From: a virus
Lineage: Duplodnaviria; Caudoviricetes
DNA: 64,000 nucleotides
Direction: 5' to 3' (one strand)
Virus record (IMG/VR): IMGVR_UViG_3300049052_000033
Location: 8,365-72,364 of that record
Shown: positions 1 to 64,000 of the stretch, piece by piece
Position numbering within the stretch: the stretch's first letter is position 1
Layout of the letters: each line of letters begins with the position of its first letter
Notes under the pieces: model-generated
Seen by the model: the letters and a program-made list of their open reading frames with translations, nothing else
Database searches by the model: none
What the model was told of the DNA's origin: nothing
Program-made: the position numbers and the translations under genes

Positions 1-2
1 AG

Positions 3-1679
3 ACGCGCACCAAGTTTGTCAAGGAAAACGGCAAATGGGTCCACAAAACGGTCAGTTACGTGGTGCCGTTCGTCGAATATGTACCGCTCTGGCGGTGGTA
101 TCCGGACATGAGCGCGACGACGCTGGAAGACTGCCGCTACGTGTGGGAGCGCCATGGCATGACCCGGGCCGCCTTGGTCAAGCTGGCGCGCCGCAAGACG
201 TTCGACGGCCAGCGCATCCGCGACTATATCCTGACCCACCCGCACGGCCACCGCAGCGTGCAGCAATATGACAACGAACTGCGCCAGATCGGCGATCGCG
301 TGTCGACCAACACCAAAGACGACGGCCAGTACGACGTGCTGGAACGCTGGGGGTGGCTGGACGGCGAACAGCTCGCTGGCGCCGGCGTCCATGTGCCGCC
401 CGAGCGCATGCACGAAACGTTCTTCTCCAATGTCTGGATGCTGCCCAATGGACAGGTGATCAAGATCGCCCTGCAGCCTATCAACGGCGTGACCTGGCCA
501 TACCAGCTGTACTACGCGGACAAGGACGAGACCAGTATTTTTGGTGACGGCTTTGCAGCCATCATGCGCGACGACCAGACCATGATCAACGCGGGCACCC
601 GCATGATCCTCGACAACGCTGCGCTGACGGCCGGTCCGCAGCTGGAAGTGAACATGAAATTGCTGTCGCGCGGCGAACTGGCCGACGATATGTACCCGTT
701 CAAAATCTGGAAGCGCAATGGCGAGGACCCGTCCAACCCGGCCATCCGGGTGCTGACCATGCCGAACGGTCTGGAAGAACTTTTCCCGATCGTCAACATG
801 TTCAAGGAGAACGCGGACGACGTGACAGCGATCCCGCGCTATATGCAGGGCGAGAATGCCACCGCCGGCGCCGCCGCCACCGCGTCCGGCATGTCGATGC
901 TGATGGCCAACGCCTCCATCGTGATGAAGGACCTGATCGCCAACTACGACGAGGGCATTACCCGGCCGTTCATCCAGGCGCTGTATTACTGGAACATGCA
1001 GTTCAACCCGGACAACAGTTGCAAGGGCGACTTCGAAATCAAGGCGCGCGGCACTGCGTCGCTGATGGCGAAAGAGATCCGCGCACAGCAACTGAATAAC
1101 TTCGCCGCCACCATCGGGCCGGACGATGCTCCGTATATCAAGCGCGAAGAATTGCTGCGCCAACGGGCCGAAGCGCACGACCTGGCATCCATCATCAAGT
1201 CCGAAGAAGAAGTCAAGGCGGAACGCGACAGCGACGCAGCCAAGCAGCAGATGCAGATGGAGCAGCAGATGCAACAGCTGAACATGCTGACAGCGCAATT
1301 GCAGGCCAAGAAGCTGGAAGCGGAAGTCGCGCGCATCGGTGCCGACATGCAGCGCCTGCTGGCCCAGGCCACCAAGACCAACGTCGACGCCGCCTACGCA
1401 GGCATGCAGGCTGGCGGTGTCGCCACCGAGCGCCCGGAAGTGGCCCCGGCCGGTGACGCCATCCTGAAATCGGCTGGGTTCAAGGACCAGACTCCCGACG
1501 AGGGCACGCCGACCGGCGCCACCCCCATTGCGTCCTCTGATGGCGGCACGTCGCAGAACGCGGCGACGGCGCCGATCGAGGACCCGTCGGTACCGGTTCA
1601 GGACCGTGACCCCGCCGGCGGCCAGGTCGGTGCCAACGTCGGCGAACACGCCGGCTTCTACACCCCGGAAATCGAGTAA
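3..1679 (+). CDS. Portal (head-tail connector) protein, 5'-truncated by window edge
   Basis: Frame is open from base 3 (TRTKFVKENGKW...); podovirus portal-like sequence with Q-rich coiled-coil C-terminus; lies upstream of scaffold and capsid. Confidence 0.85.
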   Translation, partial: TRTKFVKENGKWVHKTVSYVVPFVEYVPLWRWYPDMSATTLEDCRYVWERHGMTRAALVKLARRKTFDGQRIRDYILTHPHGHRSVQQYDNELRQIGDRVSTNTKDDGQYDVLERWGWLDGEQLAGAGVHVPPERMHETFFSNVWMLPNGQVIKIALQPINGVTWPYQLYYADKDETSIFGDGFAAIMRDDQTMINAGTRMILDNAALTAGPQLEVNMKLLSRGELADDMYPFKIWKRNGEDPSNPAIRVLTMPNGLEELFPIVNMFKENADDVTAIPRYMQGENATAGAAATASGMSMLMANASIVMKDLIANYDEGITRPFIQALYYWNMQFNPDNSCKGDFEIKARGTASLMAKEIRAQQLNNFAATIGPDDAPYIKREELLRQRAEAHDLASIIKSEEEVKAERDSDAAKQQMQMEQQMQQLNMLTAQLQAKKLEAEVARIGADMQRLLAQATKTNVDAAYAGMQAGGVATERPEVAPAGDAILKSAGFKDQTPDEGTPTGATPIASSDGGTSQNAATAPIEDPSVPVQDRDPAGGQVGANVGEHAGFYTPEIE

Positions 1680-1921
1680 TGGATATCGATCGCACACCGC
1701 ACGCACTGGCACACGAACAGGAACGGCTGATGGCCCATGCCGGCAGTACCGCCCTGGCGCAAGCCGGACGGATGCTCGACGCGCTGTACCTGGACACGCT
1801 GGCAGAACTGGCCACCGTGCCCCCCGATCGATTGCAATTCAAGCAAGGCGCACTGGCCCAGATCAAGGCCGTGCGTCAGGTGCTGGCCGACCCCAGTGCC
1901 GAGAACAGTCCCAAGGCGTAA
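1679..1921 (+). CDS. Small head-module protein (80 aa)
   Basis: TAATG coupling to portal; helical small protein in usual position. Confidence 0.7.
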   Translation: MDIDRTPHALAHEQERLMAHAGSTALAQAGRMLDALYLDTLAELATVPPDRLQFKQGALAQIKAVRQVLADPSAENSPKA

Positions 1922-1923
1922 CG

Positions 1924-1961
1924 ACCCGCGCCACTCAGCCCGCCCAGCGCGGGTTTTTTTT
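1924..1961 (+). terminator. Intrinsic terminator-like hairpin
   Basis: ACCCGCG...CGCGGGT stem followed by T run; long loop lowers confidence. Confidence 0.5.
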
Positions 1962-1991
1962 CGCCCTGAAACCCCATAGGAGAACGCCAGC

Positions 1992-2936
1992 ATGGCTATT
2001 ACCACCGAAGATCAACTGAAACAGGATCGCGCCGACTTCGCCGACCAGTTCAACGCGGAAGACAAACCAAAAACCGTCCAGTCGGACGACGAGGCCTTCG
2101 GCCTGGCCGGCGACGCCGATGCCGGTAGCGGTGATGGCGCCACCGCTGGCGGCGACGAAGGCCAGGGCGATGCAGCCACTGCCGGCGCTGCCGGTGAAGG
2201 CGCCACCGCTGCGGCCGATACCAAACCGGACGAGAAAGCTGCCGCCCTGGCGGATCAGGAAAAGCAGCTGCGCGAACGCGAAGAACAGCTGGCGGCACGC
2301 GAAGCCGAACTGAAAGCCAAGGAGGCAGCGCTGGCTTCCGCCACCGTCGGCGAGCAGCAGACCAGTACCGATCCCGAAGCCAAGGATGGCAAGGGCGGCG
2401 AGAAGGACGACGACAGCGCCGGCGACGACGTCGAGAAGCTGCTGGGCGATGACTTCGGCCCCGAGTTTGTCTCCCTGCTGAAGCGCCTGATCAACAAGAC
2501 CGTCGGCACCAGCCTGCGTGACGGTCTGGATCCACTGCAAACCCGCGTCGAGAACCTGATTCAGGACCTGCAGACCGAGCGCCATACCAACCACTTCAAA
2601 GCCATTGCCAAGGCCCACGCCGACTGCAACGACATCGTGGAGTCGCCGGCGTTCCAGGACTGGCTCAACTGCCATAGCGGCCCCGAAAAGGCCAAGCTGG
2701 ACCGCGTCATCGACTCGGGCAGCGCCGACGAGATCATCGACATGCTGACGCAGTTCAAAGATGCCCAGAAAGCGGCCGCCGGCGTCGCAAATGACGCGTC
2801 CGGTACCGGCGACGACTCCGCCAGTGGTAACGATGCCGAGATTGACGCCGCCGAAGGTGTCCGCTCGACCAGCCTGCAGCTGCCCAAGGAACCTACCGGC
2901 GACGACGACTACGCACGTGCCTGGGCCGAGTCCTGA
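1992..2936 (+). CDS. Capsid scaffolding protein
   Basis: Highly acidic, coiled-coil 314 aa between portal and capsid; GGAG RBS. Confidence 0.75.
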   Translation: MAITTEDQLKQDRADFADQFNAEDKPKTVQSDDEAFGLAGDADAGSGDGATAGGDEGQGDAATAGAAGEGATAAADTKPDEKAAALADQEKQLREREEQLAAREAELKAKEAALASATVGEQQTSTDPEAKDGKGGEKDDDSAGDDVEKLLGDDFGPEFVSLLKRLINKTVGTSLRDGLDPLQTRVENLIQDLQTERHTNHFKAIAKAHADCNDIVESPAFQDWLNCHSGPEKAKLDRVIDSGSADEIIDMLTQFKDAQKAAAGVANDASGTGDDSASGNDAEIDAAEGVRSTSLQLPKEPTGDDDYARAWAES

Positions 2937-3108
2937 GCAACACCGTGCCAGTGCGTCTCACTGGCGACGCTGCTGTTGGCGCATCAACAGAAACCTCCCT
3001 CCACAGCCGACGGCATGACGCCTGGCCTGCGGCGCCCAGCCGGGCTCCGCAGCGCCCAGTCACGTCCGTGCACTTCAGCTGCGACTTCAATTCATAGGAA
3101 TCAACACA

Positions 3109-4110
3109 ATGGCAAACACCACCTACGGCGATATTTCGCCGCGTACCGCCGCTTATGCGGAGAAGGAGCTGCTGAAGCGCGCGCTCCCGTTCCTGGTGCT
3201 GGAAAAGTTCGGTCAGGCGAAGCCCCTGCCGGCTAACAACTCCAAAACCATCACCTTCCGCCGCTACACCGCGCTTGACAATACCCCGACCACCCTGACC
3301 GAAGGCGTCACCCCAGGTTCGCTGTCGATGCAGTCGACCGACGTCCCATGCGTGCTGTCGCAATACGGCTCCATGATCACCATCAGCGACGTCATCGTGG
3401 ACACCCACGAAGACAACATCCTGAACGAGGCCATCGAGCTACTGGGCGAGCAGGCCGCGCAGATGATCGAGCGCATGCGCTACGGCATTCTGCGTGCCGG
3501 CACCAATGTGGTCTACGCCAACGGCGCCGTGCGCAGCGCGGTCAATACACCGATCAGCCTGGCACTGCAGCGCAAAGTGGTGAAGGCCCTGAAGCGCCAG
3601 AACGCCGAACAGATCACCAAAGTGGTCCGTTCCACCGCCGCGTTCGGCACCGAATCGGTGGCCAAGGCGTTCATCGGCCTGTGCCACCCGGACTGTGAAG
3701 CGGATATCCGCAACATGCTGGGCGCCGACGGCAAGTCCTGCTTCACCCCGGTAGAAAAGTACGGCTCCATGTCCCCGTATGAAAACGAGTTCGGCAAGGT
3801 CGAAGACGTGCGCTACCTGTCGTCCACCATCTTCGCGCCATGGGCTGATGCCGGCGGCGCGAAAGGCACCATGACCTCCACCGGCGGCGCCAACGCCGAC
3901 GTCTACCCGATCCTGTACCTGGCGGCCAATGCCTACGCGATCGTGGCACTGAAAGGCATGTTCGCGCTGACTCCGATGGTGGTCAATCCGAAGCCATCCG
4001 ATTCCGACCCGATGGCGCAACGCGCCCGCGTGTCCTGGAAGGCCATGCAGGGCGCCGTCATCCTGAATGACGCCTGGATGTGCCGTCTGGAAGTCGGCGT
4101 CACCGCCTAA
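3109..4110 (+). CDS. Major capsid protein, N4-gp56 family
   Basis: N-terminus TTYGDISPRTAAYAEKELLKRA..LVLEKFGQAKPLP.N.SKTITFRRY characteristic of the family; ends RLEVGVTA. Confidence 0.92.
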   Translation: MANTTYGDISPRTAAYAEKELLKRALPFLVLEKFGQAKPLPANNSKTITFRRYTALDNTPTTLTEGVTPGSLSMQSTDVPCVLSQYGSMITISDVIVDTHEDNILNEAIELLGEQAAQMIERMRYGILRAGTNVVYANGAVRSAVNTPISLALQRKVVKALKRQNAEQITKVVRSTAAFGTESVAKAFIGLCHPDCEADIRNMLGADGKSCFTPVEKYGSMSPYENEFGKVEDVRYLSSTIFAPWADAGGAKGTMTSTGGANADVYPILYLAANAYAIVALKGMFALTPMVVNPKPSDSDPMAQRARVSWKAMQGAVILNDAWMCRLEVGVTA

Positions 4111-4125
4111 TCCATCCCCCTGAAA

Positions 4126-4150
4126 GCGCCCACTTCGGTGGGCGTTTTTT
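4126..4150 (+). terminator. Rho-independent terminator after capsid gene
   Basis: GCGCCCAC-TTCG-GTGGGCGT-TTTTT. Confidence 0.85.
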
Positions 4151-4170
4151 CCTGACAAGAGAGAACCACC

Positions 4171-4524
4171 ATGGCTAAGAATACCTCCGCTGTAACCACC
4201 CTTGACGACGAACCGAGCACCGAGCTGGCCGCCGCCGCAAAACCTTCCAACGAACTGCCGGTCACCGACCACGGCGGCAACTTTTCCGGCAAGCGCCTGC
4301 GCCTGACCATCCAATCCGGTGAAGGCGTCGTCGGCCGTCAGGCCGTGTTTGTCGGCGTGAATACCGTCGGCTTCAACATTCCACGCGACACCCCGGTCAT
4401 CGTGCCGGAAGAAGTCGTGCAGCAGCTGAAAAACTGCGTGCAGGTCGTCTACGAACCGGACGAGAAGGGCGTGCAGCGCGAACGCGAAGTGTCGCGCTTC
4501 TCCATTACGGTCGAGCCGGTCTAA
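4171..4524 (+). CDS. Hypothetical virion-module protein (117 aa)
   Basis: ORF with RBS after capsid terminator. Confidence 0.7.
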   Translation: MAKNTSAVTTLDDEPSTELAAAAKPSNELPVTDHGGNFSGKRLRLTIQSGEGVVGRQAVFVGVNTVGFNIPRDTPVIVPEEVVQQLKNCVQVVYEPDEKGVQREREVSRFSITVEPV

Positions 4525-4530
4525 TCGCCC

Positions 4531-5160
4531 ATGGCCAGCCTGTCCGACTTCCTGCCGCACGTGCTGCCCCATGTCCCGGGCTGCGCCGTGCCCCTTGCCC
4601 TGCAGCAGATCCGCCACGTGTGCATCGACTTCTGTACCAAGGCGCCCATCGTGCAGGTCGAGCTGGACCCGATCGACGTGCTAGCCGGACAGGCCCAGTA
4701 CGACATTGACACCCCGCCCGGTACCGACGTCAGCCTGATCCTAACTGCCACGTGGCGCGGTCTCCCGCTGCCGGTGCTCACCGGCGGCAAGGCTGGACAG
4801 ATCCTGGCCAACCGCCCCACCGGACAACCAAGCGGGCTGGTCCAGGCGGCCGACAACACCTTCACGCTGAACAGCACGCCAACTGAAGCCCAGCGTGGCG
4901 CCATCGGCCTGCTGGTCTCCACACGACCAACGCGCACCGCCATGAGCGTGGCCGACGTTCTGCTGAACGACTACGCCCACGAAATCGGGCTGGGGGTAGT
5001 GGCCCGGCTGGTGGTCCTTCCAGGGCAACCTTTCAGCGCCCCGGGCAACGCCGCGTATTACAAAGGCGAGTACGAGCGCGCCCGGACCGAAGCCCGCATC
5101 GAGGCCGAACGCAGCTTCGGTGCCGCCTCGCACCAGGTGCGCCCGCGCGCCTTCCAGTAG
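4531..5160 (+). CDS. Head-tail adaptor-like protein
   Basis: FLPHVLPHVPGC..PLALQQIRHVCIDFC motif typical of podovirus adaptors; position. Confidence 0.65.
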   Translation: MASLSDFLPHVLPHVPGCAVPLALQQIRHVCIDFCTKAPIVQVELDPIDVLAGQAQYDIDTPPGTDVSLILTATWRGLPLPVLTGGKAGQILANRPTGQPSGLVQAADNTFTLNSTPTEAQRGAIGLLVSTRPTRTAMSVADVLLNDYAHEIGLGVVARLVVLPGQPFSAPGNAAYYKGEYERARTEARIEAERSFGAASHQVRPRAFQ

Positions 5161-5206
5161 CGCCACGGGCACCGGCGCGCCCCTCCATTTCAAAGAAGGA
5201 AACCCC

Positions 5207-5809
5207 ATGGGAACCGTTACCGCCCGCAGCGTGCTCCGGCGCGTCGGCGTCCTGCTGCACGACACCAGCTTTGTGCACTGGACCGAATCCGAACTGCTGG
5301 ACTACTTGTGCGACGGCCAGCGCGAAGCCGTCATTCACAAACCGAGCGCCTTCGTTCGCCAGGTCGAATTCGTCTGCGCCGCCGGCACCTTGCAAACCTT
5401 GCCCGTCGATGCCAACACCCTCGTGGATATCCCGTGCAACACCAATGGGCCAGCCATCAGCGTCACGGCACGCACCGCGCTCGACAGCCTGGCGCCTGAC
5501 TGGCACCAACACAAAGCAGACCCACAGGTCCTGCACTTTTGCTACAACCCGCAAGATCCCAAGCACTTCTACGTCTACCCCCGCTCACCTGGTGGCAACC
5601 GCATCCAGCTGAGCTACAACGCCGTCCCGCCGGACATCGGCATCGATGCGCCGCTCACGCTGGACGACCTGTATGTCGGCGCCCTGGTCGATTACGTCAT
5701 CTACCGCGCCTATAGCAAAGACAGCGAGCACGCGGCCCACGGCGACGCAGCACAGCGCCATTACGGCGCCTTCCTGACCTCCTTGGTCGGCAAAACCAAA
5801 GCAACCTAG
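5207..5809 (+). CDS. Phage adaptor protein (DUF6682-like)
   Basis: LLHD..FVHWTESELLDYLCDGQREAV..KP motif; AAGGA RBS before ATG 5207. Confidence 0.65.
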   Translation: MGTVTARSVLRRVGVLLHDTSFVHWTESELLDYLCDGQREAVIHKPSAFVRQVEFVCAAGTLQTLPVDANTLVDIPCNTNGPAISVTARTALDSLAPDWHQHKADPQVLHFCYNPQDPKHFYVYPRSPGGNRIQLSYNAVPPDIGIDAPLTLDDLYVGALVDYVIYRAYSKDSEHAAHGDAAQRHYGAFLTSLVGKTKAT

Positions 5810-5822
5810 TTGAGGGCATTCC

Positions 5823-6404
5823 GTGGTCACTACCGTAAAAGTCACCTGCCTGGCACGCGGGCAAGACGGCTCCCCCGTTCCCGGAGCGATTGTCAACGCC
5901 AAGCTTTCGGGTGTGGAGGTCGATAGCGCCGCAGGATATGTGCTGCCCAAGCAGGTCACCGCGATCGCGGATGCCAGCGGCATCGCCGTCCTGTCCCTCT
6001 GGCCCAATCAGCTGGGGTCAACCGCCACATTCTACGAAGTCAAGATCACCAACCCCGTGACCGGCAAGACAGTCAGGGTCGACGCAACGATTCCCAACGC
6101 CGATTGCCAGCTGCACCTGGTGGCCAATCTGCCACCGTATGAAGGCAAACCCGATGGGCAGCTCGCCGTGGACGCCGCGGCGCAAAGTGCCAATTCGGCT
6201 AACGCCGCTGCCCTCACTGCCGTTGCGGCTCGGGACGCTACGCAGGCCCTCCTGGCCTCGCCGCTCGCCCTCACCAATCAAACCACCACCACAACCGTTG
6301 GCACCGCCGGCGCCGCTGCGCCGTTGCCCGCAACACCGCTGGGCTACTGGACTACAACCTTCAACGGCATCGCGGTCAAGATCCCTTTCTATAAAGCCGA
6401 GTAG
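5823..6404 (+). CDS. Short fibre/tail appendage sharing N-terminal domain with the long fibre
   Basis: GTG start, GAGG RBS; first ~135 aa closely parallel 6461..9253 (LSLWPNQLG, VANLPPYEGKPDGQLA). Confidence 0.8.
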   Translation: MVTTVKVTCLARGQDGSPVPGAIVNAKLSGVEVDSAAGYVLPKQVTAIADASGIAVLSLWPNQLGSTATFYEVKITNPVTGKTVRVDATIPNADCQLHLVANLPPYEGKPDGQLAVDAAAQSANSANAAALTAVAARDATQALLASPLALTNQTTTTTVGTAGAAAPLPATPLGYWTTTFNGIAVKIPFYKAE

Positions 6405-6460
6405 TTGGCGACGGGAAGGCCAATGGCTGCGCTGCGCTAACCAATTTTTGAGGCAATTCT

Positions 6461-9253
6461 TTGGTAACTACCGTTAAAGTCACCATCTTGGCCAGCGAGC
6501 AGGATGGCATGCCGATCGCGGGCGCCGTTGTCACGGCCAAACTTTCGGGGCTGGAAGTCGATGCCGTTGCGGGCTACATTCTGCCCCACCAGATGACGGC
6601 AACGGCTGACGCCCAAGGCGTTGCCGTGCTGTCGCTGTGGCCGAACCAGCTTGGCAACACCGAGACGTTCTACGAGTTCAAGATCACCGATCCCGCTACG
6701 GGCAAGTCCGCGCGTATCCAGGCCAGCATTCCAAACGGCGATTGCAAACTCCACATGGTGGCGAACCTGCCGCCGTATGAAGGCAAGCCGGATGGCCAGC
6801 TGGCCGCCGATGCGGCGGCAGCCAACGCAGTCATCGCAGCGAATGCGGCGAACACTGCCGTGGCGGCGCGTGACATTGCTACCGCTGCGCGGGATATTGT
6901 GGTGCCGGCACAAGACACCGCTGTCGCTGCCGCCAACAGCGCCGCGGCAAGCGAGGCAAGCGCTTTCGCATCCAAGAATGCAGCCGGTGCGTCCGCCGCG
7001 GGCGCCGCCGCCAGCGAAGTCAATGCGCTTGCGTCCAAGAACGCCGCGAACACGGCCGCCGCCAACGCTGCAACCAGCGAGGCGAATGCCCTGGCGTCGA
7101 AAAACACCGCTGTTTCCTCTGCCACCAATGCGGCCACCAGCGAGGCGAGCGCGCTGTCGTCCAAGAATGCCGCCGCGGCCTCGGCCACTGGTGCCTCTAC
7201 GTCCGCGACCAACGCCGCAGGATCGGCGACCGCTGCCGCTGGGGCGGCCACCACCGCCACGACAAAGGCCGACGAGGCAGCGGCTTCCGCTACCGCTGCC
7301 GCCACGTCGGCGCAGCAGGCCGCCATCGCCGCCGCCGGCCAAGTGCAAGCCGATTGGTCGCTAACCGATGCCTCCAACAAAGGGTTCATCAAGAACAAGC
7401 CGGCCCTGGCGGCGGTGGCTACGAGCGGGAACAAGGCGGACATTGGGCTGGGTAGTGTCGACAATACGCCGGATGCAAACAAACCGGTTTCTGGACCGAC
7501 TCAGACCGCGCTCAACGCCAAAGTCAATTCGTCGCTGCTTGGCGCCGCAAACGGCGTGGCGACGCTCGGTTCGGACGGCAAAGTGCCGGCAGGACAGTTA
7601 CCATCCTATGTGGACGATGTAATCGAAGTTGCGACGAAGTCCGCGCTTCCGGCCACCGGCGAAACCAGCAAGATCTATGTGGTCATCACCGACGAATCGC
7701 GCGGCGGGGCAACCTCGCAGTACCGTTGGTCTGGGACGGCGTATACCCGCATCCCGACCTCTCCTGGTTCGACCGATGAAGTGCCAGAAGGCTCCACCAA
7801 CCGGTATTTCACGGAAAGCCGCGTGATTGCGGCCCTCTTGACGGGCCTGTCCACCGCCACCAATGCAGTCATTGGCGCCGGGGACTCGATCCTCGTAGGC
7901 ATAGGGAAACTGCAAGCGCAGATCACCGCAGCGCTGGCGTCGATCGCCACCAAGGCGGCGAAGGGCGCAAATACCGATATCACCTCGTTGGCAGGGCTGA
8001 ATAGCGTAGAAATCAACGCTGCCGTCCCATACATCTACCTGAACGAAACGGACCAGTCGGGTAGCGTGGGCAAGTGGCGCATCCTCGCGGAGGGCGGGGC
8101 ATTCCGGATCGACATGAACACGGCAGCGGCCCGGGACTTCTCGACGGCGGCGAATAGCCTGCTAACCATCGACTCATCGGGGAAGTGCACCACCAATGGC
8201 AGCGTTGTGCAGGGCGGTGGAGCGGCACAAGGCAACAACCGGATCTACCTCGGGTGGGGTAACGTCAACGGAGGACTGAAATGCACCGTCGATGCGACCG
8301 ACCAGGGATTCATTCCATTTTCTGGTAGCAATCCTGCCGTCAATGGGGCCAATTTTGGCTTTGCCGCGACGTACACCGGTCTGTTGGCAGCCAACGGCGG
8401 GCTAACCGCCTCCGGGAATACCATCCTGAGCAATGGCAACTCGCTGGCCTTAACCGTGAATGGCAATGCTCAAATCAACTACGGCATGCAAGTACAGGGC
8501 GCGCCAGCTGCATACTTCACTTGCGGTGGGCTTCTGTCTTCCATCGGCGGAACCGGGATGGTACAGACAGGCACAACCGCTGGCCTGAACATCGTCTATG
8601 ACTACCAGGCTATTCAGGCACGTAACAACGGTGCGGCATCAACGCTCGTCCTGAACTATTACGGCGGCGCGGTGAATGTCTACTCTGGTGGACTGAACGT
8701 CTACAGCGGTAATGGCATCTACACCACTGGTCCTTCGTTCGCGGATGGTTGGGGTTACTTCCGCGCCACCACAGACGTAAAGATCGGATTGTATCGCGGT
8801 GGCGCGCAGTCAGAGGGATACATCGGCGCCAGTGTCGGAAACAATTTCTGCTTTATTGCGATCAATAAGGACAACACCGCCTACCGCTTCGCCGTCGATA
8901 ACAACGGCAATACGGTAGCGTGGGGGAACGTCACCGCGTACTCCGACGAACGTCTGAAGGCCAACTGGCGTGACCTCGGCCCGGGTTTTATTGAGAAATG
9001 GTCCAAGGTTCGATATGGGGTGTTTGACCGTAAGGACATCCGTCTTACACAGGTTGGCCTCTCGGCGCAGTCAGTGCGGGCCGTCCTTCCCTACGCCGTG
9101 GACAGGCAAGTGAACGGCTATCTGTCCGTGAACTACGGCCCTGCCGCGGCGGTGGCTACTGTCGAACTGGCGAAGGAAGTTATCGCACTGCGCTCTCGCC
9201 TGGACGCGCAAGAAAAACTAATCAAAAAACTGATGAAGAAGGTTCGGATCTGA
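6461..9253 (+). CDS. Long tail fibre with Ala-rich repeats and C-terminal S74-type intramolecular chaperone
   Basis: TTG start with GAGG RBS; repeated AAxSExNALASKNAA units; GNVTAYSDERLKAN chaperone signature near 8930-8970. Confidence 0.88.
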   Translation: MVTTVKVTILASEQDGMPIAGAVVTAKLSGLEVDAVAGYILPHQMTATADAQGVAVLSLWPNQLGNTETFYEFKITDPATGKSARIQASIPNGDCKLHMVANLPPYEGKPDGQLAADAAAANAVIAANAANTAVAARDIATAARDIVVPAQDTAVAAANSAAASEASAFASKNAAGASAAGAAASEVNALASKNAANTAAANAATSEANALASKNTAVSSATNAATSEASALSSKNAAAASATGASTSATNAAGSATAAAGAATTATTKADEAAASATAAATSAQQAAIAAAGQVQADWSLTDASNKGFIKNKPALAAVATSGNKADIGLGSVDNTPDANKPVSGPTQTALNAKVNSSLLGAANGVATLGSDGKVPAGQLPSYVDDVIEVATKSALPATGETSKIYVVITDESRGGATSQYRWSGTAYTRIPTSPGSTDEVPEGSTNRYFTESRVIAALLTGLSTATNAVIGAGDSILVGIGKLQAQITAALASIATKAAKGANTDITSLAGLNSVEINAAVPYIYLNETDQSGSVGKWRILAEGGAFRIDMNTAAARDFSTAANSLLTIDSSGKCTTNGSVVQGGGAAQGNNRIYLGWGNVNGGLKCTVDATDQGFIPFSGSNPAVNGANFGFAATYTGLLAANGGLTASGNTILSNGNSLALTVNGNAQINYGMQVQGAPAAYFTCGGLLSSIGGTGMVQTGTTAGLNIVYDYQAIQARNNGAASTLVLNYYGGAVNVYSGGLNVYSGNGIYTTGPSFADGWGYFRATTDVKIGLYRGGAQSEGYIGASVGNNFCFIAINKDNTAYRFAVDNNGNTVAWGNVTAYSDERLKANWRDLGPGFIEKWSKVRYGVFDRKDIRLTQVGLSAQSVRAVLPYAVDRQVNGYLSVNYGPAAAVATVELAKEVIALRSRLDAQEKLIKKLMKKVRI

Positions 9254-10014
9254 TGGCGATCACGACAGAAGTCTCCAGCATTACAACGATGCTCGATGCC
9301 AGGCGAAATCTTGAAATGATTAGCTTCATTGTGGTTGCCTGGGACAGTTATTCGAAAGAAAAGTACGAACTCCCCGTGGTCAAGCTGGGCGGGTTGCCAA
9401 CGCCGGAGGCCGGCCTCACGCAGATTCCCGATCCTCGCCCGCCCAATGGCGAAGAACCACAAATGATCGAGGTGAGCTTGCCCTACACGCAAGGCGAAAT
9501 TGACCGCATCGTCGAGGCGGTCATCACCGAACAAAACGCCCGTGAACGCGCAGCAGGCTTCCTGCAGGTCAAGCTCGTCAATCCTGCCAACCCGCATGGC
9601 GGATATCCGATGATGCCTTCGCCGGTACCGCCAGCCACCGACTGGGAGTGCAAAGCAGTGTGGATCCGGCAGGTGGATAACTCGGTGGCGGCTGTGTTCA
9701 GCAAGTGGACGCGCTTCCAGATGGAGTACGAACAGAGGGAGAAAGCGGCGCTGGCGTTCAAAAATAGCGGCTATGCCGGCGCGCCGTCCCTCTGGATCAC
9801 GAGCTTTGCCGAGCCGGTTGGCCTCTCCAACAGAGTCGCCACCGACTTGATCTTGGCGCAGGCCCAGCGCCTTCGTAAAGCGATTGAACAGCTGGGCGTC
9901 CAGCGCATGAGCAAGTATCGGATTCTGAATGCTGCGTCGATTGCGGAGGCAGAAACGGAATTCAATATGATTATCAACGCGGTGATCCAGATTGACACCG
10001 GGCTGGCAGCATGA
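9253..10014 (+). CDS. Tail fibre assembly-like protein
   Basis: Coupled to fibre stop; helical C-terminal half resembling fibre-associated chaperones. Confidence 0.55.
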   Translation: MAITTEVSSITTMLDARRNLEMISFIVVAWDSYSKEKYELPVVKLGGLPTPEAGLTQIPDPRPPNGEEPQMIEVSLPYTQGEIDRIVEAVITEQNARERAAGFLQVKLVNPANPHGGYPMMPSPVPPATDWECKAVWIRQVDNSVAAVFSKWTRFQMEYEQREKAALAFKNSGYAGAPSLWITSFAEPVGLSNRVATDLILAQAQRLRKAIEQLGVQRMSKYRILNAASIAEAETEFNMIINAVIQIDTGLAA

Positions 10015-10490
10015 CACTGCCGACCGGAAGCATCAGCTTGTGGGAAGTCAATATTGAGTTGGGCCGACCGGGAGGGCAGTCAATCAGCTTGAACGATTCT
10101 GCGGTCCGGGCGCTCTCGGGACAGCCTGGTGGTGCAGTGGACATGTATAGCTTGCGGGGCAAGTCCAGCTACACGCCGATGACGGTCACACCGATCTCTG
10201 ACTACCAGTCCTATTACAGCGCCGACTCCGGCGGCACGGCAGCTGCTAATCCGTCCGTTTCTGTGACTGGCGGGTCTGGCGGGTACAGCTACAGCTGGAG
10301 CTTCGTCAGCAATTCAAGCGGGCTGACGATGAACGGCGGCAATTACAACGTGTGTTCCGTCTACAAGACCTATAACAGGTACTCGATGGGCAGTTGGGGC
10401 GCTACGTTGCAATGTGTGGTGACCGACAACACAGGTCACAGTGTCGCGGTCCAGGTGAATTGCGGGGCGGATTGGGACGACGGACGATGA
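10011..10490 (+). CDS. gp38-like fibre-tip adhesin
   Basis: N-terminus TLPTGSISLWEVNIELGR...SISLND..VRAL...G.V.M..LRGKS typical of gp38-type adhesins; Gly/Ser/Tyr-rich C-terminus. Confidence 0.65.
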   Translation: MTLPTGSISLWEVNIELGRPGGQSISLNDSAVRALSGQPGGAVDMYSLRGKSSYTPMTVTPISDYQSYYSADSGGTAAANPSVSVTGGSGGYSYSWSFVSNSSGLTMNGGNYNVCSVYKTYNRYSMGSWGATLQCVVTDNTGHSVAVQVNCGADWDDGR

Positions 10491-10510
10491 AACAGAAAGG
10501 AGTAAAGCAG

Positions 10511-11077
10511 ATGGAGTACAGCCAGGCCAGAGGCCTGATCGCCACCGGCGATTTAATTGCCGTGCGCACCGCGAGCGGGCTACTGGGACGAGCCACCCAG
10601 TTTTTCACGCGCGGCCCCTACACCCACACCGGGCTGGCCCTCTGGCTATGTGGGCGCCTATTTATGACGGAGATTAACGGCGGCCGCAATCACCTGGTGC
10701 CGCTGTCGCAGCTCAACGCGGTTGACTTCGACGTTTATGCACACCCGCCGGAGCTAGACCCGGCAGCCCTGGACGCGGCCATCCACGAATGGCTGGCGGC
10801 AAGGGTCGATTACGGCTACCTCGCGTTCGTCGCCATCGGCCTGTTGGAGTGGCTGCGCCTCAAGCTGACCGTCCCTTGGCGCAAGATCCTGGTGTGCTCC
10901 GGTTACTGCGTGGCGAACTGGGAAAGTGCCGGTTGGCACGCGACCTGTAGCCGGGTCGTTTCTCCAACCAAGCTGGCGGCGCAAGTCCGGCGCAAGTTCA
11001 CCGTGCAGGCGTCGCCGCTTGGCCCGCCAGGCGCAGGCCTAGCCGGCGGAACATCCCCGCCACCAGCCACCGTATAA
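10511..11077 (+). CDS. Permuted NlpC/P60 (YiiX/YebB-like) papain-fold protein
   Basis: GDLI...YTHTG (His first) ... YGY ... LVCSGYC (Cys last); AAGGAG RBS. Confidence 0.75.
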   Translation: MEYSQARGLIATGDLIAVRTASGLLGRATQFFTRGPYTHTGLALWLCGRLFMTEINGGRNHLVPLSQLNAVDFDVYAHPPELDPAALDAAIHEWLAARVDYGYLAFVAIGLLEWLRLKLTVPWRKILVCSGYCVANWESAGWHATCSRVVSPTKLAAQVRRKFTVQASPLGPPGAGLAGGTSPPPATV

Positions 11078-11086
11078 CCCCACCCG

Positions 11087-11108
11087 GCCCGCCTCGTGCG
11101 GGCTTTTT
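11087..11108 (+). terminator. Rho-independent terminator
   Basis: GCCCGC-CTCGT-GCGGGC-TTTTT. Confidence 0.75.
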
Positions 11109-11125
11109 CTTTCCAGGAGCCATGT

Positions 11126-11554
11126 ATGGCAGTCGAAACCGCGGGCGCAACGGGCGCCCTTTTGAAAATCGCCGGCGTACCTATCGTCACCAGCGCCGCC
11201 GCCACCGCCCTGGGCTTCATGTTCATGTGGCCTAAAACACGCAGGGAAGCCTATTTCCGCATGGCCACCACCATCATTGTGTCTACGTTTGTCGGTCCAT
11301 TGCTGGTCATTGCCCTGCGCTCCGCAGTGCCAAGCCTGTTCGTGGCCGCGCGCGACGGCGCCCTGCTGTACGGACTAGATCCGGCGGTCGGATTCCTGTT
11401 GATTGCGGCGCCCGTCATGGTGTTCGCCGGTCTGCCGGCCTGGTGGATTGTGGGCGCTCTGGTGCGCTGGCTCGATAAGCGCAAGGACAAGGATATCGGC
11501 GAGCTGGCAGCCGACGCCAAGCAGACCATCCAGCAGCTGCGGGGCGCCGCATGA
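11126..11554 (+). CDS. Putative holin
   Basis: About three hydrophobic segments, charged C-terminus, directly before endolysin; GGAG RBS. Confidence 0.7.
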   Translation: MAVETAGATGALLKIAGVPIVTSAAATALGFMFMWPKTRREAYFRMATTIIVSTFVGPLLVIALRSAVPSLFVAARDGALLYGLDPAVGFLLIAAPVMVFAGLPAWWIVGALVRWLDKRKDKDIGELAADAKQTIQQLRGAA

Positions 11555-12099
11555 ACTTGGACCAGTTAGCTGCCATCTTCCCGCGTGCCGGCAAACGTGC
11601 AGCGGTATTCCTGCCATGGCTCAACGCCGCCATGGCGGAATTTGACATCAGCACGCCCGCGCGGCAAGCCGCTTTCCTGGCTCAGGTCGGGCACGAGTCC
11701 GGGCAACTGCAATGGGTCCAGGAGCTGGCCAGCGGAGCCGCCTACGACACCGGCCCGATCGCGGCCCGTTTGGGCAATACGCCCGAAGCCGACGGCGACG
11801 GCCAGCGCTGGAAGGGACACGGCTTGATCCAAGTCACCGGCGCCGCCAACCACCGCGCCTGCGCTGCCTACTTCAAGATCCCGGAAGGCCAGATTGTCGC
11901 CTGGCTGCTGACGCCGGAAGGCGCCTGCCGCTCAGCCGGCTGGTTCTGGCACACCAAACGCCTGAATGCGCTGGCCGATGCCGGCGACCAGATCGGCATC
12001 ACCCGCCGTATCAACGGCGGCACCAACGGACTGGCCGAACGGCTGGACCTCTACCGGCAAGCGGCCCGCGTATTGGGCGCCCCTGCCATCCCTCGATAA
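11551..12099 (+). CDS. Endolysin, glycoside hydrolase family 19
   Basis: AAFLAQVGHESG, GxGLIQVTG..N, ITRRINGGTNGLAER motifs. Confidence 0.92.
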   Translation: MNLDQLAAIFPRAGKRAAVFLPWLNAAMAEFDISTPARQAAFLAQVGHESGQLQWVQELASGAAYDTGPIAARLGNTPEADGDGQRWKGHGLIQVTGAANHRACAAYFKIPEGQIVAWLLTPEGACRSAGWFWHTKRLNALADAGDQIGITRRINGGTNGLAERLDLYRQAARVLGAPAIPR

Positions 12100-12111
12100 C
12101 GGAAAGCTCCT

Positions 12112-12663
12112 ATGATTTCGACACTTTGCAAGCTGGTCGTTCCAGCCTGGGCCCGCGCGGCCATGCTCGTTGCCGCCGGCGTCGCCCTCCTGGGCATCGG
12201 CTGGATCCAGGGCGAGCGCTCCGCCGGTGAAGCGCACCTGGCCTACGTCAGCGCCCAAGCCACGCGCACCGTGGCGATTGCCCGCGCGCAGGCCAAGGTC
12301 GTGCAACAGGTCGAAGTCCGCTACCAGGAGCGCATCCGCACCATTTACCTGCACGGAGAAACGATTGAAACCCACATCCCGCAACTGGTCACGCCTGCCG
12401 ACGTGGAGCGCTTTGGCGTGCACGTTGGCTTTGTCCGCCTGTTCGACGCCGCCTGGTCAGGTGACGCTCCCGGACCCTCCGAAGATGCTGACCGCGAACC
12501 CGCCGCCGTTTCGCTTGCTGACGTCGCACAAGTCGAAGCCGAAAACGCCACCACTTGCCGCGCCTGGCGCGAGCAAGCCCTGGGCTGGCGCGACTTCTAC
12601 GACGAATTGAAGCGGGCTACCGACGGCGGCAGGACAGGGGAGGGCACAGCATGGCAAAACTGA
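12112..12663 (+). CDS. Rz: Inner-membrane spanin (Rz-like)
   Basis: N-terminal TM anchor, coiled coil, follows endolysin. Confidence 0.75.
   Translation: MISTLCKLVVPAWARAAMLVAAGVALLGIGWIQGERSAGEAHLAYVSAQATRTVAIARAQAKVVQQVEVRYQERIRTIYLHGETIETHIPQLVTPADVERFGVHVGFVRLFDAAWSGDAPGPSEDADREPAAVSLADVAQVEAENATTCRAWREQALGWRDFYDELKRATDGGRTGEGTAWQN
12365..12610 (+). CDS. Rz1: Outer-membrane spanin lipoprotein embedded in Rz
   Basis: GGAG RBS, TTG start at 12365 in an alternate frame; signal peptide ending LALSA-C, Pro-rich mature region. Confidence 0.75.
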   Translation: MKPTSRNWSRLPTWSALACTLALSACSTPPGQVTLPDPPKMLTANPPPFRLLTSHKSKPKTPPLAAPGASKPWAGATSTTN

Positions 12664-14414
12664 GCCTGAACGGCTTTTCTGGCCTGCTGCCGCGCGTGCC
12701 GGAATCCAAGCTGCCCCTGGGTGGTGCCCTGGCGGCGGAGAACATCGACTTTTCGGGCGGCCAGTTGCAATCGTTAAAGGGCGATTTTGCCCTGCGCCAG
12801 CTGCCGCATGCGGCACGCTCGGTGTTTTCCGAGAACGGCCTCCAGTTTTACACTTGGACGGAAGACGTCAATGCGGTTCCCAGTCCCCTGCAGGCAGGCG
12901 ACGCCAGCGATTTGCTGTACTACACCACGCCGACCGACTTCCGCGTCACGCGCCTGTCGCTGGCCACCGAGAGCGGCGGCGTGCCGGCAACCAGCTGGCG
13001 CGTGGGGGTGCCGAAACCGACCCGGGCGCCGATCGTGACCGTTGTCCACCCAGCGCTGCCGGCCAAGCCAGTGGCCACCGTGGACCCCGAACCGGTCGAT
13101 ACCTACGCCACGCGCCTGGCATCGGCGCAGGCCGCGGCAGAAGCGACCCAGACCGCCGGCACCAAAACCAGCACCGAAACACGCGTCTACACCTACACCT
13201 ACCGCAATGTCTTCAATGAAGAGGGGCCACCAAGCCCGAGCGCGACGGTGGATGTCAAAGCCGTGACGCTGAACGGTGTCACCACCTACAGCAAGGTGAC
13301 GGTGCAGGTACCATTTGACGAGCTGCCGGACTATGTGGCGATCAAGAGTGCGGGGCTATACCGCACGGCCGACGGCGCCACGGCGGCCGAGTTCTACTAC
13401 GCCATGACGGTACCGGTCGCGCCGGGCCAGGCGACCGTGGAAGACGCAGTGAAGGGCGCAGCGCTCAACGAGCCTCTGTCGAGCAACTTCTTCTACCCGC
13501 CCGACCCGCTGCTGCAAGGCTTGATCCACCTTGGCAACGGCATCCTGGCGGCCTGGAAAGGCAAGCAGCTGTGGCTGTCCGAGGCCTACAAGCCGTGGGC
13601 CTGGAATCCAGCCAACATGCAAACGTTCGCGCACCCGATTGTCGGCGCCATTCGCTACGGCTCTGGTGCGCTGGTGACGACGGTCGGCGAACCCGTCATC
13701 GTGTCCGGCTTGAGCCCGGACGGTATGGCGCAAGTATCCCTCGAGGTGCCGCAGGCGGGCGTGTCGAAATGGTCGCTGTTGGCCCTGGACGGCCTGGCGG
13801 TGTACGCCAGCCATGACGGCCTGATCGTGCTGAACGGCGGACAGCAAGACATGCGCGTCACCAAGCGCTACTTCACGCGCAAGGTCTGGCGCAAGCGCTA
13901 TGCCGCAGGGCTGGCCAGCATGCAGTTTGCCTACTACGACGGCAGGCTGATCGTGTTTTCCCGCGCCAACGCCTTTGTACCGTTCATGTTGGAACTGGAC
14001 GAGGCTGGCGCCATGACCGAACTGCCAGGACTGCGCGCCCAGGCGGCCACCGTGCTGGTGACGTCGGACCAGCTGTACACAGTCGATGGCACGACGCTCA
14101 ACCAGTTTGCCGGAGGCGCCGATCTGCCGCTGCATTGGGCCAGCGACAAGTTGGTATTGCCTTCCCCGGTCATGCTGGCAGTGGCCAAGGCCGAGTGTGA
14201 AGGCAATTTCACGATCCGCTTTTACCAGGATGGCGTACTGGGGTTTACCCAGGCGGTGTCCACCGGTGCCACCGTCTTCCGCTTGCCAAGCCAGCCCATC
14301 CCCGGCCATGCGGGGTTGGCGTGCAGCGATCGCTGGGAAATTGATATCGCCGGTACCGGCACCTTCAAACGGCTCAAGGCCGCATCTTCGACGCAGGAAT
14401 TGAAAGAGAGTTAG
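12651..14414 (+). CDS. Tail nozzle / tail tubular protein B-like (beta-rich)
   Basis: 587 aa, GGAGG RBS; FSGLLPR..., LWLSEAYKPWAW motifs seen in podovirus stabilisation proteins. Confidence 0.65.
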   Translation: MAKLSLNGFSGLLPRVPESKLPLGGALAAENIDFSGGQLQSLKGDFALRQLPHAARSVFSENGLQFYTWTEDVNAVPSPLQAGDASDLLYYTTPTDFRVTRLSLATESGGVPATSWRVGVPKPTRAPIVTVVHPALPAKPVATVDPEPVDTYATRLASAQAAAEATQTAGTKTSTETRVYTYTYRNVFNEEGPPSPSATVDVKAVTLNGVTTYSKVTVQVPFDELPDYVAIKSAGLYRTADGATAAEFYYAMTVPVAPGQATVEDAVKGAALNEPLSSNFFYPPDPLLQGLIHLGNGILAAWKGKQLWLSEAYKPWAWNPANMQTFAHPIVGAIRYGSGALVTTVGEPVIVSGLSPDGMAQVSLEVPQAGVSKWSLLALDGLAVYASHDGLIVLNGGQQDMRVTKRYFTRKVWRKRYAAGLASMQFAYYDGRLIVFSRANAFVPFMLELDEAGAMTELPGLRAQAATVLVTSDQLYTVDGTTLNQFAGGADLPLHWASDKLVLPSPVMLAVAKAECEGNFTIRFYQDGVLGFTQAVSTGATVFRLPSQPIPGHAGLACSDRWEIDIAGTGTFKRLKAASSTQELKES

Positions 14415-14418
14415 CAGC

Positions 14419-15975
14419 ATGTCCACCGTCAACGCACTTTCGCACGCAGCCATCCGGGCAGTGCAGGACCCACAAGCACGCCTGTTGTTCCAGCAGCTGT
14501 CCGACATGGCCGCGGTGCGCAACGGCGACGTCGGCAACGGTGACCAAGCGTTCGTGACACTGGGCGACCTGACCAACAACCCAGACAGGGCGGCCAGCGT
14601 CGCGCGGGCCATGGCCAAGGCCCTGGCCGACGGCGTCAGTGCGCCGGGTTCGGCCATGCAGCAATTGGCCGACCAGTTGCAGGAGCGCATCCTCGGCAGC
14701 GCGGCCTGGCAACAGCTGTTTGCCCCTGTCGCGCTGCTCACTGCCCCGGATACCACGGCCGGCAGCGCCGCTTATGCGCTGTTACAGGAAGGGAAGGCAC
14801 GCGGTGCCGCCATCAAGGTGGTTAGCGAAGCAGTCAAGACCGCCAACGAGAACATTGCGCGGGTGAGCCAGCAGCTTGTGGCAGGCCTGGCAGATAGTGC
14901 GGCAGCGGTCCAGCAGGAAGCCCAGGCGCGCGCCTCGGCTGACAGTGCCACCGCCAGTACGCTCAGCACCCTTACCACGCAGACCAACAGCAATACAGCA
15001 GGCATCACGAGCGAGGAAAGCGCGCGCACGAACAGCGACAACGCCCTGGTCAACGCGATCAACACGCTGTGGGGGAAGGTCGGCACCAATACCGCCCTGG
15101 TCTCGGGCGGCAGTAACGTGGTGGTGAACAACGTCGGCGGCGCGGCAACCAAATTCGACCAGTTGCAAGCCACCGTCACCGATCCGAGCACCGGACTGGT
15201 CACGAAATACGCCACCGTGCGCAATGACCTGAGCGTTACCAACGACACGGTCAAGGGCATCTCCGGCAAATGGGGCATGAAGCTGGACCTGAACGGCTAC
15301 ATCAGCGGTCTGCTGCTCAATGCTGGGGTAACGCCGGACGGCAAGAGTGAATCGGCCTTCATGATCCTGGCGGACATGTTCGCTGTCGGCGCGCCTGGCA
15401 AGCCCAATATCGTCCCCTTCGCCATCGATGCCCAAACCGGGCTGGTGGCAATCCGTGGTGACCTGGTGGTCAAGCGCTCCATCACCGCTGACAGCATCGC
15501 TGCCAACACGATTACGGCCGAGAGCGCCGTCATCGGCACGGCCGCGATCACGACTGCCAATATCCGAGACGCGGCCGTCGATACCTTGAAGATCCAAGGC
15601 AACTCGGTCACCGTCATGTCGTCGGCCAAGGGCACCGGCAGCGCGTCGATCACGCTCAACGCCCAAGGCGGCGGCGTCCCTGTGTTCCTGACATGCTCCG
15701 CGCAGGGAGGGTACTCGGTGCGCGGCACGCCGATCAATGGGCGAGTGCGGCTACGGATCAAGCGCGACGGATTGCAGATCTACGAAACGTTCACCCAGGC
15801 CTACGCGCCATCGGGTCAGGACCTGTACATCTGCACCACGGGCGTGCATGTCGACGTGCCGGCTGGCGGGGTGCGCACTTATACCTTTGAAGTCGTCTGC
15901 GACAACGACCCCGAAACGGGGTATGCAGGCTACCCGGTTTCGGTGAGCGCTGCATTACTGGAGACTAAACGATGA
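14419..15975 (+). CDS. Tail tip/fibre protein with DUF1983 (J-like C-terminal) region
   Basis: Coiled coil then KWGMKLDLNGYISG...SAFMILADMFAV...PFAIDA, and ITTANIRDAAVDTLKIQGNSVT repeat. Confidence 0.75.
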   Translation: MSTVNALSHAAIRAVQDPQARLLFQQLSDMAAVRNGDVGNGDQAFVTLGDLTNNPDRAASVARAMAKALADGVSAPGSAMQQLADQLQERILGSAAWQQLFAPVALLTAPDTTAGSAAYALLQEGKARGAAIKVVSEAVKTANENIARVSQQLVAGLADSAAAVQQEAQARASADSATASTLSTLTTQTNSNTAGITSEESARTNSDNALVNAINTLWGKVGTNTALVSGGSNVVVNNVGGAATKFDQLQATVTDPSTGLVTKYATVRNDLSVTNDTVKGISGKWGMKLDLNGYISGLLLNAGVTPDGKSESAFMILADMFAVGAPGKPNIVPFAIDAQTGLVAIRGDLVVKRSITADSIAANTITAESAVIGTAAITTANIRDAAVDTLKIQGNSVTVMSSAKGTGSASITLNAQGGGVPVFLTCSAQGGYSVRGTPINGRVRLRIKRDGLQIYETFTQAYAPSGQDLYICTTGVHVDVPAGGVRTYTFEVVCDNDPETGYAGYPVSVSAALLETKR

Positions 15976-16325
15976 TTGACTACGCGCTGTACGACAACGA
16001 TGGCCGGATCATGCAAACCGGCACCTGCCCGGAGTCCATGGTGACCTTGCAGAAGGCATCCGGCTACCAGGTGGCCACCGGTCCCGCCACCCTCGATCGC
16101 CACTATGTCCGCGCTGGCGAAATCGCCGAGCGTCCGGCATGCCCGGCCGTGCTGCGCGGCCAGTTGCTGGAGCAGCTGCCGGTCCCTTGTGACATTGTCA
16201 TTAACACCACATCCTACCGGTGCGAAGACGCCAGCGCGCAGCTGAACTTCTCCCACCCAGGGACGTACCAGGTGCGCGTGGTGGCCTTTCCTTACCTTGA
16301 CGCCAATTTTGCAATCACCGTATGA
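15972..16325 (+). CDS. Hypothetical tail-associated protein
   Basis: ATGA overlap with previous gene. Confidence 0.65.
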   Translation: MIDYALYDNDGRIMQTGTCPESMVTLQKASGYQVATGPATLDRHYVRAGEIAERPACPAVLRGQLLEQLPVPCDIVINTTSYRCEDASAQLNFSHPGTYQVRVVAFPYLDANFAITV

Positions 16326-16513
16326 CCACGATCATCCAGCACACCGAAGACTACGCCGCGCTTCGCGCCACCGCCTATCCGCCTCTGGCCGACTTCGCCG
16401 ACGCCATGTACTGGGCGGCGAAGGGCGACACCACCAAACTTGAGGCCTACCACGCACGGGTGGAAGCCATCAAACAGCGCTTTCCCAAACCGCCCGCGGC
16501 CGCCCCGGACTAA
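16322..16513 (+). CDS. Small hypothetical protein (63 aa)
   Basis: ATGA overlap; stop codon forms start of promoter motif. Confidence 0.65.
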   Translation: MTTIIQHTEDYAALRATAYPPLADFADAMYWAAKGDTTKLEAYHARVEAIKQRFPKPPAAAPD

Positions 16514-16545
16514 ATCCCAAGTTTTTCGGGATCCACTCCTATCAT
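16511..16545 (+). promoter_or_regulatory. Conserved phage promoter copy 1 (TAAATCCCAAGTTTT-N14-TATCAT)
   Basis: 15-mer repeated six times in window, each 14 nt before a -10-like hexamer. Confidence 0.7.
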
Positions 16546-16591
16546 CGCTCGCGAACGCAGGCCGTCGCCTGCACCGAACCGAAGGGACCCC

Positions 16592-17161
16592 ATGAAGAAC
16601 TTTCTGCGCATCGCCGAGGGCGTTGACATTATTCCACTGCTGCTGGCGATCAAGCGCCAACCCGAAATGTGGCGCGAAGACACGTACTTGCGCAGCTATC
16701 CGCAGGGGCCTTTCGGGGAAGTGGAATCCATCATGCTGCGCTTCCCCGAGCGTACCGTACACGAAACCGAAGAACTGATGCGCCAGCACCTGGCCGTGAC
16801 GGACCAGCACGAAAGCATCGACTACCCACCATATAAACGCCTGCCGGAAGCGCGCGCGCTGATCATGCAACTGATGACCCGCGTGGCCGGCGAGCGCCTG
16901 GGGCGCTGCATGATCAACAAGATCGCCCCGGGCGGCCGTATCTTCCCGCACGCCGACACCCCGGCGCATGCCGAGTACTACGACCGCTTCCACCTGGTAC
17001 TGGAATCGAACCCACAGTCGAGCTTCCGCGCCGGCGACGAGGTGGTCAACATGGCCGTCGGCGAAGTCTGGTGGTTCGACAACAGCATCGAGCACGAAGT
17101 GGTGAACCACGGCGATTGCGATCGCATCCATTTAGTCATTGATATCCGAACATCGAAATGA
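16592..17161 (+). CDS. Aspartyl/asparaginyl beta-hydroxylase-family 2OG-Fe(II) oxygenase
   Basis: IFPHAD (HxD), RFHLVL, WWFDN...HEVVN...RIHLVID. Confidence 0.85.
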   Translation: MKNFLRIAEGVDIIPLLLAIKRQPEMWREDTYLRSYPQGPFGEVESIMLRFPERTVHETEELMRQHLAVTDQHESIDYPPYKRLPEARALIMQLMTRVAGERLGRCMINKIAPGGRIFPHADTPAHAEYYDRFHLVLESNPQSSFRAGDEVVNMAVGEVWWFDNSIEHEVVNHGDCDRIHLVIDIRTSK

Positions 17162-17679
17162 ACACCATCACCTACCAGGTGGAGCGCTGGGCGGCGTTTG
17201 CCGCCGACGCGCAGGACCTGTTCCGCCAGCACTGGCTGGAAATCGCCTTGGGCCACGCCAAGGTGCCGCTGGACGTCGCCCATGACCGATACCAGGCCAT
17301 GTGCGATCAGGACGTGTTGCACATCGTGACCGTGCGCGACAACGGCCGGCTGGTCGGCTACCACGTGGCAATTGTCAGCGGCCACCTGCACTACGCCAGC
17401 ACGCTGCATGGCATCACCGACGTGTACTACCTGCTGCCGAAGTACCGCCGCGGCCGCACAGGTATCCGCCTGTTCCAGCGCGTCGAGGCGGAAATGCGGG
17501 CGCTGGGCGTGGAAAAGCTGTTCACCGGCGTGAAGCTGCACACCGCTGACGGCCAGAGCGGGCGCCTGTTTGAGTATCTGGGCTACACGCCGACCGAAAC
17601 CCTGTACACCAAGCTGCTTGGTGACGAGGGCTTCGCCACTCCCCACGAAACCATGTACATCAAGCAGATCGGAGACTGA
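17158..17679 (+). CDS. GNAT-family acetyltransferase-like protein
   Basis: YYLLPKYRRGRTGIRLF acetyl-CoA motif; LFEYLGY. Confidence 0.75.
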   Translation: MNTITYQVERWAAFAADAQDLFRQHWLEIALGHAKVPLDVAHDRYQAMCDQDVLHIVTVRDNGRLVGYHVAIVSGHLHYASTLHGITDVYYLLPKYRRGRTGIRLFQRVEAEMRALGVEKLFTGVKLHTADGQSGRLFEYLGYTPTETLYTKLLGDEGFATPHETMYIKQIGD

Positions 17680-17680
17680 C

Positions 17681-18472
17681 ATGCGCACCAAGCTTCGCGC
17701 CGAATCCAAACACGAACTGCGCCTGAGCGAAGGCAGTCAGTTCTGCCACGTGGCCGCCGCCATGGTGGGCGCCGCGGTGGTGGGCGGCGTCGCGTCCAAC
17801 GCGGCAGCCAAAAAGGGCGCCAAGGCCATGGATCGTGCGACCGACCAGAACGCCTACCAGGGTGAGATCGCCAAAGACCAGTACGAGGACTACAAGGAGA
17901 ATTACCGTCCCCTCGAGCACCAGCTGGTCAAAGAGGCGCAGGACGCCGATTCCGAAGCGGCGCAGGAGAAGGCAGCGAGTGCGGCAGCGGCCACTGTGTC
18001 GAGCCAGATCGGGCTGGCCAAGGAACGGCTGGCGCGCACCCCGGGGCTGGACCCGTCCAGCGCCGCCGCAGCAGCAGCAGCGTCCGACCTGGCGCTGAAA
18101 GGCGCCGCCATGGGGGCCAACGCCCAGAATACGGCGCGGCAGCAGACCAAGGACATGGCCTACGCCAAGAAGATCGACGCCGTATCGTTGGGCAAGGGGC
18201 TGTCGGCCAGTGCCGGTGCCGGTCTGGCCAGCGCTTCCGCCGGCGCCAACGCACTCGCGGCGTCGCAGCAGAGCCTGGCGGGGCAGCAGGCCGCCGGCAT
18301 CGGCCAGATGACCAGTGGCCTGATCAACGCGTTCGGACGGATGGGCCAGACCTCTCCGGGCCTGAGCATGCCGAAGGCCGACTACACCAATACCTTCACC
18401 ACCACCGATACCGGCCTGCCAAGTTCGCCGACCGGGATGGGAAGCGGGGCGCCCGACGTCGGGTACGCCTAA
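17681..18472 (+). CDS. Small internal virion (DNA ejection) protein
   Basis: Ala/Gly-rich, VAAAMVGAAVVGG N-terminal segment; GGAG RBS. Confidence 0.7.
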   Translation: MRTKLRAESKHELRLSEGSQFCHVAAAMVGAAVVGGVASNAAAKKGAKAMDRATDQNAYQGEIAKDQYEDYKENYRPLEHQLVKEAQDADSEAAQEKAASAAAATVSSQIGLAKERLARTPGLDPSSAAAAAAASDLALKGAAMGANAQNTARQQTKDMAYAKKIDAVSLGKGLSASAGAGLASASAGANALAASQQSLAGQQAAGIGQMTSGLINAFGRMGQTSPGLSMPKADYTNTFTTTDTGLPSSPTGMGSGAPDVGYA

Positions 18473-18493
18473 CTGAACAGAAAGGCACCACAG

Positions 18494-20143
18494 ATGGGAA
18501 TCAATGTTGGCGGCATGGCCGCCGCGTATCAAGGCTTCATGGGCGAGCAGCGCCGCTTTGAAGACGACGAGCGCCGCCGGCAGGCGGACGTGCGCGAAAA
18601 GCAGGCCTCCGATTTTGCGGAAGAAGTCCGCAACCGCGACCGCAAGACTTGGAAGGAGCAGGACCGTATCGAAGCCGAGGACAAGGCAGACCTGGCCAGT
18701 GTCAGCGAGAAGTACCGCAAGCAGGCCGAACAGTCTGCCGCCGCCGCCGATGCCGCCAGCGCGGCTTCCGACAACACTGCGAACGCCAGCGCGCCGCCGG
18801 CCGGCGGTCCGCCGCCCGTCGACGCGGCGCTGGACGGTGCAGCGGATGCCGCGCCAGCAGCAACGGCCGCCGCCGCACCTGCCCCGGCCAGACCAGCCGG
18901 GCTCCCCAAAGCGCGCAGTTTCAACGACGTGCTGGGCATGCAGACCGAGCTGCTGCGCAATAAAGCCGCGCGCGGCACCCTGTCAGCAAAGGACTACGCG
19001 CAGGGCATGTCGATGCTGAACGCCATGCGCGACGAAGGCGTCAATGAGGCCCTGAAACGCATCAGTGCCGGCGACTACGAAGGCGGCATGGATGCCTTCA
19101 ATTCGGTCGGGCAGCACGGCAATGCGCGCATCGTCAAAGGTGAGGCGGGCACCACCAAGATCAATGGCCAGGACGTCCCGACGCACAATCTCGTGATTGC
19201 CAATCCGGACGGCTCGCGCACGACCATTGATTCGGCACTGGCGCAATTCCAGCTGATGGACCTGAACACCCAGCTGGCGCACATGGACCGCAGCCGCCAG
19301 ATGAACAGTCAGGAGAAGTACCAGAACGCCAACCTGCAGCTGCAGCGCGACCAGCTCGACCTCAGCGCCAAGAACGCCGCCGCCAGCCAAGCCCTGCAGC
19401 GGGAGCAGCTGGGCCTGCACCGCGAGCAACTGGCCGCCGGCACCCCGCTGGGCCAGATCACGGCCATACAGAAGGCACTGGGCCGCAAGCTCAGCACGGA
19501 CGAAATCGAGAACCGCATGGGGCTGTCCAAGATCCCGCGCGCGGTCGAGCTGCAGGTGCAGTCGCTGCTGAAAGCGGCGGATACTGACAGCACCGCGGTG
19601 GCGAAGGCGATCGCGTCGCCGGAAGGCCTCAACCCGGCCGCATCGGCGCTGTTCTCCAAAAACGCCGCCTTGCGCGAAATCAAGTTGAGTGAGCTGCTGG
19701 CCCCGTACAACGGCAAGGGCGGCGCCACGGTGAGCGCCGATCCACTGGGCCTGCGCGCGCCGGCCCCGGCACCACAACAGCAACCCGCTCCCGTGTTGCG
19801 TGCTCCCGGAGGACTGCAGGCGACCCCGGCTGCCGGGCAAGCGGCACCGCGCGTCCCGACGGTCACCGCGACCGGCATGCCGATCGCCGAGCGCGACCGC
19901 CAGATCGACCTGTGGAACGAACGCGTCGGCGGTGCCAACATGACCCGCAAGGCAGCACTGGACGAGCGCCAAGCCGACGCGCTAGCCAATTTTGACGAGA
20001 ACCTGGCCGCGATCAACCGCAACATGTCCCGCGAAGACCAGCAGCGCGTATTCAGCTGGTTCGACCGCATGGCCGACTCGGGCTTCCTGACCAATGCCCA
20101 ACTGAAACAGGTCCGCGAGGCGCGCCGCGCCGCCGGCGTTTGA
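18494..20143 (+). CDS. Internal virion (DNA ejection) protein
   Basis: 549 aa helical Q/A-rich protein between small and giant ejection proteins. Confidence 0.65.
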   Translation: MGINVGGMAAAYQGFMGEQRRFEDDERRRQADVREKQASDFAEEVRNRDRKTWKEQDRIEAEDKADLASVSEKYRKQAEQSAAAADAASAASDNTANASAPPAGGPPPVDAALDGAADAAPAATAAAAPAPARPAGLPKARSFNDVLGMQTELLRNKAARGTLSAKDYAQGMSMLNAMRDEGVNEALKRISAGDYEGGMDAFNSVGQHGNARIVKGEAGTTKINGQDVPTHNLVIANPDGSRTTIDSALAQFQLMDLNTQLAHMDRSRQMNSQEKYQNANLQLQRDQLDLSAKNAAASQALQREQLGLHREQLAAGTPLGQITAIQKALGRKLSTDEIENRMGLSKIPRAVELQVQSLLKAADTDSTAVAKAIASPEGLNPAASALFSKNAALREIKLSELLAPYNGKGGATVSADPLGLRAPAPAPQQQPAPVLRAPGGLQATPAAGQAAPRVPTVTATGMPIAERDRQIDLWNERVGGANMTRKAALDERQADALANFDENLAAINRNMSREDQQRVFSWFDRMADSGFLTNAQLKQVREARRAAGV

Positions 20144-20178
20144 CCCCTCGCATAGCATAACCAAAGGATTTTCCCTGC

Positions 20179-23100
20179 ATGAACCTGAACGAAGCACGCC
20201 AACGAATTCCGGCCCTGGCCAATCTCAACGATCAGGACGCAATCGACGTCCTGCAACAGCACTACTATCCCGATATCGACAAGGCGCAGCTGGCGCAGGC
20301 CTTGGGCGTGCAAACGCCCCAGGTCGACCCACCGCAGGCTGGCGTACTACGCACGGCCGGCGATATGGGGATCAAGGTGGCACAGGGCGTGGTTGGACTG
20401 GGTCAGGCCGCTGTCGGCCTGGGCAGTCTGGCCACGGGCGGGCTGGTCGGCAAGGGCGCGCGCGCGCTGGGCTACGATCCGCAGCGCACCAAGGAAATCC
20501 TGGGTGAGTACCTGAGCGATAGCCAGAAAGCGTCCGATGCCAAGGTCGCCAACGCCGATGGCTTCGTGGACACGATCGCCGCCTCCCTGTCCAACCCGCG
20601 CGCGCTGTTCGGCAGCGTCGCCGAATCGGCCCCCGGCATGTTGGGAGGCATGGGCGTGGCCCGTGCTGCAGCCGGCAAGATCGCCGCGCGCGCCGCACTG
20701 GCCCCCACCGAGGGCGCCGCCGCCAGCGCCGCAGAACTGGCGGCAGGGCGTTCCGCCGCTTCGGCCGCCCAGGCAGCCCTGCGCACCAAGGCTGGCGCGC
20801 AGGCGGCCACCGACGCCGTCGAGGCGGCCGGTACCCGCCTGATGGTCACCGGGTCCGCCGTGGAAGGGGCCCAGACTGCGGGCCAGATTGCCGACGACGC
20901 GCAAGCGGCCGGCCGCAGCTACGGCGAATACGCCTTGCCGGCACTGGCAGCCGGCGTCGGGACAGCCGCCATCGGGGTGGGCGCCGGCAAATTCATGGGC
21001 GACAGCGCGACCCAGCTGGCTACCGGCGCGCGATCGACGGGCGTGCGCGGCAGCCTGCCGGCGCGCATTGCCAAAGAGGCGCTGAGCGAGGGTGTACTGG
21101 AGGAAATGCCCCAGTCGGCGCAAGAACAGGTGTGGACCAACGCCGCCATGGGCGAGGCCGACCTGTCCAAAGGTGTCGGCAATGCCGCCGGCGCCGGGCT
21201 GATCACGGGCGCTGCCATGGGCGGCGGTCTGGGCGTGCTGCAGGGGGAAGCGCACCACGCCCCCACGCCGGCACCGGTTCAGCTGCCCAACACCGGACCG
21301 CTGTCACAAGCAGCCAACGCCGGGCAAGCCGCAACAGCCGCCAAGGCCCAAGCCAACGCCACGGTGCCGCAGGCCCCGAGCCCAGCCCAGCCATCGCTGC
21401 AGGAAATTGACGACAGGATGGCCGCCCTGGTCGCGATCGGCTCCGGCAGCCTGGCACGCAAAGAGCGCGACGCCGCCGGCAACCTGGTGACGATCCCGGC
21501 CGTGGCCGGGCGCCGCCTGACGACGGACGAAATCGCCGAATACAACCGCCTGAAGCAACTGCGCACCGAGCGCACCACCCTGACGCCCGCCCAGCAGGCA
21601 GAATTCAACCAGCTGCTGGCCGCCGAACAGGAACAGCACAACGCCAAGCATGCCGCAGCCATGGCCGCTGCCGCCGAGCAGCGTAACAAGGCTGAGGACG
21701 CCGAACTGGCCTCCTTGATGGCGCAGGACGAACGCGCGCGCCAGCAGGCCGAAGCGCAGCAGCTGGCCGACGCGATCGCCGCCAGCGACGCGCGGGTGGC
21801 CGCCGGTGACGCGCGACGTGCCGCCGACAAGCGCGCCGACCTGCGCACGGGGATCATCAATGATGCGGGCATTGCCGTGGCCGATCGCAAGCAGGCGTTC
21901 GCCGATCGTCTGCGGCAGGAGGGCTATCACAGCACCGCTTTGACCGACGACGATCATGCCGATTTCGACCAGGCCGCCGCGCCGCTGTCCAGCGCGCCCA
22001 ACGAACTGCAGGACGCGGTCCCGGAACGCGTCGCACCGCCTGTTGCGACTGCGGACACACCCAACCTGCGCGCGGTGGACGACGCGATCGCCGCCGGCAT
22101 GCGCCTGAAAACGGCCAACGGCAAGGTGCTGCACAAGCCCGGGTCCAGCAAGATTTTCCGCCTGAACAGCGCGCAGCTGGCCTATTACCAGGAAGCGATC
22201 AACCGCCCGGCAGTGGCGCAACAGGCGCCCGCGCCGTCCACGGCCGTCCCCACGGTCGAACCTGTGAGCCCGGCGCCCGAACAAACCGCGGCCTCGCCGA
22301 TGCTGGCCAACGCCCCACCCATCGCGCCGGCCAGCGACGACGGCTTTGACGCCGCTGCCCATGCGGCGGCGACCTCGCCCCACAACGACCTGCCCGAGCC
22401 GACCCCAGCCCAAAAAGAGGCCGGGAATTACAAGGTCGGCCATGTCAGGCTTCATGGGCTGGACCTGTCCATCGAGAACCCCGTGGGGTCCGTGCGCCGC
22501 GGCGTCGACCGCGACGGTCAGGCGTGGGAGTCCACCATGCAGCACCATTACGGCTACATCAAGGGCACGGTAGGCGCCGACAAAGACCACATCGACGTGT
22601 TTGTGGGGCCGAACCGCGACAGCGACAAGGCGTTCGTAGTCGACCAGGTGCATCCCGACAGCGGCAAGTTTGATGAACACAAGATCATGCTGGGCTTCGA
22701 CTCCGTCGAGGCGGCGCGCGCCGGCTACCAGGCCAATTACGACGCCAGCTGGACCGGCGGGCGCAACATCAGCGAAACGAGCATCGCCGGACTGAAGGAC
22801 TGGCTGGCCAGCGGCAAAACCCGCAAACCATTTACCAAACTCCCATCCGCCGCCCCGGCAGCGGAACCGATGGTCGCCGTGACTCCACCGGTGTCCCGCC
22901 AAGCGCTGAACCACCTGACCGTCGCCGACATGAACGACGACCAGCTGCTGCAGGCCAGGAGCGTGTTTGCCGGACATGCGCGCGAACCGAAGATCCTGCG
23001 CGAGCTGGTGCGGCGCGGGCTCGACGCGTCGGCCGCCGCACCGGGCGCGCCTGCGCCTGCAGCGGTCACGCAGACCGACTCCGCCACCACGAGTGTGGAA

Positions 23101-26100
23101 CCCGATGCCTCGGGCAAACTTGCCAACGCCACGGCGCCGGAACACGTTCAGACCGGCGTCGATGACCGGGAGCTGGGCGAAATCGTCGCCGAGTTCAATG
23201 AGGCACAGGCGGAGATGATGGAGGGCGACCACGTCGTGTCCAACATCTTCCAGCCGCCGGCCAAGCGCGACATTGTGCGACTGGCGGACAAGGCGAAAGG
23301 CAAGCTGTGGAACCCGGTCGAGGTGAAAGCCTACAACAAGGACCTGGCCGCACGCGACGAGCTGGAAAAGGAAGGTCAGCCGGTACCGGCCGAACTGGCC
23401 AAGCGCATCAGGGACTTCGAAGCCGTGTATCTGCCGCATGTGGCGAAGCTGCAAGCCGAAGCGCAGGCCGAAATCGGCGCGTGGAAGGCGCACGCGCAAG
23501 CACAGGGCCTGGACCCGGAAACACGCCGCGCCAACGGCCGCAAGATCGTGCTGTCGCTGTTCGACCTGTCCGGCGAATGGTCCAAACCATGGCTGGAAGC
23601 GGGCTATCAGGTGTATCGCTTTGACATTCAGGACGATCCCGAAGTGGGCGACGTCAACAACTTCTCGTCGGAATTCTTCAGCGACTGGTTCGGTGACTTC
23701 GACGGACTGGATATTTACGCCATCCTTGCCGCCACGCCGTGCACCGACTTCGCCGTCAGCGGCGCGCGCCACTTCGCCGCCAAGGACAAGGACGGCCGCA
23801 CCGTGGCCAGTGTCAAGCTGGTGCACCAGACCATGCGCACCATCGAGTACTTCAAGCCTGTCATCTGGGGCATTGAAAACCCGGTCGGGCGCATCGAAAG
23901 CCTGGGCGGGCTGCCGCCATGGCGACTGGCATTTGACCCGAACCATCTGGGCGACTCGTACACCAAGAAAACCCTGATCTGGGGACGCTTCAACGCCGAC
24001 CTGCCGGTCGCTCCGGTCGAGGCGACCGAAGGCAGCAAGATGCACAAGCAGTACGGCGGCAAGAGCATGGCCACCAAGAATGCGCGTAGCGTGACACCGG
24101 AAGGGTTCTCGTATGGCTTCTTCATGGCCAACAACGCCGTCGACCACCCTGTGATGGCGGTGGCCAACACGTTCGACCGTCTGGACCGTGACGCGATCGC
24201 CGAAGCCATGCGCGCCGGCGTGACGGAAGAAGAAATCCGGGACGCCGTGCAGGACCTGTACTACATGGATCTGGACGACGATGCCGCCAACGACGCCATC
24301 CGCGCCCTGACCCGTGAGCACGCGACCGAGCCGGATCCAGATCCGTCGCCGACCCAACCCCGCGGCAAGCAGGACGACACCGTGTCAGCCCCTGACGCGA
24401 CACTGGCCGACAAAGCGGGACCGGCGGGCGATGACGCAGTGGCCACCGCGGCGCGCGACGATGCGCTGCAGTTCTCGCGGCGCCGTATCGACACCGACGA
24501 CCAGCTGGTGAACATCTACAGCCAGATCGCGCAGGACGACGCGGCCTTCCGCCTGCCCGACAGCCAAGGCAAGACGCTGGCCGCTGTCGTGGGCGACATG
24601 GCACCCGGTATCGTGGTCGATGGCGATGTTGAGATCGACCTGACCACGGCCGACGGGCCGAACGCCGACCGCGTCTGGCGCCTGCGCCGCGGCGACGGCG
24701 CCGGTGGGGACGCCCTGGTGTTCCGCAACACGCGCAACAAACAGGTCTGGCTCAATATTTCGAACTGGAAGGAGGGCCGTAGCGGCCACCGCATCTACCA
24801 GGCGATCGCCACCTGGGCCCACAACACCGGACAGGTATTCATCGGCGACCCGGATGGTCTGTCCGATAAGGCGCTGTACCGTCGCACCGAGCAAATGCTG
24901 TCGTCCGCGCTGCGCCACGGCACCACCGAGCACTTGGCGCCCCACGCACGCCAGGTCGAGGACACCCGCACCCACACGGGTACACCGGTGCGTCCGATTC
25001 ATTGGCGCGAAGGCAACGATGCACGCAACTTGCGGGAACTGCTGGTTTCGTCCTACACTAACATTTCTGCAATTTTCCCTGAAATCGAACGTGTCCATTA
25101 CAACTTCGCCACTGGCCAGTTTGAACGCCTCCCGGCATCCGTTCGCGCACCTGAGCACGATGTACTGGCTCACGCTGCCGCTGGCGGAGAACGCGCTGCT
25201 GAAGAAGGGGTGGGACGCGGAAGCGATCGAGGCGCTGCCGGACACGGAATTGCTCGCGCTGATGAAGCAGACGGGCAGTTCGCACGAGTGGATGCAGTTC
25301 CTTTCACCGACGAGGATTTCGCAGCTCTTGTCCGGGAAGTTCGAACAGCTTATGAACAGTTCTACCCATCCTCCCGAGGAGCTTACACGCCACCGGTTGG
25401 CGTGTCTGATCTTAAGAGAGCGGCACTTACCGGCACCGTTCTACGCGCAGAAGGAAGCGACGCAGGGCGAACGGTTCTGGATCACGTTGCAGAGCGGCTG
25501 CTACAACGAGTAAGCATCCCGCTGGAGTCGCTGCTGTATAGCCGCGACGCCGCCTATTTCCGCCACGACGACGCCTTCGCCCCGCCAGCCATTGAGCAGG
25601 GCGATACGGTCGGCGACACGCCGCCGGCCGCACTGGCCGGGCATGAGTACGTCCAGGCGCTCAAGGACACCGAGCAGCTGAACCGCCGCCTTGCCGGCGA
25701 AGGCATGGCGCCGGTCAAGGCGCTGCGCCAGGCCCCCACCACGCAATTCGCCATGGCGCGCCAGATCGGCAAGGCCTTGGGTATCCGGGTCCAGTTCGTA
25801 TCGGGCAATGGCGACTTCGAAGGAGTTGCCACCGGCGGGGTGGCCTATCTGGCCAACGATATGCGCCAGCCTGCACTGGCCATTGCCGGCCACGAGACCC
25901 TGCACGCCCTGGAGCAAAGCAATCCCGCACTGGGCGAGCGCCTGCGCGCGCAGATCCGCAGCTACCTCAAGGAAGGAGTGGTGGATGACCGGCAGGCGCG
26001 CGAATATGCGGCCAGCGGCTTTCAGGAAGTCACCGAGCGGCAGGCCGAAAGCGAGGTCCTGGCCGATATCAACGGCGCCATGTGGCTGGACCCGGGCTTC

Positions 26101-29100
26101 TGGGCTGCATTGGCCAAGGCCGACCGCTCGCTATTCCGCACGGTGGCCTACAAGTTCATGGAAGTGGCCACGTCCCTGCTGGCGTCCCTGCGCCGCGGAC
26201 GGTTCGACGTGACGCAACTGGTGTCGGACGTGGATGCGGTGCGCAACATTATGGTGGCGACCTGGGCCGAGCATACCCGTAGCCGGGACGCACTCACGCA
26301 AGACACAGCGCGCCGCGCGGTGCCGGTCTATGCGCCGGCACTGGACGGCTTAGTGGCGCCAGAACAGCAGCTGTCGACCGACGCGCTGCACCAGCTGGCG
26401 GACGCGGTCGTAGCGCCGCTCGCGCATCCGCCGCAAATCTTCGTTCTGGATGGCCCGGAATTCCTCGACCGTCATCTGGTCGGGGCTGGCGAGGCGCCAG
26501 TGAGCGCGGGGGCGACGATCGGCGGCAAGATTTACCTGTTCCGTAACGGCATTTCCAGCCGGGATAGCGCGGCGGCCACGATCTGGCATGAGTTGTTCCA
26601 CTATGGGCTCCGAAAACTGATGACGCCGGATAATTATGTTTCGGCAATGTCGAAATTGTACAACATCGACCCACAGGTGAAGGCCTACGCCGATCGCTGG
26701 AAGGCGACCGAGGATGCGGCGACGCGCCATCGGTCCGGGGTCAGCGTGACCGACATGCACGTGCTGGCGGTGGAAGAAGCGCTGGCCGTGATGGCCGAGG
26801 AACAGCGCAACGGCAAGCCGGTCGGCACCCGCTATGCCACCGAAAGCCACATCGGCCGCATGCTGCTGTGGATGGTCAATACCGCCCGCAGCATGGGTCT
26901 GGACCGCGTGGCCGAAGCGCTGCGCAAACTGACCCGGGCGCAGGGCCAGGTGTTCGTGGAAAGCATTTTCGACCGCATCGCCGCCGGCGAACGGGAAGTC
27001 GAGGGTGCCATGGCGTCGCTCGACGGCCGCAGCATCAACTTCCGCGCAGCCGATGGTGCCCGACCTGCCACGGACAGCGACAACTTCCGCGCCTGGTTTG
27101 GTGATAGCAAGGTGGTGGACAAGGACGGGGAACCCTTGGTGGTCTACCACGGCACCACCCGTGACTTTTCCACGTTCGATATCGGCGAACCCTTCGGCGA
27201 CAAAGAGGCAGGCGCGTTCTTCACCGCCGATCCGGGCGCCGCCAGCGCCTACGCGCACAAGGAAGGCGGGCGCGTCATGCCGGCATTCCTGCGCATTGAG
27301 CACCCTTACGTCACCACGGTAGAGGACTGGGAAAGCGGCGCGGCCAGTTCAGTGGACGCCATCAAACACGAGGGCCGGCATGATGGCTATCAGGTGAAAG
27401 GCTGGTCGGACGCGGGCGACATGTGGATCGCGTTTGAGCCCGAGCAGATCAAGTCCGCGATCGGCAACGACGGCAGCTTCGATGGCGAGAACCCGGATAT
27501 CGCGTTCAGCCGTGCAGGGCTGGCCGCGGCGCTGGGCAAGGCCGCCGGCAACATTGAAAACGTGCGCCTGCCCGCCGGCTACCTGCTGGGCGACCTGTTC
27601 AACCGCAGCGGCAAGATCAGCTGGTGGCATAAAAGCATCGGCACCATGGACAACCTGGCGCGTCGCCAGCCGCTGTTCGCGCCGGTGTACCGTGCCGTGC
27701 AGGGCTTCCTGGGCGACGTGTCGCGCTATGCCGTCGTGGCAGCCAACAAGGCCCCCACCCTGTTGCCGAAGCTGGAAAAAGTCGCCGACATCCTGGGCAA
27801 GGACCGCAAGAAGCCCTTGACGGCGGAGGACACCAAGGCCATCAGCGCACCGATCTTCGAAGGCACGCTGGTGTGGGCGCGCGACGCCCACGGCAAACCG
27901 GTCAAACTGGCCGAGCTGGAAGCATGGGCCGACGGCCTGACGACCGCCCAGAAGGCCGATATCCTGCTGCAGAAGGGCATCATTGATGACGAAACGAATC
28001 AGGCCTGGCTGCACAGCCCGCTGGATCACTACGATGAAAGCATCAATCGCCGCTTCACCACCACGCAGCTGCAGGCCGGCGTGGTATGGAGCGATGCGGA
28101 GCTGCGCGAGCTGTTCCAGCTGGACGACCGTCGCATTGGCCTGTACCGCGAATTCCGCGCGGCGCTGGACCAGAGCCTGACCAACCTGACCATCAGCGAG
28201 ATGGTCAAGCTGGGCGGCAAGGATGCCGAAGGCACGCTGGACTACGCCATGGCGCAGCCGGACCTGCGCGGTGCTGCGCATTACCTGCGTGATCATTTCG
28301 TGGCGCTGGCCAAGCTGCACCCTGAAAAGGCGGACTGGCATCTGGATACGGCGCGCCAGATCATGGACCTGGCCGACCGCGGCCAGGACCTGATGGACCG
28401 TGGCTACGCGCCACTGTCGCGTTTTGGCAAGCACACCGTCTACGTGCAGCAGGGCGGCGACCAGGTGTACTTCGGCATGTTCGAAACCCCGTATGAAGCC
28501 GCCCGCATGGCGCGCCAGATGGAATCCGAGCACCCGGGCGCCGACGTGTCGCAGGGCACGGTCTCCGAAGATGCCTACAAGCTGTTCGCCGGCATCGCTC
28601 CGGAGACCATCGAGCTGTTCGGTTCCATGGTCGGGCTCGACAGCCAGGGTGACAGCGCAGGCAGCGAGGTGTACCAGTCGTACCTGAAACTGGCCAAGAA
28701 CAACCGCAGCGCGATGAAGCGCATGATCGAGCGCAAGGGCATCGCCGGCTTCTCGGAGGACGCCGGCCGCGTGCTGGCCTCGTTCATCTATTCGAATGCC
28801 CGCCTCACCTCGGGTAACGCCAATCTGGGCAAGATTGACGAGGCCATCACCACCATTCCGAAGCAGGAAGGCGAACTAACCGACGCCGCCATGCAGCTGC
28901 GCGAGACCATCCGCAATTCCGAAGGCGGCAACCGGCTGGGCGGCCTGATGTTCGCCCAGTTCCTCGGTGGGTCGGTGGCATCCGCCCTGGTCAACCTGAC
29001 GCAGCCGGTGACCATGACCTTGCCCTACCTGAGCCAATATGGTGGTATCGGCAAGGCCGGCCAGCGTCTCGCCGGCGCCATCCGCGATGCCGGCAAGCGC

Positions 29101-30435
29101 AGCACGGGCGACGCGAGGCTGGACGCAGCGCTGCAATGGGCCGCTGACGAAGGTATCGTGGCGCCGCAGGAAGTGCACTACCTGCAGGCGCAAGCGGCCG
29201 GCAAGGGGGCTTTGCAATCGGGCGATGGCACACGGGTCGGCAACGCCCGCGCGCAGCTGAACAACGCCTTGGCCAAGGTCCAGCTGGGCTGGGGCAAGTT
29301 GTTCGCCATGGCGGAGGAAGCCAACCGCCGGATCACCTTCATTGCGGCCTACCGCACGGCCATCGAGGAAGGCAAGTCCGACCCGGCCCGCTTCGCCGAA
29401 GAAGTCGTGACGCAGACACAAGGTACCTACAACAGCGGCAACCGACCGAAGTGGGCGCGCAACCCGGTCGGTGGCGTCCTGATGACGTTCAAGCAGTACT
29501 CCATCGGCTATCTGGAGCTGTTGACACGCATGGCTTTCGCCGGCCCACCAGGTTCGCCCGAGCGTGCCGCCGGCCGCCGCGCGGCGCTGTACATGGTCGC
29601 CGTGCTGTTCCTGATGGCGGGCGCCGATGGACTGCCGTTCGAACAGGACCTGGAAGACGCCTTGGACGGCGTCATGCAGTGCCTCGGCTACAACTTCTCC
29701 ACCAAGCGCGCCAAGCAAGAATTCCTGACCGGCGTGCTGGGCGCGGGCGGCGCCGACTTCGTGCTGAAAGGCGTGTCGAGCATGCCGGGCATGCCGATCG
29801 ACGTGGCAGGGCGCTTCGGCATGGGCAACTTGATTCCCGGTACCGGCCTGTTGACGAAGAAAGATTCGTACACGCAGGACCTGGGCGAGCTGGTCGGCCC
29901 GGCGGGTGACGTGGCCAAGCGCACGTTCGCCGCCGCAGGCAAGCTCCTGGGCGGTGACGTCGCCGGCGCGGCGCTGGACATGTCGCCGGCAGCCGTGCGC
30001 AACGCCGTCAAGGGTGCCGACATGCTGTCGACCGGTCATTACTCGGACGGGCGTGGCTACAAGGTCAACGACACCACCCCGATCGAAGGCGTGCTGAAGA
30101 TCGTCGGCTTCCAGCCAAACAGCACCGCGAATATCCAGGATGCGAAGGGGCAGGCGCTCGACATGATTAGCCAGACCCGGATGCGCTCCAAGGAGATTCA
30201 GGAGCACTGGGCGCAGGGTATTCTGGAAGGCGACGCCAGCACCATCGCCGAGGCCCGGGCGTGGCGCGACGACTGGAACGCCAAGAACCCGGAAGCGCCG
30301 GTGCGCGTGAATATGGCGGCGATCGCCAAGCGGGTGCGCAACATGCGTCAGGACGTGATGAACCGCACGCAGAAGACGGCGCCGGCCGCGCTGAAGGCGG
30401 CCGTGCGCAGCGAACTGTCCGAAACACGCGGATAA
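20179..30435 (+). CDS. Giant polyvalent internal virion protein (InPase-like, C5 DNA methyltransferase-like, two HExxH peptidase motifs, ART-PolyVal-like, PLxRFG domain)
   Basis: 3418 aa; HYGYIKGT.GADKDHIDVFVGP (~22.5 kb); LSLFDLSG/TPCTDF/IENPVG (23.5-24.1 kb); HETLH 25891, HELFH 26587; FRAWFGDSKVVD..GEPLVVYHGT (~27.1 kb); PLSRFG 28411. Confidence 0.88.
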   Translation: MNLNEARQRIPALANLNDQDAIDVLQQHYYPDIDKAQLAQALGVQTPQVDPPQAGVLRTAGDMGIKVAQGVVGLGQAAVGLGSLATGGLVGKGARALGYDPQRTKEILGEYLSDSQKASDAKVANADGFVDTIAASLSNPRALFGSVAESAPGMLGGMGVARAAAGKIAARAALAPTEGAAASAAELAAGRSAASAAQAALRTKAGAQAATDAVEAAGTRLMVTGSAVEGAQTAGQIADDAQAAGRSYGEYALPALAAGVGTAAIGVGAGKFMGDSATQLATGARSTGVRGSLPARIAKEALSEGVLEEMPQSAQEQVWTNAAMGEADLSKGVGNAAGAGLITGAAMGGGLGVLQGEAHHAPTPAPVQLPNTGPLSQAANAGQAATAAKAQANATVPQAPSPAQPSLQEIDDRMAALVAIGSGSLARKERDAAGNLVTIPAVAGRRLTTDEIAEYNRLKQLRTERTTLTPAQQAEFNQLLAAEQEQHNAKHAAAMAAAAEQRNKAEDAELASLMAQDERARQQAEAQQLADAIAASDARVAAGDARRAADKRADLRTGIINDAGIAVADRKQAFADRLRQEGYHSTALTDDDHADFDQAAAPLSSAPNELQDAVPERVAPPVATADTPNLRAVDDAIAAGMRLKTANGKVLHKPGSSKIFRLNSAQLAYYQEAINRPAVAQQAPAPSTAVPTVEPVSPAPEQTAASPMLANAPPIAPASDDGFDAAAHAAATSPHNDLPEPTPAQKEAGNYKVGHVRLHGLDLSIENPVGSVRRGVDRDGQAWESTMQHHYGYIKGTVGADKDHIDVFVGPNRDSDKAFVVDQVHPDSGKFDEHKIMLGFDSVEAARAGYQANYDASWTGGRNISETSIAGLKDWLASGKTRKPFTKLPSAAPAAEPMVAVTPPVSRQALNHLTVADMNDDQLLQARSVFAGHAREPKILRELVRRGLDASAAAPGAPAPAAVTQTDSATTSVEPDASGKLANATAPEHVQTGVDDRELGEIVAEFNEAQAEMMEGDHVVSNIFQPPAKRDIVRLADKAKGKLWNPVEVKAYNKDLAARDELEKEGQPVPAELAKRIRDFEAVYLPHVAKLQAEAQAEIGAWKAHAQAQGLDPETRRANGRKIVLSLFDLSGEWSKPWLEAGYQVYRFDIQDDPEVGDVNNFSSEFFSDWFGDFDGLDIYAILAATPCTDFAVSGARHFAAKDKDGRTVASVKLVHQTMRTIEYFKPVIWGIENPVGRIESLGGLPPWRLAFDPNHLGDSYTKKTLIWGRFNADLPVAPVEATEGSKMHKQYGGKSMATKNARSVTPEGFSYGFFMANNAVDHPVMAVANTFDRLDRDAIAEAMRAGVTEEEIRDAVQDLYYMDLDDDAANDAIRALTREHATEPDPDPSPTQPRGKQDDTVSAPDATLADKAGPAGDDAVATAARDDALQFSRRRIDTDDQLVNIYSQIAQDDAAFRLPDSQGKTLAAVVGDMAPGIVVDGDVEIDLTTADGPNADRVWRLRRGDGAGGDALVFRNTRNKQVWLNISNWKEGRSGHRIYQAIATWAHNTGQVFIGDPDGLSDKALYRRTEQMLSSALRHGTTEHLAPHARQVEDTRTHTGTPVRPIHWREGNDARNLRELLVSSYTNISAIFPEIERVHYNFATGQFERLPASVRAPEHDVLAHAAAGGERAAEEGVGRGSDRGAAGHGIARADEADGQFARVDAVPFTDEDFAALVREVRTAYEQFYPSSRGAYTPPVGVSDLKRAALTGTVLRAEGSDAGRTVLDHVAERLLQRVSIPLESLLYSRDAAYFRHDDAFAPPAIEQGDTVGDTPPAALAGHEYVQALKDTEQLNRRLAGEGMAPVKALRQAPTTQFAMARQIGKALGIRVQFVSGNGDFEGVATGGVAYLANDMRQPALAIAGHETLHALEQSNPALGERLRAQIRSYLKEGVVDDRQAREYAASGFQEVTERQAESEVLADINGAMWLDPGFWAALAKADRSLFRTVAYKFMEVATSLLASLRRGRFDVTQLVSDVDAVRNIMVATWAEHTRSRDALTQDTARRAVPVYAPALDGLVAPEQQLSTDALHQLADAVVAPLAHPPQIFVLDGPEFLDRHLVGAGEAPVSAGATIGGKIYLFRNGISSRDSAAATIWHELFHYGLRKLMTPDNYVSAMSKLYNIDPQVKAYADRWKATEDAATRHRSGVSVTDMHVLAVEEALAVMAEEQRNGKPVGTRYATESHIGRMLLWMVNTARSMGLDRVAEALRKLTRAQGQVFVESIFDRIAAGEREVEGAMASLDGRSINFRAADGARPATDSDNFRAWFGDSKVVDKDGEPLVVYHGTTRDFSTFDIGEPFGDKEAGAFFTADPGAASAYAHKEGGRVMPAFLRIEHPYVTTVEDWESGAASSVDAIKHEGRHDGYQVKGWSDAGDMWIAFEPEQIKSAIGNDGSFDGENPDIAFSRAGLAAALGKAAGNIENVRLPAGYLLGDLFNRSGKISWWHKSIGTMDNLARRQPLFAPVYRAVQGFLGDVSRYAVVAANKAPTLLPKLEKVADILGKDRKKPLTAEDTKAISAPIFEGTLVWARDAHGKPVKLAELEAWADGLTTAQKADILLQKGIIDDETNQAWLHSPLDHYDESINRRFTTTQLQAGVVWSDAELRELFQLDDRRIGLYREFRAALDQSLTNLTISEMVKLGGKDAEGTLDYAMAQPDLRGAAHYLRDHFVALAKLHPEKADWHLDTARQIMDLADRGQDLMDRGYAPLSRFGKHTVYVQQGGDQVYFGMFETPYEAARMARQMESEHPGADVSQGTVSEDAYKLFAGIAPETIELFGSMVGLDSQGDSAGSEVYQSYLKLAKNNRSAMKRMIERKGIAGFSEDAGRVLASFIYSNARLTSGNANLGKIDEAITTIPKQEGELTDAAMQLRETIRNSEGGNRLGGLMFAQFLGGSVASALVNLTQPVTMTLPYLSQYGGIGKAGQRLAGAIRDAGKRSTGDARLDAALQWAADEGIVAPQEVHYLQAQAAGKGALQSGDGTRVGNARAQLNNALAKVQLGWGKLFAMAEEANRRITFIAAYRTAIEEGKSDPARFAEEVVTQTQGTYNSGNRPKWARNPVGGVLMTFKQYSIGYLELLTRMAFAGPPGSPERAAGRRAALYMVAVLFLMAGADGLPFEQDLEDALDGVMQCLGYNFSTKRAKQEFLTGVLGAGGADFVLKGVSSMPGMPIDVAGRFGMGNLIPGTGLLTKKDSYTQDLGELVGPAGDVAKRTFAAAGKLLGGDVAGAALDMSPAAVRNAVKGADMLSTGHYSDGRGYKVNDTTPIEGVLKIVGFQPNSTANIQDAKGQALDMISQTRMRSKEIQEHWAQGILEGDASTIAEARAWRDDWNAKNPEAPVRVNMAAIAKRVRNMRQDVMNRTQKTAPAALKAAVRSELSETRG

Positions 30436-30438
30436 GGC

Positions 30439-30463
30439 AAAGGCCCCTCGCGGGGCCTTTTTT
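30439..30463. terminator. Bidirectional terminator between convergent late and early arms
   Basis: AAAGGCCCC-TCGC-GGGGCCTTT-TTT. Confidence 0.8.
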
Positions 30464-31163
30464 ACAGCAGCAGCAGCGCCTGCTGCGCGGTACCGGCGAC
30501 CGCCGTGTGCACCCTGGCGTCGCTGCCTCGCCGGTAACCATGGTGGCGGTGCAAGTTGGGCGAATGCCGTTCAGGCAGGTCGCGTTCGGACGGTTTCAGG
30601 ACGCCCAGCTGGGCATGGTGGGTCAGCATGTAGGCCTGGACCGCCGTCATATCGTGCGCCGGCGGCGGCCCTGCATTGAGCAATCGGTATACCGCCAGCA
30701 CCCAGCCATCGCAGAAGGCGTCCGCTGCGGCCAGCTTGTTCTTGCGGTAGCGCTTGAGCTTGGTGGCGCTGTATTCGGCACGGCCCTTGGCCAGCTGGCG
30801 GCGCAACACCGTGAAGGTATAGGCGGCCACGTCGGCGCCAGCCCCGGCGCCGACAAAGACCCAGAGCCCTTCGATATCGCGGTTGTCGGCCCGCGGCCGG
30901 GTCTTGAACAGGGTGTCGCAGCCGAAGCTCTCCGCGACCATGCTGGCCAGCGCGCATTCGTAGCCTGCTGGCCGCCGCTTGGCCTGGCTCCGCACATCCT
31001 TTTCGGCCACCCCGGCCGCCAGCAGTTCCGGCTGGTCGACATTGAAGCGCACCATCAAGGCCCGCGCCTGGCTGAGTGCACGCGCCACTTCCTCGGGGAA
31101 GCTGGACCCTTCCGCCCTTGCCAGGCACGCGCGGATCTTGCGCAGGGCATCCTTCCTATCCAT
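30462..31163 (-). CDS. DUF2786-domain protein
   Basis: ALRKIRACLARA...PEE...AL.QARALM..FNV N-terminus. Confidence 0.8.
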   Translation of the reverse strand: MDRKDALRKIRACLARAEGSSFPEEVARALSQARALMVRFNVDQPELLAAGVAEKDVRSQAKRRPAGYECALASMVAESFGCDTLFKTRPRADNRDIEGLWVFVGAGAGADVAAYTFTVLRRQLAKGRAEYSATKLKRYRKNKLAAADAFCDGWVLAVYRLLNAGPPPAHDMTAVQAYMLTHHAQLGVLKPSERDLPERHSPNLHRHHGYRRGSDARVHTAVAGTAQQALLLL

Positions 31164-31524
31164 GCTCTGGCCCTTTCCCTGGCGTCGGTTCTCCGCTGCA
31201 GGCAGGGCAGAAGGGATTGCGCCCCTTGCCGGTGCACAGCGGGTGGTGGCCCGGCATGGCGCCCGGCACCGTCTTGTCGAGGACGACATGGGCCGTGCAT
31301 TCCCGGGTGGGGTAGGGCGCTGTCGACGGCGCCGCGAAGGCTTTTAGGGCAGCCCGGTGCTCGAGCAAAAATTCCTCTATGTCGGCTTCCGCCGATGTGC
31401 AGGCGCGGCGATAGGTCTGCAGTGTGTCGGGCATGAAGCGCCGCGCGTGCATCAAGTCACGTTTCAGCCGGCGCAGCAGGTCGAAGGCTGCCACGGCAAG
31501 GTCATGTTGCTGTTGTTCGTTCAT
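31156..31524 (-). CDS. Hypothetical protein with C-terminal Cys/His cluster
   Basis: Start MNEQQQ; overlaps downstream gene. Confidence 0.6.
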   Translation of the reverse strand: MNEQQQHDLAVAAFDLLRRLKRDLMHARRFMPDTLQTYRRACTSAEADIEEFLLEHRAALKAFAAPSTAPYPTRECTAHVVLDKTVPGAMPGHHPLCTGKGRNPFCPACSGEPTPGKGPEHG

Positions 31525-31543
31525 CCACAATTCCTCGTCATCT

Positions 31544-32179
31544 TCACGGCGCCACCGCGTCGGGCGGCGAAAAGTCGTAATCGCACGGCGGCAAGGTGCG
31601 GCCGGTCGCGCGCTCAAAGCGGTCCACGATGCGGCGTACCGCGAACCACCCGTAGCAGATGCGGTTCGCCCGTCCATGCCGATCTCGGTGGCAGTGGCAC
31701 AGAAATGGCACGTCTTCGGTGACGGCTTTCTGCACGTCGAGCTGGGTCTGGGCGCAACCGTTGGGCACCGTCCCTGCGCGAAACGCGCAGCTCTGGCAGC
31801 GCTCATCCTGTTCCCCCTCCCGCATCAGGGTGGCGATTTCGGCGTCCGCCAGCCGGGCCATCACGGCGCCGGCCTGCCGGCCTGCTGCGCTGACACGGCG
31901 GTGGGCATGCGCCGCCGGCACATGCTGTTCTGCGGGACGGGTGCCGGTGGACGCCGCCACCACCACCGCCTGGCCCTTGCTGCCAATCTGAAGGCACAGG
32001 CGCGACAGGCCGCCGCTGCCGGGGCCATAGTCGACCCGCCACTGGTCGCCGGGGTCGGTTTCGCCGGATAGAAAGACCACTGTCCCCGTTTCGCCGGTCG
32101 GATGGCGAAGCGTGTCGCCGGCATGGATTGGAGAGCCCGCGTAGTCGGGCCAGGGCGCATGCACCCGCACGCCCGCCAT
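31544..32179 (-). CDS. Hypothetical protein with Cys-rich C-terminal domain (CxxCAF...FLCH...C.GW)
   Basis: TAATG coupling to upstream gene. Confidence 0.6.
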   Translation of the reverse strand: MAGVRVHAPWPDYAGSPIHAGDTLRHPTGETGTVVFLSGETDPGDQWRVDYGPGSGGLSRLCLQIGSKGQAVVVAASTGTRPAEQHVPAAHAHRRVSAAGRQAGAVMARLADAEIATLMREGEQDERCQSCAFRAGTVPNGCAQTQLDVQKAVTEDVPFLCHCHRDRHGRANRICYGWFAVRRIVDRFERATGRTLPPCDYDFSPPDAVAP

Positions 32180-33279
32180 TATGCCGCCTCCCGTGTATCG
32201 ACTGCGATCACCTGGTTGCCATCGCCATCCCAGCCTCGCACTTCGTCGGCCGTGAACTTGCCGGCCTGCGACTGGTCGGGCGTATAGCCCCTGAAGCCGG
32301 CCTTGTGGTACAAACGGCACTCCGTGTTCCACACCACGTACAGCGCCAGACGGCCCGGGAACAGAATGTCGCGTAGGACCGCCGCACGTTCGAAGTTCAT
32401 CGCTGTGACGGCCGCGTGTAATTCGCCCTCCAGCGAACGGCGGCGGGCCTCGCTGTTACGCTTCAATCGCACCCGGTCAGGGCAGCGCGTAAGCAGCTCA
32501 AAGCTGGCAAGATTGCGAACGTCGTAGCGTCCCGTGATGACCCACCACATATTGTTGATGTTGTAGAAAGTGGTGCCCCGACACAGGCGCCCCTTGCGGT
32601 CGTAATACCAGACCACCGCGCCATGCCGCACCGTGCCGTCATCGGCCGACCGGTTGTTGTAGCTTTGTTCCTCGCCGCTACGACGCCCCAGCCCACTTTT
32701 GTGATGCCAGCACGCACGGCTGTCAGCCTGCACCCATTCCAGCGCCGTCAAGCCATCGGGTCCACAGTGGCGGGTCGAAGGAGAAAAGGCGTAGCCCGTG
32801 AAGACGTTACACAGGTAATTGCGGATACGGCGTCGGGTGCGCTCCATTTCCAGCCGCAGCAGGTACGGCATGACCGCCTCCTTGTTTGGCTCGTGCTTGC
32901 CGCCATGGTCCGGACGGTTGGGCGTGTGCACCGACTGCCACATGTCGAAACTGATGCAGCGGCCAGAAATGTGCAGTTCGCCAAACAGATCCCCTTTCCG
33001 GCAGTTGCGGCGACTTTCCGATGCCCAGCGGGCCACATCGCCACCGTAATGCTTGATATCGTGGTCGCTAACCGGTGGCAGTGCACACTGCCAGCCCAGC
33101 CGATTCAGGGTCTGCACGACACGCGCAAAGACGTCCCGCTTGAACTGGCGGGACCATGCTTTTTCGGCTGGATAGCCGCCGGCGGCACGCGCCCCGGCAA
33201 TGCCATCTTCCCAGATACCCAGGCCGGCGTCACCGAAGCGGATCTCCCCGGCACGGGTAATGCGTCCAATCGTCTTCAT
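32179..33279 (-). CDS. Phage protein with UVR-like motif near C-terminus
   Basis: ATGA overlap with methyltransferase; LEGELHAAV..MNFERAAVLRD resembles UvrB/C motif. Confidence 0.7.
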   Translation of the reverse strand: MKTIGRITRAGEIRFGDAGLGIWEDGIAGARAAGGYPAEKAWSRQFKRDVFARVVQTLNRLGWQCALPPVSDHDIKHYGGDVARWASESRRNCRKGDLFGELHISGRCISFDMWQSVHTPNRPDHGGKHEPNKEAVMPYLLRLEMERTRRRIRNYLCNVFTGYAFSPSTRHCGPDGLTALEWVQADSRACWHHKSGLGRRSGEEQSYNNRSADDGTVRHGAVVWYYDRKGRLCRGTTFYNINNMWWVITGRYDVRNLASFELLTRCPDRVRLKRNSEARRRSLEGELHAAVTAMNFERAAVLRDILFPGRLALYVVWNTECRLYHKAGFRGYTPDQSQAGKFTADEVRGWDGDGNQVIAVDTREAA

Positions 33280-34826
33280 GCTGCCATCCTCCATACTCGT
33301 TCATGGCGGAAGTTCGCTTCGATCAGCGCGCGGGCCACCGGTGGGCACACAGAATTGCCGATCATGCGAATCTGTTCCGCGTTGGTCAATGTCTTGCCGT
33401 TGTAAATCGCTTCCAGCACATAGCTTTCCGGGAAGCCTTGCGCGCGCGCCAGCTCGCGTGGCGTCAGCATGCGCATGCCGATATCGACAATCGCGTAAGG
33501 CTCGCCGCGCACCATCACCAGGGCAATACGGTCCTTGGTCGGGATGGTGTGCATCGGGTCGTCCAGCGACTGGTCCTGCCCGCCCGTGCTGTAGTACTTG
33601 ATCAGGAAGGCGCGCACTTCCGCGTGGTGGTTGCCGCCGGCGCTGACGGTATGGAGCGGTTCGGCCACGTCGGCCGCCACGCTGGTGCCGCGCAGCTTGA
33701 TCATGGTGCTGGCCACCATGGCGTCGTCGTTGGCGGCCTGCGCATCGGTCGGCCACGGCGCATCCGGCCCGATTTCCCGCCCGTTGTACTTCATCAGCAT
33801 GGCCGAGACCAGGGCGAAGTGGCCGCCCTTGACTTCGGCGCACTGGGTGCGCAGCGGTTCGTTGATATCGAACACGCGCTGGGTCGAACCATTGGCGTGC
33901 TCCGTGAGGAACGGTGCGGCGTCGCCCGGCACGATGAACGGTTCCGGGTTGTCGATGATGTACTTCATGACGCCCTTGGCGATGCGCGCCATGGTCTTGT
34001 CCGCCAGCGGCTTGGTGCGGTTGAAGATGCTGCGCACCGGGATGGACCAGTCGATGCATTCGGCTGCCGTGCGGTAGGGCAACAGACCGCTGCGGTCGAA
34101 ACCGCGCGCCTTCGGATCGCCGTGAGTGGGTGACGGCCAGCGGATCGGCTTGCCATCGCGGCGCGCGAACATGAACAGGCGTCTGCGAATGGTCGGCGTC
34201 CCGTAGTCGCAGGCGTACAAAATGCGCCATTCGACCTTGTAGCCCAGGCCCTGATACAGGCGTTCCATCGGGAAGTCGCTGCCCAGGGCTTCGTAGATTT
34301 CGGGCACGTCCGGATGGTCGCGGTCGACGCCGGTGGTCAGTGCGGCGATGAACGCGTCGAAGGTGCGGCCTTTTTCCGACTTGATGACGCGGCCCTCGTC
34401 GTCCAGAGGGCCCCATTCGCGGAATTCTTCCACGTTTTCAAGCCCAATGCAGCGCGGCGCCTGGAACGCGCCCCATTTCAGCGTGACCCAAGCGAGGCCG
34501 CGAATACCCTTTTCGCGCGGCTTGCCGCCCTTGGCCTTGCTGTGGTGCTTGCAGTCCGGACTGAACCACGCCAGTCCGATCGGGCGCTGGCCAGTGACAA
34601 GCCCCGGGTGGACGTCGAACACGTCTTCCCGGTAGTGGCGCGTGGTAGGGTGGTTGGCCGCATGCATGGCCAAGGCAGGACCATCGTGATTGATCGCGAT
34701 ATCAGGCTGGCGCCCCAGTGCCTGGTAGATGCCTTCAGAGGCGCCACCGCCGCCGGCGAAGTTGTCGATGACCAGTTCATGGCCCAGATCCAGCATCATC
34801 TGGATCAGCGCGTCCTCCCGTTTCAT
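33276..34826 (-). CDS. DNA cytosine-5 methyltransferase
   Basis: DNFAGGGG (motif I), FSPDCKHHS (IV), LENVEEF (VI), RRRLF (VIII), RELARAQGFP, IGNSVCP (X). Confidence 0.93.
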   Translation of the reverse strand: MKREDALIQMMLDLGHELVIDNFAGGGGASEGIYQALGRQPDIAINHDGPALAMHAANHPTTRHYREDVFDVHPGLVTGQRPIGLAWFSPDCKHHSKAKGGKPREKGIRGLAWVTLKWGAFQAPRCIGLENVEEFREWGPLDDEGRVIKSEKGRTFDAFIAALTTGVDRDHPDVPEIYEALGSDFPMERLYQGLGYKVEWRILYACDYGTPTIRRRLFMFARRDGKPIRWPSPTHGDPKARGFDRSGLLPYRTAAECIDWSIPVRSIFNRTKPLADKTMARIAKGVMKYIIDNPEPFIVPGDAAPFLTEHANGSTQRVFDINEPLRTQCAEVKGGHFALVSAMLMKYNGREIGPDAPWPTDAQAANDDAMVASTMIKLRGTSVAADVAEPLHTVSAGGNHHAEVRAFLIKYYSTGGQDQSLDDPMHTIPTKDRIALVMVRGEPYAIVDIGMRMLTPRELARAQGFPESYVLEAIYNGKTLTNAEQIRMIGNSVCPPVARALIEANFRHERVWRMAA

Positions 34827-35503
34827 GCAGCCTCCCGGGTAGCGCGGGTGTGCGTGGACAACGAGGCAAGGCGCTTGAACGTGATGACCCAGACCCATGG
34901 ATTGCTCAACCAGCTACCGCCGGTCGAGTCCCACAGGTCGGCGAAGCGCTGGCGCGGCGTACTGCTGGTGAACGGCCGGCCGTCCGGCAGGGTCATGGCG
35001 GTGCCTTCGGCGACGATATCGGCGTCGCTGATGGCCTGCAGGCGTTCCACGCGCACGTCGACAATCTCCAGTTCCAGGCGGCAGGCCCAGCGCGGCATGT
35101 GGATGCTGGGCCGCCAGCCTTGGCGCAGGTTCTCGTCGGAGTCGAGGTACTCCGGTGTCGGGCCACCGTCGGCCGCGTACTCGCAGTAAGCCGGCTGCTG
35201 GTAAGGCGCCGGGTTGCGCCACAGGCGTGGCGCCTCGTCGCTGCTGACCAGCGGCCCCTGCCATGTCTCGCGCACCCAGATGCGGTCGCCCGGGCCACCG
35301 TATGGGCAGTGCTGGCCTTTTTGTTTCAGCAGCTGCAGCAGCACGGCGGGATCGCCATCCCACGGCACCATGCGCGCACCCTGCACCATCATCGGGGGCG
35401 GGTCAATCAGGCGGCGCGTCATGGTCTTGGTATCGGCGAAGATGGCGCGCACTAGTGGCCCCTTGAACAGCAGCGGGGAGTATTTCGGGTTACCGGCGCT
35501 CAT
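34823..35503 (-). CDS. ASCH/PUA-like phage protein
   Basis: KTMTRR, GDRIWVRETW, WRPSIHMPRWACRLELEI..VRVERLQ.IS, NPWVWVITF. Confidence 0.8.
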   Translation of the reverse strand: MSAGNPKYSPLLFKGPLVRAIFADTKTMTRRLIDPPPMMVQGARMVPWDGDPAVLLQLLKQKGQHCPYGGPGDRIWVRETWQGPLVSSDEAPRLWRNPAPYQQPAYCEYAADGGPTPEYLDSDENLRQGWRPSIHMPRWACRLELEIVDVRVERLQAISDADIVAEGTAMTLPDGRPFTSSTPRQRFADLWDSTGGSWLSNPWVWVITFKRLASLSTHTRATREAA

Positions 35504-35871
35504 TGGGGCGCCTGGTCCTTGCCAGCGACCTGGTAGTGGTCCAGCTGGCCAGCATCTTTCAGGCGCTGCGCCCACAATGGCGCGCGTCCGCGTCCGGTCC
35601 ACGTTTCGTTCGTGTTGTCCGGGTTGAAGTAGCGCGGCGCCACTTTGGTGACGGTCTTGGCCGGCTTTTCTTTGGCCAGCAATTCTTCCACGCTCATATC
35701 GACGCTGGCGGCAATACGGAATATCTCCGCCCGCGCCAGCTCCCTGCGTTCCTTGTCGCGTTTCTGGGCCAAGTGGCTAAAGGCGCCAGCCAGCTGTAAA
35801 AATTCCTCCACGGTCAGAATCTCCGCGCGGTCGAGAATGTCTTGTACTGCCTTGCTAATCGGGTGAATCAT
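35500..35871 (-). CDS. hns: H-NS family nucleoid-associated protein
   Basis: C-terminal PRYFNP....ETWTGRGRAPLW DNA-binding signature. Confidence 0.9.
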   Translation of the reverse strand: MIHPISKAVQDILDRAEILTVEEFLQLAGAFSHLAQKRDKERRELARAEIFRIAASVDMSVEELLAKEKPAKTVTKVAPRYFNPDNTNETWTGRGRAPLWAQRLKDAGQLDHYQVAGKDQAPQ

Positions 35872-35899
35872 CCAGTCTCTCCAATCTGTTTAAAGTGCG

Positions 35900-35918
35900 T
35901 TACAACAATTTATTGTAA
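35900..35918. promoter_or_regulatory. Predicted repressor operator overlapping leftward promoter of hns operon
   Basis: TTACAA-N7-TTGTAA, same arms as 53039-53057; overlaps -10 TACAAT of a TTCAAT-17-TACAAT promoter on the minus strand. Confidence 0.7.
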
Positions 35919-36018
35919 GCGATTTAAATAAATAATTGAAGTTTTTTAAAGCAGTCTGGACGGCGGCTTTAAAGCCACGTCAGAATGGCGGGGCAGGGTC
36001 ATTCAACAGGAAAGCGAT

Positions 36019-36750
36019 ATGGAAGAATTGACGCGGTACAGTAAGGACGGCGAGTTCGGGATTAAGGAGTTCCCAGAGTGTCCCATCGTGGTACTGGAAG
36101 GGACGGACGCCGACTTCGCGGCCGACCTGACCCTGCACCTGAAAGACCTGCAGTTTGCGGCGAACTGCCTGGCCCAGCTGAATGACCTGCCAGCCGACAA
36201 CCAGGTGCTGCTGGATGCGCTCTGGCTGGCGGCGGTCAGTCGATTCGCGCGCTGCTTCATGCACGGCAAGCGGCATCGGCTCGATCGCGACATCATCTAC
36301 ACGCCCTACGGCGATCGGGCGCTGCAGGCGTTCGACCTGTTCCACGCCCTGCGCAGCGAGCACTTTGCCCATGACGTCAACGGCCTGACCGCGGTGCATC
36401 TGGCAGCGGTACTGGCGCCGAACGACATGCCGCGCAAGGTCGTGCGCATCATCACCACGCAGGATATTGGCGAAACACTGTCGCCGGCTTTCATGGCGTC
36501 GCTGGCCGCGCTCATTGATGTGGCCATCGGCTGGGTCGAGGACCAATACGACGCACTGTGTGACCACCTGCGCAAGCAGCTGGAAAAGGAATCCTACGAG
36601 GCCCTGCTAGCCCGGCCAAAGCTGGATCTGGCGCGGGTCCAGCGCGATCTGCGGGCGCCGGCCGCACTGACCAAGAACGCGCGGCCATCGCGCAAAGGGG
36701 CTCCATCGTTCGACTGGTTGACCAAGGACGACGCCCCGTCGGAAGGGTGA
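36019..36750 (+). CDS. Hypothetical protein, candidate HEPN-like RNase (moron)
   Basis: Opposite orientation to neighbours; AGGA RBS; RSEHFAH (R-x5-H) motif in helical protein. Confidence 0.55.
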   Translation: MEELTRYSKDGEFGIKEFPECPIVVLEGTDADFAADLTLHLKDLQFAANCLAQLNDLPADNQVLLDALWLAAVSRFARCFMHGKRHRLDRDIIYTPYGDRALQAFDLFHALRSEHFAHDVNGLTAVHLAAVLAPNDMPRKVVRIITTQDIGETLSPAFMASLAALIDVAIGWVEDQYDALCDHLRKQLEKESYEALLARPKLDLARVQRDLRAPAALTKNARPSRKGAPSFDWLTKDDAPSEG

Positions 36751-36806
36751 TTGCGTAAGCAGGAGTCCCCGTCCAGACAAGCCAAACCACGCAGCAGGGC
36801 GATCGG

Positions 36807-37400
36807 TTACGCCGCCAGGCTGACGATCTGGGCGTGAATGCGGCGTGGCGCCGGCGCATCGCGCTCGCGGCGCGCTTCCCGGGCGCGCAGTTCCTTGCGC
36901 ATCGGCCCCTGCATGGCCAGGATCTTGTCCAGTAGTTCCTGCACCGTTTCCGGTTCGGTGATCAGCTCCTGCGGCGCCGGCGCATCGAGCTGGCGGAACA
37001 GGCTCAGGTTCCGGAGCGGCTTGTTCTCGATACGCATCAAATATGGCTCTCCGTCGACCCAGCGTGCCGACTCCACCGGATGGCGGCCCTGGATGAATAC
37101 ATCCTTGGTGCTGGCCAGCGTTTCAATTTGAATCACCACATGATCCAGGTCACGCGTACCACGGTAGCTGTCATGCAGGCATGACTGCAGCAGGTCCATG
37201 TAGCCCCGGATGCGACCATAACCGGTCATGCCCAGTCCCTTGTGGTGCAGCATCAGGTGCAACTCGTTGTGCTGATATGACTCCTGCGTCGCGATCGACC
37301 AGCCAGAGCGTGTCAGGGTATAGGTGTCGGACTCCCACCCGGCCCACGCTACGCGGATCGGGTGGCCCTGCACCATGTAAGTGTCAGTTGAACGAGCCAT
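36807..37400 (-). CDS. Hypothetical phage protein (197 aa)
   Basis: Clean ORF coupled to upstream small gene. Confidence 0.7.
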   Translation of the reverse strand: MARSTDTYMVQGHPIRVAWAGWESDTYTLTRSGWSIATQESYQHNELHLMLHHKGLGMTGYGRIRGYMDLLQSCLHDSYRGTRDLDHVVIQIETLASTKDVFIQGRHPVESARWVDGEPYLMRIENKPLRNLSLFRQLDAPAPQELITEPETVQELLDKILAMQGPMRKELRAREARRERDAPAPRRIHAQIVSLAA

Positions 37401-37569
37401 CCGCGATGCTCGCCTTCAGGTCCTCGATTTCGGCTTCGATGTTGCGGACCACCTGCTTCGCCCCTTCCAGCGCACGCAACTTCGTCACCAGTGCGCGCTT
37501 CGCCTTCTCGCTGCGCTCTTTCGATACTTCCAGCTCCGCGTCCTTAATGACCTGTTTGATGTCAATCAT
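37384..37569 (-). CDS. Small coiled-coil protein (61 aa)
   Basis: GGAG RBS; MIDIKQVIKDAELE... Confidence 0.65.
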   Translation of the reverse strand: MIDIKQVIKDAELEVSKERSEKAKRALVTKLRALEGAKQVVRNIEAEIEDLKASIADGSFN

Positions 37570-37747
37570 ATGTCCTCCGTTGAATGATGATGGTGTAAGG
37601 GAACAGGCGGTGCCACCAGCGGCGGGCCCGTAAATGCTTCTTCGCGGCGCCGACCGCCGCGCGGTACTTCTCGTAATCCAGCTCGGCCCGGGCCGCGGCA
37701 AGAATCGCCTGCGCGTCGACGCAGATGTGCTGGGCCAGGTAATTCAT
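37562..37747 (-). CDS. Small hypothetical protein (61 aa)
   Basis: Overlap coupling on both sides. Confidence 0.6.
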   Translation of the reverse strand: MNYLAQHICVDAQAILAAARAELDYEKYRAAVGAAKKHLRARRWWHRLFPYTIIIQRRTYD

Positions 37748-38130
37748 GACACTGCGGCCACGCCCTCAATTGGCGCCGCTGCGGCTTCGGCCTCCAGCTG
37801 CGCTTCGTGGTAGCGGGCCAGCGCCTGCAGATAGCGGGCAAAGGCTTCCTGGCGATCCTTGGCCGCCACAATGTGTTCGCCGATGCCGTTGGTGTAACGG
37901 CGGAGCAGCACGGCGCCCGCGGCACACGCTTCGGGCGGCACCACCGTCATCCAGTACAGCGCACAGTGCGCCAGCTGATCCGGGGTCAGGCCTTCCGGCT
38001 GCGGGATCGGGCTGTATGGGTCGGGGCCGACGGCCGACGGTGGCACGACAGGCCGTTCTTCGGTGAGCGGCGTGGGCGCCAGCCGGGCGCTGGCCGACAG
38101 GCTGGCAAACCAGCGTTTCAAGCGGTGCAT
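37744..38130 (-). CDS. Hypothetical protein (128 aa)
   Basis: GGAG RBS; downstream of promoter copy 2. Confidence 0.7.
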   Translation of the reverse strand: MHRLKRWFASLSASARLAPTPLTEERPVVPPSAVGPDPYSPIPQPEGLTPDQLAHCALYWMTVVPPEACAAGAVLLRRYTNGIGEHIVAAKDRQEAFARYLQALARYHEAQLEAEAAAAPIEGVAAVS

Positions 38131-38156
38131 AGGGTCTCCACAAGGTCGAAAGCCAC

Positions 38157-38191
38157 AGTGTCAGGGTAATCCCGGGAAAACTTGGGATTTA
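38157..38191 (-). promoter_or_regulatory. Conserved phage promoter copy 2 (TAAATCCCAAGTTTT-N14-GACACT)
   Basis: Exact 15-mer; same spacing. Confidence 0.65.
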
Positions 38192-38637
38192 GTTCCTGCG
38201 CCGGAAATCCCACCCGAGGAATGTCCGGGCAAAGCCCGGCAAGATGCCATTCACGACGGAAAAACCACCAGAGGATTTCAGCGGCCGGGAGCTGCAAACT
38301 GGCGTCAGCTGGGGGCCGTATCCGTGATGCGGAGCATCGCACCCACAATAGGAAAAGTGGCCCGGTCGAATAGATTTTCACCCATCACAATGGATTCACC
38401 AGGTGGACCGGACATGGAAAACCCACCAGAGGAACCGACCAGGGAGGTGAGGAAAAATAGACATGAAAAGGGTGTGCTTAACCCGGACAATGGCTTCGAC
38501 AATTTGGGAAACCAGCCGCAGTCGAATAGTTCTGGCCCCTTGAAAATCCGCTTTACCGATTGACCGACGCTGGTCGTGACTGAAACCTTGATTAAGAAGC
38601 GCGCATGGGCGTGCACCAACTTAAGGAAATAAACCCG

Positions 38638-38817
38638 ATGAAACCTTTGACTAAACTCTTGGAAACGTTGTGCGACAAAGCAGGCCCGGCCGCGAAGCAG
38701 CTGCAGCGCTATCCGGTTGGCGCCCAGCTGCTGCGCAGCCTGTTCGACCGCGCCCTGATCGCGCTCGCCCTGTGGATCATTTACCAGCTGGTGGTTGTCT
38801 TCGCCCGCGCAGTGTAA
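38638..38817 (+). CDS. Small membrane protein (59 aa)
   Basis: TAAGGA RBS; C-terminal hydrophobic helix. Confidence 0.55.
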   Translation: MKPLTKLLETLCDKAGPAAKQLQRYPVGAQLLRSLFDRALIALALWIIYQLVVVFARAV

Positions 38818-38843
38818 TGGAGCGAAGACAACCTGGGCGAGGC

Positions 38844-39395
38844 TCAGCGACGACTGCTAAAGCTGCTGGTCGACGTCGACGGGCGGTAGCTGCTGCTGGT
38901 GCTGATGCTGGAACTACTACGGTACGACGGTGCATTGCTCACGGCGGCGACGCTGGATCGGTAGCTGGGAGTGGCCGGCGCAGCGGTCGGCTTGGGTGGT
39001 GGAGACGTGAAGGCCGGCTTGATGGTGGGCGCCGGCGCCACCGGTGGCACGGCCGCTTTCGGCGCCTGTTGCACCACTACGGTCTTGTGCACCACTGTCT
39101 GGTGCACGGTGGGCGCTGGCGGCGCAGCACGCGGGCTGTCGCGGCCGTTCAGGGCGGTGGCTGCGACGTAGCCGGCGGCGGCGCCGACCAGCATGTCGGT
39201 CATGCCGTTACTTGGGGCGGGCTGGTTGATGATGACGGGTGCGGCTGGCGCAGTGCCGACGGTGGCCGCTGGTGCAGCCGCAGCTGGCGGCGGCGCTGCA
39301 GCCGGCGCATGTGGTGGTTCGTTCTGGCCGCAGGCCGACAGCATGAGGGTGGCGGCCATCAGGATGGCCAGGGAGCGGGTGCGTGTGCGTTGCAT
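38844..39395 (-). CDS. Low-complexity lipoprotein
   Basis: Signal peptide with LMLSA-C lipobox; Pro/Ala then Ser-rich tail; GAGG RBS. Confidence 0.75.
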   Translation of the reverse strand: MQRTRTRSLAILMAATLMLSACGQNEPPHAPAAAPPPAAAAPAATVGTAPAAPVIINQPAPSNGMTDMLVGAAAGYVAATALNGRDSPRAAPPAPTVHQTVVHKTVVVQQAPKAAVPPVAPAPTIKPAFTSPPPKPTAAPATPSYRSSVAAVSNAPSYRSSSSISTSSSYRPSTSTSSFSSRR

Positions 39396-39432
39396 AGTTC
39401 CTCGCAAATTGACTGGCAACATTGCCGCACGC

Positions 39433-39467
39433 AGTATCCGGCCGTCTTCGCTAAAACTTGGGATTTA
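39433..39467 (-). promoter_or_regulatory. Conserved phage promoter copy 3 (TAAATCCCAAGTTTT-N14-GATACT)
   Basis: Exact 15-mer beginning at stop codon of upstream gene. Confidence 0.65.
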
Positions 39468-39911
39468 GCTGACGGCACTGGCAGCAGCGTGCGCCTGAAG
39501 CGCCGCGGCATATGCATTGACCGCGCGGCCAGCGGCATCGAAGGCGAGGAACCATGCATATGACAGGGCCAGGCCAATGAACTGCTGCGCCGGCTGGCCG
39601 CACGGGACAAAGGCGCCTTGTAGGTTGGCGATGATGAGTACGAACGGTACCGTCATCAGGACAAGTACCACGCACCAGAGGTGGGTCAGGCGATCGAGCT
39701 GAATGGTCAGGCTGCCTTCCGCAAAGCCCCAGCGGGTCAGGACCTTGATGGACGCTGTCACGCCGGCGAGCAGCATCGACAACAGGGCCAGGAACATCAG
39801 CACTGGATGACCGGTAGGCGTTGCCGCCCACAGGGTCTGGATGCCAAAGGCGCACAGGCCAATGGCCGTCACGTGCAGGGCGGTGAAGAAACCACGCGCA
39901 ATGTAGTGCAT
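39465..39911 (-). CDS. Integral membrane protein (~4 TM)
   Basis: Hydrophobic segments; AGGAG RBS. Confidence 0.7.
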   Translation of the reverse strand: MHYIARGFFTALHVTAIGLCAFGIQTLWAATPTGHPVLMFLALLSMLLAGVTASIKVLTRWGFAEGSLTIQLDRLTHLWCVVLVLMTVPFVLIIANLQGAFVPCGQPAQQFIGLALSYAWFLAFDAAGRAVNAYAAALQAHAAASAVS

Positions 39912-39941
39912 GTCTTACTCCTATCAGGTCAAAGAGTCGCC

Positions 39942-39976
39942 ATAGTAGGAGTGGTGCGCGGAAAACTTGGGATTTA
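39942..39976 (-). promoter_or_regulatory. Conserved phage promoter copy 4 (TAAATCCCAAGTTTT-N14-TACTAT)
   Basis: Exact 15-mer beginning at stop codon of upstream gene. Confidence 0.7.
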
Positions 39977-40186
39977 GGCCGGTGCCAGCAGCGGTGGCGC
40001 CGCCAATGGCAGCACGTCGGGCACCTCGCGCGCCTCGACGTCGATCACGCCAAAGAACCGGTCAGCGGCCGCACGCCCGGCAGCAGCCATGGCGTTGGCC
40101 TTTTCGGCCTCACGTTCAGCAGCCAACTGGGCAGCCTTGGCTTCGGACGCGATGCGTAGAGCCACGAAATAGAGAGGGGTAAACAT
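39974..40186 (-). CDS. Small hypothetical protein (70 aa)
   Basis: Start moved to 40186 because the 40219 ATG overlaps the predicted -10. Confidence 0.55.
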   Translation of the reverse strand: MFTPLYFVALRIASEAKAAQLAAEREAEKANAMAAAGRAAADRFFGVIDVEAREVPDVLPLAAPPLLAPA

Positions 40187-40217
40187 GTCAGCGGTCCGGC
40201 GTGGTGGAGATCCACGC

Positions 40218-40252
40218 ATGATAGGACCGCTTGGCGAAAAACTTGGGATTGC
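40218..40252 (-). promoter_or_regulatory. Conserved phage promoter copy 5 (GCAATCCCAAGTTTT-N14-TATCAT)
   Basis: 13/15 match; shares TCCTATCAT with copy 1. Confidence 0.65.
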
Positions 40253-40263
40253 TGCCGCGCCAC

Positions 40264-40863
40264 TCAGGCCGCAACGACCGCGTCTTCGACGTGCTTGCGT
40301 TCGGACAGGATAGCCAGCTGCTGTTCCCTGGAGCGCAGGGCTGCCAGCTTCTCGGTCAGCCCGATCTTGGTGTCGGCTTTGAGGCGGGCCGGGGTGGCCA
40401 TGCGGTCCAGCAGCGCTTCCAGAGAATCGGCATCCTTCACGCTGTGGAAGGTCTTGTCCTTGTTAATGAAGACCAGGCTGTACTTTTTGCGGCCCAGCAG
40501 CTCGCACACATTAGTCAGGGTGCCGGTGCTCTTGCAATCCCAGATCATCAGGCCCGTGTCGGCCTTCTCCGCCATGGCGACGTCCTTCACCGTAAAGAAC
40601 GCGCGCGAGCCGGGCTTGTGGTAGGTGCTGACCTGGTGCAGTGGCCAGTTGCCAATGTTATTGCGGGCGCGGTCGCCGGTGCAGAAGACCGTGACGCGGT
40701 CGACGTGTTCTTCCCACAGGAACTGCTGGATGGACGTGTCGACACCGTCGGCGTCGCCCACCACAATATCATGGCCCAGCGTGATGATATTCATCAGGCG
40801 TTCCTGCACTTTGAAGTCCAGGTGTTTAATGGCCATCGAGCCGGCAATAAATACGGTCGTCAT
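40264..40863 (-). CDS. SLOG/DprA-like Rossmann-fold protein
   Basis: VFIAGS...IVVGDADGVD...DVAMA..AD.GLMIWD.KS.GT..N motif set. Confidence 0.75.
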   Translation of the reverse strand: MTTVFIAGSMAIKHLDFKVQERLMNIITLGHDIVVGDADGVDTSIQQFLWEEHVDRVTVFCTGDRARNNIGNWPLHQVSTYHKPGSRAFFTVKDVAMAEKADTGLMIWDCKSTGTLTNVCELLGRKKYSLVFINKDKTFHSVKDADSLEALLDRMATPARLKADTKIGLTEKLAALRSREQQLAILSERKHVEDAVVAA

Positions 40864-40867
40864 GGTT

Positions 40868-41455
40868 TTATCTCCACGTCAGCGTTGCAACATAAATCGA
40901 CCCTATTTTCTCATAAGTGCGCAACACATCGCATGCGGCGTCCAAAGAAGCGCCGCTATGATACAAGTCATCCACTACGAGGGCCGCCCATTTACCGTTA
41001 TTTTGAATGACGGGATTCAAGGTAATCTGCCCGGCGAGCGCTGCCACCTTTTCTTCGCGGGTATTGAGGTTCTTCAGCGACGGACCGCCGGGCGCCTTGA
41101 TCAGCATATTCTCAAACACCGGTTTGTCCAGTAGCTTACCCAGTGCTTCCGCCACCTGGTACACCGGCTGCACGGTCCTGACATTACTGGCTGGCATAGG
41201 GATGATCATGCCGAACTTGGGCAGCAGTGGCACGATATGGTCTCTGACCGCCTCCGCCAAATGCGCGACCTGGCTGTGGTCTTGCCGGTATTTCAGCTGG
41301 AAAGTGGCTTCCCCGGCTTCGGTGCGCACCGTCTCAAATTGCATGTGCCCATACTCGTTATAGCCGATGGGGGTGCTGTATTTCGAATGCTTGTCGAGCG
41401 CATAGCCGCTGTCGAAGTGCCCGGTAAGCGGACGAAGGTTCACCTGCATGGCCAT
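40868..41455 (-). CDS. ComF-like phosphoribosyltransferase
   Basis: LKY, IIPMPAS..R..QPV, LVVDDLYHSGASL PRPP-binding loop; AAGGAGG RBS. Confidence 0.85.
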   Translation of the reverse strand: MAMQVNLRPLTGHFDSGYALDKHSKYSTPIGYNEYGHMQFETVRTEAGEATFQLKYRQDHSQVAHLAEAVRDHIVPLLPKFGMIIPMPASNVRTVQPVYQVAEALGKLLDKPVFENMLIKAPGGPSLKNLNTREEKVAALAGQITLNPVIQNNGKWAALVVDDLYHSGASLDAACDVLRTYEKIGSIYVATLTWR

Positions 41456-41486
41456 AGGGGCCTCCTTGAATGGATGAGATAGGGAC

Positions 41487-41514
41487 ATGATAGGGAGGAA
41501 AGACCATGTTTCAA
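41487..41514 (-). promoter_or_regulatory. Sigma70-like promoter for PRTase-SLOG pair
   Basis: TTGAAA-16-TATCAT on minus strand. Confidence 0.5.
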
Positions 41515-41568
41515 GAGCACTATGTCAGATTGCTGAAAAAATATCTTGGTTGCCTTGAATCGGCAGTG

Positions 41569-41598
41569 AACGCGTGATTATTCCTCTAATCACGCGTT
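41569..41598. repeat. Perfect 12-6-12 inverted repeat, candidate tyrosine-recombinase core (res) site
   Basis: AACGCGTGATTA-TTCCTC-TAATCACGCGTT, just upstream of a TAGACG-17-TAAAGT promoter of the resolvase operon. Confidence 0.65.
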
Positions 41599-41661
41599 GC
41601 TAGACGAGCGTTAAAAGCAGGCGTAAAGTTTCAAAACTCACATTCTCTGAAGGATTAAAAC

Positions 41662-41904
41662 ATGGCCACCAAACACCCAAACCACGCCGAACTCACCGCG
41701 GCCGCCAAACTCTGCCTGGAACGCGTCCGCAACAACTGGGTCGGCGCCAACGCCATCGGTGGCAATCCGGATGCGTATCACTTTGACGGCCAGGCCAAGG
41801 GCATCTTTGACTTGTGGTGCGAAGCCACCGGCGTGGCGATGTATTCGCAGGACTGGGTAGCACTGGATCAGCTGGTCAAGTCCGTCACAGCATCGAAGCG
41901 CTGA
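41662..41904 (+). CDS. Small hypothetical protein (paralogue of 42297..42548)
   Basis: AAGGA RBS; AELT...A.G..DLW...T motif. Confidence 0.65.
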   Translation: MATKHPNHAELTAAAKLCLERVRNNWVGANAIGGNPDAYHFDGQAKGIFDLWCEATGVAMYSQDWVALDQLVKSVTASKR

Positions 41905-41931
41905 GCGACACCACGCACAACGGAATTCACC

Positions 41932-42300
41932 ATGCCGACCGACGACAAGAAACCATATCGGGATTTACTGATTCTCCTTGGCCATACCGGCAGTGCCGCG
42001 TCTGTGCTCAACAAGCTGCATGCCCAGATGGTCAAGATCCACGACCCGCACCTGAAGGCGCTGTGCGACCAGGTCGTGGCGTTCTTCATCGAGAAGCCGC
42101 AATTCACCGGCTGGAAGAAGTTCCAGCTGCTGGACTTCGCTCACCAGTACGGCGCCAACAGCGGCGACTACCGCGCGACCTCCAAGGCGATCAACGCTGC
42201 ACGGGAACATTGCGAGGCGCGCCTCGCATCCACCATGCCGGCGTGGCAGCAGATCGCCCTCGACCACGGCTGGGCGCCACCAACAAGGAGCACACCATGA
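41932..42300 (+). CDS. Hypothetical protein (122 aa)
   Basis: ORF in operon, ATGA coupling. Confidence 0.65.
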   Translation: MPTDDKKPYRDLLILLGHTGSAASVLNKLHAQMVKIHDPHLKALCDQVVAFFIEKPQFTGWKKFQLLDFAHQYGANSGDYRATSKAINAAREHCEARLASTMPAWQQIALDHGWAPPTRSTP

Positions 42301-42548
42301 GCAAGACCTGGACCTATGCGGAACTGACGCAGGAGACTGAACGCGCGCTGATCTTCTGGGCTGAAGTCGCCAGCGACGCCCGTGCCGGCGGCGAGAGCAA
42401 TGGCCAAAGCCATAACTGCCGCACCCGGGCCACCGGCGCCCTCGACCTGTGGAACCGACTGACGGAAGGCTATTCGACGGTCGAGGACACGAAGCGCTTG
42501 CTGGCCCTGTCGAAAGCAGTCGACCCGAGTCCCTTCGACCACGGGTAA
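42297..42548 (+). CDS. Small hypothetical protein (paralogue of 41662..41904)
   Basis: AGGAG RBS; AELT...A.GALDLW..LT motif. Confidence 0.65.
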   Translation: MSKTWTYAELTQETERALIFWAEVASDARAGGESNGQSHNCRTRATGALDLWNRLTEGYSTVEDTKRLLALSKAVDPSPFDHG

Positions 42549-42551
42549 CTT

Positions 42552-43691
42552 GTGAGCGGCAGCGACAAACCATCCGACGCGGGCGCGGTGCTGCCTTTCA
42601 TACACCAGGTGCTGCTGCCGGCATTGCCGGCTCCCGGCACCCTGACTAACGCCAGCACCGACGACCAGATCATCGCGCTGTGGCTGGCCCGACCGCGTAT
42701 CTCCAGCCGCACCCACCGCAACGGCGGCAAGGATGCATTGCGCTTCCAGCTCTGGTGCCGGGCCTACGGTCTCGGGCTCAAGGATGTACGCTACGAACAC
42801 CTGGTGGCGTACACCGCCTTCCTTGCCAAGATCCCGGCGGAGTGGATCAACCCAGTCAAACTGCCACGCACGGACCCTGACTGGCGGCCGTTCGCCCGGC
42901 AGCTGTCCGATCGCTCGCAACGTCAGGCGATGATCGTCATCAAGTCACTGCTGACGTGGATGCACAACGCGGAATACCTGCCCAAGAATCCGGCCAAGCT
43001 CTTGGGCAAACTGAACCTGCCGCTGGGCGAGACCGTCACTCGCTACCTGCCGACAGCCGGCATCGATTACCTATACCGCGCCGCCGATGGAATGCCGGCC
43101 GACAAGCCATCCGATATCCTACGGCGCGCCCGGGCCCGGTTTCTGGTGCGGGCCTATTACAACACAGCGACGCGTCTGTCCGAACTCGTCAACGCCAACA
43201 TGGATAGTCTGCGCCCGGACGACCACGGCGAATGGTGGCTGCATGTGATCGGCAAGGGCAACAAGGCTGGTCAGGTTCCGGTGCCCGCTGACCTGGTTGA
43301 AGAATATGGGCGGTACCGCCATGCTTTCGGGCTGCCTACCTATCCCGACGACGGTGAGGAATTACCACTGCTGCTTACCAGCCGCGGGCCCGTGCGTCGC
43401 TTGTCCGATTACGCAGCAGGCCGGGCGATCAAGCAGCTGCTACAGGCCGCTGCCCAGCTGGCGAAAGACGACGGCCAGCATCACCTGGTCAAACGCCTGA
43501 AACAAGCTTCTACCCACTGGCTGCGCCATTCCATACTGACCCATCAAGTCAATGCGGGCATGCCGATCAAGACCGTGCAATTGAATGCGCGTCACGCCGA
43601 TATCAGCACGACAGGCCACTACGTCCACAAGGAAGGACGCGAACGCCATGCCGAAACAGTAGCTGCCCTGGAAGCGCTGAACAAACGCTGA
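42552..43691 (+). CDS. Tyrosine recombinase, plasmid resolvase type
   Basis: TRLSEL (R), GKGNK (K), HWLRHS (HxxR), HADISTTGHY (H/Y); no arm-binding N-terminal domain. Confidence 0.9.
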   Translation: MSGSDKPSDAGAVLPFIHQVLLPALPAPGTLTNASTDDQIIALWLARPRISSRTHRNGGKDALRFQLWCRAYGLGLKDVRYEHLVAYTAFLAKIPAEWINPVKLPRTDPDWRPFARQLSDRSQRQAMIVIKSLLTWMHNAEYLPKNPAKLLGKLNLPLGETVTRYLPTAGIDYLYRAADGMPADKPSDILRRARARFLVRAYYNTATRLSELVNANMDSLRPDDHGEWWLHVIGKGNKAGQVPVPADLVEEYGRYRHAFGLPTYPDDGEELPLLLTSRGPVRRLSDYAAGRAIKQLLQAAAQLAKDDGQHHLVKRLKQASTHWLRHSILTHQVNAGMPIKTVQLNARHADISTTGHYVHKEGRERHAETVAALEALNKR

Positions 43692-43697
43692 TCCGGG

Positions 43698-43734
43698 AAT
43701 TATTCCCGGGGAATAATCGCTAAGTCTTTGATTT
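43698..43734. repeat. Palindromic repeat copy 1 (ATTATTCCC-G-GGGAATAAT...TAA-N4-TTGATTT), candidate parS
   Basis: 26 bp identical to copy 2. Confidence 0.6.
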
Positions 43735-43794
43735 GACTAGACTGACAGGAATATGGGGACGAATTAACGCCACAGAATTCCTATCGATGCCGCC

Positions 43795-43831
43795 AATTAT
43801 TCCCGGGGAATAATCGCTAACTCATTGATTT
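43795..43831. repeat. Palindromic repeat copy 2, candidate parS
   Basis: AATTATTCCCGGGGAATAATCGCTAA repeated 97 bp after copy 1. Confidence 0.6.
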
Positions 43832-44021
43832 ATAACGGATTCCTGTCACCCCGCCGCACGACAACCGAACAAGAAAAAACAAGCCATCCCACAATCAGCA
43901 CCCCTGGCCAAGCCGATTCCGCGCGAATTTGCTACGCAAATTTCCCCAGCTCCCGCTGGGTCGCTTCGGCTGCTTAAAGACCATCCGTATATCAATAAGC
44001 GAATTGCGATTGCCAGCTCTT

Positions 44022-45221
44022 TCATCCATCAAGCAATAGATTCGGCAGACCAAAATTCACAGGACCAGCGTCAAACACCCCCGGCTCAACACCCACCGCT
44101 GACCCCGCAGGTACCTGATGTGCACCATACTTAACAGTGCTTTGCTGAGCGCGCACTGTCTCCAGAGTGGCGACCGGCGCCGGCTGCAGGGCCGACTCAA
44201 GCAGGTGTTTATAGCTGGCTACCGTCTGGCGAGAGAGGCGGGCGACCTTAGCCACTGCGGTCTGCGTCAGCTTCACGCCCTGGTCGAGGAGCTGCCGGCA
44301 GGCGCCACGGATTTTCGATTCAGTGGCCTGGTGGCGCCGGCCGTGCGTGCGCTCGGCGGCCATGCGCTGGCGAACTTGCAGCGGAAGGCTGTCGTCCAGC
44401 TGCATCACCCCTCGATGGCATCCTCCGCTGCCTTTGTAGTAGGTCCATGTCCAGCGGGCCACAGACCGCACAGTCGATCGCAGCGACGACAACGGAAGGT
44501 TCTCGGCGAATCCATATTTGTGGAAGCTGTTATGGTTGTGGGCGAAGGCATCCAGCAATCGCGAGAACCCTTCGAACGTCCCGTTAGACCGCTCGCGGTT
44601 CACGATGGAGTAGGCGTAGTGGCGCAGCAGCTCAAACAGGATGCAGTGACGGGACTGGGCGACGTCTTCGACATTGGCTTGTTTTGCCCAGGGCGCAGTG
44701 CGTTCCAGCTCGACATGGTCGGCCAGCTCCCCCAGCTCGTACTCGTGCGCATGCAGTTCGTCGGTTAACCACCAGCGATGACCTGGTGTCTTGGCGACGG
44801 GGCCGCTGTGGAAGCTGCGGTCCGCATCCAGCCTGGCCGCCATTGCTTCGTAGATCGCCTTCATATAGGCAATCGGTTTGTCGCGTGCCGCCTCAGTCGT
44901 GCAGACCGGGACGATGGCGTAGAACAGGTGGCTTTTCCCGCTTTGCCTGTTGCGCACGATCAGGTTTGGTGCCGGCAGGCCCACGTCCTCCCAGCGCATC
45001 GCATGAGAGTGGTCCAGGTCGAAGATTAGCCAGCTGACGAACCCCGGGCGGTTGACCTGCATGTACGGGTAGCGAATGGCGTACTCGCGCGGCCGCACAC
45101 GCGTCGCGGTCTTATCGTCGCTACACCTGGGGTAATACGGGGCTTCCGTCAGGACGCGCGACAGCGCCGTCCCTTCCTGGAAGAACCGTTGTTGCGATTC
45201 TTCAATCTTAGGCACGAACAT
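44022..45221 (-). CDS. repA: Plasmid replication initiator, ColE2-type (Replicase + PriCT + HTH)
   Basis: PYYPRCSDDK, YPYMQVN, WLIFDLDH, PAPN..V.N..SG..HL.Y, SRHC.LFE.LR..AY, C-terminal HTH; GAGG RBS. Confidence 0.9.
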   Translation of the reverse strand: MFVPKIEESQQRFFQEGTALSRVLTEAPYYPRCSDDKTATRVRPREYAIRYPYMQVNRPGFVSWLIFDLDHSHAMRWEDVGLPAPNLIVRNRQSGKSHLFYAIVPVCTTEAARDKPIAYMKAIYEAMAARLDADRSFHSGPVAKTPGHRWWLTDELHAHEYELGELADHVELERTAPWAKQANVEDVAQSRHCILFELLRHYAYSIVNRERSNGTFEGFSRLLDAFAHNHNSFHKYGFAENLPLSSLRSTVRSVARWTWTYYKGSGGCHRGVMQLDDSLPLQVRQRMAAERTHGRRHQATESKIRGACRQLLDQGVKLTQTAVAKVARLSRQTVASYKHLLESALQPAPVATLETVRAQQSTVKYGAHQVPAGSAVGVEPGVFDAGPVNFGLPNLLLDG

Positions 45222-45254
45222 AGCCATCCTCGCCCCCAAAAGGGGGTAAAGTGG

Positions 45255-45283
45255 TTGACAGGGGCTAAGAGGGGGTCTAAGAT
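45255..45283 (+). promoter_or_regulatory. Strong sigma70 promoter antisense to repA leader
   Basis: TTGACA-17-TAAGAT. Confidence 0.75.
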
Positions 45284-45289
45284 GAAGCT

Positions 45290-45390
45290 TCCTAGTAAGG
45301 GGGTTCCAGCCCCCTGACGCTGCATCCAGTACCATCGACTCTGTAGCTGTACATGAAACGCCTCGGTTCCAGCCGGGGCGTTTCGCTTTT
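45290..45390 (+). ncRNA. Predicted counter-transcribed copy-control RNA (~100 nt)
   Basis: Promoter upstream; stem-loops 45298-45315 and 45355-45384 with identical TTCCAG loops; T tract 45387-45390. Confidence 0.6.
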
Positions 45391-45487
45391 CAGGGTCCGG
45401 TTATCGGTCCATGTGGTTCCTTTGTCCAAATACGTCGAAACCCGACCAAAGGCCGGGTTTCGCGGTTTACGGGTTAACGATTAGACT

Positions 45488-45523
45488 ATTATTCCCGGGG
45501 AATATTACATAAGCCATTGATTT
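45488..45523. repeat. Palindromic repeat copy 3 directly downstream of parB, candidate parS
   Basis: ATTATTCCCGGGGAATATT...TAA...TTGATTT. Confidence 0.6.
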
Positions 45524-46478
45524 AATTGACTTTCATGTCTTTTTTCTGCTGCGTCAAACGCTCCAGAGCTTCCTCGATGGCACGGCGCACCTCCGCCATA
45601 TCTAGATCCGGGTCGGCCAGGCGCGTTACGATATCGCGATCCTTTTCCAGCGTAACAAAGCACGCGTCCCCCGACGGGTAGGGGATATGGTGCCGCCCTC
45701 GCTGGGTGCTTGTCCGCTCAGTCTTACTTTTTACTTTGTTGCTTACAGCTTGTGCAACCCATGCCCGGAGGCCGTTTTGTTCGACACCTGGTTCGACTAA
45801 GCGACGAATACCTGCGATGACCAATTCGCTGTGTTCCGGATATTGATCCCACAGCGCCTGGACAACAGCGGCTGCCTTCGCACCGAATAACCCCGGTTCC
45901 TTGTCCAGCTCGTCCAATATCGGCTTGGGCAGGTCGAGCATACTCAGGCATTTCGATACCTTTCCCTGCGAACAGCCCCAAAGCTCGGCCACTCCCGACT
46001 GGCTCGACGCGAAGCCGTCGTCCAGCGCCTCGCGGAACATCAACGCATGTTCGTAGTCGGTATTAGGCCGGCTGGTATTGTCCAGCCAGACGTCCAGCTT
46101 CGCCTGCCGATCATCACGTACAACCACAAGCGCCCGCAGTTCGGGAATGCCGCGATCCTTGGCGGCCCGGGTACGGGTTTCGCCTTTCAAAAGCTCATAA
46201 CGACCGTTGGCTTTTTGACGCACCGTAATCGGCGTGCGCTGGCCAGCAGTAATGAGCGTCGCGCCCACTTGGTCAACGGCAATCGGGTCAACCTTCTTGC
46301 GGCTTTGGTACGGGGAATAGTCCAGCAGATCCACGGCAATCATGCGCTCGACCGCCACGTCGGCAGTCGGCGTCTGCGCCTGATTTTGCGCCTCAGGGAG
46401 AGCGTCGAACGCGTGAGACTCGCTTCCAGCAGTAGGTGCTGCAACTTTTCCAGCTTGAATCAGTCCGGACACCTTCAT
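45522..46478 (-). CDS. parB: ParB/RepB/Spo0J partition protein
   Basis: SPYQSR, PITVR..NGRYELLKGETR.RA, HTH SQSGVAELWGCSQGKVSK. Confidence 0.9.
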   Translation of the reverse strand: MKVSGLIQAGKVAAPTAGSESHAFDALPEAQNQAQTPTADVAVERMIAVDLLDYSPYQSRKKVDPIAVDQVGATLITAGQRTPITVRQKANGRYELLKGETRTRAAKDRGIPELRALVVVRDDRQAKLDVWLDNTSRPNTDYEHALMFREALDDGFASSQSGVAELWGCSQGKVSKCLSMLDLPKPILDELDKEPGLFGAKAAAVVQALWDQYPEHSELVIAGIRRLVEPGVEQNGLRAWVAQAVSNKVKSKTERTSTQRGRHHIPYPSGDACFVTLEKDRDIVTRLADPDLDMAEVRRAIEEALERLTQQKKDMKVN

Positions 46479-47524
46479 GCAGCAGCCTCCAGGCCGTATG
46501 GCTTGATGCCGGCAAGGCGAACGTCATACAGCTTTACCAGCGATCGAGTCAGGTCGATAATCTCGCGAGCCCCCACGCTATTCAGTTCGCGCTCCAGCAC
46601 CGGCGCATTGCTGGTGACATTGGCCGGATCTGTCTCTCGCAAGAATCCGACGAAATCTCGGACAACGTTATCGTTGACTTTGCCAGGATACTTAGACAGC
46701 AACACGGAGAGATTGTCGCGATGCGGTTGGCGTGACTGGTTGAACTTATTGACCACGATATGCACGTCAAGCCTCACACCAGAATCGCGCAACGCCTGGT
46801 TAATTTCTTGCACATTCGACGCCAGCACATCCAGCGCGGTAATGGCTTGACCTTCAGGTGCCACAACGGCCAGTAACTGTTTGCTTGCCACCATGAAGCT
46901 GGTCGCCAGCAGCGAGGCCCCCGGGGCCGAGTCGATGATAATTACGTCATACTGGCTGAAAAATTCCAGTTCCGCTTCTAACAAACGCTTAAACACATGT
47001 TCCCGCGCCATAGCCCCAATCATCCAGGCATCGTCCGCCATCGTGATATCGCTCGGGATCAGGTCAAGCATGCCGCCCACGTACATTGGACGAACGGCCT
47101 CGCGGATTCTAGTTGGTTCACCGCGCGCGTTCCGCTTCATCAGCTCAGCGATGTGCGTGATCGGTTCAGCCATTGCGTCAATGCCGTAGAGGCCTGTCAG
47201 CGAAGCCTGAGGGTCCCCGTCGATTAGCAGGACCTTGTAGCCCATCAGGGCCATAGCACAAGCCACGTTGCCCGAAATGGTAGTCTTACCTACGCCGCCC
47301 TTCGCCATGCGTGTATTCATGATTGGCGGCAAGGCCAGCGGGCGCTTCGTGTCCTGAGGAATATTCAATAGCTGCATCCGAATACTGCGGATGCGCTGCG
47401 GAGAGTAAAGCTGCACGGTGCCATCGTTGGCTTCGCGGAAACGGTCACGGAACATCTTAGGTGACCCCGTGAAGCCGGTAAAATCCTGTGCGTGTTTTGG
47501 TTTAATGCCGGGGAAGTTTCGCAT
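46475..47524 (-). CDS. parA: ParA family ATPase (type Ia, N-terminal extension)
   Basis: KGGVGKTT, VLLIDGDPQASLT, YDVIIIDSAPG. Confidence 0.93.
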   Translation of the reverse strand: MRNFPGIKPKHAQDFTGFTGSPKMFRDRFREANDGTVQLYSPQRIRSIRMQLLNIPQDTKRPLALPPIMNTRMAKGGVGKTTISGNVACAMALMGYKVLLIDGDPQASLTGLYGIDAMAEPITHIAELMKRNARGEPTRIREAVRPMYVGGMLDLIPSDITMADDAWMIGAMAREHVFKRLLEAELEFFSQYDVIIIDSAPGASLLATSFMVASKQLLAVVAPEGQAITALDVLASNVQEINQALRDSGVRLDVHIVVNKFNQSRQPHRDNLSVLLSKYPGKVNDNVVRDFVGFLRETDPANVTSNAPVLERELNSVGAREIIDLTRSLVKLYDVRLAGIKPYGLEAAA

Positions 47525-47681
47525 TTGCGACCCTGTCTTAATTTTCGTTCAATGGATCATAACCGCAACTTTGGTCGCTTTTCAAGAAAAAATTACGAAA
47601 AAGCGACCTAGAACCGCAAACGAATCCGACGCCTGAAAACGCGAATTCGCTCGTTAAGTCGGAGTTAACGTTTCAAATCAA

Positions 47682-48113
47682 TTACTTAACAATTGGGAAT
47701 TTGTGCTGGCGTCCAATTTGGCGCAATCGTTGATGACCGTTGCGTAATCGCTGCTGCACGGCACCTGCGCGAACGAAGACGCCCAGCTGGGTGAAGAAGC
47801 CGACCCAGTAACCTTTGCTGGTCGAGCGGTCGAGGTAGTCGATATCGGCGGCGATTCGTCCCAGCAGGTTGGCGCCCACCTGGTGTGGACTTGCGCGTAA
47901 CGTGCGGGCCAACTGCCGCGCGAAATGACGTCCCGCCTGGCAGGCATGGTTATAGTTCGCCGGCGGGCGTGTTGCCCAAAGCGCGGTAATGCGGCCGCCG
48001 GGGCGCGACTGCTGAATAAAGGGAAGCTGATGGAAGTGGTTAGCGCCGTGCGACAGGCGCGCGCGACGATAGGGGCGCTTGAGAGCGCCGGCCCGGGATG
48101 GGCGTGGGTTCAT
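47682..48113 (-). CDS. Hypothetical protein
   Basis: 143-aa ORF ending leftward early operon; GAGGA upstream. Confidence 0.45.
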   Translation of the reverse strand: MNPRPSRAGALKRPYRRARLSHGANHFHQLPFIQQSRPGGRITALWATRPPANYNHACQAGRHFARQLARTLRASPHQVGANLLGRIAADIDYLDRSTSKGYWVGFFTQLGVFVRAGAVQQRLRNGHQRLRQIGRQHKFPIVK

Positions 48114-48380
48114 TTGATTTTCCTCTGATTTCGTTCACGATCACCCCTTGTTCAGAGAGGTGGCCAGGTGCTTGAACACGGTCAGAGAACCGCCCGCAGT
48201 TTTCCCCGAAGGTCTTATATGGACTGCACGCCACCCGGCCGTAGTCGGTATGCGCCGTACAGGCGCAGATATTCTATGGTCAAATGGCCGCGAATTGACG
48301 GATGCGACTTCCGCTCTGAGGTGTGTTCAGCACCAACGCGGAGGCTACGCGGTGTTTGCCGGATTGTCAACCGGCAACCG

Positions 48381-48578
48381 TCAATCGCCGGACTGAATTG
48401 CCATCGACCCGATCCGATCACGTGCATAGTGGTCGATGGCTTCGCGCAGGCTCGTACGCCAGCGATCTGAGCCAAAGAGGCGATACGCCGGTGCTCCGTT
48501 GTGGCTGCCAGCAACGTAACCGTGCGTGCGTTCAAGCAGGTCCAGCCGTTCGCTATCACTCAGCTGCTGGACGCTCAT
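48381..48578 (-). CDS. Small hypothetical protein (65 aa)
   Basis: ATGA coupling; SDSERLDLLE phage-type motif. Confidence 0.55.
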   Translation of the reverse strand: MSVQQLSDSERLDLLERTHGYVAGSHNGAPAYRLFGSDRWRTSLREAIDHYARDRIGSMAIQSGD

Positions 48579-49135
48579 GCCGGTGCTGCGGCCGGCGTGG
48601 CGGCGCCGGCCGCGGCTGCCGCTTCTTCGCTCATGACGCAGTCGAGTGCCTGGTTCCATTGCGTATGGCGCGGGAACACGCGGTAGCGATGATTGCGGCT
48701 GCCGACGCTCGATACCTGCAGCCGGCACATGTCCGGCCCAATATGCCAGAGGCGATCCAACGCCCACTCCAGGTAGGCGCCGTTGCGGCCTTGCACAGCG
48801 ATGACGGCACGCATCTGGTCCAGTACCGCCAATGGGTTGAACTCGGTGTGGGGTGGCAGACCAGCGGCTGCACCAATCCTGGTGAATAGCTGGTCCAGGT
48901 AATTCTCGGCGGTCGTCTTGCCGACGTCATTGAAAGCGCCACGAATAGCGCCGATGCATGCTTCCGCCTGCGCCGTGTCGACGCCATCTTCGGACTCGCA
49001 GGCCTCCACCAGCAAGCTGGCAGCCTTGTCCATCAGCAGCTGCTGTCGTTCGATCAAAGCCAGGGCAGAGGCGGCAAGTGGGTGGTTGGGTTCGGCGCGC
49101 AGGCGCTCCAGCAGGTCGGCGGTGTCAATGTTCAT
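48575..49135 (-). CDS. Hypothetical protein (186 aa)
   Basis: Start MNIDTADLL; coupled to downstream gene. Confidence 0.6.
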   Translation of the reverse strand: MNIDTADLLERLRAEPNHPLAASALALIERQQLLMDKAASLLVEACESEDGVDTAQAEACIGAIRGAFNDVGKTTAENYLDQLFTRIGAAAGLPPHTEFNPLAVLDQMRAVIAVQGRNGAYLEWALDRLWHIGPDMCRLQVSSVGSRNHRYRVFPRHTQWNQALDCVMSEEAAAAAGAATPAAAPA

Positions 49136-49196
49136 GGGCTGTCGGATAAAGAAAGGGCGGCACGCAGGCCGCCCGGGTGGGTCGTAGTCAATGCGG

Positions 49197-49475
49197 TTAG
49201 CCGGCGTCTGGCGTGCCAGGCTTGGCCTGCAGCATGCGGTGGGCTTCACCGAATTCGTGGGGTACGCGGCCGGTCTTATCGGGCAGGATATTCAGCATGA
49301 TGACGCCTGCTTCTTCCGTAAGCGGCACCGAGAACGCCGCCAGCATGCAGATATTGTGTTTCTTGCAGGTGTTTTTCAGGTGGTCCACGATTGGGGCGAT
49401 GTGGCGCAGGTAGACGAAAGAAGGATCGTCCTTGCCGTTGCCATTGCCGTTACCGTTGCCGTGTTTCTTGGTCAT
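49197..49475 (-). CDS. Hypothetical protein (92 aa) with GN repeat
   Basis: AAGGA RBS; TAAGGACCGCCCATG context. Confidence 0.65.
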   Translation of the reverse strand: MTKKHGNGNGNGNGKDDPSFVYLRHIAPIVDHLKNTCKKHNICMLAAFSVPLTEEAGVIMLNILPDKTGRVPHEFGEAHRMLQAKPGTPDAG

Positions 49476-49484
49476 GGGCGGTCC

Positions 49485-49661
49485 TTAGTTGGTCGAAGTC
49501 AGAATGTGCGGCGGCAGCGACGGATTTCCCGGCGATTGATACCAATAAACAACAATCACAACGATCAAGGCGAAACCCAGCGCAGTCAGCGCCTCGCCCC
49601 AAGTGGTTTGGTGCTCGCAAGGTGGTGCAGCGAATGGTGAAGTCGGGTATGCGGTGGTCAT
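49485..49661 (-). CDS. Small membrane protein
   Basis: One TM helix; start uncertain (49661 or 49706). Confidence 0.45.
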   Translation of the reverse strand: MTTAYPTSPFAAPPCEHQTTWGEALTALGFALIVVIVVYWYQSPGNPSLPPHILTSTN

Positions 49662-49819
49662 GCGCGGTTCCGTGCTGCGCGCCATGCGGTGCCGGCCAAC
49701 AGGCAAGCGGGCTTCCGTCCCGTTGAAAATGCTTGGTTAAAGGATGGCCGGACGGCGCCCGGGTCCTGTACGTTGCATCGAAAGTCCGCTTGCTTGTTGC
49801 CCGGCGTTCCCGCCGAGCG

Positions 49820-49838
49820 CTACAACAAATAGTTGAAG
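49820..49838. promoter_or_regulatory. Predicted repressor operator at leftward early promoter
   Basis: CTACAA-CAAATAG-TTGAAG, nearly identical to reverse complement of 53064-53082. Confidence 0.7.
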
Positions 49839-49971
49839 TTCAGCGAGTATATATCAATTTTTCGGTGTAGCAAGTGCTGCATTCCGGCAAACCTGAATTC
49901 CGTTATACAAAATCAGCTTTCAGGAGTTGCAAATAAGGCTATATACTTTGCCCGAAGCATTGGAGATTTAT

Positions 49972-50979
49972 ATGTCCCGGCTGCCCCTATACCGACACCC
50001 AACGACAACCGTCATTCTTGACGAGTCGCAGCACCACATTCACGCCGTGCCAACCGAGCTGGATACCCAGCACCCGACCGTCACCTTTACGAATGCGGCG
50101 GATGCCGTCGAATACATCACCGGGGCGCAGGCGATGATGGACCATGCACGCAGCCCGATTGCCCTGGATCCTGTGGCGCCGGCGGCTGGCGTTCCGGTCG
50201 GGTCGCTTTCGGACGGGCTCGACCACATTTACGGCTACGTGCAGGACCCGCAGCGATTCTGCGCGCCGGCAGTCGTGGTCGTTGAATACTCGCGCGCCGC
50301 CGGCGGGGGCATGGAGTTTTGCGAGGAAATCGCGCACCTGCCCGTCAAGTGCATCTGGCGGTCCCGTGCCGCGGAGCAGCACGATGGTATTGCGGCCTAT
50401 CAGCGCGGCCTGGTCAATCGGTTTGTGCAGCGCGAAGCGGGCTGGGCCAGCCGCGGCCTGTTGGAGTCCGTGGAAATGCTCGAGCACGAATACTTCGTGG
50501 AGCTATCCCAGCGCCTTCCGGGGCACATCCTTGATACTGCGTCCTATCGCTTCCTGCAGGACCCGGCATTTGCCTCCCTGGTGCAGGAGCAGGCCGACCG
50601 CTATGGATTCGTCGAGCACTACCTGTTCACGGCACCCAGCGGCCTGTTGTTTTTCGACGCCGATGGGCATGCCACCTTGATGGTCGTCCAGACCGAAGAA
50701 AGCTTGGCCACCCAGTTCGAAATCGCGCGTGACGCGCAGGCACCGGTGCGCCTGTTGCAGGACCTGTTCAAGTGCAGGGTGGTGCCGTTTTTCGGCACGG
50801 AGGATGGCATGTACTCCGACCAGCTGGAGGACGATCCATGCAGCTATTGCCAGCCGGCGCTCGTATGTCGCGGAAGCAGCGACTACTACTGGGCATTGTT
50901 TGACGTGCCGCCCGGTATGCGAAAGGGCCAGGCCTTCCCTTATGCCCGGTATCGCGAGACAGGCCCGCTACGCGGTTAG
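49972..50979 (+). CDS. LqsR/JqsR-like response regulator with degenerate receiver (phospho-Asp replaced by Glu)
   Basis: PTTTVILDES...RF...VVVVEYS...GMEFC...IAAYQRGLV.RFVQR...F.QD.AF...EHYL...G.LFFDADG architecture matches LqsR family as recalled; GGAG RBS. Confidence 0.8.
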   Translation: MSRLPLYRHPTTTVILDESQHHIHAVPTELDTQHPTVTFTNAADAVEYITGAQAMMDHARSPIALDPVAPAAGVPVGSLSDGLDHIYGYVQDPQRFCAPAVVVVEYSRAAGGGMEFCEEIAHLPVKCIWRSRAAEQHDGIAAYQRGLVNRFVQREAGWASRGLLESVEMLEHEYFVELSQRLPGHILDTASYRFLQDPAFASLVQEQADRYGFVEHYLFTAPSGLLFFDADGHATLMVVQTEESLATQFEIARDAQAPVRLLQDLFKCRVVPFFGTEDGMYSDQLEDDPCSYCQPALVCRGSSDYYWALFDVPPGMRKGQAFPYARYRETGPLRG

Positions 50980-50984
50980 GGCCG

Positions 50985-51881
50985 CTACGATAGAAGGCCC
51001 AAGCGCACCGCTGCATCGACAATCTGGTTGGTGGTCTCGACGCCCAGCTTTCCCTTGATCGCCTTAATGCGGCGGTCAATGGTCGGAATGCTCACGCCCA
51101 TGAAGGCAGCAATTTCTTTGCGCAGGCGGCCATTCTTCAGGTAGGCAATGATCTCCACGTCATTCGCCGGAATTCCGACTTCGTCTTGCTCCTGCGCTGA
51201 GGCCGCACGGGCAGCTTGCAATCGCCCCAGCAAGGCATGCGCGGCGTGGGCCAGCATGATCAGGTTTGGCTCCATTTGCGCCAGCTCGACCGGGTCAATG
51301 TCCGGATCTGCGCGCGATAGGACCAGAGTAGCCAGGCCGTCATCGGAGCGGAGCACCCAGCCAGAGCGAATACCGTGCCGGCTCGCCAGTGACCAGAACG
51401 CCGGGTTTTCTGCATGGCGTTCTCGCGCGGTCCATGTGGTTGGCCCTGTCATTTGGTTGACGCGTGGATCGATCAGGACAAGTTGTTCCCGATCGTAGGC
51501 CTCGCGCCATTCCCGCAGGTGATTGTGTTCTACCACCATGTCGCCTGGGTCGCGCGCAGAGTGGGCCACGCCCAGCGTGGTGCCGAAACCGAATTTCTCG
51601 CGCGCCAGCTTGGCGATCGCCGAAAACTGCTTGTGATCGGGCAGGTCTTGCAGTTCACGAATGATGCGTTTGCCCCACCGGTTGGTCCCGTCGCGGTGCT
51701 CGATCGGCAAGGTGAGCGGCGCGTCGCGCGCCTGGCGCTGCACTCGTTCCGCCGACAGGATGCGTTGATGAATGGTCTTGAGCTGCAGCCAAGGCTGCCA
51801 ATCGACACGGCGACGAATCCTGCGCAGCACGAAACTGGCGAACTCGCCGGCCGGCACCGGCATGCCCGTGCTCTCCGACAT
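50985..51881 (-). CDS. LuxR-family regulator with autoinducer-binding domain (LuxR solo)
   Basis: WREAY...IDP...W...FW..A..HG..SG and C-terminal LuxR HTH (EIAAFMGVS..TI...I..I..KLG). Confidence 0.88.
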   Translation of the reverse strand: MSESTGMPVPAGEFASFVLRRIRRRVDWQPWLQLKTIHQRILSAERVQRQARDAPLTLPIEHRDGTNRWGKRIIRELQDLPDHKQFSAIAKLAREKFGFGTTLGVAHSARDPGDMVVEHNHLREWREAYDREQLVLIDPRVNQMTGPTTWTARERHAENPAFWSLASRHGIRSGWVLRSDDGLATLVLSRADPDIDPVELAQMEPNLIMLAHAAHALLGRLQAARAASAQEQDEVGIPANDVEIIAYLKNGRLRKEIAAFMGVSIPTIDRRIKAIKGKLGVETTNQIVDAAVRLGLLS

Positions 51882-52360
51882 AGCGTAATGTTCGACGTGA
51901 TGCCATGCGGCGGGATGACGAACCGTCGAAGGCTATCATCGTAGTACCAGTGCCATCGGACCCACACATCCGGCTGATAGCTTCCACGCCATTCAGCGAA
52001 TCCCGCTATCAGGACCGGGAAAAGGCGCTTCAATTGCTCCAGCAGCTGGTCGTCCACGTCGATCGTCAGGCGGCGCTGCGCGATGCGCTTCAAGGCTGCG
52101 CGGGTCAGGCGCACTTCCTGGTCGTGGGTTGAGCCGGTCATGTCGTTGCCTGTGTGGCGAAATGCGTGTGGGGACGGACAAGCGGGTGTTACCAAGCCTA
52201 TCACGAAAGCTATCACGTCCTTGATAGTTTAAGCTCAGCTGTTACATTGTCACAGTGCGCTTAATTGATAGCTAACAGGTGTTGCCTTGGCGCCATCGGC
52301 GATGCCAAGATACTGACCTCGTTTCTTGACTTACATCAACAATCGTAAAGGTAGCGTTCG

Positions 52361-52621
52361 ATGAGTAAAGTGGTATCCCGCCTGACCCGCATTGCAACCG
52401 GTAGCATGACCTCTGATCGTACTGAAGCCGCGGCGCTCTACGCCCTGGCACAAGCCTATCGCCGCGCGTCGCGGGCCGATCAGGCCTATTTACTGGCGGT
52501 GGCCCAAGACCTGGGCCGTGGCGAAGATTTGGAAATGGAGCAAGTCGTGGCCCGCATGCCGGCGCCGGCTTCCCGTGGAAGGTTACGCTTGGTTCAGGGC
52601 GGCGGGCGGCAGAGCCGGTAA
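52361..52621 (+). CDS. Small protein resembling repressor C-terminal domain; candidate antirepressor
   Basis: Divergent from luxR, convergent on cI; L..[FY]R..[ST].A.Q..LL..A pattern shared with cI. Confidence 0.55.
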   Translation: MSKVVSRLTRIATGSMTSDRTEAAALYALAQAYRRASRADQAYLLAVAQDLGRGEDLEMEQVVARMPAPASRGRLRLVQGGGRQSR

Positions 52622-53029
52622 CTCCCCTGCAGGCTTTTTCTCAATCCGTGCGGCCGACAGCAGCAGCTGTCGCTGGCCGGCATCGGTGCCCATGCGGAAG
52701 TGGTGCAGCAGTTCCATCTCCTTCGTCCCCTCGACGAAAACCAGCAAATACTCCGGCTGCTGCCGACGCGGGCCGGTGGGGATCGTCTGGACCTGGCCAT
52801 CGATGTCGCCATACAACAAGTAGGATTCGGTCACCCCGAAGTGCATGGCCAGCTTGGTCAGCATGGCAGGGCGTGGAAGCTGCGGGCCAGTCAGCCATTT
52901 GCTGACCGCTTGCGGCGAAGTCCCGACGATGCGCGCAAGTTCGGACTGGTTGCCGTCGTGATATTCGTGCAGTAAGGCTCTGAGGCGGTCCGCGAAAGTT
53001 TCCGGCGCCTTCTCTTTCATTTGTTCCAT
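52583..53029 (-). CDS. cI: Phage repressor, XRE HTH, no S24 peptidase domain
   Basis: NQSELARIVGTSPQAVSKWL HTH; divergent from cro-like gene. Confidence 0.88.
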   Translation of the reverse strand: MEQMKEKAPETFADRLRALLHEYHDGNQSELARIVGTSPQAVSKWLTGPQLPRPAMLTKLAMHFGVTESYLLYGDIDGQVQTIPTGPRRQQPEYLLVFVEGTKEMELLHHFRMGTDAGQRQLLLSAARIEKKPAGELPALPPAALNQA

Positions 53030-53038
53030 TGCAATAGG

Positions 53039-53057
53039 TTACAACGTTTCGTTGTAA
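53039..53057. promoter_or_regulatory. Operator in cI/cro intergenic region
   Basis: Perfect TTACAACG-TTT-CGTTGTAA. Confidence 0.8.
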
Positions 53058-53063
53058 ATGGCA

Positions 53064-53105
53064 CTTCAATATTTTGTTGTAGAAACCCCTCTGTTGTTTT
53101 AATAT
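53064..53105 (+). promoter_or_regulatory. Second operator (53064-53082) overlapping pR-like promoter
   Basis: CTTCAA-N7-TTGTAG; TTGTAG-17-TAATAT. Confidence 0.7.
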
Positions 53106-53140
53106 TTTGGTTCAATAGTTTTTGCCAATGGAAACAGGAA

Positions 53141-53338
53141 TTGAGTACAGGAATAGCAAAGGCAGTGGAGCTTGCCGGCAATTCGCAGACAGGCCTCGCT
53201 AAAGCCATCGGGTTGACCCCGCAGGCCGTACAGCGCTGGGTGTCGCTGGGCCGCACTTCCGCGCAGGGCGCTGTGCTGATTGAAAAGGCCTACCCGGGCC
53301 GCATTACGCGCGCCGAACTCTGTCCGATCTTCGCCTGA
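53141..53338 (+). CDS. cro: Cro/YdaS-like regulator
   Basis: TTG start with AGGA RBS; SQTGLAKAIGLTPQAVQRW...I...E....ITRAELCP. Confidence 0.85.
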   Translation: MSTGIAKAVELAGNSQTGLAKAIGLTPQAVQRWVSLGRTSAQGAVLIEKAYPGRITRAELCPIFA

Positions 53339-53368
53339 CCTGGCACACACCCACCACAAGGATTTCGC

Positions 53369-53671
53369 ATGACCAACGAAACCACTGCAGTAGAGACTGA
53401 ACTGGAATTCTCGCGTTCCTCGCTACTTGACGAGGTTCAATTATCTCCGGAAGTGACCAGCCGGTCACGCAAGAATCAATCGGTAATCTTGCAAAAGATG
53501 CAGGAAGTGACGGGCGTTGAGTTGGCGGCCCGCATGGGCTTCCACGAATCCCAGATTTCGCGCTTCAAGAATGGCCCGTTGCAGTTCGCTGCCTGCCTGC
53601 TGGCAGCAGCAGGCCTGAAAGTGGTGCCGGCCGACGCCGTGGTCTATGTCAAGCCGACCGAGTACGAATGA
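53369..53671 (+). CDS. cII: CII-like transcriptional regulator
   Basis: ELAARMGFHESQISRFK...A.LLAAAGLKVVP resembles lambda CII; follows cro. Confidence 0.8.
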   Translation: MTNETTAVETELEFSRSSLLDEVQLSPEVTSRSRKNQSVILQKMQEVTGVELAARMGFHESQISRFKNGPLQFAACLLAAAGLKVVPADAVVYVKPTEYE

Positions 53672-53794
53672 TGCGTACTCCAGAGCAGTCGATTCCCACC
53701 TTGCCCCAGGTGCCACCGATGCCGATCGAGCCGGCGCACGTCATGCGGAAAGCTGACTACGCCCGGCAAGTGGAGCAATCCCGGTAACAGGGCG

Positions 53795-53822
53795 AAAAAA
53801 AGCCCGGCTGCAACCGGGCTTC
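53795..53822. terminator. Hairpin after cII (terminator-like)
   Basis: AAAAAAGCCCGG-CTGCAA-CCGGGCTTT. Confidence 0.6.
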
Positions 53823-53847
53823 CTTCCACTACTTGTATTCATTGCTC

Positions 53848-54177
53848 ATGAACATCAAAACTGTACCACAGCAGGCGGAGCTTTGCCGCAACCATGCCCT
53901 CACGTCGCTGGCGGCCCATTCGAACGGCCTGACCGTGCGCGAACTCCAGCAGCTGCTGCCCCCGAAGACCGTGCGCCAGCAGGACCTGCAGGCCGCCATT
54001 GACGTCCTGCAAGACGAAGGCGAGGTCGACTACGAGCAGCGCCGATCGGAAACCAAAGTGTACTTCCTGGCGAAGCGTCCACCACGCGCCCGTATCGTGC
54101 GCGTCGCCGCCCACTCACTGCCACCCGTGCAAATGGCCCCGCGTACCTGGTTCGCCGCACTGGGGGCCACAGCATGA
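53848..54177 (+). CDS. Hypothetical winged-helix-like protein
   Basis: 109 aa ORF; GLTVRELQQLL helix. Confidence 0.55.
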   Translation: MNIKTVPQQAELCRNHALTSLAAHSNGLTVRELQQLLPPKTVRQQDLQAAIDVLQDEGEVDYEQRRSETKVYFLAKRPPRARIVRVAAHSLPPVQMAPRTWFAALGATA

Positions 54178-54350
54178 TGTACGACCTGGCCCGAAACGAG
54201 CGGCAACACCGCGCCATATCCACGGAGAGCGTGTCCGGAGCTTATTCCCCTATGAAGACCTGCACGGGCGAGTGCCGCCGTCGCCGGTCCATTACCCAAT
54301 TCAAAAGCGGCAGCAGTGTGTGCATGCGCTGCGCCCGGAGAACTGCATGA
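54174..54350 (+). CDS. Small Cys-containing protein (58 aa, below ORF-track cutoff)
   Basis: ATGA overlaps at both ends; CTGEC...CMRC. Confidence 0.55.
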   Translation: MMYDLARNERQHRAISTESVSGAYSPMKTCTGECRRRRSITQFKSGSSVCMRCARRTA

Positions 54351-55435
54351 GTTTCTTGCACGTCATATCCGTATCGGGCGGCAAAGACAGCGCGGCAACG
54401 CTGCTGCTGGCTATCGCCCGCTTCGGCAAGCACACCGTCCGCCCGATTTTCTGTGACACCGGTAACGAAGACGACCACGTCTACGACTACCTCGACTATC
54501 TGGAAGACGTCACGGGACTGACGATCGTCCGCTTAAAGGCGGATTTCGCCGACCAGTTCCCACGCAAGCGCATGTTCATCGCCCGCGACGTCCGGACCCG
54601 TCGCGAGTATGACATCAAGCCCGTGGTCGACGCGGAGGGCAATCCGGTCTACCAGCGCGACGCGCGCGGTCAGATCGTATTGAACAGCAAGGGCAAGCCG
54701 GTCCAGAAACAGCGAAAGGTGGGAGGCGGTCGACGCGTGCGCTGGACCAACAAGGCCAAGCGCCGAGCCTTGGCGGCGCTGCACCCGACCGGGAATCCCT
54801 TCCTCGACCTCTGCATGCTGAAAGGGCGATTCCCCAGCCGGCGCGCCCAGTTCTGCACCGAGGAACTGAAACGCAATATCGCGGTCGAGTACCAGCTGGA
54901 ACTCATGGACCAAGGCTACACGGTCATTTCGTGGCAGGGCGTCCGTCGCGACGAGTCCGACGCCCGTAAGGACGTGCGGTCCGTGGAGCGCGTGGGTCCA
55001 CAGTTGTGGATCTATCGCCCCATCGCGGCCTGGACCGCCAACCAGGTATTCATCTACTGCGCGTCGCAAGGCGTTAAGCCGAATCCCCTGTATCTGCAGG
55101 ATATGAGCCGTGTAGGCTGCATGTACTGCATCAACGCCAACAAGGATGAAATCCGTGCAGTGGCGCTGCGCTTCCCGCAACATCCGCGGCGCATCGCCGC
55201 GTGGGAAATGATCGTCTCGCGATGCTCAAAACGCGGGTTCTCCACCTTCTTCCACAAGGTCGACGGGCTGACTGGCTCCCCGGCGTCCATCTTTGAACAG
55301 TGCAAGATTGAAACCGTAATGCAATGGGCCAAAACTTCACGCGGCGGCCGTCAATTCTCGCTGCTGACGGCGTTGGAAGAACCAACGGGATGCTCGTCCT
55401 CTTACGGGCTGTGCGATGCGGCCGCGGCGAACTGA
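54347..55435 (+). CDS. PAPS-reductase-family protein
   Basis: SVSGGKDS PP-loop, DTGNE, GVRRDES..R, RPI..WT, RVGC..C. Confidence 0.88.
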   Translation: MSFLHVISVSGGKDSAATLLLAIARFGKHTVRPIFCDTGNEDDHVYDYLDYLEDVTGLTIVRLKADFADQFPRKRMFIARDVRTRREYDIKPVVDAEGNPVYQRDARGQIVLNSKGKPVQKQRKVGGGRRVRWTNKAKRRALAALHPTGNPFLDLCMLKGRFPSRRAQFCTEELKRNIAVEYQLELMDQGYTVISWQGVRRDESDARKDVRSVERVGPQLWIYRPIAAWTANQVFIYCASQGVKPNPLYLQDMSRVGCMYCINANKDEIRAVALRFPQHPRRIAAWEMIVSRCSKRGFSTFFHKVDGLTGSPASIFEQCKIETVMQWAKTSRGGRQFSLLTALEEPTGCSSSYGLCDAAAAN

Positions 55436-55449
55436 TGGAGGGCCTGAAC

Positions 55450-56298
55450 ATGGAAATTACACGTCCAGCGCTGCGGTACCACGGCGGTAAATTCCGCCTT
55501 GCCGACTGGATCCAGTCGTTCTTCCCTGCGCATACCTGCTACGTCGAACCGTTTGGCGGCGCCGCCGGCGTCCTGCTGCAGAAAGAGCGCTGCTATGCCG
55601 AGGTCTATAACGACCTGGACGGTATGGTGGTCAACTTCTTCCGCGTGCTGCGGGACCCAGTCCTGCGTCAGCGACTGATGGAAGCTGTCGCCGCGACCCC
55701 TTATGCACGTGAGGAATTCAGCCTGGCGTGGGACGACGTCGAAGATCCGATCGAACGTGCACGGCGCCTTTGCATTCGGGCCCAGATGGGGTTCGGTTCG
55801 GCCGGCGCCACCAAGGGCAGCACGGGCTTCCGCATCGACACCAAGCGCGAATATGGAACCGCCCAGCACTTGTGGGCGCAGTACCCCGCGACGCTGGCGG
55901 CCGTCGGCGAGCGCTTCGCCGGCGTCCTGATCGAGAACAAGCCGGCCGTTGAGGTCATGCAGCAGCATGACGCGGCGTCAACCCTGCATTACGTCGACCC
56001 ACCATATGTGCACTCGACCCGCACTCGCCCCAGAACCGGCAGCTATCGCCACGAGCTGGATGACAGCGACCATGTCGAGCTGCTGACCGCGCTTAAGCAA
56101 TTGAGCGGCAATGTCGTGTTGTCCGGGTATGACACCAGCCTCTACAACGACCTGCTGCCAAGCTGGCGCAAGCACTCCACAAGCGCGCGCATCAGCGGAT
56201 GCCAGGGTTCGGAAATACGCCATGAAGTGGTCTGGATCAACCCGCGCTGTTCCGAGGCCTTGGACGCCGAAGCCGCCCAACAGCGACTGTTTGCATAA
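55450..56298 (+). CDS. DNA adenine methyltransferase (D12/Dam class)
   Basis: YHGGK, YVEPFGG, YNDLD, DPPY; GGAGG RBS. Confidence 0.92.
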   Translation: MEITRPALRYHGGKFRLADWIQSFFPAHTCYVEPFGGAAGVLLQKERCYAEVYNDLDGMVVNFFRVLRDPVLRQRLMEAVAATPYAREEFSLAWDDVEDPIERARRLCIRAQMGFGSAGATKGSTGFRIDTKREYGTAQHLWAQYPATLAAVGERFAGVLIENKPAVEVMQQHDAASTLHYVDPPYVHSTRTRPRTGSYRHELDDSDHVELLTALKQLSGNVVLSGYDTSLYNDLLPSWRKHSTSARISGCQGSEIRHEVVWINPRCSEALDAEAAQQRLFA

Positions 56299-56345
56299 CA
56301 ACATTACTAGCGGCAACGCTGCAACCCAAGCAAGGATTTCGTTTC

Positions 56346-57077
56346 ATGAGTATTGCATTGATGACATTGGCATGGAAAAGCGCTGCGCCCGCAGGCCAGA
56401 AGATGGTCTTGCTGGCCCTGTGCGATAACGCCAATGACCAGGGCGAATGCTACCCGTCCATTTCGATGCTGGCCCGTAAGTGCAGCATGGCCGAACGCAC
56501 GGTGCAGAACCACATCGCGGACATGGAAGAAGCGGGCATCGTGGTGCGCGCCTACCGTGCCGGCCGCAGCACCGTCTACCACATCGACCCCCGCAAATTC
56601 TGCACCCCCGCAGATTCTGCACCCCAGCAAAATCCGCATCCCGCCCCCGCAAAATCTGCACCACAACCCCCGCAGGATGTGCACCCCGCCCCCGCAAAAT
56701 CTGCACCCATAACCACCAATGAACCACCAAAGGAACCATCAGGTAAACCGTCAAAGCGCGGCAAGGCCGCGAATGCGTCCTTCGACCCGATGGCTGCCCT
56801 GTTGGCGGTAGGCGTGTCCGAAAAGGCTGCGCGGGATTGGCTGCAGGTCCGCAAGGCCAAACGCGCCCCGTTGACCGAAACCGCGCTGGATGGCATCAAG
56901 ACCGAAGCGGCCCATGCCGGACTGTCCATGCAGGAAACGGTGGTGCTGTGCGTCGAAAAGAACTGGCAAGGCTTCTTTGCGTCCTGGGTCGAGCCCAAGT
57001 CGGCCCCCGGGCATGGCAGCGGAAAATTCAATCCTACTGCCCATGTGAACCGCAACCGCCATGGGGGTGCCGCGTGA
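56346..57077 (+). CDS. Phage replication initiator with N-terminal HTH
   Basis: KMVLLALCDNANDQGECYPSIS.LARKC.M.ERTV; conserved C-terminal WLQVRKAK...W.GF. Confidence 0.85.
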   Translation: MSIALMTLAWKSAAPAGQKMVLLALCDNANDQGECYPSISMLARKCSMAERTVQNHIADMEEAGIVVRAYRAGRSTVYHIDPRKFCTPADSAPQQNPHPAPAKSAPQPPQDVHPAPAKSAPITTNEPPKEPSGKPSKRGKAANASFDPMAALLAVGVSEKAARDWLQVRKAKRAPLTETALDGIKTEAAHAGLSMQETVVLCVEKNWQGFFASWVEPKSAPGHGSGKFNPTAHVNRNRHGGAA

Positions 57078-57877
57078 CCGCCTTGCGGACCGCGCGGGCC
57101 TCGGTCGACATGTCGACCGCGCCGGATAGCGCCTGGCTGGCACCACACCCCGGCCTGGGCATTTCGATGATGGACCACCTGTACAACCGCATGGAAGGTG
57201 CCTACCTCGACCGCTGGCGCCGCAACTTCCCGGACGCGCAATCCATCGACAACTGGCGCGAGAGCTGGGCGGAAGCCTTTGACGAGGCGGGTGTGGTGCC
57301 GGCCGAAGTGAAGGACGCCATCCGCCTGATGCGCGCGCGGTTTGGCTGGCCCCCGACCATCGCGGAATTCCTGACCCTGTGCAAGCCCTCGATGGACGCC
57401 CAGCTGGCCTACCACGAAGCGGTTGCCGGTTTGATGGAGCGCAGGGCAGGGCGCATGGGCACCTGGTCCTCCCCGGCCATTTTCTGGGCAGCCCAGCCAC
57501 TGCGTGGCGACCTGCTGTTGCAGACCTACGAGCAGGTCAAGGTGCGCTGGGAAAAGGCGCTGAACGAACAGATGACCAAGGGTGGCCATGCGCCGATCCC
57601 CGAACCGCGACTGGAGCTGCCGGCACCAGGTAAGACAACGATCACGCGAGAGGAAGCCGCCAAGCGACTCGCCAGCCTGCGTGTCGAAGGCATTTTCAAA
57701 CGGCCCGGCGCCGGCGACGGCCGGCTGTGGGCGAAGCGAATTCTGGAGCGGCATGTGGCTGGTGACAAGACAGTCACTCCCCTGCAGCTCCGTGAAGCAA
57801 CCCTTGCACTGCAAAGCGCAATTGACGACAGCAACCATGAACCACAACCAGACCAAGGAGAATCAAATGAGCAATGA
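57074..57877 (+). CDS. Replication protein P-like / helicase loader
   Basis: GTGA overlap with initiator; WPPTIAEFL.LC motif. Confidence 0.65.
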   Translation: MTALRTARASVDMSTAPDSAWLAPHPGLGISMMDHLYNRMEGAYLDRWRRNFPDAQSIDNWRESWAEAFDEAGVVPAEVKDAIRLMRARFGWPPTIAEFLTLCKPSMDAQLAYHEAVAGLMERRAGRMGTWSSPAIFWAAQPLRGDLLLQTYEQVKVRWEKALNEQMTKGGHAPIPEPRLELPAPGKTTITREEAAKRLASLRVEGIFKRPGAGDGRLWAKRILERHVAGDKTVTPLQLREATLALQSAIDDSNHEPQPDQGESNEQ

Positions 57878-58124
57878 GACGATGACCGCCCTGAACCCAA
57901 ACCGCCTGATGGACGCCGTAATTGACAAGCTGCAGTTGAAAAACGACGCCGCCCTGTCGCATGCACTGGAAGTGGCGCCGCCCGTCATCAGCAAGATTCG
58001 CCACAACCGCCTGCCGGTAGGTGCCAGCCTGATGGTCCGCATTCACGAAATTGCCGGCATGTCGTTCCCGGACATGCACCAGCTGCTGGGGACCGTCGGC
58101 TACAAGCCGTATGCAGCTGTGTGA
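57867..58124 (+). CDS. Small XRE-like HTH protein
   Basis: LKNDAALSHALEVAPPVISKIRHNRLPVGAS; AAGGAG RBS. Confidence 0.8.
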   Translation: MSNETMTALNPNRLMDAVIDKLQLKNDAALSHALEVAPPVISKIRHNRLPVGASLMVRIHEIAGMSFPDMHQLLGTVGYKPYAAV

Positions 58125-58371
58125 CTGGTGCCTGGCACTTGGGGGCAGGTTTCATGCCGCCCGCGAGTGCTGCCAGATACGGATGCTTGCCGGCGCCCCG
58201 TACCAGGCGCGCCTGCAGGCCTACGATCAGGCCCGTCGCGAAGGTGGGCCCAAAGGACTGCAGGAATTGAAGGCCAAGGTGAAGGCCGAGCACGAACGAC
58301 AGAACGTAAACCGCGTCGCCCTGGCTAAAGCGGCCATGGCGAAGCTCAAAGAACTGACGAAAGCGAAGTGA
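58111..58371 (+). CDS. Small Cys-containing protein
   Basis: CDWC...ECC; overlaps neighbours. Confidence 0.5.
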   Translation: MQLCDWCLALGGRFHAARECCQIRMLAGAPYQARLQAYDQARREGGPKGLQELKAKVKAEHERQNVNRVALAKAAMAKLKELTKAK

Positions 58372-58913
58372 ACATGGGACAGAAACGACATGGCGGCAAC
58401 GCCAGCAAAGCACGCCGCAAGAAGGCCTACCGTCCACGCGCCGCGTTGCCCGGCGGTGGGCTGCAGGTGCTGGTGAACTGCGAAGACCGCTTCCGCAAAC
58501 GCGAGTGGGAACGCAAGCTCAATAGCCCGTATGACCCCGAAAATCTGACCGACCTCGGCACCGCCTACTGGGCTGCTTTCGAACAGCTGAAACTGCATGC
58601 GGCGACCGAAGACGCCTGGGCGCAGGTTTGCGTGGCGTCCAACTGGGGCATGCTGCTGTGCGAACAGGTGTTCGATGACGACTATCTGGACACCTTCGTG
58701 ACTGCGCAGGAAGCGCTCTTTCGCGCCAAGCAACGCGGCGATGCCAGCGGCAGCTTCCGGCTGGACGGGGAGGGGCTGAAAGCGGTCAGTACCATGCTGC
58801 AGGTGCACGACGAGCAGATGAAGCTGGTCACGCCGGCCGACCTGATGCGGGCCAACGACACGATGCAGCAGCGCTTCGCCGATGGCCACGTGTACAGCAC
58901 TGCCACCGCCTGA
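58368..58913 (+). CDS. Hypothetical phage protein (181 aa)
   Basis: Basic N-terminus, helical core. Confidence 0.65.
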   Translation: MNMGQKRHGGNASKARRKKAYRPRAALPGGGLQVLVNCEDRFRKREWERKLNSPYDPENLTDLGTAYWAAFEQLKLHAATEDAWAQVCVASNWGMLLCEQVFDDDYLDTFVTAQEALFRAKQRGDASGSFRLDGEGLKAVSTMLQVHDEQMKLVTPADLMRANDTMQQRFADGHVYSTATA

Positions 58914-58935
58914 CCCCACCACACGAGGAGCACAC

Positions 58936-59292
58936 ATGCGATTCCCAGAACGGAACTCCCGCGGCGAGAAGATCCTGCAAGCGTTCTTCGCGCGCGGCCC
59001 GATGACCATTTACCAGGGCGAGGAAGCGCATGGCTCCTTCGCCACCCCCAGCTTCCCCGATGGCATCGAGCATGAACGCTTGGTCGCGCTGTATTGCGAC
59101 CTGGTCGACCGTGGCTGCCTGATCCGCGAGGGCATCAAGTATCGCCTGTCGCTGGCCGCCCAGCACCGCATGGAGAAGGCCAAGAGTGAGAGCGAGCCGC
59201 TGTCGATCGTACCGCCGCGCATTCGTGACTTCTTCGCCAAGCCGCTCCGCATCGGCTATTCTCCCGGGCTGCCGTGGCGCCTTGCACTGTAA
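58936..59292 (+). CDS. Hypothetical protein (118 aa)
   Basis: GAGGAG RBS. Confidence 0.65.
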   Translation: MRFPERNSRGEKILQAFFARGPMTIYQGEEAHGSFATPSFPDGIEHERLVALYCDLVDRGCLIREGIKYRLSLAAQHRMEKAKSESEPLSIVPPRIRDFFAKPLRIGYSPGLPWRLAL

Positions 59293-59298
59293 GCGACC

Positions 59299-59333
59299 TA
59301 AATTCCAAGTTTCTGCGGATTCGCTCTTAGACT
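59299..59333 (+). promoter_or_regulatory. Conserved phage promoter copy 6 (TAAATTCCAAGTTTC-N14-TAGACT)
   Basis: 13/15 match; same spacing; precedes Q-like gene. Confidence 0.6.
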
Positions 59334-59363
59334 GCCTCCCGACATGACCGGGAGAACGTCTAC

Positions 59364-59822
59364 ATGAAGAAATACGATCCGATTGCCGAGTATTGCAAGG
59401 AATGGGTGCGCTGGCTCCAGACACGCCGCTTCTACGGCCCACGCCCAGCGCGCAGCACCCTGGCACGCCTGCAGCCGTCCAAGAGCGCCGGGCAGGAACC
59501 CAATGCACGCAACCATCCCGGCATGCAGTATTTCAACATGGCGATTCACACGCTGGCCGACATGCCCGAATGGAAACGCGAGTGGCCAGCGTTTCAAGCG
59601 CACTACCTGGGCGCCGGACTGCCGGCCAAAACGGCCGCCGACAACCTCGGTATCGGGCGCCGCACCTACTACGACCACATCAAGCGATTCTCCGACGCGG
59701 CCTACAGCATGGCGCACAGCATCATGCGCGTGCAGGAGCAGATGACGCCCGCCAATGCCGAGGAACGCCTGGCGGCGGATACCGCGAACGACGACAACTA
59801 CGTACCGGCACCAGGTGCCTGA
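59364..59822 (+). CDS. Q-like/late transcriptional regulator with C-terminal HTH
   Basis: W.RW N-terminus and KTAADNLGIGRRTYYDHI HTH; position at end of early-right arm. Confidence 0.55.
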   Translation: MKKYDPIAEYCKEWVRWLQTRRFYGPRPARSTLARLQPSKSAGQEPNARNHPGMQYFNMAIHTLADMPEWKREWPAFQAHYLGAGLPAKTAADNLGIGRRTYYDHIKRFSDAAYSMAHSIMRVQEQMTPANAEERLAADTANDDNYVPAPGA

Positions 59823-59867
59823 CCTCCCGGTCAGCCTGAAGCCGCAAATCGTCGCCCGTGAGCCCGC

Positions 59868-60947
59868 ATGCCCTACACACTGTTCAAGGTCGGTAAGGTC
59901 TACCACTACCGCTTCCAGGTCAAGCCCTTTAATCGGGTGCAACGCAGTACGCGCGAGCGCCATCACGGCCGCGCCGATGCCGTAGCGCGCCGAGCCTACG
60001 ACGATGCGGTCCTGCGCTCCAATGGCGGCGAGCCGGTACCGACCCTGCGCCAGCTCGCTGCCGACTGGCAGGCCTTGCATAGGCCGCCGGCGATCAGCTC
60101 CGCCCATGCGCGCAGCGTCGACGTATTCATCCGCCTGCACATGGAACCCCTGGCTGACTTGCCGCTGAACCAACTGAGCACCGACGTGGTGGAGCGCGCC
60201 CGCAATGCGCACCTGACCACCCACGCCCCGGCCACCGCCAACCACTGGCTGCGCATCCTCAAGCTGCTGGTCAACTGGGGCGTGCGGCGCAACATGCTGC
60301 CGCGCCTACCATGGAAAGTGCCCATGTTGAAAGTGCAAAAGCGGCCGCGCGCCGTGCTGCCGCTGGCCACCGCCATGACGTGGTTCGCCGCGCTCGACCA
60401 TGCCAGCCGCCGCACGCCCGGGGTCGCCCGAGCCGTGCGCCTCATGTTCGGGATCGGATTGCGCGAAATGGAGGCAGCCGGCGCCCGCTGGGAGTGGTTC
60501 GACTGGGAGCGCGCCACGTACACCCCGGGCGAAACCAAAGGCCGCGAAGCCGAACCGGTGCCGGTCCCCGACTGGTTGCTGGATTACCTTGCACCGCTGC
60601 GTCAAGTGGAAGGGCTGGTCGCGCCGCGCGCCAACGGTCGCCAGCTGCCGATCGGCTATGCCCGCCACGCCATGCAGGCCGCCAACGCCAAATGCCTGAC
60701 CAAGGGCATCACGCCGCACCGCCTGCGCGGCACGTTCGCCACGCTGTTGTCAGAGCAGGGGGTGCCGGTCCAGACCATTCAGGCGATCCTGCGCCACAAG
60801 AGCCCCCTGACCACGATGGCTTACCTAGAAAAGAACATGGAAACCGCCGCACGCGGCCAGCGCGGCATTGCCGACAAGACCGGGCTGGCGCGGCGCAAAA
60901 GTGGCGAACAGCACCCGGCAAACCCGCATGAACACACAACTTCGTGA
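59868..60947 (+). CDS. Tyrosine recombinase/integrase with arm-binding-like N-terminus
   Basis: YHYRF...QRST N-domain; GLREME, TKG, HRLRGTF, HKSPLTT.AY. Confidence 0.85.
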   Translation: MPYTLFKVGKVYHYRFQVKPFNRVQRSTRERHHGRADAVARRAYDDAVLRSNGGEPVPTLRQLAADWQALHRPPAISSAHARSVDVFIRLHMEPLADLPLNQLSTDVVERARNAHLTTHAPATANHWLRILKLLVNWGVRRNMLPRLPWKVPMLKVQKRPRAVLPLATAMTWFAALDHASRRTPGVARAVRLMFGIGLREMEAAGARWEWFDWERATYTPGETKGREAEPVPVPDWLLDYLAPLRQVEGLVAPRANGRQLPIGYARHAMQAANAKCLTKGITPHRLRGTFATLLSEQGVPVQTIQAILRHKSPLTTMAYLEKNMETAARGQRGIADKTGLARRKSGEQHPANPHEHTTS

Positions 60948-60976
60948 TTATCAACAGTCATCCGTGAGAAAAACGC

Positions 60977-61705
60977 ATGAGTCATAGCAAACTGACACAA
61001 TGGGCCCTGACGCAAGGGCGGTTGCAGCCGGCAAAACTGGGCCATCGGCAACCGCTCGCGCGGGCAATTTCGCACTGTTTCACGGCCGTGGCGCCGCCGG
61101 CACTGGAGCAGTTGGGCCGGAAAATGCGCGATGCGGAAAAATTCCGAGCAATCAAAGAGTTAAACGATTCCGCACACCATGGCGCGCATGCCTTCCGGTT
61201 GATGATTTTGAAGGCGCGAAGCACTGGGAAAACGACCCATTGGCGGACGTTGCTGGAGCGGTTGCAGAACCATGGTTACAGGCCAGAGTCTTTCGCGACT
61301 ACCGCTGCAACCATTGCAACCTATGCAAGCCACGCCACCATCCCGACCCCGCAGTGGGCTCAGGCGCAGTTCGATCGCGTCGCCCGTACTTTCGGCGTCG
61401 ATCCTGCCGGCGGCAACGACCACAGCGCATGGAGTGTTCTGGTGGCGGAGGGCGACGGCGATGCCCGCACGTGGCGATCGCTGCACGACAGCGGGCCGAT
61501 GCGCGCGTACCGCGACGCCCTTATGACCGGCACCGGCAGCAATGTGCAGCACTACCCACAACAAGACGACCAGACCCGCTATCACCGCAAGCAGGTCACT
61601 CCCCGGCTGAATCCAGACCGCCTCTGGAGGGATTTGCCGGACCGTGACTGCGCCGGGCGCATGACCATCACCCTGCCGTCACGCCGCCAGCGACTGGACT
61701 GGTGA
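60977..61705 (+). CDS. Hypothetical protein (242 aa)
   Basis: Clean ORF; contains ILKARSTGKTT P-loop-like segment. Confidence 0.55.
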   Translation: MSHSKLTQWALTQGRLQPAKLGHRQPLARAISHCFTAVAPPALEQLGRKMRDAEKFRAIKELNDSAHHGAHAFRLMILKARSTGKTTHWRTLLERLQNHGYRPESFATTAATIATYASHATIPTPQWAQAQFDRVARTFGVDPAGGNDHSAWSVLVAEGDGDARTWRSLHDSGPMRAYRDALMTGTGSNVQHYPQQDDQTRYHRKQVTPRLNPDRLWRDLPDRDCAGRMTITLPSRRQRLDW

Positions 61706-61760
61706 CGCACGCACACCCACGCCACATGGCCCCAACCATCTCAGAACGAAAGGCTTATCC

Positions 61761-62135
61761 ATGTTCCCACCCGACTACTGGTCGCGCCTGAACCACGCTA
61801 TCACCCAGTTCGACATGCATTTGCGGCGCAGGCTAAACAAGCGGCCGCAACCGCCACGCCCCACCCATGTGGCCAACCCGGTGCACGTCCACGCTGCACG
61901 CATCCTGAAAATTTCCGACGTGACGCGCCGTGACCCGGGTTGCGGCCAAAGTTCGCCCGACCTGGTCCTGCTGCTGGACGACGGCCGCGAGTTCAGCGCC
62001 GGCGCCGGCATGACAGCCCGCCACATTCCCCAGCTGGGCGACTACCTGGTGACGCAAGAGGATGGCTACACATACCTGAACCCTGCAGCCGTGTTCGACC
62101 GCAAGTACTCGCCGATCGCACAGGCAACGGCGTGA
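61761..62135 (+). CDS. Hypothetical phage protein
   Basis: AAGG RBS; GDYLV...DGY.Y..PA..F..KY motif. Confidence 0.7.
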   Translation: MFPPDYWSRLNHAITQFDMHLRRRLNKRPQPPRPTHVANPVHVHAARILKISDVTRRDPGCGQSSPDLVLLLDDGREFSAGAGMTARHIPQLGDYLVTQEDGYTYLNPAAVFDRKYSPIAQATA

Positions 62136-62341
62136 CGCCATCATCCTCGGGCCTGTCCCAGTTGTTCGACGCCGTCATGCGCGCCAGCAGCGTGCAGTCG
62201 CAGGTCGGCAATCGCGTGCGCGCCGCTGAGACCGAGGCAGCGCGCTTGCAGGCGATGGCGAGTGACAGCGGTGCGCTGCCGGGCGAGTTCAAGCTGACGT
62301 GGCGCTATCGCCGTGGCCGCGGTGCCTGGCCTACCCTTTAA
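62132..62341 (+). CDS. Small hypothetical protein
   Basis: GTGA overlap. Confidence 0.45.
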   Translation: MTPSSSGLSQLFDAVMRASSVQSQVGNRVRAAETEAARLQAMASDSGALPGEFKLTWRYRRGRGAWPTL

Positions 62342-62360
62342 ACCAAATTGGAGCACTCCC

Positions 62361-62900
62361 ATGTTTTTTGCCATCCCCGGCATTCCCCTCGCAGTGGCTG
62401 CCAGCGCGCGTCGTCAGCCACCAGCGTCCATGCAGCCCACCAGCCAACTTGCCGGCGCCCAGCTGGCCTACTGGACCGCGCGCGCTGACGGAATCGCCGC
62501 CGAGAAGCTGCACCTGCAGCAGGTCCCTCGCACCGACCAGGCCATTTGCGTACTGACCCACAACGGCGTCGTGACCGCCTACGATCCGATCGCCAATCCG
62601 TTGATCGCTACACCCATCCTGCAGCGCGAACAGTTCGGGCTCGCTTTCCTGCTTGGCGAATGGTGCGCGTTCCACCCCGAGCGCGATGCCGACTGCGTGC
62701 AGATTACGCGCCGCTATTGCCCCGATGGTGGCTGGATCACCGCGGCGCGCCATCACGCCGATGGGCGGGGGCCCGACCTTGCCACGGCAGCCATGCGTGC
62801 CTTGGTCGCCAAGCGCTTTGGAAACGAAGTACCAGTCATTCTGCTGAGCGACACAGGAACGGCGTCGAGCGCTGAGGGGAGTAACATCAGGGGCACCTGA
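62361..62900 (+). CDS. NinX/DUF2591-like protein
   Basis: L.GAQL.YW.ARA.G...YDP......PI......G....TAAMRA.VA..FG.EV; GGAG RBS. Confidence 0.6.
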   Translation: MFFAIPGIPLAVAASARRQPPASMQPTSQLAGAQLAYWTARADGIAAEKLHLQQVPRTDQAICVLTHNGVVTAYDPIANPLIATPILQREQFGLAFLLGEWCAFHPERDADCVQITRRYCPDGGWITAARHHADGRGPDLATAAMRALVAKRFGNEVPVILLSDTGTASSAEGSNIRGT

Positions 62901-62922
62901 TCCGAAGCGAATCGTCAGCCCG

Positions 62923-63612
62923 ATGCCGGAACCAAAAAAGCTGCCAAGTAAGCGGGTGCCTGTCGCCGCGAGCCCCGCCCTTGCCGATCTGTCGCCCATG
63001 CTGCTAAGCGAGAGGACTGCTGCCCCAAGGGACGAAGGCGACTACTTTGCCGAAGTCAAATATGATGGATACCGGGTCCTAGCCGAATTCGGCGATGGTC
63101 GTTGTGTGCTCAAAACACGTAACGGGGCCAACTGTTCCACCTGGTTCCCCGAAGTGACGCAATCGCTGGCCAGCGTAACGTGCGCGCGGACCGTCATCGA
63201 TGGCGAGGTATGTGTATTGGACGATCTGGGCCGTACCGACTTCGAAGCCTTGCAAGCGCGGGCCCGGCGCCGACGATGGACGCCCGGCGCCCCATCCGTG
63301 ACATTCTGCGCTTTCGACGTTTTGATTGCTGGTGAACGCAACGTCATGAACCTGCCATTGCGCGAGCGCAAAGCCGTGCTGACAAGGATTTTCGCCGCGC
63401 CCCCGCAGTTTGTGCTGGTGGTGGGCTACTTCGACGTGAGCATGCATCCCAGGCCATTGACCTGGCTGTATGAACAGGCCAAAAGTCTGCAGCTAGAAGG
63501 CATCGTCGGTAAAAAAGCCGACTCACTTTATGTGCCCGGGCAGCGTTCCAGCGACTGGTTCAAGTGGAAGCGCCCCGGCGCCATTCCCCCGCAGCGCTTC
63601 CAGCGCCGCTGA
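62923..63612 (+). CDS. ATP-dependent DNA ligase (LigD ligase-domain-like)
   Basis: EVKYDGYR (motif I), IDGEV, FDVL, EGIVGK, Y.PG.RS..W.K.K. Confidence 0.88.
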   Translation: MPEPKKLPSKRVPVAASPALADLSPMLLSERTAAPRDEGDYFAEVKYDGYRVLAEFGDGRCVLKTRNGANCSTWFPEVTQSLASVTCARTVIDGEVCVLDDLGRTDFEALQARARRRRWTPGAPSVTFCAFDVLIAGERNVMNLPLRERKAVLTRIFAAPPQFVLVVGYFDVSMHPRPLTWLYEQAKSLQLEGIVGKKADSLYVPGQRSSDWFKWKRPGAIPPQRFQRR

Positions 63613-63810
63613 TTGCTCCAGAGGCCTTGCGGTGGCGGCGCGTATTCGGCCCGGTGGACGGTTCTTTTCCAGCACGCGCGCGATGACGTCGATCGAGCAG
63701 CCACGCTGATACAGGAACTCGGCCGCCTTCGGTCGCGTCGTTTCATTGGCCATCTGGATCGCCTGATCCACCAGGCTAGCCATTGTTTCGTTTGGTCGGT
63801 TCGGGTCCAT
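63523..63810 (-). CDS. Small hypothetical protein
   Basis: GGAG RBS; overlaps ligase 3' end by 90 bp, so real stop/function uncertain. Confidence 0.4.
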   Translation of the reverse strand: MDPNRPNETMASLVDQAIQMANETTRPKAAEFLYQRGCSIDVIARVLEKNRPPGRIRAATARPLEQSAALEALRGNGAGALPLEPVAGTLPGHIK

Positions 63811-63948
63811 ATCTCCCTCCTGGCTTCACATTAGCGCGCGGGTCACCGGTCGCTTTGTGCCAGATCAAACTGCCCGGCGGCCGGCAAGTTTCTGGAATTG
63901 CAAGAATTGATATAAACTTGATGCAAAGTAACTACTGGAGTGTTCCGC

Positions 63949-64000
63949 GTGAAGTTTCGTTCCGTCGCTGGCCGCATGGCCGCCGCCTCTCTGGCTTTGA
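63949..64000 (+). CDS. 5' fragment of probable exported protein, truncated by window edge
   Basis: GGAG RBS, GTG AAG TTT CGT..., signal-peptide-like start. Confidence 0.4.
   Translation, partial: MKFRSVAGRMAAASLAL

Follow-up and report, generated by a model that had tools for sequence, protein, structure and literature searches.

Motif copies and the genes behind them

The window analysed here, a stretch of 64,000 nucleotides, belongs to the genome of a temperate phage from soil. It contains four exact copies of the 15-mer TAAATCCCAAGTTTT, at 16511(+), 38177(-), 39453(-) and 39962(-), and two further copies with two mismatches each, at 40238(-) (GCAATCCCAAGTTTT) and 59299(+) (TAAATTCCAAGTTTC). 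Exactly 14 nt separate every copy from a downstream hexamer of the -10 type, and we refer to the whole arrangement as a motif promoter. The initial annotation had reported a family of six copies; its coordinates, strands and hexamers hold, as does the 14-nt gap at 6/6 sites, but only four of the copies are identical.

The first motif promoter (16511-16545, plus strand; exact box at 16511-16525, TATCAT at 16540-16545) precedes an operon with genes for Asp/Arg-hydroxylase-like, GNAT, T7 gp14-like, 549-aa and 3418-aa ejection proteins. Four others lie close together on the minus strand. Promoter 2 (38157-38191; exact box, GACACT) stands before a 128-aa ORF (37744-38130) and the genes that come after; promoter 3 (39433-39467; exact box, GATACT) before a lipoprotein gene (38844-39422; lipobox LSAC), homologues of which are also found behind motif promoters in the related genomes G002 and G009; promoter 4 (39942-39976; exact box, TACTAT) before the gene of a 148-aa multi-pass membrane protein (39465-39911); and promoter 5 (40218-40252; the variant box at 40238, TATCAT) before an ORF of about 70 aa ending at 39974. 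A canonical sigma-70 promoter (41487-41514, minus strand; TTGAAA-16-TATCAT) serves two genes situated upstream of promoter 5, of 206 aa and 199 aa. The only contigs assembled from two RNA-library runs that fall in the window cover 40161-40878, in the 199-aa gene. The sixth motif promoter (59299-59333, plus strand; the variant box at 59299, TAGACT) heads the genes of a 152-aa Q-like protein, P0001 (59364-59822, plus strand), and a tyrosine recombinase.

The motif is far in excess of chance. The exact 15-mer was absent from 100 shuffled sequences, and at up to three mismatches six copies are seen against 0.34 expected; no extra copy occurs in the remaining 8.3 kb of the genome beyond the window. 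All six fall within the roughly 9% of the genome that is non-coding, and all are oriented as the downstream gene, with the start codon 26-46 nt past the hexamer and a Shine-Dalgarno-like sequence ahead of most of these start codons. The orientation with transcription described initially is thus upheld, as is the start of three copies (16511, 39453 and 39962) on the TAA stop codon of the preceding ORF. The second (A) and sixth (T) positions of the hexamer are invariant at the six sites, for which the chance probability is about 1.6e-9 at one fixed offset and about 3e-8 if 21 offsets are allowed.

Conservation and promoter class

The motif scan of related genomes proposed in the initial annotation recovers the element, in the form CTAAAT-T-CYAAGT-TTT-N14-TAnnnT, in 10 or more related podophage or phage-plasmid genomes of the Massilia/Janthinobacterium type. 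The element is orthologous at two positions, one ahead of the gene of the 152-aa regulator and the other ahead of the ejection-protein operon. The former, promoter 6 in this phage, shows the strongest conservation in the family, being present in nine of the 11 genomes compared in full, with G000 counted and with a variant box in one of them; its hexamer reads TATCAT in G003, TAGAAT in G009 and TAGACT in the other seven (G000 with six relatives). The same site precedes the P0001 homologue at the loci L137 (45% GC) and L194. The ejection-operon site is found in 8 genomes, with orthologues of promoter 1 in G001, G002, G003, G005, G007, G008 and G009.

Across the 11 genomes, 35 sites were collected, 31 of them as regular-expression seeds, and the A and T of the hexamer are present in every one, these positions having been a selection criterion for the seeds. 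The unbiased test is a scan of offsets: 30 of the 48 core matches carry an.A...T hexamer at offset 14, against 1.7 expected, and every other offset has at most 4. Outside phages the element behaves as chance sequence. The 6.1-Mb genome of Janthinobacterium sp. S3T4 contains four matches, two of them on a 70.8-kb phage contig, while the reversed-pattern control also gives four; Massilia frigida has one match against four for the control. The suggestion that the motif might be a common host repeat is refuted by these counts, as box and hexamer, apart from the phage contig, are no commoner than chance in either host genome. The element is phage-specific.

Among the 35 sites the best match to TTGACA reaches only one to three of six positions, in agreement with the early observation that the 15-mer covers the -35 position in place of TTGACA, and the TG of an extended -10 occurs once. 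Elsewhere in the same phage, canonical TTGAAA-type promoters use the host -35 element. Because the motif promoters have no -35 and a single TG extension in 35 sites, they should not fire unaided. The GC-rich 14-nt spacer holds no promoter -10, and these sites do not show the canonical Q-unit layout, in which a promoter that has a -35 is followed by a separate pause element; since no separate -35/-10 promoter lies upstream of the hexamer, the hexamer must itself be the promoter -10. The regulon postulated at the outset, undescribed and activator-dependent, is supported in part: comparison of genomes favours a phage-specific family of promoters that lack a -35 and would depend on an activator. 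The best reading of the six sites, from sequence comparison, is that they would be factor-dependent promoters and at the same time loading sites for the Q-like protein in its own late operon.

Candidate regulators and late-operon terminators

Three candidate activators had been named originally: a LuxR solo, a CII-like and a Q-like protein. The Q-like protein is retained in all relatives, but the LuxR solo occurs in 3/10 and the CII-like protein in 6/10. Only P0001 and its neighbour p118, among the regulators, are found in 10/10 relatives, and P0001 is the most likely candidate for the factor reading the box. It has a sigma-region-4/Q21-like fold. Its nearest Atlas clusters by feature neighbourhood carry PF06530 (Phage_antitermQ; score 0.95), DUF1492 clusters are also among the neighbours, and it shares 36.5% identity (E 9e-16) with a protein of Xanthomonas phage PBR31 annotated as antiterminator Q. 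HMMER found no match to the Q families of Pfam (PF06530, PF03589) for P0001, for 107 homologues or for A1 members, and Q21 was not recovered when PDB sequences were searched with a profile starting from P0001. Conservation within the family peaks at residues 33-60; this segment is predicted to be disordered, which is what one would expect of a region that folds on a partner. No covariation of box variants with the recognition helix of P0001 was found: the helices of G003 and G009 are near-identical and their boxes different.

The more distant homologues of P0001 (PBR31, L139/L141 and L202) are followed, within 160 nt of the 3' end of the gene, by a promoter-like sequence and one or two intrinsic terminators, and thus lie in canonical Q cassettes of gene, promoter and terminators. 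No such set of promoter, pause element and terminator is found 3' of P0001 in the present phage, where the next gene, 45 nt on, encodes the recombinase and the motif promoter is on the upstream side.

Intrinsic terminators on the sense strand punctuate the late operon. One lies after the major capsid gene (4127-4150, plus strand; CGCCCACttcgGTGGGCG followed by a T-run), one within the operon just ahead of the lysis genes (11088-11112, plus strand; GCCCGCctcgtGCGGGC followed by a T-run) and one at the operon end, after the 3418-aa gene (30442-30463, plus strand); two more are situated directly ahead of terS, at G000 positions 4731 and 5132. In most of eight genomes sense-strand terminators are located before terS, after terL, portal and major capsid genes, and before the lysis genes, and the antisense strand of these genomes has almost none. 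The pattern is similar in G001-G005 and G009; few terminators were detected in the incomplete G006. No terminator directly follows a motif promoter. In G005 an intrinsic terminator is placed immediately upstream of the ejection-operon site, and in G004 one closely precedes a weak match (12.8 bits) at that position. In the present phage, site 6 and terS are separated by a minus-strand gene and about 10 kb.

The second protein of equal co-occurrence, p118 (58936-59292, plus strand), is encoded directly upstream of promoter 6 and combines a winged-helix, MarR-like fold with a conserved C-terminal tail. It was not among the activators named initially and is a candidate second binder or co-regulator. 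The operators of the cI-cro switch are TACAAC-N5-GTTGTA palindromes unlike the box, and the switch region holds no box at 12 bits or more.

Proposed mode of action and comparison with known systems

We consider it somewhat more probable than the opposite that the sites are phage-specific promoters of the sigma-70 type, read by P0001 with feedback, activation and probable antitermination. Each promoter would consist of a good -10 (TAnnnT) and a box of 15-16 bp, CTAAAT-T-CYAAGT-TTT, that replaces the -35; if transcription starts about 7 nt past the hexamer, the box would span about -41 to -27. Bound P0001 would contact RNA polymerase in the place of sigma region 4, or as Q does on the Q-binding element (QBE), while sigma region 2 would hold the hexamer. 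The first P0001 might come from read-through of the early rightward operon, after which the protein would activate site 6, its own promoter, in a positive feedback, and would also switch on the ejection-protein operon (site 1) and the four accessory cassettes (sites 2-5). Site 6 may be the equivalent of PR' for a late unit of about 45 kb, with the Q-like gene first. As its distant homologues lie in Q cassettes and the late operon carries sense-strand terminators, P0001 is probably also a polymerase-riding protein, which would stay on the enzyme and confer resistance to these terminators.

The promoter family could instead be read by a different factor, p118 or another phage protein acting at the box as a class II activator or a repressor, with P0001 merely a member of the regulon or acting elsewhere. 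This is rather unlikely, although p118 matches P0001 in its presence in 10/10 relatives, adjoins the most conserved copy of the motif and is modelled as a DNA-binding winged helix of MarR/PadR-like fold; at several sites the box lies within partial dyads (AATCCC...GGGATT; TTTTCCGGAAAA), which would suit a dimer, and in PBR31, too, a putative regulator gene lies directly upstream of the Q gene. Half of the sites, however, are without dyads, and an asymmetric box strictly oriented to the -10 fits a monomeric reader of the sigma-region-4 type better than a MarR-type dimer. At L137 a distance of 6.5 kb separates the p118 homologue from the motif and from the P0001 gene, and the PBR31 regulator, orf012, has no sequence similarity to p118. 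It is improbable, too, that the hexamer is a sigma-dependent pause element and the sites mid-operon loading points of the Q-like protein for polymerases started far upstream. The succession of box, 12-14 nt and -10-like hexamer does reproduce the QBE/pause geometry of Q21 by our own derivation, site 1 is inside a long late operon, and sites 2-5 are downstream of the canonical promoter at 41514. Sigma-dependent pausing is, however, promoter-proximal in every described Q system, the spacer offers no promoter -10, and the terminators just upstream of the ejection-operon position in G005 and G004 call for new initiation there.

We give still less credence to the proposal, raised initially as an alternative, that the 15-mer is an operator or stoperator-like repressor site silencing units in the lysogen, at promoters otherwise constitutive. 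The sites do resemble stoperators in being asymmetric, oriented with transcription and positioned at gene junctions, and the RNA-library contigs over the gene upstream of site 5, with little of the motif-driven genes, are a weak hint of silence in the sampled state. The palindromic operators of the cI-cro switch are different and no box copy lies there, however; promoters with neither a -35 nor, save once in 35 sites, a TG are not expected to fire unaided; and the fixed 14 nt to the -10 in 30/48 core matches is a property of promoters and not of stoperators, so that this role finds no support. The least probable reading dispenses with a phage factor and assigns the sites to an alternative sigma of the host such as the flagellar sigma-28. 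The sigma-28 -35 consensus of FliA promoters (TAAAGTTT/TCAAGT) resembles the AAGTT(T) core of CYAAGTTT; the variant in G003 is GTAAAGTT, and candidate FliA promoters of the host have the form AAGTC-N12-GCCGATA. Against this, the downstream element is TAnnnT and not GCCGATAA, none of the hexamers has GCCGA in front of it, and sigma-28 promoters, where GCCGATAA follows TAAAGTTT after about 11 nt, have a spacing about 2 nt shorter. The chance-level occurrence of box and hexamer in two host chromosomes also speaks against a host sigma, as does the retention of the motif in a relative of 45% GC whose host is probably quite different.

Reading by P0001, the interpretation we prefer, has partial parallels in several systems. 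Stoperators of cluster A mycobacteriophages are likewise short asymmetric junction repeats oriented with transcription, but they match the operator of the immunity repressor and keep no constant distance to a -10, whereas here the cI operators are different and N14-TAnnnT is strict. T4 middle promoters under MotA/AsiA also join a good sigma-70 -10 to a phage box which, at a constant distance, takes the place of the -35, in many copies per genome. The MotA box is about 9 bp long and centred near -30, and requires AsiA to remodel sigma region 4. Pfam and PHROG scans of the ORFs searched revealed no MotA or AsiA homologues, and the present candidate differs in having a sigma-region-4/Q21-like instead of a MotA fold. 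The late activators of phages of Gram-positive hosts (RinA, ArpU, LtrC and DUF1492 families) are small sigma-like proteins encoded just ahead of the late operon and required for late transcription (PMC3753634); they have no detectable sequence relationship to P0001, usually act at one promoter upstream of terS and belong to other hosts.

A sigma-region-4/Q21-like fold is shared by the regulators GafA/GafYZ of Rhodobacter and Caulobacter and BrrG of Bartonella, which control phage-derived late clusters. GafY autoregulates and serves about 20 promoters with a degenerate -35, and GafZ and BrrG act in antitermination (PMC11150451; bioRxiv 10.1101/2024.11.20.624540). GafY differs in binding far upstream and needing IHF, and BrrG in using a single promoter of canonical type, TTGACA-N17-TATCAT, that has a -10-like element downstream; in the present phage or phage-plasmid the box occupies the -35 position itself.

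A close comparison is with Q21, also a small regulator with a sigma-region-4-like fold. Its QBE has C:G pairs at -21 and -13, and its bubble extends from +3 to +15 (PMC6606751); by our derivation from these positions, about 12 nt lie between the end of the QBE and the -10-like hexamer in Q21, compared with 14 nt between box and hexamer in this phage. Both sites are asymmetric and direct-repeat-like (CTAAAT/CYAAGT with a period of 7 here, TGAGCA twice with a period of 8 in Q21), and in both cases 12-14 nt separate the site from a downstream TAnnnT hexamer, which sigma region 2 would hold. As in lambdoid Q cassettes, the late operon contains sense-strand terminators and the early rightward operon ends with the regulator gene. 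The differences from Q21 are that the hexamer here has no separate -35/-10 promoter upstream of it, that the site is upstream and not downstream of the regulator gene, that there are six sites per genome instead of one, that no terminator directly follows the site, and that HMMER gives no match to PF06530 or Q21. A tentative, bolder reading is that P0001 is a Q21-like antiterminator whose loading site has merged into the promoter, a -35 reader that would recruit sigma-70 polymerase to promoters inactive without it and then ride through the terminators of the late unit, its gene standing first as a positive-feedback latch, with extra loading promoters across the genome. We know of no Q protein described with this combined mode of activator and antiterminator. 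If it is correct, loading promoters have spread before the ejection operon and the accessory cassettes, and the reading of the box by P0001 would amount to a new wiring of the classic phage late-gene switch.

Conserved box and hexamer sites

Six sites in the window combine a 15-nt box with a -10-like hexamer, which starts exactly 14 nt after the box in every case. Position 2 of the hexamer is invariably A and position 6 invariably T; with 21 offsets allowed for, the chance of this agreement at a fixed offset in all six is ~3e-8 at ~63% GC. The sequence TAAATCCCAAGTTTT is found in four exact copies, at 16511 (+), 38177 (-), 39453 (-) and 39962 (-), while the boxes at 40238 (-) and 59299 (+) are variants with two mismatches each. 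The initial annotation described these as a six-copy 15-mer family: the copies, their spacing and their hexamers were all correctly located, and three copies indeed begin with the TAA stop of the preceding ORF, but only four are identical. Shuffled sequences contain zero exact copies of TAAATCCCAAGTTTT, with 0.34 matches expected at up to three mismatches, and the 8.3 kb of genome beyond the window hold no further copy. Non-coding DNA makes up ~9% of the genome, yet it holds all six copies, each followed by a start codon 26-46 nt past the hexamer and in the direction of the copy.

The genes behind the sites are diverse. Site 1 (16511) heads an operon of Asp/Arg-hydroxylase-like, GNAT, T7 gp14-like, 549-aa and 3418-aa polyvalent ejection protein genes. 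Sites 2 to 5, on the minus strand, precede a 128-aa ORF (38177), a lipoprotein gene (39453), a four-helix membrane protein gene (39962) and an ORF of ~70 aa (40238), and site 6 (59299) heads the genes of the 152-aa HTH protein P0001 (59364-59822, +) and a tyrosine recombinase. Sites 2 to 5 were considered as drivers of a lysis cassette and rejected, since apart from membrane protein and lipoprotein genes they precede only small soluble ORFs; endolysin, spanin-like and possible holin genes (the last an unannotated ORF at 11096-11554) lie at 11096-12663 on the opposite strand. The 3418-aa protein (20179-30435) carries LPD37, an inorganic pyrophosphatase domain, ART-PolyVal and a weak C5-methylase-like module in Pfam, and its homologues in relatives range from 2014 to 6204 aa.

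The window spans bases 8365-72364 of the 72,364-bp IMG/VR record, whose two ends overlap by ~135 nt and so indicate a circular or terminally redundant genome. By its portal, terminase and capsid genes, the phage belongs with podoviruses of the HMO-2011 type, at ~35% identity. Judged from its Rep/PriCT replicase, ParA, ParB, two tyrosine recombinases, cI, CII-like and LuxR-type proteins and DNA methylases, the phage is temperate and probably a phage-plasmid. Also present is a small ORF (35500-35871, -) with an H-NS C-terminal domain (Pfam E 5.7e-11), which may encode a xenogeneic-silencer-like protein. Megablast of 25 kb of the phage returned no match among deposited phages, and near-identical DNA is contained in many soil and rhizosphere metagenomes. 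The comparison drew on 17 IMG/VR loci and on ten relatives (G001-G010) in full; a related-locus search with the 549-aa ejection protein as query returned none. Homologues of P0001 share 42-84% identity and lie on contigs of ~70-80 kb. Massilia and Janthinobacterium harbour relatives, one of which (G005) is a separate 70.8-kb contig of Janthinobacterium sp. S3T4 classed in IMG/VR under direct terminal repeats. The clade consists of podophages and phage-plasmids from soil with Oxalobacteraceae as hosts, and numbers at least 10 genomes.

Extending the motif scan to these genomes, as the initial annotation had proposed, reveals the box and hexamer at orthologous positions. The box and hexamer lie directly 5' of the P0001 homologue in G001, G002, G004, G005, G006, G009 and G010, as well as at locus L137, where GC is just 45%, and in Massilia frigida (L194); a variant box, CTAAAAAGTAAAGTTC, lies upstream of the homologue in G003. 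The ejection-protein operon provides the second orthologous position, with a site in the phage under study (G000) and in G001, G002, G003, G005, G007, G008 and G009. Additional copies precede small accessory genes in relatives, in G002 for instance a gene homologous to that of the site-3 lipoprotein; its counterpart in G009 sits just 3' of the Q-like gene, behind the Q-like gene's promoter. We assessed the spacing without bias by searching 11 genomes for the 9-nt core YYAAGTTTY only and scoring offsets 5 to 25: a.A...T hexamer follows 30 of 48 core matches at offset 14, against 1.7 expected, and at most 4 at every other offset. The consensus of 35 sites from 11 genomes reads C-T-A-A-A-T-T-C-Y-A-A-G-T-T-T-T, with AAGTTT nearly invariant, and the hexamer begins with T in 24 of them. 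The 14-nt spacer (16526-16539 and its equivalents in the 35 sites) is semi-conserved, with A at -9/-8, C at -6 (31/35), G at -5 and C at -4 relative to the hexamer. The box can be interpreted as a pair of similar half-sites (CTAAAT and CYAAGT) set 7 bp apart. In many sites it lies within a T4-N4-A3/4 dyad or a partial dyad of AATCCC and GGGATT. An exact 14-mer scan of IMG/VR gave single chance matches only, and the metagenome scan yielded five new distant loci among the matches listed, none with a box upstream. RNAalifold found zero consensus pairs for a conserved leader hairpin before the Q-like gene.

Probable promoters without a -35 element and terminators of the late operon

None of the 35 sites matches TTGACA in more than 3 of 6 positions at spacers of 16-18 nt, and a TG extension occurs at 1 of them. 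Canonical promoters exist in the same phage: TTGAAA-16-TATCAT precedes the genes of a 206-aa and a 199-aa protein, and TTGAAA-18-TATGAT precedes parA. A bare sigma-70 -10 element needs an activator or some substitute for the region-4 contacts. Other placements of the -10 element were tried and rejected: TAAATY, the box's 5' half, does not keep its A2 among relatives, and the GC-rich spacers contain no TAnnnT. Since the spacers are GC-rich and the upstream DNA is coding, a separate upstream promoter is lacking, which leaves only the hexamer as the promoter -10. A virion RNA polymerase within the 3418-aa protein was likewise rejected as the site reader, Pfam recognizing only LPD37, InPase, ART-PolyVal and methylase-like domains, with a polymerase domain absent. 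Real, conserved and factor-dependent promoters are very probably what the six sites represent.

In two rhizosphere RNA-library runs, sizeable contigs within 30000-42000 cover only 40161-40878, at a depth of 15-39, and little of the motif-driven genes is seen. The covered region corresponds to the 199-aa gene behind its canonical TTGAAA-16-TATCAT promoter, which suggests that this gene is expressed in the carried state; as to the box promoters, these assembled contigs give at most a weak hint that they are silent in the sampled state.

Terminators were called by a strict stem and T-run script, which includes long-loop terminators missed by a built-in scan. In most of eight genomes, the sense strand of the late operon carries intrinsic terminators ahead of terS and of the lysis genes as well as behind terL, portal and the capsid gene; the antisense strand carries almost none. 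Two strong sense-strand terminators of the studied phage lie between a three-tRNA cluster and terS (G000:C1 4731-4757 and 5132-5157), and further ones at 4127 and 11088 of the window; the late unit ends at 30442. Because the terminators precede terS and no promoter lies between them and that gene, expression of the head genes seems to require read-through. The tRNA genes, just 5' of terS at G000:C1 4440-4722 (outside the window, in locus L125), are assigned by ARAGORN a four-base anticodon (cagg), Gln-ttg and Asn-gtt. In the same locus, a minus-strand 238-aa gene interrupts the rightward gene array, and its 5' end holds a perfect 12-bp inverted repeat, GCGGGTTTTCCC ... GGGAAAACCCGC (G000:C1 4308-4348), possibly an operator or else a bidirectional element.

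Candidate factors and alternative readings

The initial annotation proposed three activators, a LuxR solo, a CII-like and a Q-like protein. According to tblastn with the G000 proteins called as regulators, only P0001, the Q-like protein, and p118, a winged-helix protein encoded just 5' of site 6 at 58936-59292 (+), are present in 10 of 10 relatives, against 3 for LuxR, 6 for the CII-like protein and 8 for cI. By this distribution the candidates are now two, and only the Q-like protein was among those originally proposed. The P0001 model (pLDDT 75.6) shows an N-terminal helix, a conserved segment predicted to be disordered (about residues 25-53) and a sigma-region-4-like helical domain; invariant residues are L33, R35, K40, G43, P46, A48, R49, N50, M54 and F57-A60. 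Language-model neighbours of P0001 carry PF06530 (Phage_antitermQ), and the deposited antiterminator Q of Xanthomonas phage PBR31 is 36.5% identical to it. HMMER finds no link to PF06530 or to Q21, the antiterminator Q of phage 21, for P0001 or for 107 representatives of its family, and P0001 is therefore not assigned to that Pfam family.

Downstream of the homologue in PBR31, L139 and L141 (35% identity) and L202 (45%), promoter-like sequence and one or two strong intrinsic terminators all fall within 160 nt. In distant loci, promoter-like sequence with tandem intrinsic terminators follows the homologue at 10355-10520 of L139, likewise in L141, at 3382-3560 of L202 and at 4929-5044 of L197. 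Going by gene order, the arrangement in PBR31, L139/L141 and L202 is that of a canonical Q cassette and gives independent support to the Q-like identity. A recognisable box copy is absent from the late-promoter region of PBR31, and box variants show no pattern of covariation with the recognition helix of P0001. L139 has a CTACACA direct repeat 5' of TGTATGAT, which may be a Q-binding element particular to that clade.

With its real start at 58936, p118 has 118 aa and is modelled as a winged helix of MarR/PadR type. Its C-terminal tail is conserved (F-x-K-P-L-x-x-G-Y-S-P-x-x-P-W-R-x-A-L), and the protein matches no Pfam family. Its gene adjoins the Q-like gene in most relatives examined, and the two are 6.5 kb apart in L137. 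We consider it unlikely that p118 reads the box. Pause-type loading sites in mid-operon are an improbable reading of the motif. An intrinsic terminator lies just 5' of the ejection-operon site in G005, and another closely precedes the corresponding weak match in G004, so that initiation must occur at this position.

It is more improbable still that the 15-mer is a repressor operator, akin to the stoperator-like role offered in the initial annotation; the operators of the cI-cro region differ from the box, being TACAAC-N5-GTTGTA palindromes. The cI-cro intergenic region (53040-53125) contains TACAACGTTTCGTTGTA and related TTCAATATTTTG repeats, unrelated to the 15-mer and probably immunity operators. 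Recognition by host sigma-28 is the least credible reading: the core of the box is similar to a sigma-28 -35 element, but neither the -10 element nor the spacing agrees with sigma-28, and the motif is lacking in host chromosomes. In Janthinobacterium sp. S3T4 (6.1 Mb) the box and hexamer occur four times, two of them on the phage contig, against 4 for a reversed-pattern control, and in Massilia frigida once, against 4. The motif is no commoner than its control in either genome and is therefore not the common host repeat that the initial annotation had held up against its own proposal.

Proposed mechanism and known systems

We slightly favour a model in which P0001 reads the box as an activator and probable antiterminator, its binding, activation and antitermination all being conjectural. 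P0001 would bind the box, replace the -35/region-4 contact and start transcription, and would probably remain bound to the polymerase and act as an antiterminator. Site 6 would correspond to PR', but with a position 5' of the Q-like gene; this placement would create positive feedback after the first P0001 has arisen from early read-through.

The late-gene switches of phages serve as textbook examples of how transcription is controlled. If P0001 reads the box, the clade would offer a natural system for how sigma-R4-like factors shift between activator and antiterminator roles, a question that likewise concerns the GTA regulators GafA, GafYZ and BrrG. The result also gives a simple rule by which late or accessory transcription units of these phages can be annotated from sequence, and compact orthogonal parts for high-GC Betaproteobacteria, consisting of a 35-bp promoter and a 152-aa candidate factor.

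To our knowledge, every described Q protein uses a single canonical promoter downstream of its own gene; here, the Q-like protein is tied to a multi-copy class of -35-less promoters that includes the promoter of its own gene. The Q21 binding element (QBE) has its C:G pairs at -21 and -13, and the bubble spans +3 to +15 (PMC6606751). By our own derivation, the QBE lies ~12 nt 5' of a -10-like hexamer held by sigma region 2, compared with 14 nt for the box, which amounts to virtually the same position relative to the polymerase. As far as genome comparison goes, the finding is a clade-wide cis-element, beyond what was initially claimed. The system is not categorically new, being a variation on known Q cassettes, MotA-type -35 replacement and GafY/BrrG-type regulators.

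Follow-up and report, generated by a model that had tools for sequence, protein, structure and literature searches.

Does a temperate phage that also replicates as a plasmid in Massilia-type soil bacteria carry copies of parts of two different bacterial quorum-sensing systems, plus a small conserved gene, right beside its lysis-lysogeny repressor, and may it thus time host killing by listening to, or faking, host cell-to-cell signals? This question is raised by positions 49972-53029 of a window of 64,000 nucleotides (positions 8,365 to 72,364 of the 72-kb IMG/VR virus record IMGVR_UViG_3300049052_000033). A preliminary description of this locus listed a pseudo-LqsR/JqsR regulator, a LuxR solo, a small open reading frame (ORF), and a cI repressor lacking a peptidase domain. 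This observation was confirmed, as all four genes were retrieved at these positions, with one correction: the supposed LuxR solo is the 3' part of a gene coding for a chimera of 385 amino acids (aa) that combines RsaM (DUF4902) and LuxR (52141->50985) and that is split in this record by a 1-nt deletion at about position 51881. The features of the region are the following.

49820..49838, no strand: cI-type operator-like site (CTACAAC-N5-GTTGAAG) in the divergent promoter region between the leftward small-gene operon and the JqsR-like gene
49972..50979, plus strand: LqsR/JqsR-family regulator of 335 aa with a pseudo-receiver and a retained LqsR-type output domain
50985..51881, minus strand: LuxR part of the RsaM-LuxR chimera gene (linker, AHL-binding domain, and HTH), in this record a separate ORF of 298 aa starting at an ATG created at the frameshift
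51882..52141, minus strand: RsaM-like (DUF4902) N-terminal domain of the chimera, out of frame with the LuxR part
52198..52277, no strand: conserved core of the 219-bp divergent intergenic region, with repeats and promoter-like sites
52361..52621, plus strand: small ORF of 86 aa, divergent from the chimera gene and convergent with cI, its last 39 nt overlapping the 3' end of cI; candidate antirepressor
52583..53029, minus strand: cI-type repressor of 148 aa, with an N-terminal HTH_3 domain and a conserved C-terminal region of about 75 aa without S24 peptidase
53039..53082, no strand: two 19-bp operators between cI and cro (53039-53057 and 53064-53082)
53165..53338, plus strand: Cro-like HTH protein (YdaS/Cro family; PF15943, 1.4e-10), called as a 57-aa gene in sibling contigs
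53369..53671, plus strand: cII-like protein (PF05269, E 1.2e-4, above its cut-off)

The first gene belongs to the LqsR/JqsR response-regulator family, based on full-length sequence and predicted fold. A phmmer search against the PDB returned only LqsR (6sy9; E 6e-21, residues 4-278), and the AF2 model (pLDDT 85.9, pTM 0.85) matched 6sy9 first (E 3e-24, TMq 0.73, TMt 0.79), the next hit being at 6e-5, whereas no Pfam hit reached E 0.1. The receiver active site is degenerate, with D17-E18 in place of DD, E105 (codon 50284-50286) in place of the phospho-acceptor Asp (LqsR D108; PMC3376566), S131, and R154 in place of the conserved Lys, which makes phosphotransfer implausible. In contrast, all 66 JqsS-linked chromosomal homologues possess the DD-D-T-K signature. 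These 66 chromosomal loci have JqsS upstream and most also have JqsA, whereas the phage-type loci have the RsaM-LuxR gene, cI, and ParA instead. The phage JqsR-like proteins form one well-supported group, as does the Glu-type group of nine sequences (SH-aLRT 99). A sister group of the phage JqsR-like proteins keeps a complete phospho-acceptor site, which fits listening to host JqsS as the older state, with a signal-blind form derived in the window's group, although the tree is not rooted by an outgroup. A conserved GGAGA ribosome-binding site and a TATACT box lie upstream of the gene. The dN/dS value against the relative L002 was 0.18 (0.20 for the receiver and 0.16 for the output domain), and the output domain is as conserved as in the group that keeps Asp, indicating that the pseudo-receiver is selected and not decaying. 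However, dS values were near saturation, so that all dN/dS figures are rough.

The second gene encodes a LuxR-type receptor (Autoind_bind, PF03472, 6e-15). Alignment with QscR (3szt) showed that W62, Y66, D75, P76, and W90 are kept as W125, Y129, D138, P139, and W150 (the conserved pocket residues of LuxR-type AHL receptors are TraR W57, Y61, D70, P71, W85, and G113), and the HGIRSGW motif is kept; these residues are invariant in seven chimeras. The match to the GerE HTH was weak (PF00196, 17.6 bits, E 0.003, below the cut-off of 23.5), although the full-length alignment to QscR and RhlR runs through the HTH and the relative P0024 carries a precomputed PF00196 hit. No Autoind_synth match was found in the 72-kb record, nor in the control genomes, while the same model did detect luxI in the Massilia frigida genome; hence, no cognate luxI accompanies the receptor gene. 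Bases 51882-52141 encode an RsaM domain (PF16245, 37.2 bits against a cut-off of 25; PDB 4o2h, E 9e-5). In relatives and near-identical siblings this domain is fused in frame to the LuxR part as one gene of 378-397 aa, unlike the stand-alone RsaM of 140-170 aa that is encoded as its own transcription unit beside luxI/luxR. A Foldseek search with the chimera model of P0024 placed it with QscR, RhlR, SdiA, and TraR, and with RsaM 4o2h (E 7e-7, TMt 0.61). In the window, the two tblastn segments meet at the junction in different frames, the DNA lacking one base. The deletion may be real or an assembly error, the only evidence being that two contigs encoding the identical JqsR-like protein carry an intact 385-aa gene here; unless it is an assembly error, this particular genome may not make the full protein.

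No family was found for the small ORF, and a look-up in the ESM Atlas returned only sub-threshold hits and a low-confidence model. However, it is conserved in place and orientation in the relatives L002, L086, L087, L003, and L007, with the shared motif A(D/S)xA(Y/F)LLxVA, a GC content by codon position of 0.70/0.55/0.67, and a dN/dS of about 0.26 against L002. The possibility that it mimics the C-terminal domain of cI was not supported but not excluded, as BLASTP gave E 0.91 and hhalign found the same register (small ORF 28-49 against cI 106-127), albeit at E 0.56 and a probability of 0.1%. The cI-type repressor matched HTH families only. No Peptidase_S24 (PF00717) occurs anywhere in the 72-kb record, whereas nine control genomes did respond to this search, so that some antirepressor route is needed. 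The operator-like pattern YTWCAAY-N5-RTTGWAR had six matches in the window against 0.05 expected, including the two sites between cI and cro. Relatives carry the same motif 120-160 bp upstream of their JqsR-like gene, and a leftward sigma-70-like promoter (49873-49846) abuts the site at 49820-49838. Alignment of four relatives revealed the conserved intergenic core, which contains TGATAG/CTATCA half sites (52198, 52209, 52222, and 52266), the inverted repeat CTATCA-N6-TGATAG (52209-52226), and the 17-bp palindrome CTGTTACATTGTCACAG (52239-52255), which is unique in the window. Back-to-back promoter-like sites (plus strand, 52221-52248; minus strand, 52253-52226) overlap them.

Which kind of element carries this region? 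Genes for portal, major head, tail fibre, and internal virion proteins were present, as well as those for ParA, ParB, and an O-like replication initiator in the window. The ORF at 44022-45335 had no PHROG hit, but its counterpart in relatives carries Replicase/PriCT_1. The same layout (ParB-ParA ... JqsR-like >< RsaM-LuxR, small ORF, cI, cro) recurs in at least ten elements, most of them contigs of 72-80 kb, and three of the elements come from cultured Antarctic Massilia. The JqsR-like gene and the chimera gene are adjacent and convergent in all ten elements with readable context. The same holds in the element L095, in which the chimera is only 36% identical and no cI is nearby, so that the two-gene cassette can exist apart from a phage switch. 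No near-identical DNA was found among GenBank phages or PLSDB plasmids. A single-sequence pattern scan of IMG/VR returned nothing, while a profile-based scan returned two relatives. No LqsR-family gene was found by tblastn in 50,697 GenBank phage records, in PHROGs, or in the papers searched, in line with the remark in the preliminary description that no phage with such a gene is described.

The region is best explained, with a probability of about one in two, as the lysis-lysogeny control region of a temperate, podovirus-like phage-plasmid of Massilia-type Oxalobacteraceae that carries, beside a non-cleavable cI repressor, a transcription-factor/small-ORF induction module of the kind known from ARM81ld, Apop, and VP882. 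First, the chimera, an AHL-type LuxR receptor carrying an N-terminal RsaM domain on a flexible linker, would bind the conserved repeats in the divergent intergenic region. Second, with its ligand bound, it would turn on the small ORF. Third, the small protein would inactivate cI, and its transcript, running antisense into the 3' end of cI, may add to the effect. Lastly, loss of cI would derepress cro and the lytic genes. The convergent JqsR-like gene is a fixed but unexplained partner of the chimera; in relatives with an intact receiver it could take phosphate from the host kinase JqsS and so feed the alpha-hydroxyketone signal into the same decision, whereas in the window's group it would be signal-blind, either locked in one output state or acting as a decoy. 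LqsR-family proteins have no known DNA-binding or partner-binding activity, so this role is a guess. While the gene identities, the degenerate receiver, the fusion and its frameshift, the conservation of the layout, and purifying selection follow from the analysis, every step of this pathway is inferred, namely expression, AHL binding, DNA binding (including which protein recognises the intergenic repeats), activation of the small-ORF promoter, phosphotransfer and phosphorylation-dependent dimerisation, and contact between the small protein and cI. The conserved palindrome overlaps the predicted -10 box of the small-ORF promoter, which would suit a repressor better than an activator.

The interpretation given in the preliminary description is therefore supported only in part. 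The family assignments and the analogy to VP882 and ARM81ld hold, but that the phage reads AHL, overrides the host Jqs system, and links either to induction remains inference. Also, AHL from neighbours, as had been suggested, is not needed, since Massilia frigida, host of a relative, has its own luxR-luxI pair and its own jqsA-jqsS-jqsR.

Known systems resemble the module to different extents. As in the XRE-LuxR/smORF modules of the Aeromonas phage-plasmids ARM81ld and Apop (Silpe et al. 2023, PMC10432266), a gene for a phage LuxR-type receptor is divergent from a small ORF without homologues, next to the cI-type repressor on a phage-plasmid with par genes; the LuxRs studied there also needed a second protein. 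However, the partner here is not an upstream XRE co-transcribed with luxR but an RsaM domain fused to the LuxR, plus a convergent LqsR-family gene, the cI is not autoproteolytic, in contrast with those of that study set, and the host is a betaproteobacterium. Vibriophage VP882 similarly copies a host quorum-sensing receptor (VqmA_Phi) that drives a small antirepressor against cI (Qtip), but the receptor family and signal (DPO) are different and only a single quorum-sensing input is known there. LqsR of Legionella, JqsR of Janthinobacterium HH01, and PhcX of Ralstonia share the receiver and output domains over their full length, but the window's protein differs in its receiver site, in the absence of linked lqsA/lqsS-type genes, and in being phage-encoded and paired with an RsaM-LuxR gene. 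Finally, the chimera was already noted as a rare LuxR solo of topology type 8 in two Massilia species (Venturi et al. 2023, PMC10710839), with the same domain order (DUF4902, autoinducer-binding domain, HTH), no luxI nearby, and the same host genus, and is very likely of the same protein family. That review does not mention phages at all, so it does not place the gene on a phage or plasmid, and it mentions, in the parts consulted, neither the adjacent JqsR-like gene, nor the small ORF, nor cI; the copy in the window is frameshifted.

Alternatively, though less likely, the region may be a lysogenic-conversion cassette whose JqsR-like protein and RsaM-LuxR chimera act on host quorum sensing, with the signal-blind JqsR as decoy or locked output and RsaM as a damper of host AHL signalling, located near cI only because that region is transcribed in lysogens and without control over induction. 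Indeed, the LqsR family has a degenerate GGDEF-like output domain and no DNA-binding domain and acts on host physiology (PMC10653808), and RsaM is a global negative regulator of AHL circuits with an unknown, probably protein-protein, mode of action (PMC10710839). Also, the cassette occurs without an adjacent cI in L095, the only DUF4902 domain in the M. frigida genome is that of the phage, and the promoter-like box of the JqsR-like gene lies about 75-125 bp from the cI-type operators, so that the gene may be on in lysogens. However, this explains neither the conserved small ORF wedged divergently between the chimera and cI in the six elements where it was read, nor how a non-cleavable cI is inactivated, and the arrangement matches characterised induction modules.

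A more doubtful alternative is SOS-type control, the small ORF being a Tum-like antirepressor held off by host LexA at the CTGT-N9-ACAG palindrome, with the quorum-sensing genes as accessories and induction driven essentially by DNA damage. Non-cleavable repressors are commonly inactivated by SOS-controlled antirepressors (PMC10432266), and the palindrome, which overlaps the predicted -10 box, resembles the proteobacterial LexA box. However, its spacing is N9 and not the N8 of the LexA box, no CTGT-N8-ACAG site exists anywhere in the window, and the palindrome is poorly kept in L086 and L087, whereas the TGATAG repeats are kept. Decaying cargo captured from the host is very unlikely despite the split chimera gene and the receiver without its Asp and Lys or any remaining Pfam receiver hit, as siblings with the identical JqsR-like protein have the intact chimera, open frames are kept across a group that has diverged to 45% identity or less, dN/dS is 0.09-0.26 for every part, and the Glu-type group is well supported.

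A further reading, speculative and improbable but compatible with the evidence, is that the phage wires two host quorum-sensing languages into one lysis decision by direct protein contact. The JqsR-like protein, phosphorylated by host JqsS in the Asp-type phages, would dock on the RsaM domain of the AHL-binding chimera and gate its activation of the small ORF, whereas in the window's group a Glu phosphomimic would have locked that gate, so that only AHL is read. If true, this would also reveal what RsaM domains and LqsR output domains do, which is unknown for both.

Phage eavesdropping on bacterial quorum sensing is known for DPO/VqmA, AHL/LuxR, and peptide systems, whereas no report was found of a phage gene from the alpha-hydroxyketone (Cqs/Lqs/Jqs) pathway. 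Here, a whole family of phage-plasmids, related elements of which appear to be carried by three cultured Massilia strains, Massilia frigida CCM 8695, Massilia sp. CCM 9210, and M. antarctica, keeps such a gene welded to a gene for a putative AHL receptor next to its repressor, and one branch has turned the receiver into a form for which phosphorylation is implausible. This offers a natural test case for multi-signal control of prophage induction, a natural Asp-to-Glu experiment on an LqsR-family regulator, and a handle on two proteins whose mode of action is unknown, RsaM and the LqsR output domain.

The record from which the window was taken, an IMG/VR virus record of 72,364 bp of which the window covers bases 8365-72364, is rated 91% complete by CheckV. 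The window encodes a portal, a major head protein, tail fibres, and internal virion proteins, as well as ParA, ParB, an O-like replication initiator, and two tyrosine recombinases. In addition, ORF 44022-45335 did not give a PHROG hit, but its counterpart in relatives carries Replicase/PriCT_1. It is therefore a temperate phage with plasmid maintenance genes. The two tyrosine recombinase/integrase genes (42552-43691 and 59868-60947), occurring in an element that also has ParAB and a plasmid-type replicase, may represent dimer resolvases rather than integrases. In the virion block, a single ORF of 3418 aa (20179-30435, + strand), following an internal virion protein of 619 aa (12555-14414, phrog_511), probably encodes a giant ejected or internal virion protein of a podovirus-like particle. 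Furthermore, a PAPS-reductase-like gene and several DNA methyltransferases were found (53999-56298 and 33276-34898), and relatives have a similar block to the right of cII. Near-identical DNA was retrieved neither among GenBank phages nor among PLSDB plasmids.

All four ORFs of the quorum-sensing region were found exactly where the preliminary description had placed them, so that its observation held, with one correction concerning the LuxR gene. The genes of this region are:
49972-50979 (+ strand), LqsR/JqsR-like gene, 335 aa
50985-51881 (- strand), LuxR ORF, 298 aa
52361-52621 (+ strand), small ORF, 86 aa
52583-53029 (- strand), cI-type repressor, 148 aa
53165-53338, Cro-like gene
53369-53671, cII-like gene

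The first ORF did not give a Pfam hit at an E value of 0.1 or better. Against PDB sequences, it matched one entry only, namely LqsR of Legionella (6sy9; E 6e-21, residues 4-278). Indeed, an AF2 model of this protein (pLDDT 85.9, pTM 0.85) hit 6sy9 at an E value of 3e-24 and a TMt of 0.79, the next hit being at 6e-5. The second ORF contained an autoinducer-binding domain (6e-15) and a weak match to a GerE HTH. For the third ORF, no family was found in Pfam, NCBIfam, or PHROGs, and the ESM Atlas gave sub-threshold hits only. The fourth ORF is an HTH_3 repressor without a peptidase; no S24 domain occurs in the whole record, although the same search responded in nine control genomes.

The correction concerns the gene that the preliminary description had taken for a LuxR solo, which is part of an RsaM-LuxR chimera that is broken in this record. 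The minus-strand frame upstream of the LuxR ORF carries a DUF4902/RsaM domain, scoring 37 bits against a cut-off of 25 and matching the RsaM homologue 4o2h at an E value of 9e-5. In the relative L002, one gene of 387 aa possesses DUF4902, Autoind_bind, and GerE. A tblastn search with that protein on the window gave two segments, 78% and 68% identical, that abut at base 51881 in different frames. Compared with L002, the window lacks one base between '...ACGCT' and 'ATG...'. However, two other contigs that encode the identical JqsR-like protein have an intact gene of 385 aa at this place. The split is thus particular to this record, as judged from assembled sequences alone. An AF2 model of the L002 protein predicted an RsaM domain (residues 10-110), a disordered linker (119-153), a LuxR ligand-binding domain (155-313), and an HTH, and Foldseek matched this model with QscR, RhlR, SdiA, and TraR, as well as with 4o2h. 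The AHL-pocket residues W, Y, D, P, and W align with W62, Y66, D75, P76, and W90 of QscR and are invariant in seven chimeras. This chimera has already been recorded as the rare 'type 8' in two Massilia species and was called a LuxR solo (Venturi et al. 2023, PMC10710839), in a text in which the word 'phage' does not occur. Among 1.84 billion representative proteins, only about ten clusters at 50% identity span both domains.

The LqsR/JqsR-like gene encodes a pseudo-receiver of phage descent. A database search gave 22 relatives, many of them on contigs of 76-80 kb. A scan of one genome per prokaryote species found 153 relatives, of which the best 80 loci were kept, originating mostly from Duganella, Pseudoduganella, Massilia, Janthinobacterium, and Gallionellaceae. 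In 66 loci, the gene follows a JqsS-type kinase, and most of these also have a JqsA-type synthase, representing the classical jqsA-jqsS-jqsR cluster (PMC3566124). Every one of those 66 keeps the receiver signature DD-D-T-K. In contrast, phage-type loci have the RsaM-LuxR gene, cI, and ParA. On a maximum-likelihood tree, not rooted by an outgroup, the 17 phage-type sequences, ten of which have a verified phage context, are one side of a branch with an SH-aLRT of 100. Within these, nine form a group (SH-aLRT 99) in which the phospho-acceptor is Glu, Ala, or Lys, the Lys is Arg, Ser, or Asn, and the acidic pair is often altered, whereas the other eight (SH-aLRT 98) keep all these residues. The window has D17-E18, E105, and R154, whereby E105 aligns with D108 of LqsR. 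The Glu-type receiver is only 31% identical to chromosomal JqsRs, against 44% for the Asp-type, while the output domain is equally conserved in both (41% and 40%, respectively). Between the window and L002, dN/dS is 0.20 for the receiver and 0.16 for the output domain, albeit with dS near saturation, indicating that the gene is maintained and not decaying. As the PDB entries hit by the AF2 model include, according to their titles, a constitutively active PhoB D10A/D53E double mutant, a 'locked-on' reading of Glu is reasonable, although it remains unproven for this protein.

The same gene order, namely ParB, ParA, small leftward genes, the JqsR-like gene, the convergent chimera, the small ORF, cI, and cro, recurs in the window and its siblings, L002, two IMG/VR contigs of 76.8 and 77.0 kb, Massilia sp. 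CCM 9210, Massilia frigida CCM 8695, a contig of 79.7 kb, and Massilia antarctica. As inferred from contigs of equal size, it also occurs on those of P0008/P0028 and P0004/P0027, which are further relatives. In L095 (6001-8210; GCA_965233055.1, a contig of 298 kb), a chimera only 36% identical is again convergent with an Asp-type JqsR-like gene, but without cI, ParA, or a recognisable small ORF beside it, and the cassette is flanked by the same gene types as the PAPS-reductase-like and DNA methyltransferase genes mentioned above. The two regulators therefore behave as a cassette, which exists outside the phage-plasmid immunity region too. A chimera 27% identical lacks the partner. The small ORF is kept in position and orientation in six elements and shares the motif A(D/S)xA(Y/F)LLxVA; its dN/dS is about 0.26.

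The 219-bp region between the chimera and the small ORF contained conserved TGATAG/CTATCA half sites and a 17-bp palindrome (52239-52255), overlapped by back-to-back promoter-like sites. A different 19-bp motif marks the putative cI/cro operators at 53039 and 53064 and recurs at 49820, upstream of the JqsR-like gene, and at 35900 and 35923, against 0.05 matches expected. Relatives have this motif upstream of their JqsR-like gene too. The copies at 35900 (exact) and 35923 (one mismatch), spanning 35900-35941 and located 17 kb from the immunity region, suggest that cI controls a distant promoter as well. No canonical LexA box was present. Furthermore, both convergent gene pairs lack room for terminators, as the stop codons of the JqsR-like gene and the chimera (50979/50985) are 5 nt apart and the small ORF overlaps cI by 39 nt (52583-52621). 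Convergent transcription could itself be regulatory, for example as antisense against cI.

Concerning the host, Massilia frigida CCM 8695, a cultured strain that carries a related element of the Asp-type, has its own chromosomal jqsA-jqsS-jqsR cluster and a luxR-luxI pair, making it a ready experimental system. The only DUF4902 domain in that genome is the one of the phage. Both signals can thus be host-made.

The arrangement fits the TF-smORF induction modules described by Silpe et al. 2023 (PMC10432266), in which a phage transcription factor turns on a divergent small ORF that inactivates cI and in which the phage LuxRs need a second protein. This is considered the most likely mechanism (probability of about 0.5), with the JqsR-like protein as a conserved partner of unknown action. 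The identities of the genes, the degenerate receiver, the fusion and its frameshift, the recurring layout, and the maintenance of the genes follow from the sequences analyzed, whereas expression, ligand binding, and protein contacts are inferred. Of the interpretation put forward in the preliminary description, the family assignments and the analogy to VP882/ARM81ld are supported, whereas the statements that the phage reads one quorum-sensing language, overrides another one, and links this to induction remain inferences. Alternatively, the genes may form a lysogenic-conversion cassette aimed at host quorum sensing, which is possible but less likely. SOS control of the small ORF seems doubtful. 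That the genes are mere relics is very unlikely.

A tblastn search with the JqsR-like protein against 50,697 GenBank phage records did not return any hit, and PHROGs does not contain a family for it. Likewise, a full-text literature search for LqsR in connection with phages returned no titles or abstracts about a phage-borne copy, and a review of phage quorum sensing from 2025 mentions neither alpha-hydroxyketones nor Lqs. Compared with the TF-smORF modules already described, the present module brings in one component new to phages, and it shows that a known oddity, the RsaM-LuxR chimera of Massilia, is phage-borne in every context that could be read within its closer relatives.
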